A DNA stretch of 64,000 nt from Ramazzottius varieornatus (Eukaryota > Animalia > Tardigrada). The position numbers and the translations under genes are program-made. The stretch is from NCBI GenBank assembly GCA_001949185.1, contig BDGG01000009.1, positions 1,477,624 to 1,541,623 on the forward strand, in the 5' to 3' direction. Every line of letters starts with the position of its first letter. Position 1 is the first letter of the stretch. The notes below the pieces were generated by a model. It saw only the letters and a program-made list of their open reading frames with translations, did no database searches and was not told where the DNA came from. This document shows, one piece after another, positions 1-64,000 of the stretch.

Positions 1-59
1 TTTTGAATGTCTCCTTCAAGCCGCTTTCCAAACAGCCACCTTTGGCCCTGTTTTTGCAG

Positions 60-3000
60 TTTGAAGAAGAGATGACGACGGTCGTCGGTCCTCCTTCTTC
101 GTCCGCTTTATCTGAGGGTTCTTTGGATGGAGTAACGCGGTCCCTGGACAAGCTCCGCGTCAGGAAGTACAGTTATCCCAGCACACAAAGCGGTCGGCTT
201 GACGCCACGGCTTGGAAGAGTGTCAATGGCGAAGTGCGTGTGAACTTGTGGTCCGTGTTAGATCGTAACATTGTGTTGGCTTGTCACTACAACATACGCA
301 GTAGTATGGAGTAACTGCGTACTAATAATAATGAAGATATTCTTTGAGTGTAGTTTGGGGCAATCATGCAGCGTTGCTTCTGCTCGGTACCAAGCGAGGA
401 TATCACGAAACGGGAAACCATCAGCCAGTTGGAGCTTTGTGAGCAGGAGTTGATCAAAGAGAAGAAGATCGGCACGACCTGCTGCGCACCATATCGCAAC
501 TCACCAGCAGGGACCAAGATTTGCGATCGGAATTTGGAAGAAGGTGAGCAGAACCAAGTTCGCTACCTTCCTCAGACGGCAGTGTTGGGTTTCTTCTGCG
601 CAAAACACTCGGCCCTTCTCTCCCAACACAAAGTCTGTCCCTACTGCAACGAGTTCTACGAGAATGGAAACGTAAGTAGTCGTCTTCCTCAGCTCTAGCC
701 ACGATGTCGCATTACTATAATTTCCCTATTACCTTCGGAAACAATCTTTCCCGGAGGATCTTCGATGCTTGAGGGTTTGTGCTCTAATTCCAGAAGACCT
801 TCCTGGTGTGCCGAGCGATCGAAGGGGAAGAACATCTGTTTCATCTGAAATGTCGATCGCGGATGACCATGTTGCAGCAGTGTCCGCATTGCCTGCACGA
901 TAAGAGAAACACAGTAGAGGAATGGTACACGGGTCCCAAGAAAAGGTAAAAACTTCTGGTAACTGTTGTGCAGTCTATTCTAACATGCACAAACCTTGTT
1001 TATTTTCAGTTCACTCCGACCGATGACCAAGTCTTCCGTACAGAAGGACAAGCATCTGTTTTCAGACGCAGACTTCGTCACGGTGGAGTTACCGGATTTC
1101 CAAACGAGTGGTGGAACCTTCCGGTTCACCGGATATATCCCTAAAGATCAGCTTGACACACTTCGATCCAAGGACGCATCTTCGATCAGGTAATCTGCCT
1201 AATTACAACGTCACACTCCCTACCTTTCTTGTGGAACGTACAACGAAGATTCTTTCTCCTGGTAGCGAGAGAACTGAGCTTGTAGCAAGCTTGTTGACTA
1301 TCGCTCGAAACCAACCTGCCAACCGGGATGCGCTGGGGCAGGTCGTGACTCAAAGTCCAGCTCTTCTTCATAACTGCGCCAAGTGTGGTGATGTGCTTTC
1401 GGTGGTTCTTCTCCATAAGGTATTCACTTTTCTTATTGTCGAGGTATATTTGGGATGTCGGCAAATGACCTATCGAGCTTCCGCGTCTCGAGTGGGGCGC
1501 ATGTTTCAATTGTTTCTGGCCTCTGATGTGCGTCACTTCAACAAAGGATTGTGCTAAAATCATCTGGTGTCTTCTACATACTTGTCTTCAGTTCAGAGTG
1601 TATCATGTGGATTTTGAGCTGTAACTGTTGCATTTATGCAGATGGGATGTGATATCAACGTGGCTGAAGCCTCGGGACTGACTCCGTTGATGGTTGCCGC
1701 CATAAACCAGCAATACGCTGTCGTGCAGGCCTTGATTGTGCTTGGAGCGGACCTCAACTTGCAAGTAAACGAATGAGGCCCATTTTAATTCCTGTTTCCC
1801 CAGCAGCAGCAGGCTTTCTCTAACTTTTGACATGATTAAGGACGATGGTTGCAGGACGAAGAGGGCAGGACAGCGCTGCACTGGGCAGCCAAGAAGAAGG
1901 AAGCGCGCTTGATGCGTTATCTACTGAAGAATAAAGCGGACCTGAGGATGCTGGTACGTTTGTGTAGTGACAATTTGAATGATCATCGGAACGACAGCCA
2001 TGTTTTCTTTCAGGACAAGAAAGGCTTCGTGGCCACATTCTGGACCATGTCGTGGATTTCCTATAAGGAACTGCTGAGTTTGGTCCTTGACGGTATCGAC
2101 CTCCGTTGTTTGGACTACGACCACTGGAGTCTACTCCATTGGGCTGCCTTTCTTTTCCGCAACGAACTGCTGGTCTTTTTCCTGGACCTGGGCATGGCAT
2201 CGTTGCCGGACATCTGGGGAGACACTCCAGTGTAAGGAGGAAGAAATCTGACATTGTACAACTTTGTTCGCCCGGTAATTACTTCGTTTGGTATTGATCT
2301 TCTGTAGGCATGTGGCCGTCAGGGTGGGCAATTTCCAGTTCGTCCAGATGCTGCTGATGCGAAACCCCCCACTGGTCATTTGGGCCGAGAACCACAAAGG
2401 ACAATCGCCGCTGCAACTTGCCCAGCATCTTCTGGACAATGAGCCCAAAGCGGAGGAGGTGGCCGCCTTGCAGAAAACCGTCGAGCTGATGAGGTACTTC
2501 GCCATCAGTGACCCCACAGAAGCCGATGCCAGTGACAAGTCCACGGAGGGACCGGTTCGAGGAGACGTCAGCGGGTAACGATTGGCCCTTGACTGCTGTA
2601 AGTCACTGCCAAGTTAGTTTCAAACATTTCCGCCTCTTTCTTGTCCGTAGTGATATCACCGGCGGTAAGAGCTACTTGCCCATTCCATGCTTCAACTTTG
2701 TCAACCGGGAACGCTATGGCAAAGACCCCTTCATCTACTCCAACGTCGTCGTCCGCTCGCTCTTCTACCAGCATCAGCCCAAGCCCCTCAAGTCCTCGGA
2801 GGTCAAGAAGCCATGTAAGCTGAGTCTTGAGGGACAAGGCGGACACTGTACCGTCCCACAACTCTGTGCCGCAAAGTCTTGTGGTGTTCGGCACGTCGGA
2901 AAGAAGGGCAGGGTTAGCGTACAGGCTGAAATGGTCAACGGCTTCTTGGTCCCCTCGGCTGAGCTGGCAACTTTCAGGGTAACTGGCCAACCGGTGGCAG

Positions 3001-4761
3001 TTCCCTGCGATGGCAAGCGACCTCCCACCACTGTGGAACTGGCTCGACTTGTCCAAAGACTGTCCGAGCAAGCGGCTGTCAGGCCGGACCTTCGCAAAGA
3101 CCTCTGCCACATCATGGCCATGCTCACGTCGGAATTCCGCAAGGTCGCTATCTCTTCTTGTTTTTCCCTCATGCACAACAGTTATTCTCCATTGTGGTTG
3201 CATTTTGTGGTTTGCAGGATTCGCGGTCCATGGACGATCTTCTGCCAGCCATCAAACTGCCAGCCGTGGTTGAGAGAAAGAATGGTGGACAGCGTCTTCG
3301 CTCCTCTTCGGTAGGTGACTTTCGGCGGAGCGGTAAGAAGTGGTGGGTCTCTTGGAAGAGAAAGTCTCGGCGAGAGGACAGTGGAGACAAGAGCTACGAT
3401 AGCTTACCGTGTTACAAGATGGACCTCTTCCGCGAACTGGAGAAGGCCAATTGTGAGGTACGCTACTGTAACAGGCGAAATGATGACGATAGGATATGGA
3501 CAGTGCTTGGTGTCTTTTGCCATCGACAGGTCTTCCTGAAGGACGCCATGGTGCGCTTCGAGCGAGCGCATCCACTGGAGCGCTGGGACATGTCCTACTA
3601 CAGCCCGAAGGCGCCTGGCCGTCACCCACCATGGCGAGCTGATGCTCGGCTGGATGGCGAAGAGGCCTGGTCTGTCGCTCCACGCCTCTGTCCTGCCTCC
3701 GCCAAGTGTTTCGAGTGCGAAGGAGGTCGACAAGCGCTGAAGGTGAAGGCATCGTCGTATGCTACAGTGGAGAGGGACGGCGGTGAGGCGTCGTACTACG
3801 ACCTGTCGGTGTCACGCATTCTGGAAGGTTGCTCGGTCTACTGCCACTGCGACGAGAGCTGTCCGCAACGCGCCACCCAGTGGCCCACTACAGCTCGACT
3901 GGCCCTCTTCTACGTTGATACCACGGTCCAGTGGGGTGTCATGGCCTTGACCAAGATTACCCCGGGACAATTTCTTGCAGAGTCAGTCCAACATTCCTCT
4001 ATGATATCTCTTTCTTGACAGTTTTATTCGGTGATCGCTAACCTGAAACCGCGGAAGCTACTATACCGGGGTGTTTTTCAATTGGTTTTGTAGGTATACT
4101 GGAGAACTCGTGTGTGGAAATCTGTACAGTAACGACACGTACATGTACGAGTTGGTAAGGTTAGGGCTTGTTTTCTTCAACTGACAACTGCAATGGCCAT
4201 TGTGGTGGTCGCTTAATCGATGTGGTTCCTTGTAGCAAAACCTACAGACCACCGATGTCCACAGCACCTGGGTGGTAGATGCCAAGTCTGTTGGGAACAT
4301 CGCACGGTAAGTGTTTAGTGATCAATCTGTTGACGGTTTTCGGCTCCAATCATTGGTTGTATCTTCTGTGCTGCAGATTCTTCAACCACTGTTGCAAACC
4401 GTCAGCCAAAACGATCGAAGTGTTTGAGCATGGTGTTGTGGTTCCGCGCCTGTGTGTCTTCGCTGTGGCTGAAGTCCATCCCGGCCAGCAAATTACGTAG
4501 GTCCATTCTTAGTGTTCTTGTACGGTTAGACTCTTACAGCAGATATGTTACAGGCTGGATTACGGCGACAACTGGTGGAAGGCAAAATGGGACAACGAAA
4601 AGATCAAGTGTAACTGTCAGCACCAGCTTTGCAAGTATCGCACAGCCGAGGACTTGAACAGCATCCAGAACGCCGCTGAAGAAGCGCCGAACGACTATCA
4701 GGAGCCTGAGAACGAGAGTGAAGAAGGAGACGATAGCGATCCAGATTATGACGTTCGTTAG
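60..4761 (+). CDS. EHMT/G9a-like histone-lysine methyltransferase (Cys-rich region, ankyrin repeats, split pre-SET, SET, post-SET); multi-exon, probably 5'-partial
   Basis: Cys-rich FCAKH...HKVCPYC and HLFH..C..CPHC; ankyrin motifs GLTPLMVAA, GRTALHWAA, GDTP; pre-SET start DITGGKSYLPIPCFNFVN; SET motifs WGV..EYTGEL, DAKSVGNIARFFNHCC, LDYGDNWW; post-SET KCNCQHQLCKY; stop TAG 4759-4761. Confidence 0.8.
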
Positions 4762-5737
4762 TTTGATCACCCTCTTTTTGTCTCCCAAACCAGAAAGCGA
4801 TTTCCACTGTGAAGTTAGCAAATTCCAGCTCAATTTGTTAAAGGTTTGAGACGGGCAGTTGTCCATATAACACAGATTCCGTATGAAACTGTGTTCTGGC
4901 ATTTGTACTCTGCATCTTCTGATTTCTGAACCTTTGACCACAGCAATTAATAAACACAAGTTCCCCCCATAACGGGCGGTCGCGTTCGAGTATACTCAAA
5001 GGCCAGACTCTGACGTTCTGACTCGATCTATCACGGTCACGCGCATTGGCTGAAGCAGAATAAATCAGGCAATCAACCAAAACAGTTGAAGCTCGCAAAA
5101 CTCGAACGGTAAATTCATGTGAGACTGGCGTTACTATAGTCCTCACGAAAGGCCGTAAAACTCCCTTGATTGTGTTGATCTTGAAAGTAGATTACGAAGT
5201 TTCGCTTTCAAGATAAGCAGCCCTCGAGTAGCTTATCTTAAAACTGAAGACGGATTATTCTCTGCACACTTGACTCAAAATTTCAAATTTTCATTTTTCA
5301 GCTGATCTCTGTCTGCACAGTTCTTCACGTTGCGAGATACAGTACCACGTATGGGCTTCTTGATACCTATTATGCAGCGATTCCACTTCTCGTAACTGGC
5401 GCGTTTTTGCTCTTTACGAAAATATTCCATTACCATAACTGGAAAAAACCATCACGGAAAAAGTCATCTCGGGAGAGGAGCAATCTCCGGACCCATCACG
5501 TGTTTCTGATTACTGGCTGGAACGAGGAAGTAGAATATACGTCCAGTACGCACACTTCCGGCGCTGCGTGTCAGAAAATTATTTCGTTCAGTTTGCGCTG
5601 CTCTGCAGGATCCCATGCCAGGCAGTGCTGTATAGGCGATGAAGCTGCGAGGATGCACGGTGTGATCGTGATTCGGACAGGTTAGGTGGGGTGCGGTGGA
5701 CCGGAAGTTGCTGTTTAGCACAATCCAGTTGCCCACT

Positions 5738-8700
5738 ATGGATTTGGTGGGAGAAGCCTCTGCAAAAGATTTACCGTTGCCTGCTGTGGATGCATTGAAC
5801 GAAGCCAGCTCTGAGGCGGAGACAGCTGAAGAAGAGAAAGAGGAGGTTGCCTCGCCCGCGCTTGCAGCTGACAAAACAGTAAGATTGACAACACTTGTCC
5901 GCGCATAATAATAATGTTGAGCCGGAAGTGATTCTGAAGAATGATCGAAACGGTTTGCATTCTTTGCAGGTGGCAAGGTCGCTTGGGTCGGGAAAGAAGC
6001 GTCGACTTGGAATTTCCGTAGAAACTGACCAGGTAAGGATCGACAACAGAGCGGAAATAAAGAGAAGATGGTTTTATGTTACATCTGTCGTAATTAGAAA
6101 TTGTAATATTACGAAGATTATGTCAACAAGCGCAAATGACAGCGGACGAGCCAACCCTTCCTCGACCAATTCCATGGCTAATGCCTTATCCTATGTCTTT
6201 CAGTTTTTAAGCCCTTCGAAGGATGCGGACAACGCTAGCACGGCCAACGATGTGGACTTTGCCGACACCGTTTTTCCTGACCTGCGTTTCGCCAGTGTCA
6301 ATGGCTGCGGTATCGACCCGCTGTCCAGCAAGAACCGCAACATTCCTTCCCGCGTAGTTGTCCTCTTTGCGCGCCGTCGTGCTGCTGCGTCGTGCCTGTT
6401 AACGCGTCATGAACGCGGCTGGTGGATGCCCTTCTTGGCGCCCAAGCCCGACGAGAGCAACCTGGATGCAGCCATCAGGCTCCTCAAAATGGTTGGCGCC
6501 TTCTCTCTTCATTATGACAATATTCCCTTGGCCTTAGGTAATGTCTGGCACATGGTCGCACTTTTGGCATTGATGCATGGTTTGGTCTTGCAGGTTACCG
6601 ATGAGGACGGTAAAGATTTGGAGCTCAGGCGGATACGCACATTGCACTTGCCGGAAGGACGGTCCAGCAGCGTTTACATATACGGCTGTGTTCTGGATGG
6701 ACAACAGGTTCGATTGCTCGCACTTGTTGATTATGGATCGGCTTTGTTACTGACCGATTGTTGCTGTCGCTGCTAAGGTAGCTTCTACCATCAATGCTCT
6801 TGTAGAAATCGAAGCTGGAACGGTGGTTGGACGCGAAGCAACTTGCGGCTTTGCTGTCCAAATTCCAGCTGCTGAGCAAGGAACCGGCAGAACTTCTGCG
6901 GGAAAGCCCCAACTCTAGTATGCAGCTCTATCATCCGTTCGAATCATGGGATGAAAAGTGAATTTAATCCATAGTTTGCGTGTTATAGAGAGCAGCCCGG
7001 AAGTTGCATTCCAGGAAGTGTTTATTCCGAAAGTGAGCCCACCGACTGACGCAGAAGTCGCATTAGGAGCTAACTATGCTGTAAATAGTGGCTTGAACTC
7101 TACGCACATTGGATCGTTGGTTCAGGCAGCTGGGTTCGATGATCGCGGTAGGCAAACTGTCCTGTCTTTCCATGTTAAGATAGAGATTGCCTTGCCTAAC
7201 ATGGATTCACATGAAACCTGATGTGAACAAGGGCTTGTCGTTGTCCAGACCAAGCGGAAATTTACAAGCTGTTTCATACGGCTTGCTTCCCCTGTGATAC
7301 AATGAACGTCAACACTTTCAAGCGCGTCATCGAGTCCAACCTAAAGTTAGGAACCTACGATAGCCACGAAGATTTATTCAGGTAAGTAATAGATGTAATT
7401 ACTACCTGCTGCTATTAATTTGCCTGGAGGTAGGATTTGGCTTTTGTTGAGCTGCATGTACTACTTATACAGAGCTTTCGGTGAGTTTTCCCGTGATCAG
7501 GACAACTACCTGACCTTCGATGCATTCCTGGCCGGACTGTGCGCGCTGAATCCTTCGACGCCTCATGGCGGCATTCCGGCGGAACTGCGCTGTCGCTTCA
7601 TGTTCAAGTACTACGATAGCGACAACGACAAGGTCTTGAACAGCCTGGAGTTTAAGCGACTTCTGAGGGACCTGCGCTCTTCCCGTGGCTTACCGGCCGA
7701 CGAAAGCGCCGTCGAGTCGGAGGCACAGAGCTCGATGGCTGTCTTCGATATACAAGGCGACGCTGCCGGCGCTATTCCGCTGGATAACTTCCTCAACGCG
7801 GTAGGCCACCTTCGCTTCCGCGGAACTTCCTCCCTTTTACGAGTTCAGTCGACGATCAAGCTGAAGAAGGGCGACGAGGATTCAGGCCATGCCAATGGAA
7901 CGGCTCGCAAGCGACCCGTTACCGGACACCGACATCTCAACTCGGCCATTTCCGGTAGGCTCTTTATTCTCTGCTTGCTTGTTTGTTTCTTCTATCATAA
8001 TTGTCTCTTTTCACAGTTTTCAAGTGATTCTCTTTGATGTTTCAGTGTCGTCGACGGACTTGAACAGCAACAGCAACAGAATAGTAAGTCGGAATGGTAA
8101 GGGGGAAGAAGCGTACGAGTTGGCCATACACTCGGTTAAAGTCCGGAGAACCGGTATACTTACCGACATCCAGACTCTCTGGGAAATGGACGGCTCCAGC
8201 ACGGTAAGTACCATGTGACTCTCTCTCTTGCCTTCTCGCCATGGACTACGAACTATTACCAATGTTTTGTAGGCCAGCGTAAATGCTAGTGAGCAGCAGT
8301 TCCGACTGAACCTCTCTCGCATGAACTCCATGATCTCCTTCAACATGCGCAACAGCGGTAATGAAATGCTTTCTGGTCTCCGGTAAGTAGCGCCACAGTG
8401 CGACCTAACTTGCCTTCTCTTTGTGTTGTAGTGCCACATGTTATTGTGTGTGTTTGAAATTCTGTAGGTACTTTGAGAAGGAAATCACACAGGACGATGT
8501 GTCGCAGGATAAAGGCTTCAAGTCCATCAAGGCGGCTTTTGACTGGGGAGCCACCTCACTGGACAAGTTCGCCGAGTGCCTGCTGGAAGTCTGCAAGGTC
8601 CTTAAACCTATCGTGCAGAAGGAGCCACGCTTGTTGAAGCTGAAATCACCCGTCTATGTACTTGGTAAGATTTCTTCCTGAGCGGATCTTGTTGGAGTTG

Positions 8701-9878
8701 GCCTTGCACCTTACGGGATGCCAGTCGTGAACCTGCGTACACCCGGTCGTACGTTTACCGCGATGCGGGTGTATGCAGGTGGGTGTTGGCGTTTATTTCC
8801 CGATAGCTCGGTCGTCGTGCATTGCTTTACCGTGGGTGGTTTATTATTTTGTAGGGGACGTTCATGGCAACTACAGCGACCTGATGAGCTTTGAGAAAGT
8901 TTTGTGGCGTATGGGTCCAGTCTTGACACCTGCATCCTTCCTCTTTCTGGGAGACTACGTTGACCGAGGAGCATTCGGAGTCGAAGTGGTTTCCTACCTC
9001 TTTGCCCAAAAGTTTCTGGCGCCGGACCGAATGCTGCTGCTACGCGGAAACCACGAGCTTAGAAATGTCCAGAAAAATTTCACATTTTATGAGTACGAAC
9101 TTTGTACTCGTAATCTCCGGGTTTCCCAAGCAGCTTTTGTGTTGTAGAGAATGCAAACGAAAGTTTGGAGAGGCCACCGGTGAACGCGTCTGGGCGGCGG
9201 TAAACGACATTTTTGACTATCTGCCCATTGCCGCGGTCATCGACGAGGAGATATTCTGCGTTCACGGCGGAGTTCCCCATTATAAGCTGCTGAATGGCTC
9301 GGTGGAAGCCATCAACAAGATACCCAAACCTCTTCGCTCCGAAGCTGATAGCCCGCTGGCTTGGGAGCTGATGTGGAACGACCCAGTTGGGTAAGTGAAG
9401 GATGAGGAGGAAAGAGCCGTACCGCTGACCTTGTCTAACCTTGTCAGCTTCTGCTCACCTCTGGGGAACTAACGGTACTTTTGTACCGTTTTTATCCAGG
9501 ACGGAACGTATAACACCCGAGTTAGATCGGCTGCTGCAGGCTGATCATGGCTTTACACCGAACAACCGCCGTGGTACTGGCCACTTTTTTTCTTCCGTCG
9601 CTCTGGATCTCTTTCTCAAAGCCAACGGTCTTTCATACGTCATACGAGCTCATGAGATGAAACAAGCAGGCTTCCAGGTATGGTCTTGTCTGTAACGTCT
9701 CTGCCTTGTGGATAAAGGAAGAAATACCAAAAGGACTTTCTTCTTTTGGCAGATTCAGCAAGATGGTCGTCTGCTAACCGTCTTCTCTTCCTCGGGCTAT
9801 TGCAACAACACCAACGAGGCAGCCTGCATTCTGGTCGATCGGAGAAAGCTACGTACAATCCGACTGGACACCTCCTAA
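5738..9878 (+). CDS. PPP-family Ser/Thr phosphatase with N-terminal degenerate Nudix-like region and EF-hands; multi-exon
   Basis: [31 protein letters not shown] and RAHE motifs; EF-hand [12 protein letters not shown]; stop TAA 9876-9878. Confidence 0.85.
8730..8781 (+). ncRNA. pre-miRNA-like intronic hairpin (family member 1)
   Basis: ACCTGCGTACACCCGGTCGT / GCGATGCGGGTGTATGCAGGT form ~20 bp with one bulge; three G-U pairs work only on the sense strand; lies in a ~190-nt intron of the phosphatase gene. Confidence 0.55.
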
Positions 9879-10071
9879 CACTGCGTAATACCGGAGCCTT
9901 CGATGGCAGCTCATTGATTTTACCTTTTAATCTTTCAGTTTTCTTTCGTTCGATCGATACCCAAGTATTCGCCTAGCGCTTCTGTCCTATGGTTGCGGCC
10001 CCTTTTTGTACCGGTTTTAGACATGTAGTTTCGGGGTTGGTTTACAAAAGCTGTTTGGCGGATGCTCTTTC

Positions 10072-10767
10072 TCAAAAGAGTTTGTTGGTTAGCTGGTCAA
10101 ATAAATTCATTCGGCGGATGCGTCTGTTGATCTCTCCAGCTCGCATGAAATACTCGGCCATCATGTTTTGCCGATCTCCGACATCGTCCTGTGCGTCCGT
10201 CCTCCTGGGCTTGCCGGCCAGGATATCCATCAGAGTTAGGAACTCATCAAAGTCCAAAAGGCCAGAGTTGTCCACGTCAATTTCTTGGAAAAGAAGCTGA
10301 CGCTTCTCCCTGTTGGAGTTGTCACCAATGTTGTCCAAAAGTTGAGACAGCTCGTCAAAGTCTAGCAGACCATCTTGGTTCAGGTCCAGCAGCTTGAATT
10401 CAATTTGGTAGTCTTTGATGTCCTCCTTTGTCAGCCTCGGATACTTTTTCATAATTTCCTCGTAATCCACAGCTGCAATATTTCATCTCACATTCAATAG
10501 TGGCCACCACACCTGGAAGTTACAAAGAGACTGACCGATATACTTGCGGACGCAGATGTTTATCCTGTCGCGCTCTTCGTGATGTTCGCTCAGATGAGCT
10601 TCATGTACGCCGTCGTAGATGCTCTCTCCCTGTTCCTCATCCTCCGCAGCGTCTTCGGTGTTTCTTAGTTCACCTGGACAAGCGCAATATCTGGTTACAG
10701 AATAAGGTTTGGCTGCTAGGCTGACATTTGCGCTCACCTAGAGTGCTGAACTTCTCTCGAAGGACAT
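10072..10767 (-). CDS. small calmodulin-like protein with two EF-hands (3 exons)
   Basis: EF loops DLNQDGLLDFDE and DVDNSGLLDFDE; upstream exons MSFERSSALG and ELRNTEDAAEDEE join in phase. Confidence 0.75.
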
Positions 10768-11457
10768 AAGAGACGGGCTGCCGCGAGATCGGAAAGCTTA
10801 GACCAAGACCCATGTAACTTCGATTGTCAATTATTCGCTCTTTTCTGTTAAACGGATATTTGCAAGACCAATTTATTTGCGTTCGACCTATTTGGAGATA
10901 ACTAGACCACGTTTTTTGTGAGTGGCAGTTTCCAGGGTGTTGAGATGGGCTTCCGTTTCCGCCCAGTACCAGTGCTGCCACCTGGTCAGTGTACAGTACA
11001 GTACTGTACTGTACTTCCTGATCGCAGTCCTGGTTAAGTAGTTGGCCATCCAATGTCCCGACTGCCGCGCCACTGGGCATTTGGTCAATTAATACGATAC
11101 TGCCTGCAATTGCCGGTGTGTTTGACTGGACCTCAAAGGTCTCAGTGTCGTCAAGGTAGCATCGTCGAGGTATCAGTATCGTCGAGGAGGTCGAGGCACT
11201 ACTTTACCGAGTAGTGCATTGCCACCATCGCCCCAGGTTGAACGTGTGGTCGTGTGCTGGCCCTACCAGTTTTTCTCCACTGCAAGTAACATCGATGGCC
11301 TTATGTCGATGGTGCACTCGAGCAGCTGTATCCGACATTGTGTTGGCCAAGCTTGATGATACAGCTGTTGAACTTCGAGAGAATGGTTACGTCGTAGGCT
11401 GCCCGAAACACGACAGTCTACGATTAGTACGGTAAATAATTATGGTCCTTGAGTGCC

Positions 11458-13281
11458 ATGAGAATTTTCGTGATGGGGGATGACAGTACCAAGGATGCAC
11501 CGCATTTCATGCGGCGTTACCTCTACAGCAGTCGATGCGTCCACATTGCGGCCAAACGATGGAAGTTGATGACAGCCGTCCTTCTCTGTTTGTTGTTCAT
11601 TGCAGGATGGCGTTTTTATAATGAGCTGCATGACACTGGGTCAAAAAGTGCAGATGTCAAAACTGTATCGCCGTCGAAGAAGGAGCCGCCAGCTGCACAT
11701 GTGGAGCACGCCTCAGTTGTGGCGGCAGGGAATAATGGGAGACTGTTTTACAACCGTGTGCCGAAATGCGGAAGTTCCACATTAGTTTCCCTGCTGAAGA
11801 AGCTGGCTGTAAGGAATGGATTCACTCATGTCCAATCTCCACTGTTGGACGAGTGGTCCTTATTCATGCCAGCGCAGCAAGTGAGTTTTGATATAAACTT
11901 TTTCCATATGGAGCTCGCGCGATCGACATGTTTTCGTCTTTCAGGAGGCCTTCGTGAAAGACTTCGTGCAAAACCCAGTCGACACCAGCTTTGATCGGCA
12001 CCTTTTCTTCCTCGATTTCGAGAGGTGAGCTCGAAGCCGCCCTGACTCCAGCGTGCGCCTCGCAGAGCAACCCGTTTGTAATTGTCCTCAAAAACTGAAA
12101 TCCTTCAGGTACAACGAGGAAAATCCAATCTACATCAACATGATCCGCGACCCAACTGAACGATTTATCTCAGAGTTTTACTTCCGGAGAAGGCTGCAAA
12201 ATGAAGGTGTTAAGCAGGGAGAAAAGAAATGGTACGACGAGGTGAGCAGCGTTCTCTGCAGTATACGGCTGGATGTAGTCATGGTCATTAGTCATGGCCA
12301 CCTCATAGTCTTCCATTGCTTCACCCTTGCTCCAGATCCCTTCGTCCGATTCCTAAAATTCGAAAGCCATCATTTAGATTTTAAAAGGCACCTTCGACTT
12401 TCCCGTCACGTGACCTACGGGGTCACATGTCAATCAATCAACTGGTGAGCATCGATGGCAGACACAAGCAAATAAAGGTAATTTTTGGCTCCCCGTAAAC
12501 CTGTCACGTGGCGTGGCAGTGGGAGCCAAAAATTACCCTTATTTCCTTGTGCCTGCCATCGATGCTTACCAGTTGATTGATTGACATCGACGGAATCAGG
12601 TGTTGAAATTGTTGAAATCAACGAAGACTTTGGGGGTAGCCATGACTAATGACCGTGGCTGTATTTACGGGTTACAGAACCGGAAGTTGGGTCGCCACCA
12701 GGGCCCACCACATTCTGCGAGCCATGACACAAGTTTTCGTCCGATAAATCCGATCGGCTTGCACCAAGTCACGATGCTCCTTGTAGGATCTGGACAATTG
12801 CATAAGGACTGGAAAGGATTATGATTGCCGTCTCGTCGAAGGGACTTTCTTGAAGAACATGATCGCCTTCTTCTGTGGCCACGAAATGGAGTGCTCGTAG
12901 GTTCATAACAGCATATGTTCGATGACTTAGAACATCCAGCAGAAAAATGACCGGGATGTCTTTTATAACAGACGACACGGAAGTCGTCATGCTCTGGAAC
13001 GGGCCAAGGAGAAAGTGGAGAAGCATTTCGCTGTGGTCGGGATTCTTGAAGACTTGGACATGACGCTCAGTGTTCTCGAACAGAAACTGCCCCGTTACTT
13101 TGCTGGAGTCATGGATCTGTGGTCGGACTCCAACAGCGACGGCCAAGTGGTCAACAAAGGACGCAACAGACGGCAAGACGTCTCGCCAGAAACCAAAGAA
13201 ATCATTCGGGCTAACCTAACCATCGAATACCAGTTTTACGATTTTATAAAAAATAGGCTGATAAGCCAAAGCCGCCACTAA
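11458..13281 (+). CDS. heparan sulfate 2-O-/uronyl 2-sulfotransferase-like Golgi type II membrane protein
   Basis: N-terminal TM; PAPS-binding FYNRVPKCGS; YINMIRDPTERFISEFYF; FFCGH; VVGILEDL; EYQFYDFIKNRL. Confidence 0.85.
12276..12661. mobile_element. MITE-like palindromic element in a sulfotransferase intron
   Basis: ~38-bp imperfect TIRs (TAGTCATGGTCATTAGTCATGGCCACC... / ...GGTAGCCATGACTAATGACCGTGGCTG, then TA) and an inner ~65-bp inverted repeat at 12428-12586. Confidence 0.7.
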
Positions 13282-13619
13282 ATGCATCAACTTGTACCCA
13301 TCGTGGCCACATCTCCAGATTGAAAGGACGAACAGGTCGGCAAGAGTAAGTTTCATTTTGGATCGGACTAACGTATTCAAAACCCACATCAGCCATTTTC
13401 GGGGAAAAACAAGTCGACACGAGTTCAGTACAAGGCGTAAGGTAAGAGAGGGGACCATATCCATAACAGAGCTTCACTCATCAAAGCAGGACAACAGCGG
13501 CAATAAAATGATAAAGAGGGAGAGGATAGAGTTAAAAAGAAAAAAACAAGTGACTCGCACAATCAGCAGCAGCAACACGTCAAGTCAGCCAGTCAGTTCT
13601 GCTGGCAAATGCCCACTCT

Positions 13620-14911
13620 TCAAACGCTAACTTCCAGGCCGAATCCATAGCGATGTCCGCCTCCCGACAAGTTCTGGCCATTGATCAGCGAGGATAGCGT
13701 CAAGTTGATGCCCTTGCGCAGTTCTTGTGTGTAGCTGAGACCCAATTGCCCCACAGTGTCGACTTTGGCCTTGATGGAGGCGGTGGGGTCCAGGTCGTAC
13801 CTGGCCGCGACGCCCAAAAGGGTGTTTCCGCCTTGTGTCGAAAAGTTGGACTGGAAGCCAATCTCCAACTGAGGATCGACGCGGTTCCACACACCCATCT
13901 CAAAGTCCCGAAAGTGCGTCGTGCCGGCATGGAGAGTGTACCGACTAGCACCCATACCTAGAGCCACGTTGTACCTGAAAAGACACTGGATCATTACAAG
14001 AGAAACCAGTGGAGTAGCAGGCACAGAACGCAACATCTGTTAATGGTGGACCACAAGGTTGGACTTGTTCGCCAGCAACCTGTCAACTAGCCGTTTACTT
14101 TGCCTTTACGACCCACCAAAAGCCTGCTTTGCCTGGGATAGTTTACCGAGCTAAAACCTCCCCCACCAGTGCCGACCAATCCATCAGTTCCTACCTTGTG
14201 ATGGCCGACTTGGCGCTGTCGAAAACCATGCTACCACCCAGTCGCATGCCGTTGTAGGAGGTAACTGCCGACGAGCGAACGATGGGACCAGCAAAGTCCA
14301 GGTCGACGTCGGTGGTCAAATGCAAGAATGGTCGTCGCACCCTGAAGTTCAGTCCGGCGTTACGCTTGCCAGTTTGAGCTGACAGCCCGGCGACAAAGGT
14401 GACTTTAGCTCCGGCCATCATCGTGTCTTCGACGGACGCCTCCATGGTCACCATGTTGTCGGTGCTCCATCTTTCCAGCAGCGTTAGACCGTAGTCTTTC
14501 TGGGTGAAGGTGTGCTCCAGAAAGCCGTAAGCCTGCGGAGAGTCTCCGGCAATCTCTTGCTGACCAACCCCGCGGATCTGCACGCCATTGGCAGTCGTAG
14601 TCTTCACATCAATCCGGGCATGTCCTATGATAAAAACCAGCCATTGATACCAGGAATCTAAAGAATGCACTATGTAATCAGCGACAGACCATACATACCA
14701 ATATTGTAGTTCTTGGCGAACAGGTCTTTTACACCTTTGTTCTACAGGACCGTGAAACAATATGGTGGATGAGCACTGAGCATAAGGGACTTTCACCAAG
14801 CACATGGTCACTTTGGCACTGCCTGATGGAACTCACCAGATCGGCAAAGGCTGGAGGAATCTCTCCCACTACCCTGTTGGCGCTCTGAACATCGGGCAGG
14901 AAAGAAGCCAT
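13620..14911 (-). CDS. VDAC: voltage-dependent anion channel (porin)
   Basis: PPAFADL..KDLFAKNY; GLTLLERWSTDN; DVDLDFAGP; C-terminal GLSYTQELRKGINLTLSSLINGQNLSGGGHRYGFGLE. Confidence 0.92.
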
Positions 14912-15583
14912 CTGCAAATGAATCAACTACTAACGTTAAATGCTGGAACGTGCGCAGGTGAGCTTGAAGGACGTACCTTGATAGTTTATGAGAAGAATAA
15001 AGGCTGAGCTATCAAGCTTGGAAGATACCTGCGGGGACAAAGAACCAATTATAACTGGGGAAGGTCGACCCGAAGCTGTTACCAGTATCCCTCTCTCACA
15101 CTATGTGTACTTCTGGGAGCCATCGAGATCTTACCTGTTTGCTCCAGAGATCCCCAACTCCAGACTTCCGAAGTAAGAATGGGTTCTGAAAATATGGATT
15201 AACTTCGCCCTTCGGAAAAGACGAAATAGGTTTCTCTGAACTCTTCTTGCGTCACCCATCTTCTGCAATTTTCTTATTGGATATTGCCTGCTGTCGCTTA
15301 ATATTTGACTGGCTGAAGGAGAAAAAAGGCAGTCGTCGCAGGATCCAGCCTTTGCTTACGTAATGTCATAGTCTATTACAGACCGAATTGATTGAATGAG
15401 TTGATTGGGTATCCGATGATCAAATTAAAATTAATTCCAGTCGAATCATTCATTTTCCGAAACAAGCTTCTTCCAGTTCTAGAATCCAGACCAGGAGATT
15501 AGAACCTAGACCGATCAGCTCCTGAGTTTTCAAACGAAGGTACCAGCTGCTAGCGGACGGATTGTCGACGGTTAGGGCTGGCA

Positions 15584-18500
15584 ATGCCTCGTGGTGGGAG
15601 ACAGTCGATTTCGGAAAGTGGGACGGAAGAGGTGAGAGAGACTACAGTGATCTTGGAATATGTTTATGCTAAATAAGGCGCTGCATCTGTCTCGCAGATG
15701 GTCACAGAGGTGAACACTACTCCTTGCCAGACACCATCAGCTCCTGCTGGCGGTATAGCAGCAGCAGGCGAACGGCCAAAAAGTTGCAAAGCGCCCAGAA
15801 GATCGGTGACGAAGAAGGCCGATGTGGCCTACGGATTCTTCCTGCCCACTTCGGAGGACTTTGACAAGTGGCCTGGACTGCAGGTATGGAAAGAGAGTGT
15901 GCAGCTACAGGACAGCCAATGTCGGTGGAAGCTTCTTCTTCGACAAGCAGACTACGCTTCGGCCTGGTCTTGCGTGGAGCAGCGTACGACAAAGTACCTG
16001 CAAGAGACCCTCCTCCCCTTCGTCGACTATAGGACCGAGTTGGATGACGGCAAACATGTCATGCTGGCTTTTACGGGCCTTCATAGTGTCTTGTGCGCGG
16101 TCGCAAGCGCCGTATGCGACGATTTCCGTCAACATATCAAAATGCCAGGTAATTGGAACCTGAGCTGAAATACTCCTCAGTGAGGTTACACATGCTTGTT
16201 TTCTAGAGTTCATTGCAGTGGTACAGCCGGAAGCTGAGCAGAACTACTTGGACGGTATAGAAGAAGTGGACATAGCTGCAATGTTCCGTGGCGAGCCCCT
16301 CCCTGAAAAGCGAACTGAAGCTCCAGCCAAGCACAGTCGACTTCCTGCCATGGACTTTGAGACTTGTGTCGAGCCTTGCAGTTCCCCTCGAACGGACTTT
16401 GTGGCTGGCAGCACCGAGTCCAAGCGACGGCGGACCATGACGCCAGAAAGCGAAGACGCTACAGGGGCCAGGTTGATGACGGGCCTCTCTTTGAGTTCCA
16501 CACCCGAACGAAGTGCCATCCAAGCCGCCGTCATGGTTGAAGTGGCCGAGAAGGTTTCGGACTTTGTCGATCTCCGTCAGCTCTCGTCCCACGAACTGGA
16601 CCGTAACCCTTCCGTCCTTTCTTCACAGCAGAATGTCTTTGGCGCTCTGACCAACATTGTCCAGCAGCACTACATGCAGCACTTTCCCCTGGCAATGGCA
16701 GTTGCGCTCCGCCCAGTTTCGCAGCTGATGGAATGCATGCTGGACTGTCAGCTCAATGCCGACAACGAGCCACCCAAAGGCAAAAATGCATGGTCATTAT
16801 TCAAAGGAGCTTTTGAAAGTTCCGTCCGTTGCATGTGAGTGCAGGCTGGGTGGAAAGACCTCTCTCGGATACGGTCGTTTTATTGATGATGGCTTTTATG
16901 ACAGGATTGAGCTGGGCTTGATGGAGTCGGTGGTGGTACCAGCTTTCCAGCTAACGTGCCAGCAGCGCGTGGGCCGTGAGATGGTGGACATGTTCGATCA
17001 TGAGAAGAAGGTGAAGGGCTTTCTGACATTCCACCCACCCTTCTCCGCCATCAGTGCCGTAGCCCAGATGATTATGGGACAAACGACCTGTGGTCAGCAC
17101 CTTCTCTTCAGTTACGGTATGAAGAGCGTGACGGCGCTGGTGGAGTGGGCCAAGCGGCAGTACATTGAGCAAGTGGTCGGCAACTTCTTCGACCTGCTGC
17201 TGCAGTGGCCCAAGTCCAAGAAGACCTTCATCGAACTGAAGCTGCTGATGGACGAAGCCTCCTCACACCAAGTCATCTACGCCGTCATCGTCTCGCTACA
17301 GCGACAGTTCCATAGTCGACTGCTGAGACCTGGCCTCAACACACAGGACATCCTGGCAGTGTACACGGCGGCCATACGTGCTCTGCGCATCGTCGACCCT
17401 TCCCGCGTCATCCAAGACCTCGTCTGCCAAACTGTCCGCGTCTACCTCCGCTCCCGTCCAGGTACGTACATCACTCCACCCAACCTTACTAATATCCCAC
17501 TTGTTCCTTGGTCATTCTCAAAGTCAAATTGCAGCGTCAGTTGACTAAGTGATGCGTGTCTCACAAGGGTCGACAAAGCTTACAATAGGTCAAAGACGAG
17601 GTTTGAGGGCCGACGGCGCATTATGGCACATCTTGACAAAATTGAAGGTTTCTCAAATTGCAGATACTGTTCGCTGCATAATGTCACATATCACACATAT
17701 CAATCACAGCCGAGAGGGCGAGGAGAACCGCAAGAGTAGTCTGCCAGCCTTGGACGCCATGATTGAAGAGGAAGAACAGGCCATGGCCGAGTCCTTACTG
17801 AACCCCACCAACTCGGCCTCCGACATTGACATGGACAACTGGGAGTTTTGGCAGCCGGACCCCCTCTACGCCGAACTGCTGACCACCTCTGCGCGAACAG
17901 ACCGACAAGCAGACACCATCGAGCTGCTGATGAGCATCTACGGTGGCCAAGATGTCTTCATCAACGAGTACCAGTTGATCCTAGCAGAAAAGCTTCTGGG
18001 CTATTACTCCTTTGATGCCGAGGAAGAAACCAAGCATTTAAAGATGATGACCAAAAGGTACCAGGTCATTTTCCCACATTTGTCAAATGACAGGGCGACG
18101 TTTATCGACGTGCGCTTTTAGGTTTGGGGAAACGCTGTTGCAAAAGTCGGAAGTGATGAGTCGCGACGCCATCGAGTCCAAGCAATACCAGCGCAAGATG
18201 TTAAGCAGCAAGAAGCTGGACGCTGATAGCAAAGCTCTTCCTCTGCCTTGTGGACCGGCCAAGAGAGTCATGCCCGTGCGGACCTTGGTCATCTCCCAAA
18301 ACTATTGGCCGGAAATTCGGGCCGAGAAGATGAAGGTCCCTGAGGCTTTGCAACAGGCCATGGGGGAGTACACGGCGCTCTTTGAGGAAGTGACGGCTAG
18401 TCGCACCATCGACGTCCGACCCGAGCTGGGCCATGTCACCTTCGAGCTTCATCTGGACGAAGGCCGCTCCATGCATGTCCGCTGTAACCCCGTCTACGTC

Positions 18501-19065
18501 GCCATCATCCTACACTTTACCCAACAGTCCATCTGGCCTCTGGACCAACTGGCCCAACAGCTGGGTCTTTCTGCTATAGTTTTGAAGCGCAAGTTACAGT
18601 ATTGGCAGGTCAGTGAAAGAAACTTCCTTGTCCAAGCTGGCCATACCTCACAAAACTCAACTTCTTTTCCAGCGTCGTAATGTGCTGGAAGAGTGCGAGG
18701 CCAATGTCTACTCCGTCGTGGCAGACGGCAGCTTCTTGTCGCAAGAAGATGTGCGTCGTATGGACGACGAGGAGATTGAGTCGGCTGTCCGTTACGTGGC
18801 CGAAGTCAACCCCGACGAGCAGAGCTTGCAGAACCAGCTGCAAATGTTCTGGAAGTACATGATGAACATGCTCATTACCGTCCCCACAATTACCATTGAA
18901 CGCCTCTTTTCCATGGTGCGCATGTTCATCATTCGCGGACAGACTAAGCGCGAAGTGACCATCGACCATTTACGGCACTTTCTCGACACCAAAGTCCGCA
19001 CCCGCGAACTCATCTTCTTGAATAATAAATATTCACTTCCCAAGAAAGATGCCAAAGAAGCATAA
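15584..19065 (+). CDS. ANAPC2: anaphase-promoting complex subunit 2 (cullin-like)
   Basis: RLLRPGLNTQDIL..Y..AIRALRIVDPS; WQPDP; LMSIYGGQDVFINEYQLILAEKLL; ISQNYWP; C-terminal winged helix FWKYMMNML..ERLFSMVRMF. Start codon uncertain (15584 or 15698). Confidence 0.9.
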
Positions 19066-19362
19066 CATCTTTGACCATTTCATGACGTCAACGCACTGAA
19101 ATTCTTCGTGTTTATTTCCATCTCTGCCAGTTGATCCTCTCGTCTTTTCGGAATGTCCCAAGTCTTTCACGCAAATGAAACCCGTCTCAAAATAACACTA
19201 TTAAAAAAATATCCAAACGAACGGAAAATTGTACCATGTAAAAACAGTGCTGTAAGATCATGCGTGATATCTTACAACACCATAACCTCGTACGTAAGCC
19301 GAGTCAACCAAGAAAGTAAAGGAGGTGAACATGACGTCGTTCTGCCTTGACGGATGGGTCGG

Positions 19363-21423
19363 TCACTCTTTGATTTCCTTTCCATGCCTGTGAAAAAGTA
19401 TTGTTGGTTTCCATTCACGCTAACGGGCAGACGAATCTTGCAGCAAGTTGAAACAGAAACACGTTGCTTTTAGACAGCATGGAAGGACAAGCGGAATAAG
19501 TCCGACATCCATAGAATTGTCTTCCCAGAATAAAAAAACCCCCTGCGGAAACGAATTCATACCTTCTTCTGTGAAGTCTGGCGAACATGGCGTTTCCAGA
19601 AAAGAAAGCGACCGCTCCCAGAACGGTTAGATATTTCAGTGTGGTGAACATGTCCAGGAAAATCCAGAACATGTAATACAGGTAAAAGATGGCTGAAAGG
19701 ATAGGAAGCAGTTGAGGGTGTTAGTTCCTCTTAGTTCTGACAAGGCACAGCGCCATCCAGAGTGGAAAAAGCTCTTTACTTTTGCAATCGTTTCAGCTGC
19801 TGGTCAGATCGTACCAACCAGCAGATATGGGTCACCCCACCAAGGGAAACTACTGCTTCTTCATCCTAGCTGGCACAAGTGCAATCCCCCAAGCTTACCT
19901 CCCAACGATCCGTAGAAGACCAAACTTGTGGGGTGCAAGTCGAAGTTTCGAAAGTTTATTCCCAGTCTTGCCCACTAAAAGCAATACTACTGTACAACAG
20001 TGGAAATTACAGCACAAGATAATGCACTTACCAAGGCCCACAGAACAACCATGGGTGCTAGGACGGCAAAGGAGAAGGCGGTGGAGACAAGTGCCGGTGG
20101 GCGTTTCTCCGGTTCCCGGAAAGTATGCTGTAAACCACACCACATCAGAACTAGCCAAATTTCACTACTGTGACCCGACGTTCAGAACCAACCTTGATTT
20201 CCGGCTTGGGGGCGAAACGCGCAAGAGGATCGGGGATATTGTCCACACCACCAGGAAAGCTCAGTTTCACTGATCCCTACAAAAGTCAGAACTGTTAGCT
20301 CTCCTTAGTTTAAAGACTGCCTTAGGATCGCTTCTAGATGGAGAAAAGCAATCTGGCAGAATTAACTTGTGGCAAAAACTATGCAAATTGTGAGCTACAA
20401 TGGATTCTGCGCGAACAGCGAATAGTGAAGATATAATACTTCTGGACCTTACCAAGTTTGCGGAAACTGCTTTAGCGATGTTGACGTCGCCCACTTCGAT
20501 ACGAACATCATACTGCCCAGACAGACGGGCGAACTCGGCAGCTCGCTTTGAAAGATCCTGTAACCCCAACGGTAAGATTCAGTGAAGAAGGTCATGTTGG
20601 CAAACGATCCAACAGATATTTCAGCCCGACTAGAAGTTAAGACAAGCATACCACTTCGACTTTGTAGCTATCACCGTCAGCTTCAGCCACCAGGACGACT
20701 TCCTTGACCTTGCCATTCGTCAGACGCAGGAAAGTCTGCAAGCACAACTATTCCTGACAAGCCCTTTTTCAAGGAAATCAAGCATGAATGCGTCATCTAA
20801 CGGCACCGTACCTGATCAGCCTTGACCGGTTGGTTATCAGCTTGATTTCTGACGGTGAATTTCACAACCAGCTTCTGGTTCTCCGGCACATTGGGAATGG
20901 ACGATAACTTATTCGGCAGCGAAATTCTGCAAACAGAAATCAGCTTATGCTCATTACGGTATTAAAGTGACGAAAGAGGATCTGTCGTCAGCCTATGGCG
21001 CAATTTACTGGGAAATCCATCGTTAACGCACTTCTGGCTAAGAGACGCTTTCCCCGCATCCGAGTCGTAAATTGACACCTCAATGTCCGATATCGACACC
21101 TGCAATTGATTCGCAACCGTCTTGATGCCATTTAGAGATTTAAAACATTATGGAAATCGCAGCTATTGACAAGCGTGCTGTTGACAAACAGTCCAGCATG
21201 CTGCGGAATCTTACCTGAACTTGTGATGAGCTTCGTTGTGCTTTTGCGGCTGGCTTGTCTGCTACCGGTGTCTCCTTAGACATGCCCTGCCCACCTTGAA
21301 CCGAAAATATCGTCAGAAGCATTGTCAGGCAAAGGCTGCAAAGTCCTGCAAACGATGCACATGTCAATTACTTCAAGCGAAACGCATGGGAAGCAAAGAA
21401 TCCTTACTCAGGTAGGTCTCCAT
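19363..21423 (-). CDS. RPN2: ribophorin II / OST subunit, short Swp1/OSTD-1-like form
   Basis: Signal peptide METYLRLCSLCLTMLLTIFSVQG; LSGQYDVRIEVGD; FAPKPEIKHTFREPEKRPP; C-terminal TM FWIFLDMFTTLKYLTVLGAVAFFSGN; in-frame stop just upstream of ATG. Confidence 0.88.
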
Positions 21424-23957
21424 GTCTCCTCACCGCTCCTTTGGACGTGCGCTCTCCACCCTTCCGATACGCCTGGATCAATTAGCTGACGATCACGAGC
21501 TCCTAGCTCCACAGTGCCAGAAGCGACTCCTGCAGATCATCCAGGAAGGCCAGCAGCAGTGAAGATTCTGCAAAGAGGAACAAGTCTTCCAGAATCCGAG
21601 AACGCCGACGAAAACTTATAGAAATTAAAATGCGATCTGAAAATTTTGGGCTGCGTGGCTGCCTTCAACACGTTGGCCGTCGCTTGATTCTTCAACTCCA
21701 CGAATATTCCACGTGGCACCCTTGAGGGTTTCCCCTGATGGTGGTGGCATGTCATGCATATCATTGCATGATCAGCCCTGAAGGGCGGCCCGGCAGGGGT
21801 GGGCTAAGGGTCTGAGTTTGCCTGGGATGTAATTCCATAATTCCAAATTTATCAAATTAAATACTCCAGTAACTAGTAAATAATATTTTTATAATCTTTT
21901 CAATGATCATACTTTGGAGTAAGTACAGGCCGAAATCCAGCTGTTTAGAGAACCATATCCTCGCGTAAATCTCAGCCGTAAAACCGGTTGATGACAAGAT
22001 AAGTGAGTACAAGGAGCTGGTCTCACAGTTCTGAAGCCTTATAACAATACCGATACACCGATAATCAAGAAGCGGAGCGAAGCCTTCAAAGCTGACGACA
22101 TTAAAGAGACAAACAATGCCGGCCGGAGGCCAGCGAACTTTTTAGATTTTTTTCTTAAAGACGCTCTTTCTGATTGGCCGTAGGAAGACTAATGGTAGAA
22201 AACTAATGGAAAGTTTCTGAACGATTGCACCGCTCATGAAACAGGCTGGGAAAAGCAGTCGTAACTTCAGGGAAGTTTTACTTCTTCCCGTGGCAAAACC
22301 GGGACTTCTCAATGGTGCGGAGGTAATAGTCGGAATGCTCTATTTTTCCTGAGAAGCGAGGTTGTGACGGGAGAATCGAGAAGATAAAACTGAGCAGTCA
22401 GGAGTAAGAAAGGCAGCCGTATGAAATTCGTGAGAAATCACGGTCCAGCCTTGAATGTTTGTAGCAATAAGCATAAGATCAAGAGTATGACGTTGATTTG
22501 CGAAAGTCAAAAACGTTTTCGATCGTCTCCGTCTCGTCTCGAATGTACTGGAGTGGTTAGCGGCACAATAGCTGAACGCCATGATATCGGTTTTCAGAAT
22601 TTACCAGGTCATGGGTTTTTTTCGTTTCGATTAGTGCGGATGTGGCCCTTTTTGCACAGAAACAGCCGTGTTGTAGTGAGAAGCTCTAATGTGCCTTAAG
22701 CACGCTTGAATTGTGCACTCACCATCAACAATCAATGCTAACATACGACTTCATACTACGAACCATGAGTACCCCATACGACTTTTCAGTTTGAACACTG
22801 CGGAACTGCAAATCATGATAACAAACGCAGCCACAGAACCAGACATCTATTCTCGGAGCTTGGAAGACGGTGTATCGAGACTTGATCCATCTTACATTTT
22901 TTAATATTTTATTGATATTATTAATCATAATTCCCACCCCAATCATCATTCCCGGTCTTCCCAGGCAGGCGTTCTCGGTCCTGTTTTTTGGGAGGGATTA
23001 TCCCGGTTCTGTAATTCTGGACTCATTGGGGTGGGAATATTCCCGGCATTCCCGGCCTTAGTCTAGGCGTGCCGGCCTGGAGTCCCTGGACTGTATAGCC
23101 ACTTTTAACAATTCAAAACCCAGCCGTGCCCGCTGCGATCGCATGTACGTGGTCCGTATCATACGAGTGCTGTACGACGGCGAACGTTTCTCTGCCGGCA
23201 AGCACTGCGCACAGACAACGTTGCCAACAATTTAGGCAAGTTGCACTGAGAGAAGATGCCGGAAGAGCTTGCCAGACTGCTGTGTGAGTCAGCCGTTTGC
23301 GACAGTATGGGAAGCTCTTCCGCGTACCAGTCCAAACACTGCGAGCATGTGTCAGTCAGAGCGATCAAACGATCGCATACATCGTACGAGCTCGTGTACG
23401 TCACTTTACACAGGCGTCAGACGTGCTGGTACGTCACGTTTTGAACAGCCAGTCAAAAACTAAGCCTAATAAAGCCGGCTATACTGGACTGTTTCGCTCT
23501 TTGCCCCGACTCCCCGGCACCCCGGGAAAAACCAGAGCGCACGCCAGGTGGAACCTAGCCACAAAGTTCAAAATTCGAGTCCCTGTCCTCCAGAAAACGT
23601 CCTCTTTATTCATCATCTCGTCTTTTCTCTCCTTCTTCTCCCAGTCCCTAGGTTGACCACTGAATGGGAAACAGGACGATGAAGATCTAGTGCTTGCAGC
23701 CCGTGGTGATTTTTGTCTATTGTGCGCCTGGCGCTATATTGAGAGTATATCCAGATCTACGTCAGAGCTTGTCTAAAGAAGTGGAGGTGCAATTTCTCCT
23801 GAAAACTCTGGATGGCGTCCTGGATTCTCAACTGACCCAAGTAGACCCAGCGCTTCAACAATGATGGAAGCGTTCGGTCACTGAGTCCTATCCCGCAACT
23901 AATCCGTCGTCTGGTGGTTGTCCTGAGTCTGGATCTGCTCCGTGAGGGATTGCCAAA

Positions 23958-26556
23958 ATGCCTCGTTTCTCAAAGACAATCTTCCTTCCATTTGTGGTAT
24001 TCCCCATACTGATAGCGACGCACGGATTCCAGAGCAAGGTATGAAGGACAATAGGGTTTGTCCTGTTGAACCCCTTCTCCGTGGCCTTCAGGATTTGTCT
24101 ATTAATCATGTAATTGTCTTTCAGAATCCGAATGCCAGCTGGGTGGAGCATATCCTAGGCACATCATGGATGCACTTCCTCCTGGAAATTTCCCTGACGC
24201 TATACATCATATATGTCAGTATTCACAAGATGAAAAGAAACTCGCCGAATCCCCTGAAGGAATCGCTAGAGCAGCTAACAGAAAAGGTAGGTTCGATACA
24301 GGCTGCCTAAAAAGCTGGTGGTTTATTTCCGGGAATGGGAAGAGATCTGTAAGGTTTCTACTTGGGGCTCTTGATCGCCAACCACTCTCTTTTTTTTGTC
24401 ATAGGAAAAGGAAAATTTAATCAAGGAATGGACACCAGAGCCCTTGGTTCCCGCTTCGTTCGTTCAAGACATTGAGATGAACGAAGCACACCGTCCCAAA
24501 GTTGTTTGCGAAAGGTAAAGAAGAATGCTGTAGTCATGCGAGTGCGACCAGTCATTCAGTTTTGATGACAATAGTGAGTGGTTGTCACGTAATGGAAGCT
24601 GCTTCGTAGTAAAATCGCGAAATATGTCAGCTGTAATGGGCGGCAGTACCTCAACATGTCCAGCTACAACTTCCTCAATTTTGTTGGAAATGCGCAGCTG
24701 GAGGTAAGAGCGCTCGGTGTTTGTGCTGTTTCGGCCATGTCTGCATGGAAAAAGTAAACTACGGGCTGTTTTAGGAAACAGCTAAAAGGACTATACGCAA
24801 GTATGGTGTTGGTTCTTGCGGCCCACGAGGTTTCTACGGCACTGTTGGTAAGTATGCCCAATGGCAGTGCAGCCAACTGCCATCTTTGTAAATATCTGTG
24901 ATTTCCAAGCTTGAAAAGCTCATCCAGAATCTGTTATGTAGATGTGCATTTGGAACTGGAGGAAAAGATTGCCAAGTTTATGCAGTGCGAAGAAGCCATC
25001 CTGTACTCGTACGGGACAGCCACCATCTCTAGTGCCATTCCTGCCTACTCCAAACGTGGTGATTTGATCTTCGTGTAAATCTCCCTTGCCCTTCTTGACG
25101 TACCGTACCGACCATCTCAAAGACAACTTCTCTCATCGTAGCCTAAACTATCCCTCTTACTTATTTGGCATGTCTTTATTGCAGTGACGACGGAGTGAAC
25201 TTCTCCATCCAGCAAGGTCTGGTGGTTAGCCGCAGTAACCTCAAGTACTTCCGCCATAACGACGTCAAGCATCTGGAGTCCTTGCTGGAAGCTCTACGCC
25301 TTCAGGACCAGATCGCGCTCAGCAGACCTCGCCGACATTTCTTGGAAAAGGACGTAGGTTGCTCCGTAGTCTTCTGCTGACACACATTTCCCAGTATGAC
25401 TGTAGGTCAGGTCGGCTTGTGGCTGTAGGATGTGGACCATCCCAGCAAGCGAAGAGTCTTTCTGGTTGTGGAAGGCTTGTATGCCAACTACGGTGATCTG
25501 TGCCCGCTTCCTCAGCTGGTGGCACTGAAGAAGAAGTACAAGTTTCGCATATTTCTCGATGAAACATTCTCCATTGGTGTCATCGGGCGTACTGGCCGCG
25601 GTGTGACGGAACACTTTGACGTTGCGGTATGGAAGGACTTTTCCCACTCAAGTCTGTATATCTGCTTGTAGAGACTCGCCAGCAAGTAACTTTCTGTTGT
25701 AGCGCGATGACATTGACTTGTACACCGGTTCTCTGGAGAACGCCCTGGGATCGACGGGAGGCTTCTGTTGTGGGTCGACCTTTGTCATCGACCATCAACG
25801 GCTGTCAGGGCTGGGCTACTGCTTTTCGGCCTCCTTGCCACCGCTGCTGGCGGCGGCAGCTTCCACTGCCTTGGACCTAGTCCAAGAACGTCCAGGTAGG
25901 CCTCACTCTCTTGTTGCATTGGCTGACAGACGGACATGTCATCTTGTTGTCTTGCAGAGCTGTTTGATCAGTTGAGGGCCAACTCGGAGTATATGCATAA
26001 AGAGCTCTCTAGGTTGGTACAAGTTGAAGGCTTCCACTCTTCCCGTGAAATAAGAATAACCTCTTCTTCTGGCACAGATTACCAGGTCTGTCCTTGCACG
26101 GCTTGCCTGGCTCTCCCCTGAAACATCTGCGCTTGGCTGTACCGTCAGAAAGTCGTCAGCAGGATGCTGACTTGCTGAATAGAGTCGTCAACCACGTAAG
26201 TATGCCAGCATACCACTTTTTGTCGAAATCTGCCAAGATGTTTAAAGAGCCGTCTTTTCCTTGACAGGTTTACACCAATGGATCCACTTTGTTCATTACA
26301 GCTAAATACGCTCCTGCTGAAACTTTACTTCCGCAACCAAGGTAAACTTGTGAGAGTAAGGTTCTTATGTGGCATCTCTTGCTTACTGGTCAGACCTGCT
26401 TCTTGTTTCGGGAGCAGCCAAAGGTTATACTGTACTGATCATATAAGCTATAATTGTTTTAGCATCCGCGTTGCGGTAAACGCCGAACTGACACAAAGCG
26501 AAATGACATCGGCAGTACAAGAAATTGCCAGTGCAGCCAAAGAAGTGTTACTGTGA
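23958..26556 (+). CDS. SPTLC1: serine palmitoyltransferase long chain base subunit 1
   Basis: [12 protein letters not shown]; YNFLNF; [23 protein letters not shown]; [11 protein letters not shown]; VEGLYAN; [16 protein letters not shown]; [13 protein letters not shown]. Confidence 0.93.
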
Positions 26557-26978
26557 TAACTGACTTTTGACAGAGTGACCTTTTCTTTGACATTGACACG
26601 ATCGTCCTGCTTTACATTCGCGCCTTCGAGGTGAAGACGTGGGCTTTGTAAGTTCGTTTTCCTGCACGTGCATTTTCTATCGGTTCGTCTCTCACCGTGC
26701 AACCTTTGCTTGCTCTCCCCAGTCTGGACACAGCTTCGGTGTCTCGCCAAACTATGGCCGAACGGTCGGATTTTTCACAGCAATTACGATATAAAATAAC
26801 GCTTGCAAAGCGAGAGAGTGATGGAAGATAAGCATAAAAGAAGTCACAAGCAAACACTGGACATGTGGATAAAAATCTCTTAATGACATTCAAGCATCCC
26901 AAGGTTTCAATGATGGTTTACACAGTGACTACACTATATCACTATCGTAAAAGAGTAGTGCGGCTATCATACGAGCGT

Positions 26979-28107
26979 CTACCGCTTGAGGAAGACTGAC
27001 ACTGTTTTGAGGGCAAGATATCCGAAAATGACGGCATAACCGACCATCTCGCGCAAGTAACGATGATAGTTTTCCCTCTCCAACGTCTCCACTCGTTTGT
27101 ACAGGTCGACGACTAGCCGCGTCGCCGGCGTGTCGGGAAGGCCACTTCTTATGCCGTTTTGGCTCAGCGGTCCTCCAGCAGAGCGCAAGACCAAACTGTA
27201 AGAAAGAACTTGAAGGTCAGCTTCATCAGCAGCAAAGCGGAGCCACTCACTTTTTGCTCGAGCTTTGTCCGACGCTGCTCATGTTGACATCAGCTTGTAG
27301 CGCCAGCGCCTGTTCCATGTTGGCCTGGTCGGCAAAGGATGGGACATTTGAGGTATGGGAAAGCGCTGCGACATCTTTGAGGGAAGAAGTGGGGAAAGTG
27401 TGCTGGGAGACGGTCAGCGTCCTTGGAGGAGTCTGCACCGTCACCGTCGGCTCCGTCCGGAAGCTGTACAGCATGTCGTCCAGCTCCGACTCGCGAGGAC
27501 GATTCTCCCGTAGACCCACATGCTGGTCATTCCCTAAACAAGTTCAGAGATTGACAGTCATACTATGCCATCTAGAAACTAGGTGTTTCGCCACTTCAAG
27601 GACAGCTAGCTGGACACACCGTACACGTACCAGCTACAAGGATACGGTCAGGCACGGTCATTTGACGTGAAGTATCTCCCTGTCTAGCTCCGAACTCTGA
27701 AGCGAAAGCGTAAGGATCCTCTTCGTAATATGGGCGAATTTGCTCTGGCACCTGAAAGGAAACAAAATGCACCAGCATAGTGTTGAAGAATTTTCAGCAC
27801 AGGCAAGCCAATAAAAAATGGTTGGTTGGCCGTAACTGACTCTCATCTGCCTGCTGATGTCCTGCGAGAACTGCGAAGGAGGTACCAGAGGCTGACTGTC
27901 ACGAGCTAATGGTCCATGATTGTTTGCTCTGGTGTTGGCGCGATAGTGAGAAGTTTTGTAGTCGTCGCCAGCTGACTCTCCCACACCATTCTGAAAGGCG
28001 GAACGGCCGACAGAAGGAAGACGATCCCTAGCCAGTGTACCGTCACCACGAGCCAAGTTGTCCCGCTCCATCCCCATGCCGTCCATGTCCTCGGCCTGGT
28101 CTATCAT
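26979..28107 (-). CDS. MFF: mitochondrial fission factor (Mff/Tango11-like), tail-anchored
   Basis: Two Mff repeats (ISRQMRVPEQI, QMTVPDRILVAG); TPPRTLT; coiled coil then C-terminal TM (RVETLERENYHRYLREMVGYAVIFGYL). Confidence 0.85.
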
Positions 28108-30241
28108 CGCTGCAAAGAAAGATGGTTAACATCAACACAAAGCACTAACTGCTCCAACGACATCATATCATACGGATATCTCAGCAACCTTACCTCCAGA
28201 TTTCGACCAACCTGACGTTGGACTGCAGAACACTGGTCACTCTGCTGTCCCTGCTGGTCCTCGTCCAAGAGGCCCCACGTGCGTGTCTGTCAAACCGAAG
28301 CCATCCAACACCCACCTAGAGAGAATCTTTCGGAGAGTATGACTACAGATTTGGAAGCCTCTTCCTCGGAATTATGATCAAAATACAGATCATTCACATA
28401 AGCACATATGACAGGCATATGCCACAACTGAACATAGGAAAGCCAACCATCGATGCAAACAGCTGGGCATAAGAATGCTCGCCATCGACAAAACTTGTCG
28501 GTAAGGCGTGGCCAAACTACGCATGTTGCATTGACCAATTAAAACAATCGTCAGAATTAAGACAGACGCTTGATTGGCTGTATTACCTCACACAACGTCA
28601 TTTGACCACGCCTTGATGAAAAACTTTGCCCAGTGCTCAACATTTTTTTGTTATTTTTTCGGTTTTCCAAAAACACGTATTCTGGAGTTCTCGCGTCTTT
28701 TCAGCTGGAGACAACGTCAAGGCCCTGGTCAGGTAACTCGCACTTCTAAGTCACGATCTAGCCCGGGAAGATTATTCGAACACAGGGTCTGTGCAGTGTC
28801 CGATTAGGAGCTGTAAACAGAAGGTGCCCTTCCCGAATACTGTCATTCTGTCGAATGGCCTCCGTGCATGCGTAGATTACCAGTCAGATGTAGAGAGCGC
28901 GGAAGAATGAGAAACTAGACACTGTAGGTTCGCAACCGGTTCCTTTCGTACCGGTCGGGGAGAAAGGATAAGTGTTCTCATTGAAGTCCTCTATATTGTT
29001 CTCTGCCCACAGGCTGCAGCTACAGTGTACGACAAAATTAACCGTTAGAAATGGGCGTGACACTGCAACTAGAGCTTGTTTACAACTCAGCCAATGAGAA
29101 TTATGTCTTGCTGCATGTGCAAATTTCATTGGCTCTATCCATCTGGCTTCATCCAACACCCATTTTTAACGGTTTATTTTGTCGTACACTATAGGTAGGC
29201 TAAAAGCGTCCGCATCTCACATCTGTCTATACTCGTAATTGAAAATCAATCCTCTCTCGACAGGGAAAACAAGGTCGGAAGAAAGCCCAAGATGAATTAT
29301 TACTGTTTGCAGGCATGCGATGTGGAGAGCAAGGGACATTGTGAGGCGAGCCGCCAGCGAAAACTGGGAAGGAGTGGAGAGGTAGAGACGGGCCGGCCCC
29401 TGAAATTGAAGAACTCTACCAGCCCAGTCCACTTCTTGGTTCCGCCTCCAGAGTCTTCCACTCACAAATCCTACGCACGAAATCTGACCTAATTCAGCTC
29501 GAAATCAGCGTTTAATCAGCTTGTTATCTTATTTTGCTAGGGTTTTGATCAAAAAAGGCCATGAATTGGCATTAAACGAGCTTTCAATCCAGCTTTGTCT
29601 TGCGAACGAGATATCTGGCTGGGCTGGTAGTACTTGTAGGAGCTCGCTTGGGCAGGCACAGTGGGACTTTCCAAGTCAACGCTGAATATTTACAAGAAGT
29701 TAAGCCGTCCGATAATCGAGCCACTTTAATCTTGTGTACGTTATAGTGGATGATTGTCGACTTGGTGGTCGTGCTTCTTTCCCGCTGTTGGGTCGCCGCA
29801 TCGTATCAGTCTATACTGTATTGTACATGACTGTAGGGTGCTGCGGGCTGATTCAGGAGCTATTTCCGGCGTAGCCTCCAGCCAAGTCGTTGCCGACCGA
29901 CAACCGTGCTGCTGGCTCGGCCAGTAGACGGAATCATAACCATGTTATCCCGGTCGATAGCAGCGTAACATCAGCGGCTGAGAACGGAGCTAGAGAGAGC
30001 CCAGGCCAGTATAGCCAGTGAGTTTGACTGTGGGGCTGATGGCTGAGGGACTGGAAGGAAGCAGCAGACTGTATTGATGAGCAAGAGCTGCATGTGTAGG
30101 GGCAGTGCTGAAAGATGGATCGGGGAAAAAGGTTTTCCTTGCAAAAATGACTCCCACGATGTGGAACTAGTAATCTTAATTAAAATTTGCGATCAGGCTT
30201 GACTTAACATAAGCGCCTGTATTGGCGGCTCTTCCTCCATT

Positions 30242-31960
30242 ATGACACCTGCCGGATTTTGCTTTTGCCTGCTAGCTCTTGTGCTTTGCCTTGTCAGTGC
30301 AACGCTACGGATCGAGCCAAAGACCAGTGGTGGATTTTTATTATCAAACGGAAGTGCCTCTGCTAGAAAAGAGCTTTTTCTGCGGCCTGGTGAATCGTTA
30401 ACCTTGACATGCACCAGCGACTGGCCAGGACGCCCGCTGAACTGGACGCGAGTGCTGCAGCGAGACCAGGATCCCTCGGTTGTCGTCCGAGGTATCTCGG
30501 GCACCTCCGTCACCCTCAACTCTATTCGAGGAAGTGATGGTGGAGACTATGTCTGTTCGGATGGCACATCCAAGGTCTCCTATTTCGTCAATGTATGGGA
30601 CAATCAGTCTCTGGTTCCGCAGAACGTCCTGACCAATGGAACTTATGTTCACGTCTACCTCAAGTGCCATCAGAGATTCGCCTTTAATTTCCCCCTCACC
30701 TGGACGCGTAAAGTGGGCGATACAACTTACATTCTCAACGACCATCCGGCCGACGATAAAAATTATACTATCGGTGGCGATGAAGACGGATATCATCTGA
30801 GCATTTTCAACCACGAGTATCGCCGATATCCGCTGAAGGTGATTCAATTTCCTTTTCGTGGAGCTTCATGCCGTATTTCAGCGGCACCTTTTCCGTCCTG
30901 CATGGTCTCAAAGTTAGTTGTCTAATAATCAATTTGCGTTTTAGACCGGTCAATATCAGTGTCAGCTGAACACTTCGAGGCACAGCATTCCAGCAGGACT
31001 TCAACCACTCCAGCAAACTGTGACATACGAGGGTACCTCACTATTTTTCGGAAAATAACTGTATTGACTGTTGAAGAGCTGGAGACTAATAAGACTCGTT
31101 TTGTCTGTACGAGTACGGAAAAGTGTATGGTTTGCTGAATAACGTTGGTTGGCGGCGTACTATTCAAAAATTTCCTGTTGTATGAAAGGATCTCGGTGAT
31201 GGTCTTCTTCATTGAGTTTATTTGTTTTTGCAGCTACTCCAGATGTCAGGATCGATGGAGAACGTTCGGCAACGACGGCATCGCCCTTTACCGCCACCTG
31301 TATTTACTCAGGAGCTGCCAACGATCGAGTGAGGTGGATTTTCACCAATGATAGCGGCGAGCACGAGACAGCCAGAAAGATTGTCCTGGTTGATTACGAT
31401 GACGTCCTGATTCCCTGTCCGAATGCCGCTGGAACGGAAGACCCCGATCGGAAGTGTTTGGCGGAGAACCCACGAGTTAGTCTGACGAGAGATCGCAGTT
31501 TGGAGAACTCATCGACTGTTCATGAGCACACATCCGTGCTTTATATCAGCAATACAACGCTGGAAGACCGTGGAACCTATGAGTGTTTCGTTCGCTCTGA
31601 TCACGGGGTAAGTACCTCCTTCCGCAAAACCTTAGGCACGATCGTCAGGTCGACATGTCAATATTGCAGGAAAACACCGCGGCGACATTCTTGCGGATAA
31701 AAGGCAAGAAAAGACCAGCTCGACAAATGACTCTGTATCAACAAGACTTATAGTTGATTTTTGCAGATAAATACGCCGCCTTGTGGCCGGCCATCGGTGT
31801 ACTAGCAGAGATCGTACTTTTACTGTTGATCATTTTCCTCTGTGAAAGAAGAAGAAGTAGAGTGGAAGAAGAGGAAGAGGCTCGCCAGCCGCTAAATGCT
31901 AACGCGCAGAACAACAACGCAAGCGCAGAACCTGCAGTGGCGATACGGAACCGGAAATGA
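30242..31960 (+). CDS. BSG: basigin/neuroplastin-like Ig-domain membrane protein (3 Ig domains)
   Basis: Signal peptide; DGGDYVC, TGQYQC, DRGTYEC; TM LRIKDKYAALWPAIGVLAEIVLLLLIIFLCERRR with intramembrane Glu. Confidence 0.88.
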
Positions 31961-32318
31961 TGATTGCACATGAAGTGCTCTTCCCCATAAATCGTTTGCC
32001 TGTGGCCGTTTGAACTCTGTAATAGTTTGTCATTTAGTGATATTGAAGAGCATTAACGTGATTACCTGATAGTGTTCGTCGCTTGATGTTGATCTACCAG
32101 TGAATTAAGGGTGCGAGTACAGTATATCTCCAGCAGGGAACCCATCCCGTTGAATTCTTAGAGTGATATTAGAAGAGCAATCGATAAATGTACATGTGAA
32201 AGTTTCTCCGACGGTGAAGTTTAAAGTCCAAGTTCTTTACCATGCTTAAAGACGCACTATAGTCATAGACGGCTGGTCTATAACGTTAACGTGGAGCCTT
32301 GGTGGCGGACTCTAAACA

Positions 32319-32435
32319 GCGGACCTGCCATGAGGTTCGCTCGGTATCCGAACCCCCCTGTAATGTTAGTTGGATATCACGACATGACGTGACATGATAA
32401 TATTAATATCTGACATGGACATGTCACACCTAACC
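32319..32435 (+). repeat. dispersed repeat, copy A
   Basis: Homologous to the reverse complement of 42460-42568 (GCGGACCTGC...ATGTTA...GACATGAC...ATGTCACACCTAACC). Confidence 0.6.
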
Positions 32436-32844
32436 CCTCAAACGGTCAAACTGAAACCTCTCCGATTTAGCTGACTCGGCTGCTGTGGCTTCTACGTTTG
32501 ATTTTAATTCGGATGAGTCTGCTGGGAAACTGGATGTAAACATTAAGACATTATTAAGTTGCCACCGCCAGACGAAAGTCCCACTGTTGCTAAGATGAGT
32601 TGCAACGTCACTCATAAGCGCAGCAGCTGATCAGAGCTTTGAATAGTTGGGCAGCCACCATGCTTCCCAATGCTAGCCAATCGTAACTACGATTACGCTA
32701 TTTTTCGAAAATAAGGGGAGCTCCGGAAAGCAGAATGTGGTTACACGTCACGAAATGGGCGGAGCAAGGCCGTAGCTACAGTTGCAAAGTGAACGGGAAT
32801 GGCAACTTAATCTCTATAATGTTGTTGTGCTTTATTACGACAAC

Positions 32845-34018
32845 ATGACTACGCAGAGTTTCTCTGGGGTAGAGATCTCAAACACCAGGCCAACCTCTCA
32901 GTAAGTCTTCGTGGTATCAACAAGAAAGGCTGCATTACTCTTTTGCAGGTACATGCGCCACAGGACCATGGACGATGCTTTATTGCAGAATCTCCTCTCG
33001 GGCTTATCGCTGAACGGTCAGGTTGTCTCCAGCCCTTCCACTGCTGCCAGTTTACATCCTGACGGTGGGCTCTCCGATGCATACAGCAAATCATTCCATC
33101 CAAGGAATGGTGTCTCGGAGTATGATCGACAGAAGATGGTGGAAGCGGAACGGAACGAACGTATCATGGCCCGTAAGCAGCAGCTTGTCGAGCTGGGTCA
33201 GAGCCGCGGTATCCACTATGTCACCTACGGCGGAGAAGATCACTTGCACCAAATCATGGACCTCATCACCCGCGACTTTTCCGAACCCTATTCCATATAC
33301 ACCTACAGGTACTTCATATACCAGTGGCCCAAGCTATGCCATCTGGTGAGTATTTCCCCTGTGAGCTCGTTCACCTAGTATACTGTACGTAGTCTGGCCA
33401 AACGGATCATAATGTTGGCTTTCTTTTTTCTTGCAGGCGTTGAATGCTGATGAGAAAGTTGTTGGCGCCATTGTCTGCAAGATGGAGAACACGAAAAGCC
33501 CTTTCGGAGCTGGTGATCCAGTCCGCCGTGGATATATCGCCATGCTAGCCGTGGATAAATCCGAACGCCGCGCTAAAATCGGTTAGTAGCGATTCAGACG
33601 GGTTCTTCGGTCGTTTCGCTTAACCGCGCAAGGCTTTTGCTTCTCAGGAACCGCTCTGGTGGTCAGCGCGGTGGAATCTCTTATGAACTACAGCTGTGAC
33701 GAGGTAAGATGTGCCAAAGAAGTATCTTCCCGTAGGCATTTCTACGCCTGATGCTGCCATAGTGTTGTCATGTTATTGTAGGTCGTGTTAGAAACGGAGA
33801 CGACAAACCAAGCAGCTCTTCGTTTATACGAGAACCTCGGCTTCGCCAGACATAAGCGTTTGTTAAAGTATTATCTGAATGGCGTAGATGCTTTCAGACT
33901 CAAGTTATGGTTGCGTTTCCCTCCGAGTAATCGCGAGAAGAGCAGTCTTGCTCCGGCACAGACTGGACAAGCCACCCAAGCGGAAGAAGACTCAACTGCA
34001 ACTGTGCAGAATAGCTGA
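32845..34018 (+). CDS. NAA30: N-alpha-acetyltransferase 30 (NatC catalytic subunit, Mak3)
   Basis: [17 protein letters not shown]; VGAIVCK; [11 protein letters not shown]; [40 protein letters not shown]. Confidence 0.95.
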
Positions 34019-34061
34019 TCGTCTTGAGTGGATTCTAGTTCCTCTTCTGTAGGCCTTGGCT

Positions 34062-35052
34062 TCAGAAGTCGGTGCGCGGTCGGTTATTGATGTATCGCAT
34101 CAGTTTACCGTTGCTCATTATTCTCTTGCGCAGCTCGGTGGGGTATTTGTAGTAGGAGAAGTAGTTCATGTCGATGATGGTGGCGGACATGAGTTGTTCC
34201 AAAAGCGAGTATACCGCCAAGTCTGCGTAGGTTAGCTGAAGAAGATAACATCTATTCATTGTTATGGTAATCAATTCATATCACGTTGACACTAATTTAT
34301 CCAGCAACACCGCAAGGCACAACCTTGGGGCCTTGGCGTTAATATTGTACTGGCCTTTGATCCCACGATATAGCCGTATTCCTCACTGTAGACCTTTTGA
34401 AACTGATCCAGATAGAGGAGGAAGTCCGGTAGCGTGCTTTCCATGAAGACTCGCTTCATATTTTCCTTCTTGCTGGATCGTTCTTCGAACATGAATTCCA
34501 GGTGGCTTGCCAAGACGTCGTCGGCCGCTTCCGCCACGGAATCCGCCAGAGCCTGTTCATAGGGCGTCCGTCCACGCAGCCCTGCACGTCAGAAGATGGG
34601 GCAACTCTTGACCCTCCATAACTTCAATGTCACCAATGGTGCTTACCGAATTCCGTGGCCAGATATCTGGCGATGGCCATAGATTGGCCCAGCTGTACGC
34701 CGTTGAAATCCAAGACCGGCAAAGTTTTGAAAGGCGTGTCATCTTTTAGGGCGGGCCAAGAAGCTAGGTTTACTCGAATATCCTCGTAATCAACTCCAGC
34801 AGCGCCCAGGATGAATCTCGCCAGTTCGCCTGCCGGTTCAATATCAAATCTGAAAACTGTTTATTCAAAAACGAAGCTTATTCAAGTCTCACCTCTGCAG
34901 CGTATATCAAAATAGTAGAAACGAAATCGCTTCTCCGGAGAATGGACGTTAGTTCGTTCGAATTCGCCAGCAGGCAAGGTCTCCGGACTGCTGATGCCAC
35001 TGCTTAATTGACGAACCGGGTTGATCACTGGAGCGCGACTGATCCGCGACAT
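34062..35052 (-). CDS. sigma-class glutathione S-transferase with N-terminal extension
   Basis: YFDIRCRGELARFILGAAGVDYEDIR; TPFKTLPVL; QSMAIARYLA; LTYADLAV; YINNRPRTDF. Start codon uncertain. Confidence 0.85.
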
Positions 35053-36059
35053 GATGAAGGGCAACTCGTTGCGAAGATCTTCCTCGAGAACAAGACGGAC
35101 AGGTCCAGCAGAGAATAAGATTAACTTGACGGCGGTAGCAATGACAGTATCCAGATGTTTGCGCTTCCACGTTGGCGTTCTCATGCGCCACTCAAGTCTC
35201 CGGCTGAAACATTCTGCCCAGCAGGTTCTTCCATCGGAATATCGAGCTTGAAAATATGACAGGATATGACACAGATGAAGTCGAAACGGTAGACGCCAAC
35301 GGGAATTTTTCTCACCAACCACGCCCAAGGCGACGCCTGCCCTGGAACTGCCGTCAGCATATAGGAACTCACTTCCCTTAGCATTCATCGAAAGCCCATC
35401 ATGGCCATTCTCTCCAGCAAGCGATCCGCCAAAAACTGACTTGAAGTCATGTGGCAGCAAAATCACCTTTCAGCGAAGGCACGTCACGTCACGTCACGTC
35501 AAAAACCAACATTAGCAGAACGGAACGTTCACACGGGGCAAAACGTTTGTTTAGCACAGCGGAAAATTTGTTCGCTAGTCAGATATATACCCGTGTTCTC
35601 ACAACTCGTACTCGTAGGAACCGCAGCGAGTGAGGGCAGATTAGTCGTCTCTTCGTACGAGCTATTGTAGTACTGTAAGCCAACCTACCGGGTATGCATA
35701 CTGATTACTGCAAAATATTCAGTTAGGAATCATCAGTCAAGCAAACAGTGAGGTGCCAAACAAATATTGATCCGACAGCTTTGCGATGAAAGGAAGAAGG
35801 CTGTATTGAGTAAGAGGACTGTTAAAGGTTTATCCACTTAAATGGGCTGGATATCACGTCGAACAATTCGTATTGTACAGATCACTCACGGTTCGGTGAG
35901 GCTGTTTTTCCAGAGCACTGACGGGCACCACAGAGTTCAACTAGGCCTTCTACACGTGTCGAGGCGGGAACAAGCATCTAACGTCTTTGGTAACAGAGTG
36001 TTGGCATCCGTATACTCGAGGAGCTTGCTTGACGACAGTAAGGGTTCGTGGGAGGAGAA

Positions 36060-36886
36060 TCAAGCTTCTTTTTGCGGGATGGCGACTGGTGCAGCTGCAA
36101 CAGGTGCAGCCGTGCCCTGCCTGACAACGAAGGCTATGTAGGTGTTCCATAACAAGCTCACCGCACTGAAAAGATAGTCAAATACAGAAACTGTCGAGGA
36201 TGCATCAGGCGCTAACGGGAACTTCTTGCCTACCTTCCAAACAATATTCTCTGGTTGAAAGGTACGAGGTAAAAATTGATGAGCTGAGCTGCCGGCCATA
36301 ACTTGTAGTTGTTCATCAAGACTGGCCACCAGTTTTGCTCGACATTCCTCTTGGCTCCATCCCAACCTGCGCAGAGAGCCATAAAAAGTTCCATGGATCA
36401 TCTTCGTGAAATAACTGTTGACGAAATGAGGGAGCTTATACTGACCGTTGCCTTCAACGAATTGCATGACGCAAAGAAAGGCCGCCAAGGATATGGGTGC
36501 GAAACAGAACTGGTCCAAGGCCACCTTCTTCAGCGGAGCGTACTTGCTGGGCTTCACCACCCTCTCCAGTGTCCACAGCCATGTCCGCACAACGGGGAAT
36601 GTGTAGCACAAACTGATGGTAGTGAACTTGAGCAAGCTTGGCAGATCCAAGTCGGACAGTGGTCGCCTCTCCACGACCGTCTGCGCCAAAATATTTCCTT
36701 AACAATGACAAATCCAGGTAAATTTACAGCGTCTTACCGGTGGATAGCATAGCGAAACCTTACACTTTTACCAAGAAACGGAAGAACAAGCCTACCCAGT
36801 CCCGCGAAGATGATGGTGGTTATGGCTTGCGTCTTGATGGGATGAGCGTCGGTGATAGTCAGATACCTCCTCCACACGGTAGCCAT
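36060..36886 (-). CDS. Mpv17/PMP22 family protein
   Basis: HPIKTQAITT; LAQTVVE; KKVALDQFCFAP; NNYKLWPAAQLINF; LLWNTYI. Confidence 0.88.
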
Positions 36887-37910
36887 AACATTACCCTGTC
36901 CGCCGGTCGTAGAAGCGTCGGATTTCGTCGAGAAAAATCGCGTAGACAAGCCTAGTAATAGCACAGGGATCAACCATGAGATGTGTTACTGAGGTTGTTG
37001 GACCGGATGGTCGGGCCATACAGCAGTATCTTAAACAATCCATGGTTACAAAACGCGATAATGCTACATTATAGATGGCTTACCTGCCCGTCGAGCGAAG
37101 AGAGGGAACGGTAGTCTTCGAAGATTGTTGCTCAAAATGACCATCACACATCCGGCGTGCCCAAACGCCATACAGTAGACTACTTCGCTCACATCAGCAC
37201 ACAACAATGTTGTTCTTAGCCCGGGAAAACTGCAAATAATGCGACGGAATCTTGTTATTTAAACGACGAAAGCGTTGACGATTGACGAAAATATTTCAAA
37301 TAATCATCTTCACGACTTTGCGGTACCTGCACTTTTGCCGCCGTGGTGGACCATACAGTTAAAGTACGGTGGACAAGCAAGCCAGTTCAACCGATCAACT
37401 AACGGTTCACAATTGTGACATCACTGCGGACTGTGCCCGGGATGGCTGGCCATACACCGCCATTGGCCCATATCACTATCCGAAAAAGTTGGTAGCGAAC
37501 GAGCACTGTCGAGCAGCAAAGCAGCCAGCTGTTCGGAGTTCGGAACTTCGGACGCACTCTGGTTTGTTTTGACGATTAAAAGTTTACGCCTAAAAAGTCT
37601 CTGGGAAGTTCCGTGACTTCCGTCCATTTAGGATTTGTTCCCCATTGCTGCGGTCTGTCTTCCAACTTAACCATGTGGTCCGTGTCTGTCCGCTTCTAAT
37701 CTGAAGCAGGTGGGCCATCTTGTGTTGGAGAGCTAACGAAACGTGCGCTGTACTGTGCCTTGACTGCCTGACGTGTGCTCTGCAGAGTCTCAGCATCCAA
37801 GGTACAGCAGATACATTTACCGTAACGCTGTTGTACTGTGATATTCGCTGAGGTATGTGGATTGAAGTCATGGGCTTTGGGTTCCAGTTAACGAGATCTC
37901 ACACTTGATC

Positions 37911-38905
37911 ATGCCCCCATCGCCGGTCACGACGCTGGCGATTTGCAGCCGTGCAGCTTGTCGGCAGCTATGCTCATCACTGCGCCCTTCCCTCAGCCGC
38001 CATGTGCCTTCGCAAAGAGCACTCGCCACTTCCACTCAAAAATGTTATCAGGGTGAGTATCGCAGAATTGTAAGCTAGCTACCGTGGAACTGGCTAGCTG
38101 CTGTCCCGCTCGATGAACGTTGCTTGCGAATGACATGTTCAGCCTACGCTTCAAGAGAGCAACTTCCGCTTTCATTTAACTATCTTGTTTGTGTATTTTC
38201 CTTAACAGAACTTTCGCCCATGCAGAAAAGAATTTTGGTGTGGACGAAGAAGTATCCATCGGTGGATAAAATCCCGGAGGAAGTACCGTAAGTGGGCTAA
38301 ACATATCATGGGTTACCGTATACGGTGTGCGCCTTTGTTGATGAGTGGTCGATGTATCAGTCTAGCTAAGTTTTTCTCTTTGTGTATTCCAGAGAGGCGG
38401 TCATGTCCAAAGCTGTCGACAAGTTCCGGTGGAAAGTGGCGGTAATCTTGATGGTTCTGACTGTCCTTGGGAGTTTCGGAATGATCGTCTCCGGCAAAAG
38501 GTGAAGTGTGGCTGGCAGTACATGGACATTTTCCGTCAGCTTGAAAGTATTACAGTAGTATGGATCGTGGAGCGCTTCTCTGTTGGGTAGTGCTGTGATT
38601 TCACTTCGGCGTTGCGGTTCTTGGCTGTGACCATTACGCGAACGATGTGGGGGCACCGCAGTGACCGCTCACCTTTTGTATGGTCTTTCCGGTCCGCCGA
38701 AGTCACGGTCGCTAGCTAGTTTGTTACTTTCGCGATGGTTCGACCACTGTGTCTGCTGTTCAGCAGTGTTATCATTTCCGAAATTTGCCATCGGTTTACA
38801 ACATTGTGTTAATTTCTTAGAGCTGCCGCAAGAGGCGAATCGATGACAAAAAGGGGACTGGAGTGGCACGAGCAATTGCGGCCGGGGTCCACCAGCAGAG
38901 ATTAG
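37911..38905 (+). CDS. FAM162: FAM162/UPF0389 mitochondrial membrane protein (4 exons)
   Basis: Arg/Ser-rich presequence; QKRILVWTKKYPSVDKIPEEVP; TM; MIVSGKRAAARGESMTK..LEWH. Confidence 0.85.
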
Positions 38906-39449
38906 CACCCTCGTTAAGTCTGCGGGTCGGCTGTGAAGGTTGGGATGTTTGACAAAGCTACAGGTCTTTGTTTCGTTGATATTTGAGAGCGCTGCTTCTA
39001 TGCCTTCGGTGGTGCTGATCTGGCACCTTTCCAGTAACATGAAGCTTTTGGCGGCGCTGTCCCTGTTATCGTTCTTTTTTCATCGATCTTATTGTGTTTG
39101 TTAGCAGTAAGGAGTTTTACTCGATGGTGTAGTCTGATGCTTACATTGGGAGATCGCGCCGACTTGCCATATGTGATAAGATATTGATCGAAAGCATTTC
39201 CTCTGTGCTTTTACCTTGCTTCAAGTTTGATATTCGTGCCCGATTACAGAGTGTGATATGATCGATCCTGTTCAAACTTTCCCCCGTGTGGCTCGTTTCC
39301 GCACTGATGAGAGATTTCTTGCAAATATCCTCGGAGCAGTAAGAACAGAGGGGATAGCCTTGCAACTAGCTACAATTTTTTCTTCCGTCACGGCCCGCGG
39401 CCTTTAGTTCATAAGGCTAGATCGCCGCCGCTCGTCAGTTTCCCCTACC

Positions 39450-39810
39450 ATGCCTTACGTTCTGGTCAGCACGGAAATTCGGCTGGAGTGCGGACCCTGT
39501 ATCGTCGGGGATGGCGAGGCGGACCCAGAACTGATGGATTATTTGGGCGCCAAAATACTAACCTTCTACGGCAACACTTTCCCCGAATACCGTACACCGC
39601 TGGTTCCTCGGGTGGTTTTGAACAAGCTCGAAGCTAGAGGTTATAAAGTCATCGCTGTAAGTTCTCTATAGTCCCTTTGGCAAACTGCTTAGACGCAGTT
39701 TCGTGCTTCCATTTGATGACTGACTGGTTAAACGCTTACAGATGTCGGGGGTCGGCCAAGCCTGCGTTTGGACACTGCACAAGCCCGAAGACGACAAGGA
39801 AAATAATTAG
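39450..39810 (+). CDS. GCHFR: GTP cyclohydrolase I feedback regulatory protein
   Basis: MPYVLVSTEIRLECGP.IVGD..ADPELMDYLGA...PRVVLNKLE.RGYKV + MSGVGQACVWTLHK. Confidence 0.95.
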
Positions 39811-40201
39811 CTCCGGATAGTAAAAAGACGCAGTCTCAAAGATCCCAGCTTGAATGTTTCGTCAATCCATCGACCTCCTGGCTGGCACGCTACTCTCACA
39901 TCGCAAATTCCAGGCGAATTCATTCCTGTCTAATTTTAAGTTTTAATTCGAATTTCGTCCTAATTGTTTGGCAAAGATGAAGCGTAACAGTCCGGTCGTC
40001 TCACTCTCTCTGCTGGCTCTGTCGTATCCAAGGAAGCATGTTACAGACCCAAATAAGAATGTGCTGCATAAAAAAAGCAGGACTTGCTCAGTCCTGTTGA
40101 ATGTTGTTGTAACGCCCATCATCCGAAGAGATGACCTCGGTACCGAGAAAAGTCAAGTCAGTGATAGCGAGAGAGCACAGTCACTTTATGACCTGGTACA
40201 A

Positions 40202-40939
40202 ATGACATCGGCAACAAGAAGCTTGTCCAAGATCGCGGAACCTTGGTCTCAACGATGGCGACGATTCATCACTTTCAGCGACATTCATCATATTTCCCTG
40301 CAGGCAGCTTCTACCGCTGTCTACATCTTTGCTGGCAATGTTCTGGAACAAATGATTGTGGAGAATAAAAACTACTGGACAGTCGATTGGTCTACAGTCA
40401 TCAAGTTTACCGTAATCAATCTGTTTATCGTATTCCCCATCACCTATGGCTGGCTGAGTTTTCTGGAGAAGAGGCTCGTGCCGCCCGGAAGTCAGCAGGA
40501 TGCTCTGAAAAAGACCGCTCTGGACCAGTTCGTCTTCGTTCCGTTATTCACCGCCTTTTTTATATGCTTAATCGGACTGATCGACAGTAGAGGATGGGAA
40601 GACACCAGGAAGAGATTTGGAGAGGTAACAGTGCGATACAGGCGAAGAACCTTCATCAGCATGGAAAACCCTAAACAACAGGCTGGCTGTATTATTTGCT
40701 TGTCATTAGCAGGACTGGCTGGCTGTCTTGGGCAACAACTTCCGCTTATGGCCCTTGATACAATATCTCAACTTTTCTTACATTCATTTCAACCGCAGGA
40801 TACTCTTCATCAAGTAAGCAATAGGTAATCTTGCTATGTGCTACTGACGAATTTCTAGCGAAAAATGCTGGTGGTTCGGTTTTGTAGCTCCGTCGAGTTC
40901 TTATGGAGCATGTGGATGATGTATCGTTACACTTCGTAA
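40202..40939 (+). CDS. second Mpv17/PMP22 family protein
   Basis: GNVLEQ; KKTALDQFVFVP; NNFRLWPLIQYLNF; FLWSMWM. Confidence 0.8.
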
Positions 40940-41059
40940 CGACAAAAACGAGCCATCCATCAAGCAGTCATCAAAGACATGCGGCGGAAGTGGCGAACGG
41001 ATATACCGCATCAACTGGGCGGAAATCTCGTTGGCCAGCTAGAATAAAACTTGCTGCTT

Positions 41060-42354
41060 TCAGCCTGACACTTCTTCAAGCTTCTGACTAAGCTCTAAGA
41101 GGAAACGGTTGACGGGGAAGCCGACTATGGTGTAGAAACAGCCGCTAAATGACTCGATAAGGGCCGCTCCCAGGCCCTGAATTCCGTATCCCCCAGCTTT
41201 GTCTCTGGAAAGCCAGACAGAGCCATACAGCATTATATCTTCTGCTTTTTGACCTGGCTGTCTTTCTGCCACGCATTCACTCACAGTCCTTCCTTGCTTT
41301 CCGCGTACCATTGTATCGTAGCGTCGTCCAACTTGGCAAAAGTGACCTGCGACTGTACCGAGAAAGTATGTGTGGTGTCCGTCGGAGACTTCGAACCTGC
41401 CTTTGTCGAAACTACAGCGGCAAAAAGACCTTTCACAATAGTAAGGCGATAGCCAAGAACAATCGATAGAAGGCAGAGGTGATGAAATCAATTACCAGGA
41501 GGAAGTAATGCGTGAGCATCCAGCGAGAAGGAGACAGCCGTGATAACGTGGTGAATCCGTCCGCTAAGCCTACAGAAATTACCTGAGAGGCTTCCGAATG
41601 ATCTGCTCGCTGTACCTCGTTACAGCTCTAGTACTGCATACGTGACGATAGGGGTATCCGAATAGAATGGCAACGAATGCTAAGAAAAATACCTTACTGC
41701 CTGACCATTCGGGCGTTTTCCGCCACGGACTTCGGCTTCTCCAGAATGGTATTTTCGTCCACAACCACCGTGTCCGCTGCAAAAGAGGCAGTTTTCATTA
41801 TATAATAACGATGACTGTAAGCAGTATAATCATACTTTAACGAGCCAAACGGAAATGCCAATGATCGTACGAGTATCAGGGACCGGAAGTCGGCATACTC
41901 ACCGGCCACTACGATTGCTGGTCGTCTTGCCAAGTCCGTCTGCGACGTGCACATCTTCTCAGTTATGGGCAATCTACTGGGTTAAGTAAAACGTTGTTTT
42001 TTAACCTTCTTATCCGGCGACGCTTCATTTCGGGTAGCTGGACGTCGTTCATTGAGATGTCCAATAGCATACGCCAGCTTATTCTGCACATTTGCCAGAA
42101 CGTAGTCAACCGGGCTGCCGAAATTCCGGTAATCCATGTTCTCGACAGATTCAGGAATCGATAACTGGGTTAGGTCGGTGACACCCTGCCATGAACGAAT
42201 AAGAAGATCAACAGAGTGGAACAGAGTAGGCTTTGAAGGATGCTTTTGTAGAGCTTACCAGCATTTGGGCGAAGATTTCCAGTCTACGAGGAGAGCCACT
42301 CGCCAGCAGGACTTCGTAGCGCTGCAGGAACTCAATGGCTTTGACTAGCGACAT
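41060..42354 (-). CDS. stand-alone Maf-family nucleotide pyrophosphatase
   Basis: [10 protein letters not shown]; ADTVVV..ILEKP; [12 protein letters not shown]; [10 protein letters not shown]; IVGFPV. Confidence 0.88.
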
Positions 42355-42459
42355 GACGCAGCACTCAGACCAAGGCGCTAAAGCGTAGGAATCGCGAATC
42401 GGTAGGATGACCGATGCTCTGGATTATGGGGCGGGAGAAATACCAAAATGTCAAAATCC

Positions 42460-42568
42460 GGTTAGGTGTGACATATCTGTGTCATGTCATGTTATGTGTG
42501 TGACATCTGTCAGCGACCCCGTGACATCTGTTTAACATGATAGGGTGTCTCGGACACCGCAGGTCCGC
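42460..42568 (-). repeat. dispersed repeat, copy B
   Basis: Reverse-complement homology to 32319-32435. Confidence 0.6.
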
Positions 42569-42962
42569 AGTCCCATCTCCAAAGTTTACCGTCTCATGAC
42601 CTCAAGAACGTTTACCACACGTTTAGCTACTAGGCACCGATGTCAGAAGAGTTGTTTATTGCTATCGGGGAACAAATTAAGTTGCGATTTATGATTCCTG
42701 TGTCGAGTAGATGTGTACACTTCGTCGAGTAAACTCTGCTCATAAAAAAGAACAAACGATCTGGTACCGTACATACTGACGCTACTGGTATCCAATGGTA
42801 AACCACAGCAAAGTTTGTATCGCTAGATAGTCGTAAGTCACAGCTGTTGAAATAAATGGAAAACATGATTGTTAGACTGCGGCTTGTGCGAGAAAAATGT
42901 CCTTGAAAGCTGCTCGACCACGTACTCCGACCTCAACACTGGGTTTGGGTTCCCGCTAATTC

Positions 42963-43668
42963 CTAACCGTACCTGAAGACAAATACAATTTCAATTTTGA
43001 CTACGAGGTTAACGACATAATTCGGGCATCGTGGTTTTTCGCTCGTAATTCGGCCATAACTTTTCTCAGCGTTTGCTGTGCACAATGAGCTGCTCCTTGT
43101 TTCCTGAGGTAAACTGGTCCCTCTCCTCGAGGTTTTGATAGGTTTGAGAACGACAAAGCGTTGTGGATCACGTGAATTTGGCCTGGGGGAGGGATGGGTC
43201 TGTTCAATGTCGAAAAGCCTAATGTTGTATCAACAGGCGTACGATGAGAGATGAATCAAGCATTGACGATAATGTTTAAACGTTTCGCGTTGCCCGAATT
43301 ATGGTGCGAAAATCGGTATGCCAGAATTATGTCGTTTACCTCGTATGGTGCATACTGATTCTATAGAAATATCAGTGTTGATAAGCATGGACCGACCTGG
43401 AACGCCCTTGGTGCTGGTAGAACTTGTCCAGTCCATGTAAGCGCTTCAGAGTTTCGGCCAGGCTGTGAAGCTTCTGGAAGTCGGGAGGAGGTAACATGGC
43501 GCCTTCTCGCCGATACAAGCCTTCTCCGGGGTTATAATTAGCATAGGAGGAAGGGTCCGCAAACAGCATGTCCAGGTCAACAAGAGCTGATCGCTTCTGC
43601 GCCGAAACCACGAGCATCATCACCGACAAGCAAATCAAGAGTAAACAAGAAAGACGAGCTGGCATCAT
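42963..43668 (-). CDS. neuropeptide F/Y-like precursor (2 coding exons)
   Basis: Signal peptide; RR site; 38-aa peptide ending FYQHQGRS-R|YG-stop, with an intron splitting the penultimate Arg codon (AG|G) as in NPY/NPF genes. Confidence 0.75.
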
Positions 43669-44627
43669 TGTGCATAAAGAACCCTTCGGCGCTGTCAAAG
43701 TTCGAGACTGGGAAGATTCAGCGGTAATACCTCAGCAGTGCTCCACAATTTCGACAGGACTTGCTTGATCTAAGAGTGAAAGGCGGAAAGCTGTAGCTGT
43801 TGGGGACTGCAGCGAGTCAAGGAGCTTTCCGTATAAGTATAGTGGAGGTGCGTGATGCTTGACGCGCTGAGGTCGCAGTGGGCACGAGCGTCCCTGAAGA
43901 TGTTGACAACAACAGGACAAAGAATCTCGGCATGAGCGTGAGCAACGGTGGGAAACTCCACAGTTGGCACCAGTGTGGACTTGGCTCTTACTCTTCGTTC
44001 AAACAGTGGTCCGCACCGGAAGTGAGTGTCGTAAGATGGCGTAAGATGGCAACGCCCTTTCAGCATGTCCAAGGCTTCCCGCACGTACCGGAATTTAGCT
44101 CTGGCTGGCGAACTAGAGCTCCGCCATTAGAAATGGCATCAACCGTCGTCACTTAGGACATCATTAGAGAGCAGTACAATGTTAATCATCCCACCACTTC
44201 CTTTCGTTGCCTTTTGGCAAATTCCTTTGGGAAGAGTAAAGTGCAGTCGGTCTTCCGGACGACACCACGCCAGCTTGGTATTCATAATAGCCTCCAGCCA
44301 GTTCATGACGCAGACGCACTAAGGCCATCTAACAAGCAAGGAAATATTTGCCTCACATTTAATAGCAATGCTAAATCTATCAACCAACGTTAGTTCGTAG
44401 AGGATACAAATTACGTCTCAGAAAACCAGACAAAAGCGGCGCCACGAGGAACACAAAACGACGAAGGAATGCGTCACGCAAAGACCGGAAACAGAATTAG
44501 TCTAACAACAAATACTTTTCGGACAAAACAGAAAGAATCAGAAGACAGCAAAATAAGCTGTACTTGCCGTCCAGCTGCCAAGGCGGCATATTTCGCATAC
44601 ATCCACTTTGTCGGCGTCAGTCTCTGA

Positions 44628-46832
44628 CTAGGGACACAGCCAGCCGCCGAAAGCCCTTTCCAGCTCTTTGGCCACAGCCAGGGAAAATCGATCGTTGTAG
44701 TGGTTACTCACCTGAAAAACAAGATAAGACAGGTGAATCTTGAGGTAATCCAACTGTAGGTACAATGTACCTAATACGGGACACTTACGACTTGGACACC
44801 CAAAGGAAGGTTGTTACTATCCAGACCAAGAGGAATATGGGTACTGGGCAAACCTGAAAAAAACACTTTGAGCAGCCCTGTGCACAACAAAAAAATCATC
44901 ATTCAGCCCACCTAGAACGTTGAATATGGCGGTGTAGGCAAAGTTGAAGGGCATCAGCAGCGGCTGATGGTGGAAAGGCGCTGTACGCGGATGTGTGGGA
45001 TAGATGAAGACACCATCCGGCCCCAACATCTTCACAAAGGTCTCCTCTAGTTCTGCACACATCTGGACAAAGTGCTCTTGTCGTTCGGGGAACTTGGCCG
45101 TTACCTCTTCTGTCAGTCCCAGAGCGACGGCCGGGAAGGTGTGGGGCGACAGGCCCAAGAACCACTTGGCCAGCTCCGTATAAGGGTTGACCTTCCCTTC
45201 TCTGTTGGCCATATCCTCGGTGAATGTGTGGTCGTCCATGGACATCATGGACGACCAGACGTCCAGCGAGAAGCGGAGAGGCTTGATGGGCTCGAAGGAG
45301 ACCATCTCGGCGCCACAGCGGCTCTCCAAGTGATGAACGGCATCCATCAGTGCCTTCTTGATCGACGTCTGGACAGGCGAAATCAGTGGGAAACCACCGT
45401 CGTCCACTGCGAAGTACAGCTTTAACTTTGAGAGGTCGACGGGCTGGTCGAGGAGAAGACGATCGGCCTTGGAAGCCAGAAGCACCTACGAGAAGATGGC
45501 GCTGCACTTACGGCCTTTCCCATAATCCATCAAAGATACACTGTATTTCTAAGCTGTACAGAAAAGCAGGCATCTCCACTACGTTTAGCGTACAGTGAGA
45601 GTATGATACCTTGTACATGGGGATCAGATCCTCGGAGAAGCGACACATCGGACCCGTCACCAGGAACTTTGACAGAGCACCCGAAGCGTCTAAAATACAA
45701 TTGTTCATCTCCAGTATTACGTGCCGAGTAGCGGCTTCCCAGCATGACGAAAGATCAATAGAAGCTTACCGGGAAACTGGCCAGCGTTTGAGACTAATCC
45801 GAAGGTTGGTTTGTGTCCGAAGATACCGTTGAAGAAAGCCGGCATGCGGATGGAGCCTCCAATGTCAGAGCCGATGCCCATTGGCGAGCCACACGACGCC
45901 AGCAGCGCTAAACGAAATGCACACATATCAATGAACTGAAGATAGCCAGATGAAGCTAGTTAAGTTTGAGGCAAGGGAGGCGGCCTACCCGCTTCACCAC
46001 CAGAGGAGCCCCCAACCGTTCGTCGGGTATCGTAGGGGTTGCGAGTTTGACCGTAAATCTTATTACTCGATTCCCACCACATGCAGATTTCCGACACATT
46101 GCTCACCGCCAGCGCAATACCACCTGCAAGAATCAGCGTCCAATACTTTTATCCATCGACACGTTGACAGGAGGTTGTGGACTAAGAAGCCTTCCTGCTT
46201 CGTACCAGCTGCCCGCATCAGCCTCACACAATCCGCGTCTTCCTTGGCTACAAAGCCTTTCCTCAAGTAAAGTCCCGACGTGTTGGGCAGACCCACCACG
46301 CGCATACACTCTTTGCAGGTGAATGGTACACCTGCAAAACATATTATGGATAATCAACTCGCTCTTCGCTGTAGAGCGAATGATAATCTGACGGAAAACC
46401 ATGCTCACCCAGAAATGGTTTTTTGTCCACAGAGAATTCATCGCTCAGTGAGCCACTTTCCAGCAGACGATCCACCTGGCGGGCTTCTCGTCGGGCTTCT
46501 TCGAAACGGTCGGCAACGACGGCATTGATGATGGGGTTGACATCCTTGATACGCGTGATGAACTCTTCCACCACATCAGCACTGCGAATTTCACGGGCAC
46601 GAATCTTCCGAGATAGGAAAGTGGCCGACTCCAGCAGAAGAGTGGAGCGAGGTGCTGGAAGGAAGACTCTCGGGTGGAAGGCCGAGTAGTACAGTCCAAA
46701 GAGGACATCTGTCACACAGTCCAGGATAATCCTGACGAGGAAACACCAGTAGAATGCCACCGTCTTCACCACAGAAACCACCGACAGATGCTCACGGTCC
46801 ACCGTGAACATCTCGACCTTCAGTCTGTCCAT
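44628..46832 (-). CDS. FAAH2: fatty-acid amide hydrolase 2-like amidase
   Basis: [13 protein letters not shown]; KKPFLG; GGSSGGE; amidase signature [25 protein letters not shown]; LERAFGGW. Confidence 0.92.
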
Positions 46833-47276
46833 CCTGGCCTCTTCGCTCACCACCTGCTACAATAGTCCTTTACAATCCCGTGCGATTAAAGAAACAGCAG
46901 AGGGGGGATGGAAATAGGAAGATTTAGACCAAACATCCAAACAGAGTTAGCAGACCGATCCTGCTGATGGGCGGATCTACCTCAACCGGAAATACGTCAC
47001 TCGTCGACGCGTCTGTGTGACAAGTCGACTGTGGTTCCATTGATCGTTGATTGGAAGGCCCAGGCCTAGTAAATTTACTCTGGTGATTCGGAATGGAAGT
47101 TACTTGCTCCAGAGTCCAGACGGATTCAGTTCCGTCACTTCTGTGCTAGTTCATCCATTCTGTGTCGCACTCTTAGAACTGGTGTGGTAATTCGAATAGC
47201 AGCCGAGCTTGCTTGCACTCGGAGACTTCGTTGGGCCCAGGAATCCCGCGTAGGGATCGTCACTGGGAGCTGAAGG

Positions 47277-49285
47277 ATGCATTCGACCGGAGGTGGGTGG
47301 GTAACATAGTCTGTTTCTACTTTAGTGGAGTTCCCAGGTTAAACGCCATAATAGTGACCCGGGATGCGTATCTGCGTTAGTATCGCTGTTCTAAACTAAT
47401 GGAAGAGTGCTCGTAGGTCTGGTTAAGCTGCGGACGCTGTGCGACTCGAGGATCACCAGTCAACAATGCGCCACTGCCACAAGGCTCTTCATCAGGGAGA
47501 AGCACGATAGCCACCTTGGCAATGCTGCCAACAGGCATGTCGAGGGACCGGATCATGTCCCACAGGTTCCCACATCGGCGAAATCCAGCATCTTGGGCAA
47601 CATGAAGAGAGGTCGTGGTGGACGCTCCTCCTTTAGTGGCATCGTGGCCACTGTCTTTGGTGCTTCGCAAAGAGCCCTCGTTGCCCCTGTCCTTATCAAT
47701 GCCTTAGGTACGTAATATGCAAAACTTCCGGTAACCCCCTCGGCTGTGCTTATGAGGTTGCGGATGAGTAATCGGCGACTGACAAGTGATTGTGTCTTCT
47801 AGGTAAAATTGGCTCGCAGATCATCGTAGCGCACAGGTGCGACCCTTATGATGTCAAAGACTTCAAGCTGATGGGTGATCTGGGGCAAATCTTGTTCCAC
47901 CAAGTCGACCTTCGCGATGAAGCAGCCATTAGGAAGAGCATGAAGTACTCCAACGTTGTCATCAACCTCATAGGAAGAGACTACGAGACCAAGTAAGCTC
48001 GTCACATTGTCCAACGACTCAAATATTGGCTACTTTCTTAACCTTAAATTTCATCTTTTCTTCTGCAGAAACTTTAGCTTCGAACAAGTGCATGTGGAAG
48101 GGGCTCGTCGTCTAGCCCGCATCGCAAGAGAGACAGGTGTTGGGACATTCATCCACTTGTCTGCTCTGAACGCTGCCGAGAAGCCAAAGAGATGCATTCT
48201 TCCTGGTGGTTCAAAGTTTCTGGCCTCGAAGGTTAGTCTTGCGTAGTGTTTTCGCTGACAATATCTAGTGTGAAACGCTTAATCTGTTGGAGTAACCTGG
48301 TGCTTTTTCTAGTGGAGAGGTGAGAACGCAGTGAGGGAAGAGTTTCCCGATGCAATCATCATGCGACCAGCAGACATTTTCGGACCCGAAGATCGCTTCT
48401 TCAACTACTACGCCCGACCGTGGCGAAAGAACGCAACCTATATGCCTTTGTGGAAGTCCGGCGAACAAACGATCAAACAGCCAGTATACGTAAGTCTCTA
48501 GTGCCCATTTAGTTTCCTTTTCCAGACTGTATTAAGGCAGTTACGGACGTTTGCAGGTTGGAGACGTGTGCGAGGGCATCGTCAAATCCATCTCGGACAA
48601 GGACGCTCCCGGCCGGACTTATGACCTTGTGGGGTCAGTCAGATTCAAATTGCAATCGACATTACATTAGCACGAAATGTAACTTGTGCTTTCATCCGTA
48701 GTCCAAGACGGTACTACCTCAGTGATCTGGTGGACTGGATGCATTTAGTCATGCGGAGAAATCCCGAATTTTGGGGATATATCAGAGGCCCTTTGGACCC
48801 CATCACAGCGTACGTTAACTGCCATAGTCCCGCATAGCTGAGAAGGTCTGTGTGGAGAAGAGTTAAACCTGTTTTCGGTTACAGGTTCAAGATCTTTTGC
48901 TCGACTTTCTTCGCCTACAACACGCCCAGGATGACGATGGAGCGGACGGAAAGGGAATACGTTACGGACGTGCGGACACCGGGAAACCTCGATCTAGAGG
49001 ATTTGGGACTGACCAGCCTGAAAAATTTGGAAGACTACGCCCCTTGGCACCTAAAACCCTACCGAGCATTTAACTACTACACGGAAGAACTAGGTAGGCT
49101 GCGCATGAATTTCTCATCTGCCAGATGTTGCAGTTTGTGTGTGAGTTGACCGATAAGTTTTGTCCGCAGGTGAGTTTCCGGACCCGGGATTTCCCTACTC
49201 AATGCCTGGAGATAAGAAGAGCGCTTTTGACGACGACTACCTTCCAGCGCTGCCCAAAGACTGGCTACCCAGAATTATCTACTGA
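47277..49285 (+). CDS. NDUFA9: NADH dehydrogenase 1 alpha subcomplex subunit 9
   Basis: RGRGGRSSFSGIVATVFGA; MGDLGQI; YSNVVINLIGRDYETKNF; RPADIFGPEDRF; KQPVYVGDV. Confidence 0.95.
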
Positions 49286-49586
49286 TTCTGGCGCTCCTCA
49301 GGGCTTGGCCACATAGCCTGCGTGCTCGTGAATTGTGACAGTTTGGCTGAATGTTCGTTAGTCTGGAATCAGCATAAACAATATCACGTATATTTAGTTT
49401 CCAAAATCTGTGTATACTGTATAGTAATAGGTGAAACTTTTGTTTGATGGTATCTTTGGGTGGCACTCATTGCATATATCTGCAAAAATTGCGCAAAAGC
49501 CCTCTGATTTCACTTGGAAAGTTCATTGAAAGAGTTGTGTGGACGATGTTTAAAAAGACACTGGTGATATTAATTCTATCCTATAA

Positions 49587-50240
49587 TTATATATTGGGCT
49601 GTCTTGTGAAGCAGTCACCGGTCTCTGGAACGCTATCGAAATATTTGCTATAGGGTCCAGATCTTCGTGCAATTATGAGAGCGGTTTCGCCAGCTGCAGA
49701 TTTCAGTGAGACGTCTATGCAAGGATGCGAAAGTAAACAGAGAATCATGTCTCCAGCTTGGCGATTACTAGCTGCTAGATGCAAAGCAGTAAGGCCGTTA
49801 TTCGTTACTGCATTGACATCCGCCCCGTTATGAAGCAATATCTTTGCCGTGGCTGGACAATTCCATCTGGCAGCGCTGTGGAGAGGTTCCCATCCGTCGT
49901 TTGTCCTAGCTCGAACAGATGCATGGCGGAAAATGAGCTCGGCGGCCATTTCAGCGTGATCGTTGTAGGATGCGCGGTGTAACGCTGTGTAGCCATCTGA
50001 ATCACTCGCGTGTAGTAAAGATGGGTTCTCGTCAAGCAGACTTCGCACAAGATCAAGGTGGTTCTTCTCGGCAGCGTACAGGAATCGCTCGGCGATATCT
50101 TTGATGGTTAATGGATCCACTTCGCACTCTTCGTCGCTTTCCTCGTTCTCCATGTTGTACGACTCCAAGCAGGACATGATTTCCTGCATTTTCCTCTCAA
50201 GCGACTCCTCCGTTTCCTCCTGAAGCAGCTCCTCGTCCAT
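49587..50240 (-). CDS. ANKRD49: ankyrin repeat domain protein 49-like
   Basis: Acidic N-terminus; AAEKN; DSDGYTALHRASY; DGWEPLHSAARWN; TALHLAAS. Confidence 0.8.
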   Translation of the reverse strand: MDEELLQEETEESLERKMQEIMSCLESYNMENEESDEECEVDPLTIKDIAERFLYAAEKNHLDLVRSLLDENPSLLHASDSDGYTALHRASYNDHAEMAAELIFRHASVRARTNDGWEPLHSAARWNCPATAKILLHNGADVNAVTNNGLTALHLAASNRQAGDMILCLLSHPCIDVSLKSAAGETALIIARRSGPYSKYFDSVPETGDCFTRQPNI

Positions 50241-50719
50241 TTTCTGCAGCAAAAAGACCGAGTGCACAGGAGTGATCTAACTGTCTCAAAGTCCAGAATC
50301 TGGATACGAGTAGATATGCAATCTACTTCCGGTGGCCCATTGTGGAGTGTGGACAAGTACCAGTTGATCTGTTGTGGTTTGATTGAAATCCCTCTGTGAC
50401 ATGACATCATGACTGTGTACCGTAGGTCACACTGATGACATGCGGATTTCGCTACCATGCGCCCATCCTCGCCACCATGGTCCATTCATGGATTTGTGGA
50501 GCGAGTTTCTCCGCTCACCTGGATCATTGGTTACCCGATCGATCGATAGTACCTTTCCGCTGCGATATGGATCAGCGAGATGCCCATAAAATTTCTCATG
50601 TGTAGGGCTGCAGGCAACTTCCAAAATTTCAGGATTAACTGGACCTTTTCTCTTGTATAAGGAACAAGGCCGGGTTTCGGGAACCGAAAGCGCTAGTCCA
50701 TCCTACTTGGTCGCCGCGA

Positions 50720-53700
50720 ATGGAAGATCCTGTCGGTGCAACCGCGTACTATCGTTCTACGGACCCGCAGAAAAACTTCAAGATCAGGTAATTATAAGAT
50801 GAGGCTCCCTTGTTACGCAGAAAATCTGTAAGTTGGTTCTTCGTTTCAAATGCGATAGGCCAGGCAACGTGATTTTGCAGGGTACGAATACGAAAGTTGG
50901 TTCCTGCTGTCCCAAAGCCAATCAGCGGAGCGGCTCCTGCACCACTCGACCCAGATAAGTTGGTGGCAGAAGTGACGGATAATTATCCTGTGAGCGCAGC
51001 AGACCTTGAGCAAGAAGGATATTGTCGAACCTTTTCCTGGCAGGAACGAATCTACAGTCGAGTATGGTGTTTGCAAAGCTCGGTACAATGGACCCTGTTG
51101 AAAGTGGTGCGTCGTTTCAGGCGGAGCAGGTATTGTACAAGGACTTGAAGAACTGCGATACCCCCAGGAAGAAAGCTATCCATCAGGTCGTCATAGCCAT
51201 AACTGATGCCGAACGACAGTTCCATGACGGTCCTCTTTACACTTGGGTCGACGCTGATGTCAGCTCTGAAATGAATGCGGTTGGTCAGCTTTCATTTCTT
51301 TTACAGCTCCCAAATACGCCACAGTTGACAGGTCTTCAAGTATACTTGCTGGGTTTTTTCCCCAGCTAACTCCGCTGACGGATGACGAGAATGTTACGGA
51401 AACCCATCTGGGGACCGATGCCGCGCCCTACCGGCCACGACGACCTCGTATCGAAGATTTGTAAGTGGACTGGTTTGGCAAAGTTATATCCAGCTTGACG
51501 ACCAGACAACTGACAAATGTTATCCTAGGAGTTCACAGAATAATCAGCGGGAAGTTTTCCGTCTGATGTCACCGAGACACAATGTTGCTCGTGCTACAAC
51601 AGCCATGTTCATCATGGTGAACCTGACCGACACGAATGCACCGAAGTATAAGCCAACACTGACAAAATTCATCTTTTCAGCATTCAAGCTTACCAGAATT
51701 CATCTAGGCCGTCGAAGGACAATGGGATTCGTGTCCTGTGCAAAATGCAGGTTGATTCGGAGGGACTACTTGCTGTTCAACCAGATTTCAACGCCTCCAG
51801 AAGCCCTTACGTAATCGACGTCAGTCGCCCGGGTAAAGTCGCAGGTACTAGCTGAACTGGATACTCGGTTCTCACTTGAAAATGCCATCACCATGTTGTC
51901 ATCTAATGATACTGGCTTTCGGACCAGAAAAGTACGAATATCACCTGGAGCACGCTTCGGAAAATATGGCTCGGTAAGGGCCTCGGGTCCGATGGCCGTC
52001 TTGTAACTCGTACTTCCGCTATCTGTCGCAGCTCTTGAAAATGTCGTCTTCTAGCAGGATGGACTTGGAGAAAGAAAAGCAACTGTTCAGAGCCCTGTAC
52101 CAGCGCTACTCCAACCACCAAGCTGTCTTGGTGGGAAACGATTTCGATATGGTGAGCAAGCAAACATTCACTCGTACATCCTCCAATTATCTCATCTTAT
52201 GCACACCCTCCATCATTTTAGCCGAAGGATGGATACACCCGCCTTTACTATTCCGGAGAAATTGGTACCACAGCTATAGAAGGCTCGGCGAAGCTAAAAT
52301 AAGCCGTTCTTAGCCGTGGCTAAAAATATTTTAGCCGCGACTAAAATGTATTGTGCGTTCGATTGATTTATTGATGTTGAGTCGGCTAAAATAGTTTTGG
52401 CATCAATTAATCATTCGAACGCACAATACATTCTAGCCGTGGCTAAAAGTATTTTAGCTGCTTTAGCCGCGGCTGAAATATTTTTAGCCACGGCTAAGAA
52501 CGGTTAAAACGGCTTATTTTTAGCTTCGCCGAGCCTTCTATAACCATAGCAATGTTGTTTTCGATAAGTCAGACAGTCAGTTTGCGAAACAAAAGAGGTC
52601 AGATGGGTTAATGTAATAATATTTGCAGTTGATGCCGATGGGTTCGACCACGACGATCTATTTGTCCATTTCCTTCTGGAAATTCCATCAGGTATGCACG
52701 ATATAATTTCAAACAACCGGACAAGACCGCTACTTTTATGGTAATGGAAGATAATTTGTTGATGTCCCGACTAGGCATGAGGCTTTTTTTAAACGCCAGC
52801 TGCCTGACAGATTTACGTTTTATCGTTGTAGGGTGGACTAGCGAATGGGGTTCTTCGGGAGATAAAGAGCCGGCTCATTTTAGTTCACAAATTGCTCAGC
52901 GCCGGAAAGTACGGGAGGCTTCCTCATGTTGTGTTATGAGGGACTAGTGTGTTATTCTTGACCAAGAAATGTGCGAAGCAGGCTGGAAGGCACTTTTTCG
53001 GATGCCCTTTCGGGTGGAACATGGAGTACTCGGCGGAGTCGCACCTTCCGACAGATTCAAACTACCGCCTTGACTGGCCAAGGCTGCTCTTCGAAGTCGT
53101 CTCTCTGGATGCTTGGAACCGATACCGAGTTGAAGGTTATGGCTTCCTGGACGTCTTGTCAGCGGTTGGGTCCGCTGTGGAAACTGTCCATACCTGGATA
53201 CCGATTGGGGAAGGGAGCAACGCAAAGCTTCGACGATACTTGGTGGGTGGTGGAGCAGAGCTGGAGAACCTAAATTACGTGACCGTTCCTCGAGACTTCA
53301 AGGTTAGTTAGTTATCGAGTTACCTGTGCCTCTATGATCCTGCTTCCAGCTTGTTTGGTTCGCTTTCCCCAGGCCAAAGAATTCAGTCGGTATGGATTTC
53401 GCACTGCGGGCGCGGGAAGACTTCGAGTGCGACATACCTTGATAGTGCAACGCGGGTAAGCTTCCCACCGGTAATGTTCGGCTTTCTCCACACGAGGACG
53501 GACAACCAAGGCGTAAATCGGTACATTTCGTTGCAGAATTTCGACAAACGGTCAGAACAAGCTGTCGTATATCTCAAGTCGCTACCATCGGGGTTTCAGA
53601 GGAGATCCCCAAAGGGCATCGTACGTGATTACTCTTAGGAAATGCACACAATACACAATGTCACCTCATAAGACATCATCAAAAGACAGTATGCTTGCAG

Positions 53701-53800
53701 GATGGCTACATTTGACCAAGCCGTGGAACGAGTTCTGGAAGCTTTCAAGCGAGCTCGGCGACGCCTCCTTGAAGCGCGTGGAATTTTGAATGTGGATTAA
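50720..53800 (+). CDS. MKS1: Meckel syndrome type 1 B9-domain transition-zone protein
   Basis: YYRSTDPQKNFKIR; FSWQE; WPRLLFEVVSLDAWNRYRVEGYG; LRRYLVGGGAELE; SRYGFRT; VLEAFKRARRRL. Confidence 0.9.
52277..52540. mobile_element. TA-flanked palindromic MITE (Tc1/mariner-like) in an MKS1 intron
   Basis: TA|TAGAAGGCTCGGCGAAGCTAAAATAAGCCGTT ... AACGGCTTATTTTTAGCTTCGCCGAGCCTTCTA|TA; nearly the whole element is an inverted repeat with TAGCCG(T/C)GGCTAAAA subrepeats. Confidence 0.85.
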
Positions 53801-54754
53801 TTACTGTACTCGGTTCGACTTCCCTGTGTAAAGTTGGTCTGCAACTTGGCATTGTCTCTTTTTTATTGATTGTGATGTATGGATATCCGCTGCAACCTGG
53901 AATGTTACGCAATTTAGATGAACGAACATGCTGTGAAAAGTAGCAGACGTGATGTGAGAGTAAAGAACCATAGCTTTACTCCTGGACACTGGACAAACCA
54001 CACGGCTGGAGCGGTCGCATGTAATGTATGGTAATGTTAGAGTATGTAAGATAGGGAGGTACGTGAGCGTACCGGTTTTCGGGCCGAACCACTTGTGCCG
54101 AGCCGCTCATTTTGACCAACGGTTCACGAGGATAAAGCGGGTTGCTCCAAGAGAGGCTGAATACGTCGTATTGCCGTTCGCGTTTCGATACAAGAGGCAG
54201 CGTTATTGAGCGAAGACACATGACGTCAGGAACGGGTCCCGCACAACAGGACTGCCTTTCGGAGAAACAACCTTTTCTTCTCATTCTGAATTTCTGATTC
54301 CAGTATTCCAGTCGCTGGGACATTCTTGTCGAACTCTTTGCTTTCTCGCCGTTTTGTTCTTTCTATTACAGGATTTGCGGATTATCTTGATGCTGTTCTG
54401 CTCCTAACGAACTATCAGGACAGATCGATCTAAGACCGAAAGCAGCTGGATACATCCCGAAGTAGAAAGAACGCAGCCAGGCAAGTAAGTACCCTCTTAA
54501 TCTCTTATCATGTCGGTTGGTTGGGTATTCATCAAAGTTAATAGGATAGGAGGCGCGGCTACTGTCAAGCTCTTTCCATCGAACATATCTGTTTCATTTG
54601 AAGATCTTGTCCAGCTAAAGCCAGCCCGACAGCCGTGAGTGAAGTTGTTACAGGAACAATCTGACTGACCCGTTACAGGCCTGAAGGTATGTTGATATAT
54701 CATCCTGGTTTGACAAACGACGAAGATCGTTAATGAGTTCGGTCTTGGTTGTAG

Positions 54755-55209
54755 ATGTCAAACAACAAGTTTTACTACTCGGACAAGTACAACGATAGCG
54801 AGTATGAATATCGGTAAGTGGATGGTGTCTGTAGAGCGTTAGATTGTCACTTCCATTGGAGATGCCTCCTCTGCTTGCAGACACGTTGTTCTGCCAAAAG
54901 ACATGGCCAGCCGAGTTCCAAAGTCGCGCCTCATGACGGAGAATGAATGGCGTGGACTAGGCATCCAACAGAGCCTAGGATGGGAGCATTACATGATCCA
55001 CAAACCAGGTTTGTATTGCTCACCTATTTAACGTCGTTCAAGACTTTGTGGTCTCTTTATATGTTGCAGAGCCTCACATCATCCTCTTCCGACGTCCCTT
55101 GCCCGAAGACTTCAAGCGAGAAATGCAGATGAAGAAGGACAAGAAGCGTGAAGAAACCTCGGGAGCTGACATCATGCTAGCGGGACGGCGGGAAAAGATT
55201 AACGTCTAG
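54755..55209 (+). CDS. CKS1: cyclin-dependent kinase regulatory subunit (Cks)
   Basis: YYSDKY.DSEYEYRHVVLPK...[36 protein letters not shown]. Confidence 0.95.
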
Positions 55210-55598
55210 AAGTGGGGGACCATTGAAGCAAAGCAAGCGGACCAGTAGCCAAGCCTAGCTTTACATTCTACTATCAGAGGGTTGTTTTTCTCACTGTATA
55301 TTTTAGTTTTCCAAGCGAGGCCTCCACTCGACTTTTCAAGGTTTCTACATGCTGGTTCGCTATCCTTCCGTTTCCTCTATTCAGGGCCATATTCCGACCC
55401 GTTGTACATGTACGTAGCCTCACATGTAAGACATCTTGATAGTGCTCAGTAGATAGTCCATTTCCGATGGACGATAAACCGCCACACATCTCTTTTCGTC
55501 TGCTAGTCGCTGTAGAATAAACTGCAGTTGCTGCATCTTGTTTCCCCTGTCAATTCGGGTCACTTGTCCATATCCTAAAAGTCCGCATTCTGTTAACG

Positions 55599-57710
55599 AT
55601 GAATATTATAGGACTGGTGCTCCTCCTTGTCTGTAGCTTAGGTGCCTGTTATGGAAGATCTGGGCCTCGTATGGCGGAATCATGGCGGGATATTCAGCAG
55701 CAACGGAAGGCAGCGCAGGATAGCCTGGGGCAGGGGCAGTTGTGGCCCGAACCTCAACAGTACAACTGCAGCAGCAAGCTGCTCCTCCTCGAGCACTTCC
55801 GCTTCGCAGTCAAAGGTCCACGATGCAGTATCCTGGACGAAGCCATCCAGCGTTACTACAAGATGATTTTCAGGAGACCCTCCAAACCTCGCCACTGGTT
55901 AAAAGCCAACTCTTCTGGAAAGGGCGATATTGCGACGCTGTCCAAGGTGTACATTATGATCAACCCTCAGAACCCGTGTTCGGATAATGATATGCCGGAC
56001 GTTGACATGGACGAGCACTACGAAGTCAACCTGCGCGACCCCACTTTCCCCTCGCTGATTGTGGCAAATACCATCTGGGGAGCTCTGCGAGGCCTTGAGA
56101 CCTTCAGGTATAAAATTCCTTGATGTGAAAGACACAGTTGGAAAGGAGAGGGGCGTTAATGAGGGGAATAGTCTGTCTTGTTTTGCAGCCAGATGATATG
56201 GAAGCTGGACGATGGGCGTATGGTGGTCAACCAGTCCATCCTTGTCGACTACCCCAGGTTCTCCCACCGCGGCTTGATGTTAGACACCTCCCGCCACTTC
56301 ATCTCCAAGCAGGTTCTTCTGCAGAACTTGGATGCCATGGCCATGAACAAGTACGGTAACAGTTTCACTGGAAGGGCGTCGCAGTAGACTGACGATGTCC
56401 TAGCTGACCTCCTTGTTGTTTAAAGGTATAACGTCTTCCATTGGCATATTGTCGACGACCAGAGCTTCCCTTATCAGAGTCGGACGTTCCCTGACCTGTC
56501 GACGCTGGGTGCTTGGGAGCCTTATGAGCACATTTATACACAAGAGGATATCGCCGAAGTTATCGAATATGCCCGCCTTCGTGGCATCCGCGTAATCGCC
56601 GAGTTCGACACACCTGGCCATTCAGCCTCATGGGGAGCCGCCTTATCCCAGCTGCTGACACCCTGTTACAGCAACGGCTCGGCCGACGGTACATTCGGCC
56701 CTATCAACCCTATCCTCAGCTCGACCTACGAGACGCTAGAGGCACTCTTCACCGAAATCATGGAGGTCTTCCCCGATAACTACCTCCATTTGGGCGGCGA
56801 CGAGGTGGACTTTACTTGCTGGCAAAGCAACCCGGCCATCACCACCTTCATGAACAAGTCTGGCTACGGCAAAGACTACGCCAAGTTGGAAGAGTACTAC
56901 ATTCAGACATTACTGGATATCCTAGAGAAAATACCGACAAAGTTGCCGGCCAAGGTCGCCCCTAAGAGGCATGAGTTTGTGGTGTGGCAGGAAGTCTTCG
57001 ACAACAATGTGGTCCTAGACGGCAAAACCATCGTTCATATCTGGAAGGACTGGAAGGGCACCGAATGGCAGCCCGAAATGCACAGTGTAACCAAAGCCGG
57101 ATATCGGGCCATTTTATCAGCTTGCTGGTACCTCAACTACATTTCCTACGGCGCAGACTGGCAAACCGTAAGTACATACTTGAGAATATTAGGTTCACGT
57201 TTCCCCCTAGATAACTTTTCTTTTAATTTGCAGTATTACAGATGCGATCCTCAAAATTTCAACGGAACTGCAGCACAGAAGAACTTGGTTGTCGGAGGAG
57301 AAACATGTATGTGGGGAGGTGAGCTGTTAACCCGCTTACGCATAGCTTATTCGACTTCCAGCCCCTGGAGGTTCTGGACTGAACAACCCTACTGCTTGTC
57401 CTCGGTTCAAGTTCTTTTTCTCCCCAGAATACATCGACAGCACTAACGTCATGATCAAGCTGTGGCCAAGAGCTTCGGCCGTGGCCGAGAGACTGTGGTC
57501 GGCCCAGTCTGTCACTGATATCGGTAATGCCGAGAAGCGCCTGAGAGCTCACAGGTACGTCCATCATTACTGACCAGCTCTGCAATCTAACGCATTCCAT
57601 CTCAAGTCAGTTTTGTGCGACTGTCTCCCAGGTGTCGGATGAATAGAAGGGGAATTCCGGCGGAGCCCAATCTCGGACCCGATTTCTGTGCCACCGAATA
57701 CTCGCCTTAG
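55599..57710 (+). CDS. GH20 beta-N-acetylhexosaminidase (HEXA/HEXB-like)
   Basis: Signal peptide; LWPEPQ; [10 protein letters not shown]; [16 protein letters not shown]; [11 protein letters not shown]; EFDTPGH; catalytic HLGGDEV; WYLNYI; [14 protein letters not shown]. Confidence 0.95.
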
Positions 57711-57979
57711 CAAAGACCTGGCGCAACTTCGAGAGAAACTCTTTGTAACCGACCAACATTTTTTATTGTCAACTTCGATGTACGTAACGTATCTGATCCG
57801 CTGATGAGGGAAAATAAAAACTCCATGATTTGGGCGAGCGAAAGAGCGATGCTTCAGACCAGGAAAATGAAAAATTTATAAAACATCAATGTACAGTAAT
57901 TCGACAAAAGTGAACCTCGCTATCAAGTCCACAAGAAGTAGTAAAAACTCTACCGAGACACACTCTTCAGACAAACATC

Positions 57980-60900
57980 CTAATGCATCTCCACATCACC
58001 ACCACCCGGAAGAGATTCGTTCTTGACCGTCTCCCACATTGCCAAGATTTCTGTCGAGCCTTTGATAACGCCTTGCAGTTCCGCAATGGACCGTGACTTA
58101 TCTGTCAAATGATCAAAATGGTGTTACTCACTCATCAAGTTATTGAGAGCTGATTCAACCACACATTTGGGAAACAAGCAAAGAGAGACCCCCATTCCCC
58201 ACACCTGCATACAGCAGACCATTGATTCACCACACAGCGGCCCATATATGCAGTTGCATGAAAGCTTCTCCTACGATGTATCTCAGACACCTGCATACAT
58301 CGAGCCGTCTATATCCCGTGCCATGACGTATGCAGGCGAAGCGCACAGTCGCCGTGCTGCATCTCAGTCAATTATTGACGGCATGGCACTAACCTGCATC
58401 AGGCAGCAGCGTCAGCGCATGGACAGCTCTCAATGCCGCTCGCTTCAGTTCGTCCACCTTCTCGTGTTCCTGCTTGACCGAGTTGGGCTTGACCTTGAAG
58501 TTGAGCGTCTTGGCTATTTCTGTGGAAAAGTTCTCCAGTCGCTGGGTGAGGGCAGCGGGAGCCGCCTGTACCAGACGGCGCACAAAGAGAAAGCACAAGG
58601 TCTTGATGTCGTAGTGGTCAGCCAGGCCACGCAGGACATGGTCCATAAACTCAAACATGTCCAGCTTGTCCAGACAGCCGTTCAGCAGCGTGTACAAGCA
58701 CTCGTAGGCAGCTTTGCGACAGTCCAGACCATCGTCCACTTCGTGCTTAAATGGACCCATCTCCACCTCTCGAATCAGCTCCGCCTACAATCCCCACCAC
58801 AAAACACAATGGTTCTTTTTCCATAAAGTCCAATTTACTTACTAACAGACCAGACATTTGACAGAAGCCGGCCGAACTTTGATAGTGAAACCTCTCTGAC
58901 ACAAACCTTGATCTGAGTCTCTTTATAGACGAGTGGCAAAAGACTACTGAGTTTATCATTTAACAGCGACGGCTTATTGTGCGCCACTGAGTTGAAGAGC
59001 GTCAAAGCGGTTCTGCGGACACTCAAGTCCGGATCGTTGAGGAAGTTGAGAAAGGCCGCAATGACTTCTCTCAGAAGCTGGTCGATCGGACGACGCTGCA
59101 AAAAGAAGGTCACCTGCCATCTTTCACATTTGATTGCTGAAAAAGGTAAGGCTCGATAGATGGTTTGACGTACCTCGTCGGAGATGGTGAACTTGATGGT
59201 GGTCAAAATGGTACATTTAACTTGGACCGAGGGAGATCGTTGTAGAGCAGTGACCAGCAGAGGAACAAAGCGTTGAGGATCGAGCGCTGTCAGCTTGCCC
59301 AGACATTCGCCCAACAAGTTGCGATAACCTTCCTCTACCGTACCAGCTCGCGTCAAGAGAGCATTCCTGGCAAAAGACAACAATACTTACCAAAGTCCAT
59401 ACAAACAAGAGCCAAGTCACAATTCCCTCGAGCTGCTTCTGCCAGTGGCGCACTCTTCCAGTCTTATTGATTGAAAGCGTGCTCCACTGGGGGGAAAATG
59501 CTCTTGTCGACTTTCTTTGCTCTCGCTTTACTTGGCGCTAATCTATCTGGCCAGATCTTTGCTGTAGTGACTTGGTTTGCAGCCACCGTCAAATCAGCAG
59601 TAGCAATTGTGATTGGTCGATCGGCTTTTGCGGCATATCTTACTGCAGATTCTAGACTGTGGTTCCACTCTACGTTTATTTCCAGCGTGCCGGTGTGGTC
59701 TCACAGCCCGGCTCGTCAGTCTTTCAACCATGGAGCACAGTAAATAACGGCTGGGTCTGGCGCCCAAACTGACAGAGTGGGCGGAACAGTAACTGATACC
59801 ACGCCCCCTTACCGAACTGACCGTGTTGCCATTATTTCCCACTGCAAAATCTACCAATTAATCACCAAAAACTTGAATGGTCGCAGGACCACTTCGAGTC
59901 TTTGTGGATGCTGCTGGATATAATTAGCAAGCACGATAGCAGACAGAGTTCATCAAGAGTCCACTCAGTCCACCGCTNNNNNNNNNNNNNNNNNNNNNNN
60001 NNNNNNNNNNNNNNNNNNNNNNNNNNNTGCTTGCTAATTATATCCAGCAGCATCCACAAAGACTCGAAGTGGTCCTGCGACCATTCAAGTTTTTGGTGAT
60101 TAATTGGTAGATTTTGCAGTGGGAAATAATGGCAACACGGTCAGTTCGGTAAGGGGGCGTGGTATCAGTTACTGTTCCGCCCACTCTGTCAGTTTGGGCG
60201 CCAGACCCAGCCGTTATTTACTGTGCTCCATGGTTGAAAGACTGACGAGCCGGGCTGTGAGACCACACCGGCACGCTGGAAATAAACGTAGAGTGGAACC
60301 ACAGTCTAGAATCTGCAGTAAGATATGCCGCAAAAGCCGATCGACCAATCACAATTGCTACTGCTGATTTGACGGTGGCTGCAAACCAAGTCACTACATT
60401 TGCCTTACCACATTCGGTCGACAAAGGGGGCGATCATCGCCAGCGAGATTCGTTGGGATGGTACCAGGCTGATGAGTTCTTTCAAGGCATTAAAGAAGAT
60501 GTACTGCTTGTCCGAAGTCTTCTCCAGTTCCATCACGATGCCCGGCACGAACTTCTGCACGTTTCCGCCACACAGCTTACCTGCAATGGAAACAAGCCCA
60601 TAACTATACTTAGCAAAGTTCCCATCCTTCAGCGCACTCTCGACTGCTTTCGCTATATCAGACGTTGTGAGTAATCATCGTGTCGACTAAGCAGGGAATG
60701 TGAGCATAAATAACAACTTCATCATAACCATACAAATAATGATAATAGTTAACCACCTTCCAACTATAATGGGGTTCCTTACTTACCCAGCGCCACTGAG
60801 ACGATGGTTTTCGAGTCGTCCTTGCCATGCTCCAGAATGAAGTTTAAGGCTTGGCTGAGCTTTGGCTCGGCCACGGACAGATCCCTGCCGAGGAGGGAAG

Positions 60901-63900
60901 ACTGTCAGACAAGGCACAAAGTCATCAATGGCGTAACGTAAGAAAAAAGCGCTACTTGTAGTAGCCGATCTCAGCGACGATCAAGAGGCCGATCATCTTG
61001 ACGCTTTCCGACGAGTTCTTCTGCAGGATATCCTCCAAGCACTGGGCCACCACCATCAACTCTGAGCTATTAGTCAGAGCCAAGGCTGCCACACATTTGG
61101 CCGTTCCAACGAAGCCTTGACGGTGAGTGGCCGACAGGACCGTGTCGGCCGTATGTTGCGTCTCATACACCGGCTGCAGGAACTTCTGCTCAAGACAAAC
61201 CACATGAACATGCAAGTGCAACATTCGCGTACAATGTTGAAGAAGTGAAAAGAGCGGCAGTGATATCATACTTACGCGGATGAGCTGGTCAGTCTTCAGC
61301 TCGGGGTCTCTGCCACCAGCCAAAGCCAGCATTCGGCTGACGTCAATGACGGCCGTCATGGTCGCGCCCTGCATGACCGGCGAACGCGAGATCTCCACCA
61401 GCCGCTGGACGATGGGCAACTTGTTGGAAATGACCGCCTCAGGGTTGCGCTGTCCAACAGCCGCAATGACTTGCAGCGCCACCTTCACAAGGAACCATCA
61501 ACCATCTTCATTACCTACTCATTCTGGTCTTCATAGAGCTAAGTTTCAGTAACTGTTCCGTTCATAAGTAACAAGCCCATCAGAAATTCAGAGCCCGTGT
61601 TGCAGATCGGATGCTGAGTTATTCACTCTGGTTCATCTTGCACACGATCAACAAAAAAGAAGACGCCACTTGCAAAAGCTAGGCCTTCAGATGCCAAAGG
61701 TGCCATGACAGTATCACTGGATCGACCAGGTTTCACCCGCGATAGAACCCTGGACAATCGGTCAATATCGTACCTGAGAAAGCGGAAGATCGGCTTCCTG
61801 GATGAGGGCCGGCATCTCGTGAACAATGGTAATCAACGTTTGCGGATCGACACCATCACCTGCAAAAGCCAACGTTGCAAAGTCGAGAAGAGAGCTCTGA
61901 GAGACAGGGAAGAGAATAGGCCCCAGTACTTGCCATAGTCTCGGCAAAGAAGAACAATCAGCTCCAGAGTGACCATCTTCAAACTGCGAAGCTTCTTTCG
62001 CAGGAAGGACGTGCATAGATTCAGCAGTTCAACCTGAGACACGCAACCCAATCAGGCCAACCATAATATATCAACATTAATTATGGATTTATACATTTTG
62101 GTGAAATGGGTCAAATCAGATGTCTTGAGTAATCATCGTCTGCACTAAGCAGGGAATGTGAGCTTAAATAGCAACTTCATCATAAGCGCAAGGAAAGAAT
62201 GCTTCAAAGGGTGTCCAGAGGAAAAGGAGACGTACCAGGATAGGAGAGACGTCGTTCTTCAGGGGAGAGCCGACGACGACCACCAGCGCTTTGACGGTGG
62301 ACAAGCGTGTCGGTTCGTTCTTCAGCCGGTCAACGAAAACCGGCAGACACTCACTCAATTCCTTTGCCAGCAAGTCTCCCAGTGAATGGAACAGCTGGCC
62401 CCTATAACCAACATCTCCCAAACTCAAATTCCATTTATACTGAGCGACCAACTTTTTCAAACAAATCTTTCATTAGAAAATCCAAATCCAGAGAAAAAAC
62501 GAACCTGGCCATACTTACATGCAAGAAACGGCTCGCTCCTTAATTTCCTGGTCCAAAGTTGGGTCTTTGAATCGCCTGAAGACTGTCGAGTACAGCTCCG
62601 GCACAAGGCCTTGCAGATCTGCCATCGGTGGTCGATCTGAAAAAGACTTCAACTTCAGCAGACAGTACTAAACTCATCTTGTCTCCCAAGTTTCATTGAA
62701 TGAATCGAATTCGTATCAGAGAAATTTGCAATGCATCATTCAGTCAGCCCCGTCTTGAAACCATCATTTACATTTTTCAGCCTTGTTCGCACTGATGGGA
62801 CCAAGAACTGACGTACCGAGTGGACGAATAACAGTTATCAGCTGCTCGGTGGCCAGAAGCGATTCGGCGATGACTTTGTAGAAAGTGTCCGAGGTACATT
62901 TGGTGATCATCTACAATTATACACTAGTCTAACCCTCCGTAAAAACGGAGGACCCAACCTCCATTAGTCGAAGGCCATCGGCAAAATATCCTTACCTTAA
63001 CAAGAAGCGCTGCATGAGGCGCAAACACTTCCGGTGGGTGGGTGGAGAAGGTATTTTGCAGAAAGTACAGAGCTTCCAGTTTGATGTTGGAGACGGAAGT
63101 CTTGTCCCTGAAAAGAATAAAGCGACTGAGGCTGGAAAAGTGCGACAATGGAACAGCAGTGTTATGTTCTTACAGGAGACAAAACTCCAGTCCGGGAAGT
63201 AGAAGGCCGATAGAGTCGCTGAGACAGCCGGGCATGATTTGCACCAGCCTTCCCAGCAGCTGCAACGAGGCCTGTCGCGACTTCAAGCTCTTGTCGGCAA
63301 TCAGTCGCTTCATGGACTTGACCAAGCTCGGCAGTTGTTGTCGCAGTGCATCCGCCACACTGTAACAAGCAACGCTCAACAGTCGACCCTGATTTCAAAG
63401 TCAGTAAAAGTCATTTTAGATTGTTCCGATCATAAGTAACAAGCTCGTTGTGGGACAGATCAAAGCCCGTGTTGCAGATCGGATGCTGAGCTGTTAACTC
63501 TGGTCACTTTTGCACACGAAGAATTATTAGAGAGGACAGCTAAGAGACAGCCGCATCTCAGATGCCAAATGTGCCATTGCCTAAAGCCAACTGCAGTTGT
63601 CAACAGTTTGTCGGATCCTTACCCCACTCGTGCATCTTTGTCGTCGACCAAATCGCTCTTCTTCCGGCTTCCGCCCATCGAATACTCCGTCTGCTGCAGT
63701 AGAGAGAGGAATGCCGTAATCACGTCCACCCGCACCGTTTCTTCCCTGTCTGCAAAACACCACAAAAACCCACCATGTGATCTTCGTTGGACAACACGAA
63801 ATAGACAAGTCTGATGTTGATACGTGCTTATATGTATCAGCAGAGAAATTTACAATGCATCATTCAGTCAGCCCCGTCTTGAAACCATCATTTACAAGCT

Positions 63901-64000
63901 CGTATCACAGACACCATCGTTCCATCTAAACGGAGAGGTTAGCTGCCTTACCAATGAATCTGGCCACTAAGGCCGGGCTTATCCGGTTCAGCGAGTCCAG
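57980..64000 (-). CDS. CAND1: cullin-associated NEDD8-dissociated protein 1, 3' part (gene starts beyond the window)
   Basis: [109 protein letters not shown]. Confidence 0.95.
58202..58256 (-). ncRNA. pre-miRNA-like intronic hairpin (family member 2)
   Basis: Minus strand CAACTGCATATATGGGCCGCTG...CAATGGTCTGCTGTATGCAGGTG; ~20-bp stem with about five sense-strand G-U pairs; last CAND1 intron. Confidence 0.55.
58288..58338 (-). ncRNA. pre-miRNA-like intronic hairpin (family member 3)
   Basis: Minus strand CGCCTGCATACGTC...GATGTATGCAGGTG; 14-bp plus 5-bp stems with sense-strand G-U pairs. Confidence 0.55.
59563..60398. mobile_element. long-TIR DNA transposon (TGT...ACA ends, 5-bp TSD TTTGC), interior lost in an assembly gap
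   Basis: 59563-59933 is the reverse complement of 60028-60398 (371 bp); flanked by TTTGC at 59558-59562 and 60399-60403. Confidence 0.75.
59978..60027. other. assembly gap (50 N)
   Basis: Run of N. Confidence 1.
60658..60725 (-). ncRNA. box C/D snoRNA family B, copy 1
   Basis: C box ATGATGA, guide GCTCACATTCCCTG, D' CTTA, C' GATGATT, D box CTGA; ~76 nt upstream of a CAND1 3' splice site; paralogue at 62116. Confidence 0.75.
61551..61706 (-). ncRNA. H/ACA-like snoRNA, copy 1
   Basis: 5' hairpin GCAC...GTGC, H box AGATGA, short inserted hairpin, 3' hairpin TCCGATC...GAACGGA followed by ACA; paralogue at 63419. Confidence 0.6.
62116..62183 (-). ncRNA. box C/D snoRNA family B, copy 2
   Basis: ATGATGA...AGCTCACATTCCCTG CTTA...GATGATT...CTGA; ~81 nt from the 3' splice site. 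Confidence 0.75.
62716..62767 (-). ncRNA. box C/D snoRNA, U21/SNORD21-like, copy 1
   Basis: C-like ATGATGG, guide GTTTCAAGACGGG antisense to 28S CCCGUCUUGAAAC, D' CTGA, C' ATGATG, D CTGA; ~78 nt from the 3' splice site. Confidence 0.8.
63419..63577 (-). ncRNA. H/ACA-like snoRNA, copy 2
   Basis: GCACAT...GTGTGC stem, AAAAGTGA hinge, TCCGATC/GATCGGA stem then ACA; three sequence blocks shared with copy 1. Confidence 0.6.
63837..63891 (-). ncRNA. box C/D snoRNA, U21/SNORD21-like, copy 2
   Basis: Near-identical to 62716-62767; ~86 nt from the 3' splice site. Confidence 0.8.

What the first reader, a model, noticed from the sequence alone, without database searches (positions are those of the whole stretch)
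8730..58338. Dispersed family of intronic pre-miRNA-like hairpins sharing the 3'-terminal 12-mer UGUAUGCAGGUG
Seen: three ~51-55-nt hairpins, at 8730-8781 (+, phosphatase intron) and 58202-58256 and 58288-58338 (-, tandem in the last CAND1 intron). All are sense to their host genes and sit in unusually long introns. All have ~19-20-bp stems whose G-U pairs (3, ~5, 3) are valid only on the transcribed strand, which argues for selection on RNA structure rather than a DNA inverted repeat. Odd feature: the invariant part is the 3' end of the 3p arm, not a 5' seed; the 5p starts differ (CCUGCGU, CCUGCAU, ACUGCAU). The invariant end reads CAG|GUG, like a fused acceptor/donor. Inference: a lineage-specific small-RNA family, tailed mirtrons, or recursive-splice-site-masking hairpins. 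I do not recognise it as a known miRNA family.
Basis: partly seen in the sequence, partly recalled or inferred. Interest (0 to 1): 0.78.

Follow-up and report, generated by a model that had tools for sequence, protein, structure and literature searches.

The report
Tardigrade intronic microRNA-like hairpin family
Two genes of a tardigrade carry, inside introns, fold-back sequences that share one identical 12-base stretch; they are likely precursors of an undescribed lineage-specific microRNA family, but no small RNA from them has been seen.

Summary
The window is from a eutardigrade. The three copies of TGTATGCAGGTG, their hairpins and both host introns are real. The reading needs three corrections. 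(1) Only the phosphatase hairpin pairs beyond its 12-bp arms more than chance. In CAND1 the two copies are predicted to fold mostly as one flipped inner hairpin, M (58314-58232; z -4.25), not as two tandem ones. (2) The G-U strand bias also occurs in transposon-like palindromes of this window. (3) The invariant block need not be a 3' end: a 13-bp Drosha ruler puts the 5' cut of M at the motif's first U. In the phosphatase hairpin the same ruler leaves it at the 3' end. CAND1 is a snoRNA-type host gene. There is no Rfam match and no match in the H. exemplaris miRNA table. MicroRNA-type precursors overall about 0.55, decayed palindrome 0.2, splice masking 0.1. No small-RNA reads, whole genome or orthologous DNA were available. 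The scan's earlier notes hold nothing similar.

The parts
8665..8854 (+). Host intron (190 nt, GT-AG) of an EF-hand / calcineurin-like (PPP-type) phosphatase gene; it splits the L-G|D-V-H-G motif
   Evidence: joint in contigs of X4, X9, X17; Pfam EF-hand and Metallophos
8716..8794 (+). H1 full hairpin, 34 rungs: 11-bp lower stem, 3x3 internal loop, 20-bp upper stem, 9-nt loop
   Evidence: -45.3 kcal/mol, z -5.8; ladder; lower stem P 0.01-0.04, apical stem P 0.016
8730..8781 (+).
   Evidence: z -5.89; rung 14 falls at 8730
8770..8781 (+). Invariant 12-mer, copy 1
58102..58393 (-). Host intron (292 nt, GT-AG): last coding intron of CAND1
   Evidence: joint in contigs of X4, X5, X6; tblastn; Pfam TIP120
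58288..58338 (-). H2 core; likely tandem duplicate of H3
   Evidence: z -5.18 in isolation; apical and lower pairing not above chance
58288..58299 (-). Invariant 12-mer, copy 2; the predicted 5' start of the M product
58202..58256 (-). H3 core
   Evidence: z -2.32; apical pairing P 0.39
58202..58213 (-). Invariant 12-mer, copy 3; pairs with the H3 5' arm, or with the H2 5' arm as the outer helix around M
58232..58314 (-).
   Evidence: -37.5 kcal/mol, z -4.25, 0 of 300 shuffles; pairing outside the 12-mer P 0.0005; ensemble probability 0.41-1.0
58243..58299 (-). Predicted 57-nt precursor from M; predicted 5p product 58299-58278, beginning with the motif
   Evidence: inference from the ladder and the ~13-bp rule (PMC7668254, PMC9976908 passages)

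Best explanation
Three identical 12-mers sit in hairpin-forming sequence in sense introns of two tardigrade genes, and these hairpins are likely microRNA precursors whose mature RNA would begin with the invariant UGUAUGCAGGUG. Shown: motif, host introns, sense orientation, no fourth copy in the window. Computed: the folds. Inferred: the host pre-mRNA is cropped by Drosha/Pasha and diced. The 12-mer is invariant because it is the 5' U plus seed (GUAUGCA) and centre of the guide, while the partner strand drifts by G-U wobble and the guide's 3' half diverges, the usual pattern for paralogues. In CAND1 a tandem duplication let the inner arms form a flipped hairpin (M) that would release this guide from the 5' arm of a 57-nt precursor, a hairpin shift. 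In the phosphatase intron the same guide would have to come from the 3' arm of a 72-nt precursor. MicroRNA-type precursors of either register together get about 0.55; this register gets 0.35.
For: Conservation is very uneven: the motif is 12/12 in all three copies while the interiors do not align (P 0.75-0.87). This argues for selection rather than neutral decay. No pair of the shared helix changes on both sides (0 of 11); every change is on the C/A-rich strand, which points to a sequence constraint on the G/U-rich strand. M has pri-miRNA size and is the preferred fold, and rung 14 from its base is the motif's first U. The 22-mer that starts at the motif pairs above chance in copy 1 (upstream partner, P 0.0025) and copy 2 (downstream, P 0.007; upstream, P 0.0025), and marginally in copy 3 (P 0.035 and 0.07). 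CAND1 is an RNA-cargo host: of 15 introns delimited, 5 of the 7 that are 176 nt or longer hold C/D-box-like repeats, one holds this element, and none of the 8 short ones holds any. In the H. exemplaris table the miR-36-type paralogues keep CACCGG at the 5' end of one strand while the partner strand varies (10 of the 89 rows read, of 507). Precursors of 72-80 nt also occur there.
Against: No small-RNA read was seen. In H1 the same 13-bp ruler cuts at 8730, which leaves the motif at the 3' end of the 3p strand; the register needed for this reading has only about 5 bp below the cut. The tardigrade ruler is unmeasured, and C. elegans uses about 16 bp (PMC9976908). The hairpin downstream of copy 1 is at chance level (z 0.1). 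The one downstream of copy 3 leaves the seed badly paired (pri-size z -1.1). No CNNC lies at +16 to +18 in any register. M arises automatically from any tandem hairpin duplication, and co-transcriptional folding would favour H2 first (inference). There is no counterpart in the H. exemplaris table. The translated first 213 nt of the same CAND1 intron in a Hypsibius-like tardigrade (P0005) cannot encode the motif. Invariance is also compatible with wobble saturation (p 0.18).
Confidence: 0.35

Rival explanations
1. One reading: H1, H2 and H3 are three short (49-53 nt) microRNA precursors. The guide is the C/A-rich 5' arm (seed CUGCAUA or CUGCGUA), or a 3' arm with a variable seed, and the 12-mer is simply the paired partner of the seed region.
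For: H1 fits the 13-bp ruler, with a 34-rung stem. All three place the motif in the same register, and two of three share positions 2-8. H. exemplaris has 51-52-nt precursors with reads from both arms (8 distinct among the 89 rows read, counted by eye). There, 7 of 10 miR-36-type 3p strands also keep a shared 3' block (UUUGCC). H2 alone has z -5.2.
Against: H2 and H3 lack lower stems or apical stems above chance. The H3 5' arm pairs better with the H2 3' arm (-30.8) than with its own (-21.0). This reading needs a seed change in H1 while the passenger strand stays 12/12.
Confidence: 0.2
2. Decayed copies of a small palindromic repeat (micro-MITE with CAC...GTG ends, or local inverted duplications) with no RNA function.
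For: The ends resemble terminal inverted repeats (CAC...GTG termini recalled for CMC/Transib elements). The window holds several other palindromic elements with similar G-U strand bias. 36 of 110 unrelated metagenome loci that carry both arms fold into hairpins of 17 bp or more. Two loci in one 64-kb window could mean many copies genome-wide (inference).
Against: No target-site duplications; the flanks of H1 are complementary rather than repeated. The motif is 12/12 while the interiors are unalignable. Both loci are sense and intronic (chance 1 in 4).
Confidence: 0.2
3. The hairpins mask a cryptic acceptor (UGUAUGCAG|GUG). When it is used, it gives a frameshifted phosphatase message, a shortened CAND1 tail, or a 5'-tailed mirtron.
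For: The sites score 7.9, 6.1 and 9.4 bits as acceptors; real ones span 1.0-14.1, and these beat 94-97% of 170 decoy AGs (matrix from only 22 introns). The motif is paired in all folds. TGCAG|GTG is read as a true acceptor at 46318-46311 (-) (sequence). The H1 loop has UUUAC 20 nt upstream of the AG.
Against: Contigs of three runs per locus join across the whole intron. The donor part is not conserved (5.3, 1.5, 4.3 bits). There is no polypyrimidine tract and no shared branch motif. Introns under 300 nt give no reason for recursive splicing. The GUG after the AG is conserved too.
Confidence: 0.1
4. Another structured intronic RNA: a sequence-specific helix bound by a protein, or a hairpin diced by one of the extra tardigrade Dicers into siRNA-like products.
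For: The conserved 12-bp helix begins about 13 rungs above the base in both H1 and M, though flipped. Tardigrades have 2-4 Dicers (PMC12505628 abstract and passages).
Against: No C/D or H/ACA boxes in usable positions. No Rfam match at E up to 10. No candidate protein.
Confidence: 0.1

Closest known systems
Canonical intronic animal microRNAs (Drosha/Pasha-Dicer pathway); lineage-specific tardigrade loci in the H. exemplaris miRDeep2 table (PMC5531438 S1 Data)
   Same: Sense-intronic; stems of 32-34 rungs (H1, M); precursor sizes of 50-57 nt; paralogues with one invariant strand and a wobbling partner.
   Different: No sequence match in that table or in Rfam; no reads; no CNNC; H2 and H3 have weak lower stems; the two loci predict different registers.
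Hairpin shifting in nematode microRNAs (seen only as described in the review PMC3308325, passages)
   Same: One arm gains a new partner arm on the other side, so the product moves between arms.
   Different: Here both folds still coexist, and the shift would come from a tandem duplication; inferred from one genome, with no ancestral state.
Tailed mirtrons and recursive splice sites (recalled)
   Same: The invariant end contains YAG|GU and scores as an acceptor.
   Different: Neither hairpin end coincides with a used splice site; the introns are short; the conserved block runs 3 nt past the AG.
MITEs and MITE-derived hairpins (recalled)
   Same: Short terminal inverted repeats; dispersed copies.
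   Different: No target-site duplication, no shared interior, one arm invariant.
Intronic box C/D and H/ACA snoRNAs
   Same: Same host gene type: CAND1 introns carry sn668-like C/D RNAs; the tandem pair mimics hairpin-hinge-hairpin.
   Different: No H box in the hinge, no ACA after H3, no C box upstream, no guide pocket.

Membership tests
Canonical microRNA | 20-26-nt reads from both arms with homogeneous 5' ends and 2-nt 3' overhangs | not testable with these tools
   all runs offered were kept as contigs
Canonical microRNA | Stem of about 35 bp with a lower stem of about 13 bp | tested here: inconclusive
   met by H1 (34 rungs) and M (32 rungs); not above chance for H2 and H3
Canonical microRNA | 16 or more pairs between the two predicted 22-nt strands | tested here: met
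   H1 19, H2 17, H3 19; M 17
Canonical microRNA | Processing motifs (CNNC at +16-18, basal UG, apical UGU) | tested here: not met
   no CNNC in place in any register; apical UGUG only in H3 and a near-position basal UG only in H1 (read from sequence). These motifs are optional and absent in Caenorhabditis (PMC9976908)
Canonical microRNA family | Shared seed among paralogues | tested here: inconclusive
Any described miRNA family | Sequence or covariance-model match | tested here: not met
   Rfam: none at gathering and none over the hairpins at E up to 10; H. exemplaris table: none. MirGeneDB and miRBase could not be searched directly
Mirtron / tailed mirtron | At least one hairpin end at a used splice site | tested here: not met
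   ends lie more than 50 nt from the joints seen; rare use of the internal AG cannot be excluded with contigs
Recursive splice site | AG|GU with polypyrimidine tract and strong donor in a long intron, with intermediate junction reads | tested here: not met
   190- and 292-nt introns; donors 1.5-5.3 bits, not conserved; nascent RNA not testable
MITE | Target-site duplication | tested here: not met
   flanks compared
MITE | Many copies with a shared interior, in random orientation | not testable with these tools
   no genome held; interiors of the three copies do not align
Box C/D or H/ACA snoRNA | C and D boxes flanking, or H box in the hinge and terminal ACA | tested here: not met
   box positions listed

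The most novel reading that the evidence does not exclude
The CAND1 intron is a microRNA hairpin shift caught in progress. A tandem duplication made a two-state RNA: as H2 plus H3 it yields one set of small RNAs, and as the flipped fold M it turns the old 3' end into a new 5' seed, so intron folding would choose which small RNA is made. The family would be dispersed across tardigrade housekeeping and snoRNA-host introns.
Probability: 0.1. Interest if true: 0.72.

Novelty: new member of a known kind. Interest (0 to 1): 0.38.

Why it matters
Tardigrade non-coding RNAs are barely described; a 2026 review calls the knowledge sparse (PMC13389832, passages). A new family would add to that inventory. 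If fold M is what is cut, the locus would show directly how tandem duplication flips a hairpin and creates a new seed, testable with one small-RNA library. If the hairpins are relics, the case is a warning that G-U strand bias in intronic palindromes is weak evidence of RNA selection.

Tried and rejected
Whole genome: none held, so copy number, orientation and intron bias are untested. Sequencing runs: no RNA holder listed on record, and all runs were contigs; this says nothing on expression. Internal splice junction: none listed at CAG|GUG in five runs guessed to be RNA (X4 at both loci, X5 and X6, X9 and X17), but contigs drop rare forms. The H1 intron had no RNA-contig cover, which proves nothing. 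DNA run X1 laid one record at each locus at 80% likeness; it may be the source of this DNA and records are filtered, so this is only a weak hint against near-identical copies. I laid 6 of the 24 runs listed, and none of the four from other organisms. Metagenome pattern scan: 110 loci, none with a blastn match to the window at E 1e-3; taken as chance or unrelated palindromes. Covariance model from the three copies: no fourth copy in the window; the best non-self hit is 16.6 bits and lacks the motif. Phosphatase homologues with N-terminal read-through: 0 of 44 encode the motif, but their species were not determined, so this is uninformative. Downstream hairpin for copy 1: chance level. One search used a misplaced structure string and was replaced. 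Alignment A1 was unusable because the H2 and H3 windows overlapped. Literature: motif search in full texts gave 53 papers, of which the 20 listed were unrelated by title. Ramazzottius + miRNA, Hypsibius + MirGeneDB (0 papers) and tardigrade + snoRNA + intron gave no description of these hairpins. PMC5034306 has no miRNA list in its main-text passages or in 6 supplements searched, one of them cut when stored. Subscription papers, bioRxiv supplements, MirGeneDB and miRBase were not visible and could hold an annotation. Five look-ups of earlier scan findings gave nothing on this element. A 6-mer resemblance of the C/A-rich arms to the miR-153 and miR-242 seeds is recalled only, is not supported by Rfam, and is set aside.
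Full report
Organism and hosts. The last large CAND1 exon is 91% identical to an unnamed record (P0002), 82% to Paramacrobiotus metropolitanus and 78% to Hypsibius exemplaris; the other animals listed are at 66% or less. DNA runs holding the stretch total about 54 million letters. The window is therefore from a compact-genome eutardigrade; the species was not established. No whole genome was held. The first host is an EF-hand, calcineurin-like phosphatase gene and the second is CAND1. Contigs of three runs each, guessed by the tool to be RNA, join across 8665-8854 and 58102-58393.

The observation. TGTATGCAGGTG occurs three times, against 0.37 expected. Triples of some 12-mer are common (45 of 60 simulations), but triples with a complementary upstream arm each time occurred in 0 of 60 (post hoc criterion). 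The named cores fold with z -5.9, -5.2 and -2.3. A covariance model found no fourth copy in the window. The intron-length claim is only partly right. The phosphatase intron is the longest of six in its gene. In CAND1, 7 of 15 introns are 176 nt or longer; most of these boundaries come from tblastn and snapping to GT-AG and are approximate.

How much of each hairpin is more than the shared arms. With the arms held fixed, H1 has extra pairing on both sides: flank energy gain P 0.01-0.04 under three nulls, apical stem P 0.016. H2 (0.25-0.38; 0.085) and H3 (0.22-0.36; 0.39) do not. As a control, 36 of 110 unrelated metagenome loci selected for both arms also reach 17 bp. So H1 is a strong hairpin, and H2 and H3 are modest ones.

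The H3 5' arm pairs better with the H2 3' arm (-30.8 kcal/mol) than either pairs with its own partner (-28.6, -21.0). In six ensemble folds (three spans, 22 and 37 C) this inner hairpin M has probability 0.41-1.0, with the H2 5' arm and copy 3 often closing an outer helix. M scores z -4.25, and its pairing outside the 12-mer has P 0.0005. A tandem duplication of any hairpin yields such a flipped fold, so M is expected. What needs explaining is that the inner arms stayed the best pair, which suggests selection on M or DNA-level palindrome correction (inference). That H2 and H3 are duplicates rests on adjacency, the shared motif and gapped similarity read by eye; a global alignment of their interiors is not significant (P 0.75).

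The G-U argument. Sense folds carry 11 G-U pairs against 2 antisense: p 0.011 at an even split, 0.026 with the skew of a 14-intron pool, and 0.16 with the skew of the eight RNA-joined introns. Of five other palindromes tested, two in a + strand intron show 3:0 and 5:0 in the sense direction, one in a - strand intron shows 19:6 towards antisense, and two show no bias. The bias is therefore not diagnostic. The 6:0 split of changes between arms has p 0.03 unweighted and 0.18 when weighted by wobble-compatible sites.

What still argues for function. The motif is identical in three copies whose interiors do not align. The shared helix is 31 of 33 cells paired, with no two-sided change. There are no target-site duplications. 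CAND1 introns track RNA cargo: five long introns hold duplicated C/D-like elements, two of them matching Rfam sn668 at E 4e-5 and 1.5e-4, below the gathering score. The last intron has no usable snoRNA boxes.

Mechanism. Human Drosha cuts about 13 bp above the basal junction of a stem of about 35 bp, and C. elegans Drosha about 16 bp (PMC7668254 and PMC9976908, passages); the tardigrade value is unknown. On M, rung 14 is U58299, the first base of the motif. This gives a 57-nt precursor and a 5p strand that starts with U, with 17 pairs, and it makes the invariant block the ordinary 5' half of a guide. To start a product at the motif, H1 needs a 72-nt precursor with only about 5 bp below the cut. 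The two loci thus disagree. The H. exemplaris table supports both in part: miR-36-type paralogues keep their 5' block while the partner strand varies, but 7 of 10 also keep a 3' block, and 8 distinct 51-52-nt precursors occur among the 89 of 507 rows I read (two identical rows that I recall as rRNA-derived were left out). The remaining weight goes to a decayed palindrome (0.2), acceptor masking (0.1), another structured RNA (0.1) and a chance link between the loci (0.05). These weights are judgement, not computation.

Comparison with what is known. Rfam has no family over the hairpins at gathering score or at E up to 10. A whole-file search of the H. exemplaris table finds no gcaggug or cugcaua and no similar precursor among the shorter-term hits. 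The translated read-through of the same CAND1 intron in a Hypsibius-like tardigrade lacks the motif over 213 nt. Hairpin shifting is described for worms (PMC3308325, passages). Papers seen: PMC5531438 (passages; supplement 18 searched, parts 1-2 of 12 read), PMC5034306 (passages; 6 supplements searched), PMC12505628, PMC13389832, PMC3308325, PMC7668254 and PMC9976908 (passages); all others only as search listings. Statements on mirtrons, recursive sites, MITE termini and miR-153 / miR-242 seeds are recalled.

Verdict. This is a real, non-random set of intronic hairpins, most likely an undescribed lineage-specific microRNA-type family. The claimed oddity has ordinary explanations, and the decisive data (small-RNA reads, the whole genome, a sister species) were out of reach. 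Interest 0.38; new member of a known kind.

Noticed in passing
window 62717-62772 and 63841-63896 (-): Two near-identical (98%) intronic box C/D snoRNAs in CAND1; Rfam sn668 at E 1.5e-4 and 4e-5, below gathering; guide also shared with SNORD21; C, D', C' and D boxes present.
   Followed up: partly
window 60657-60727 and 62115-62185 (-): Second duplicated intronic pair (89%) with a C box (AUGAUGA) and a D box 64 nt apart; likely C/D snoRNAs without an Rfam hit.
   Followed up: partly
window 61588-61647 and 63460-63519 (-): Third duplicated intronic pair (87%) in CAND1; no canonical C box found, D box in one copy; RNA class unresolved.
   Followed up: partly
window 59563-59933 and 60028-60398: Perfect 371-nt inverted repeat around a 50-N gap in a 1042-nt CAND1 intron; probably an assembly artefact.
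   Followed up: no
window 43002-43345: TA-flanked element with 55-nt inverted ends (mariner-like start, recalled) in the intron of a - strand gene whose product looks like an NPF/NPY-type neuropeptide precursor ending GRSR|YG (label recalled).
   Followed up: partly
window 52275-52542, 12277-12660, 29020-29194: Nested or long palindromic (foldback / MITE-like) elements; the first lies in an intron of a B9-domain gene.
   Followed up: partly
window 58392-58399 (-) and 8927-8935 (+): The 5' splice site of the CAND1 host intron reads ATGCAG|GT, the core of the motif. The exon after the phosphatase host intron holds CACCTGCAT, the only other 9-nt match to the motif's end in the window. Possibly chance.
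   Followed up: no
window 46310-46340 (-): A 10-bp hairpin TTTGCAGGTG...CACCTGCAAA spans what reads as a true acceptor of an amidase-like gene (label recalled).
   Followed up: no
L049:821-1020, L098:215-366, L057:71-155, L052:1170-1276: A family of near-perfect ~80-nt palindromes containing the same 12-mer, in L098 downstream of a tRNA-like head (SINE-like), from unrelated metagenome contigs; no similarity to the window.
   Followed up: partly
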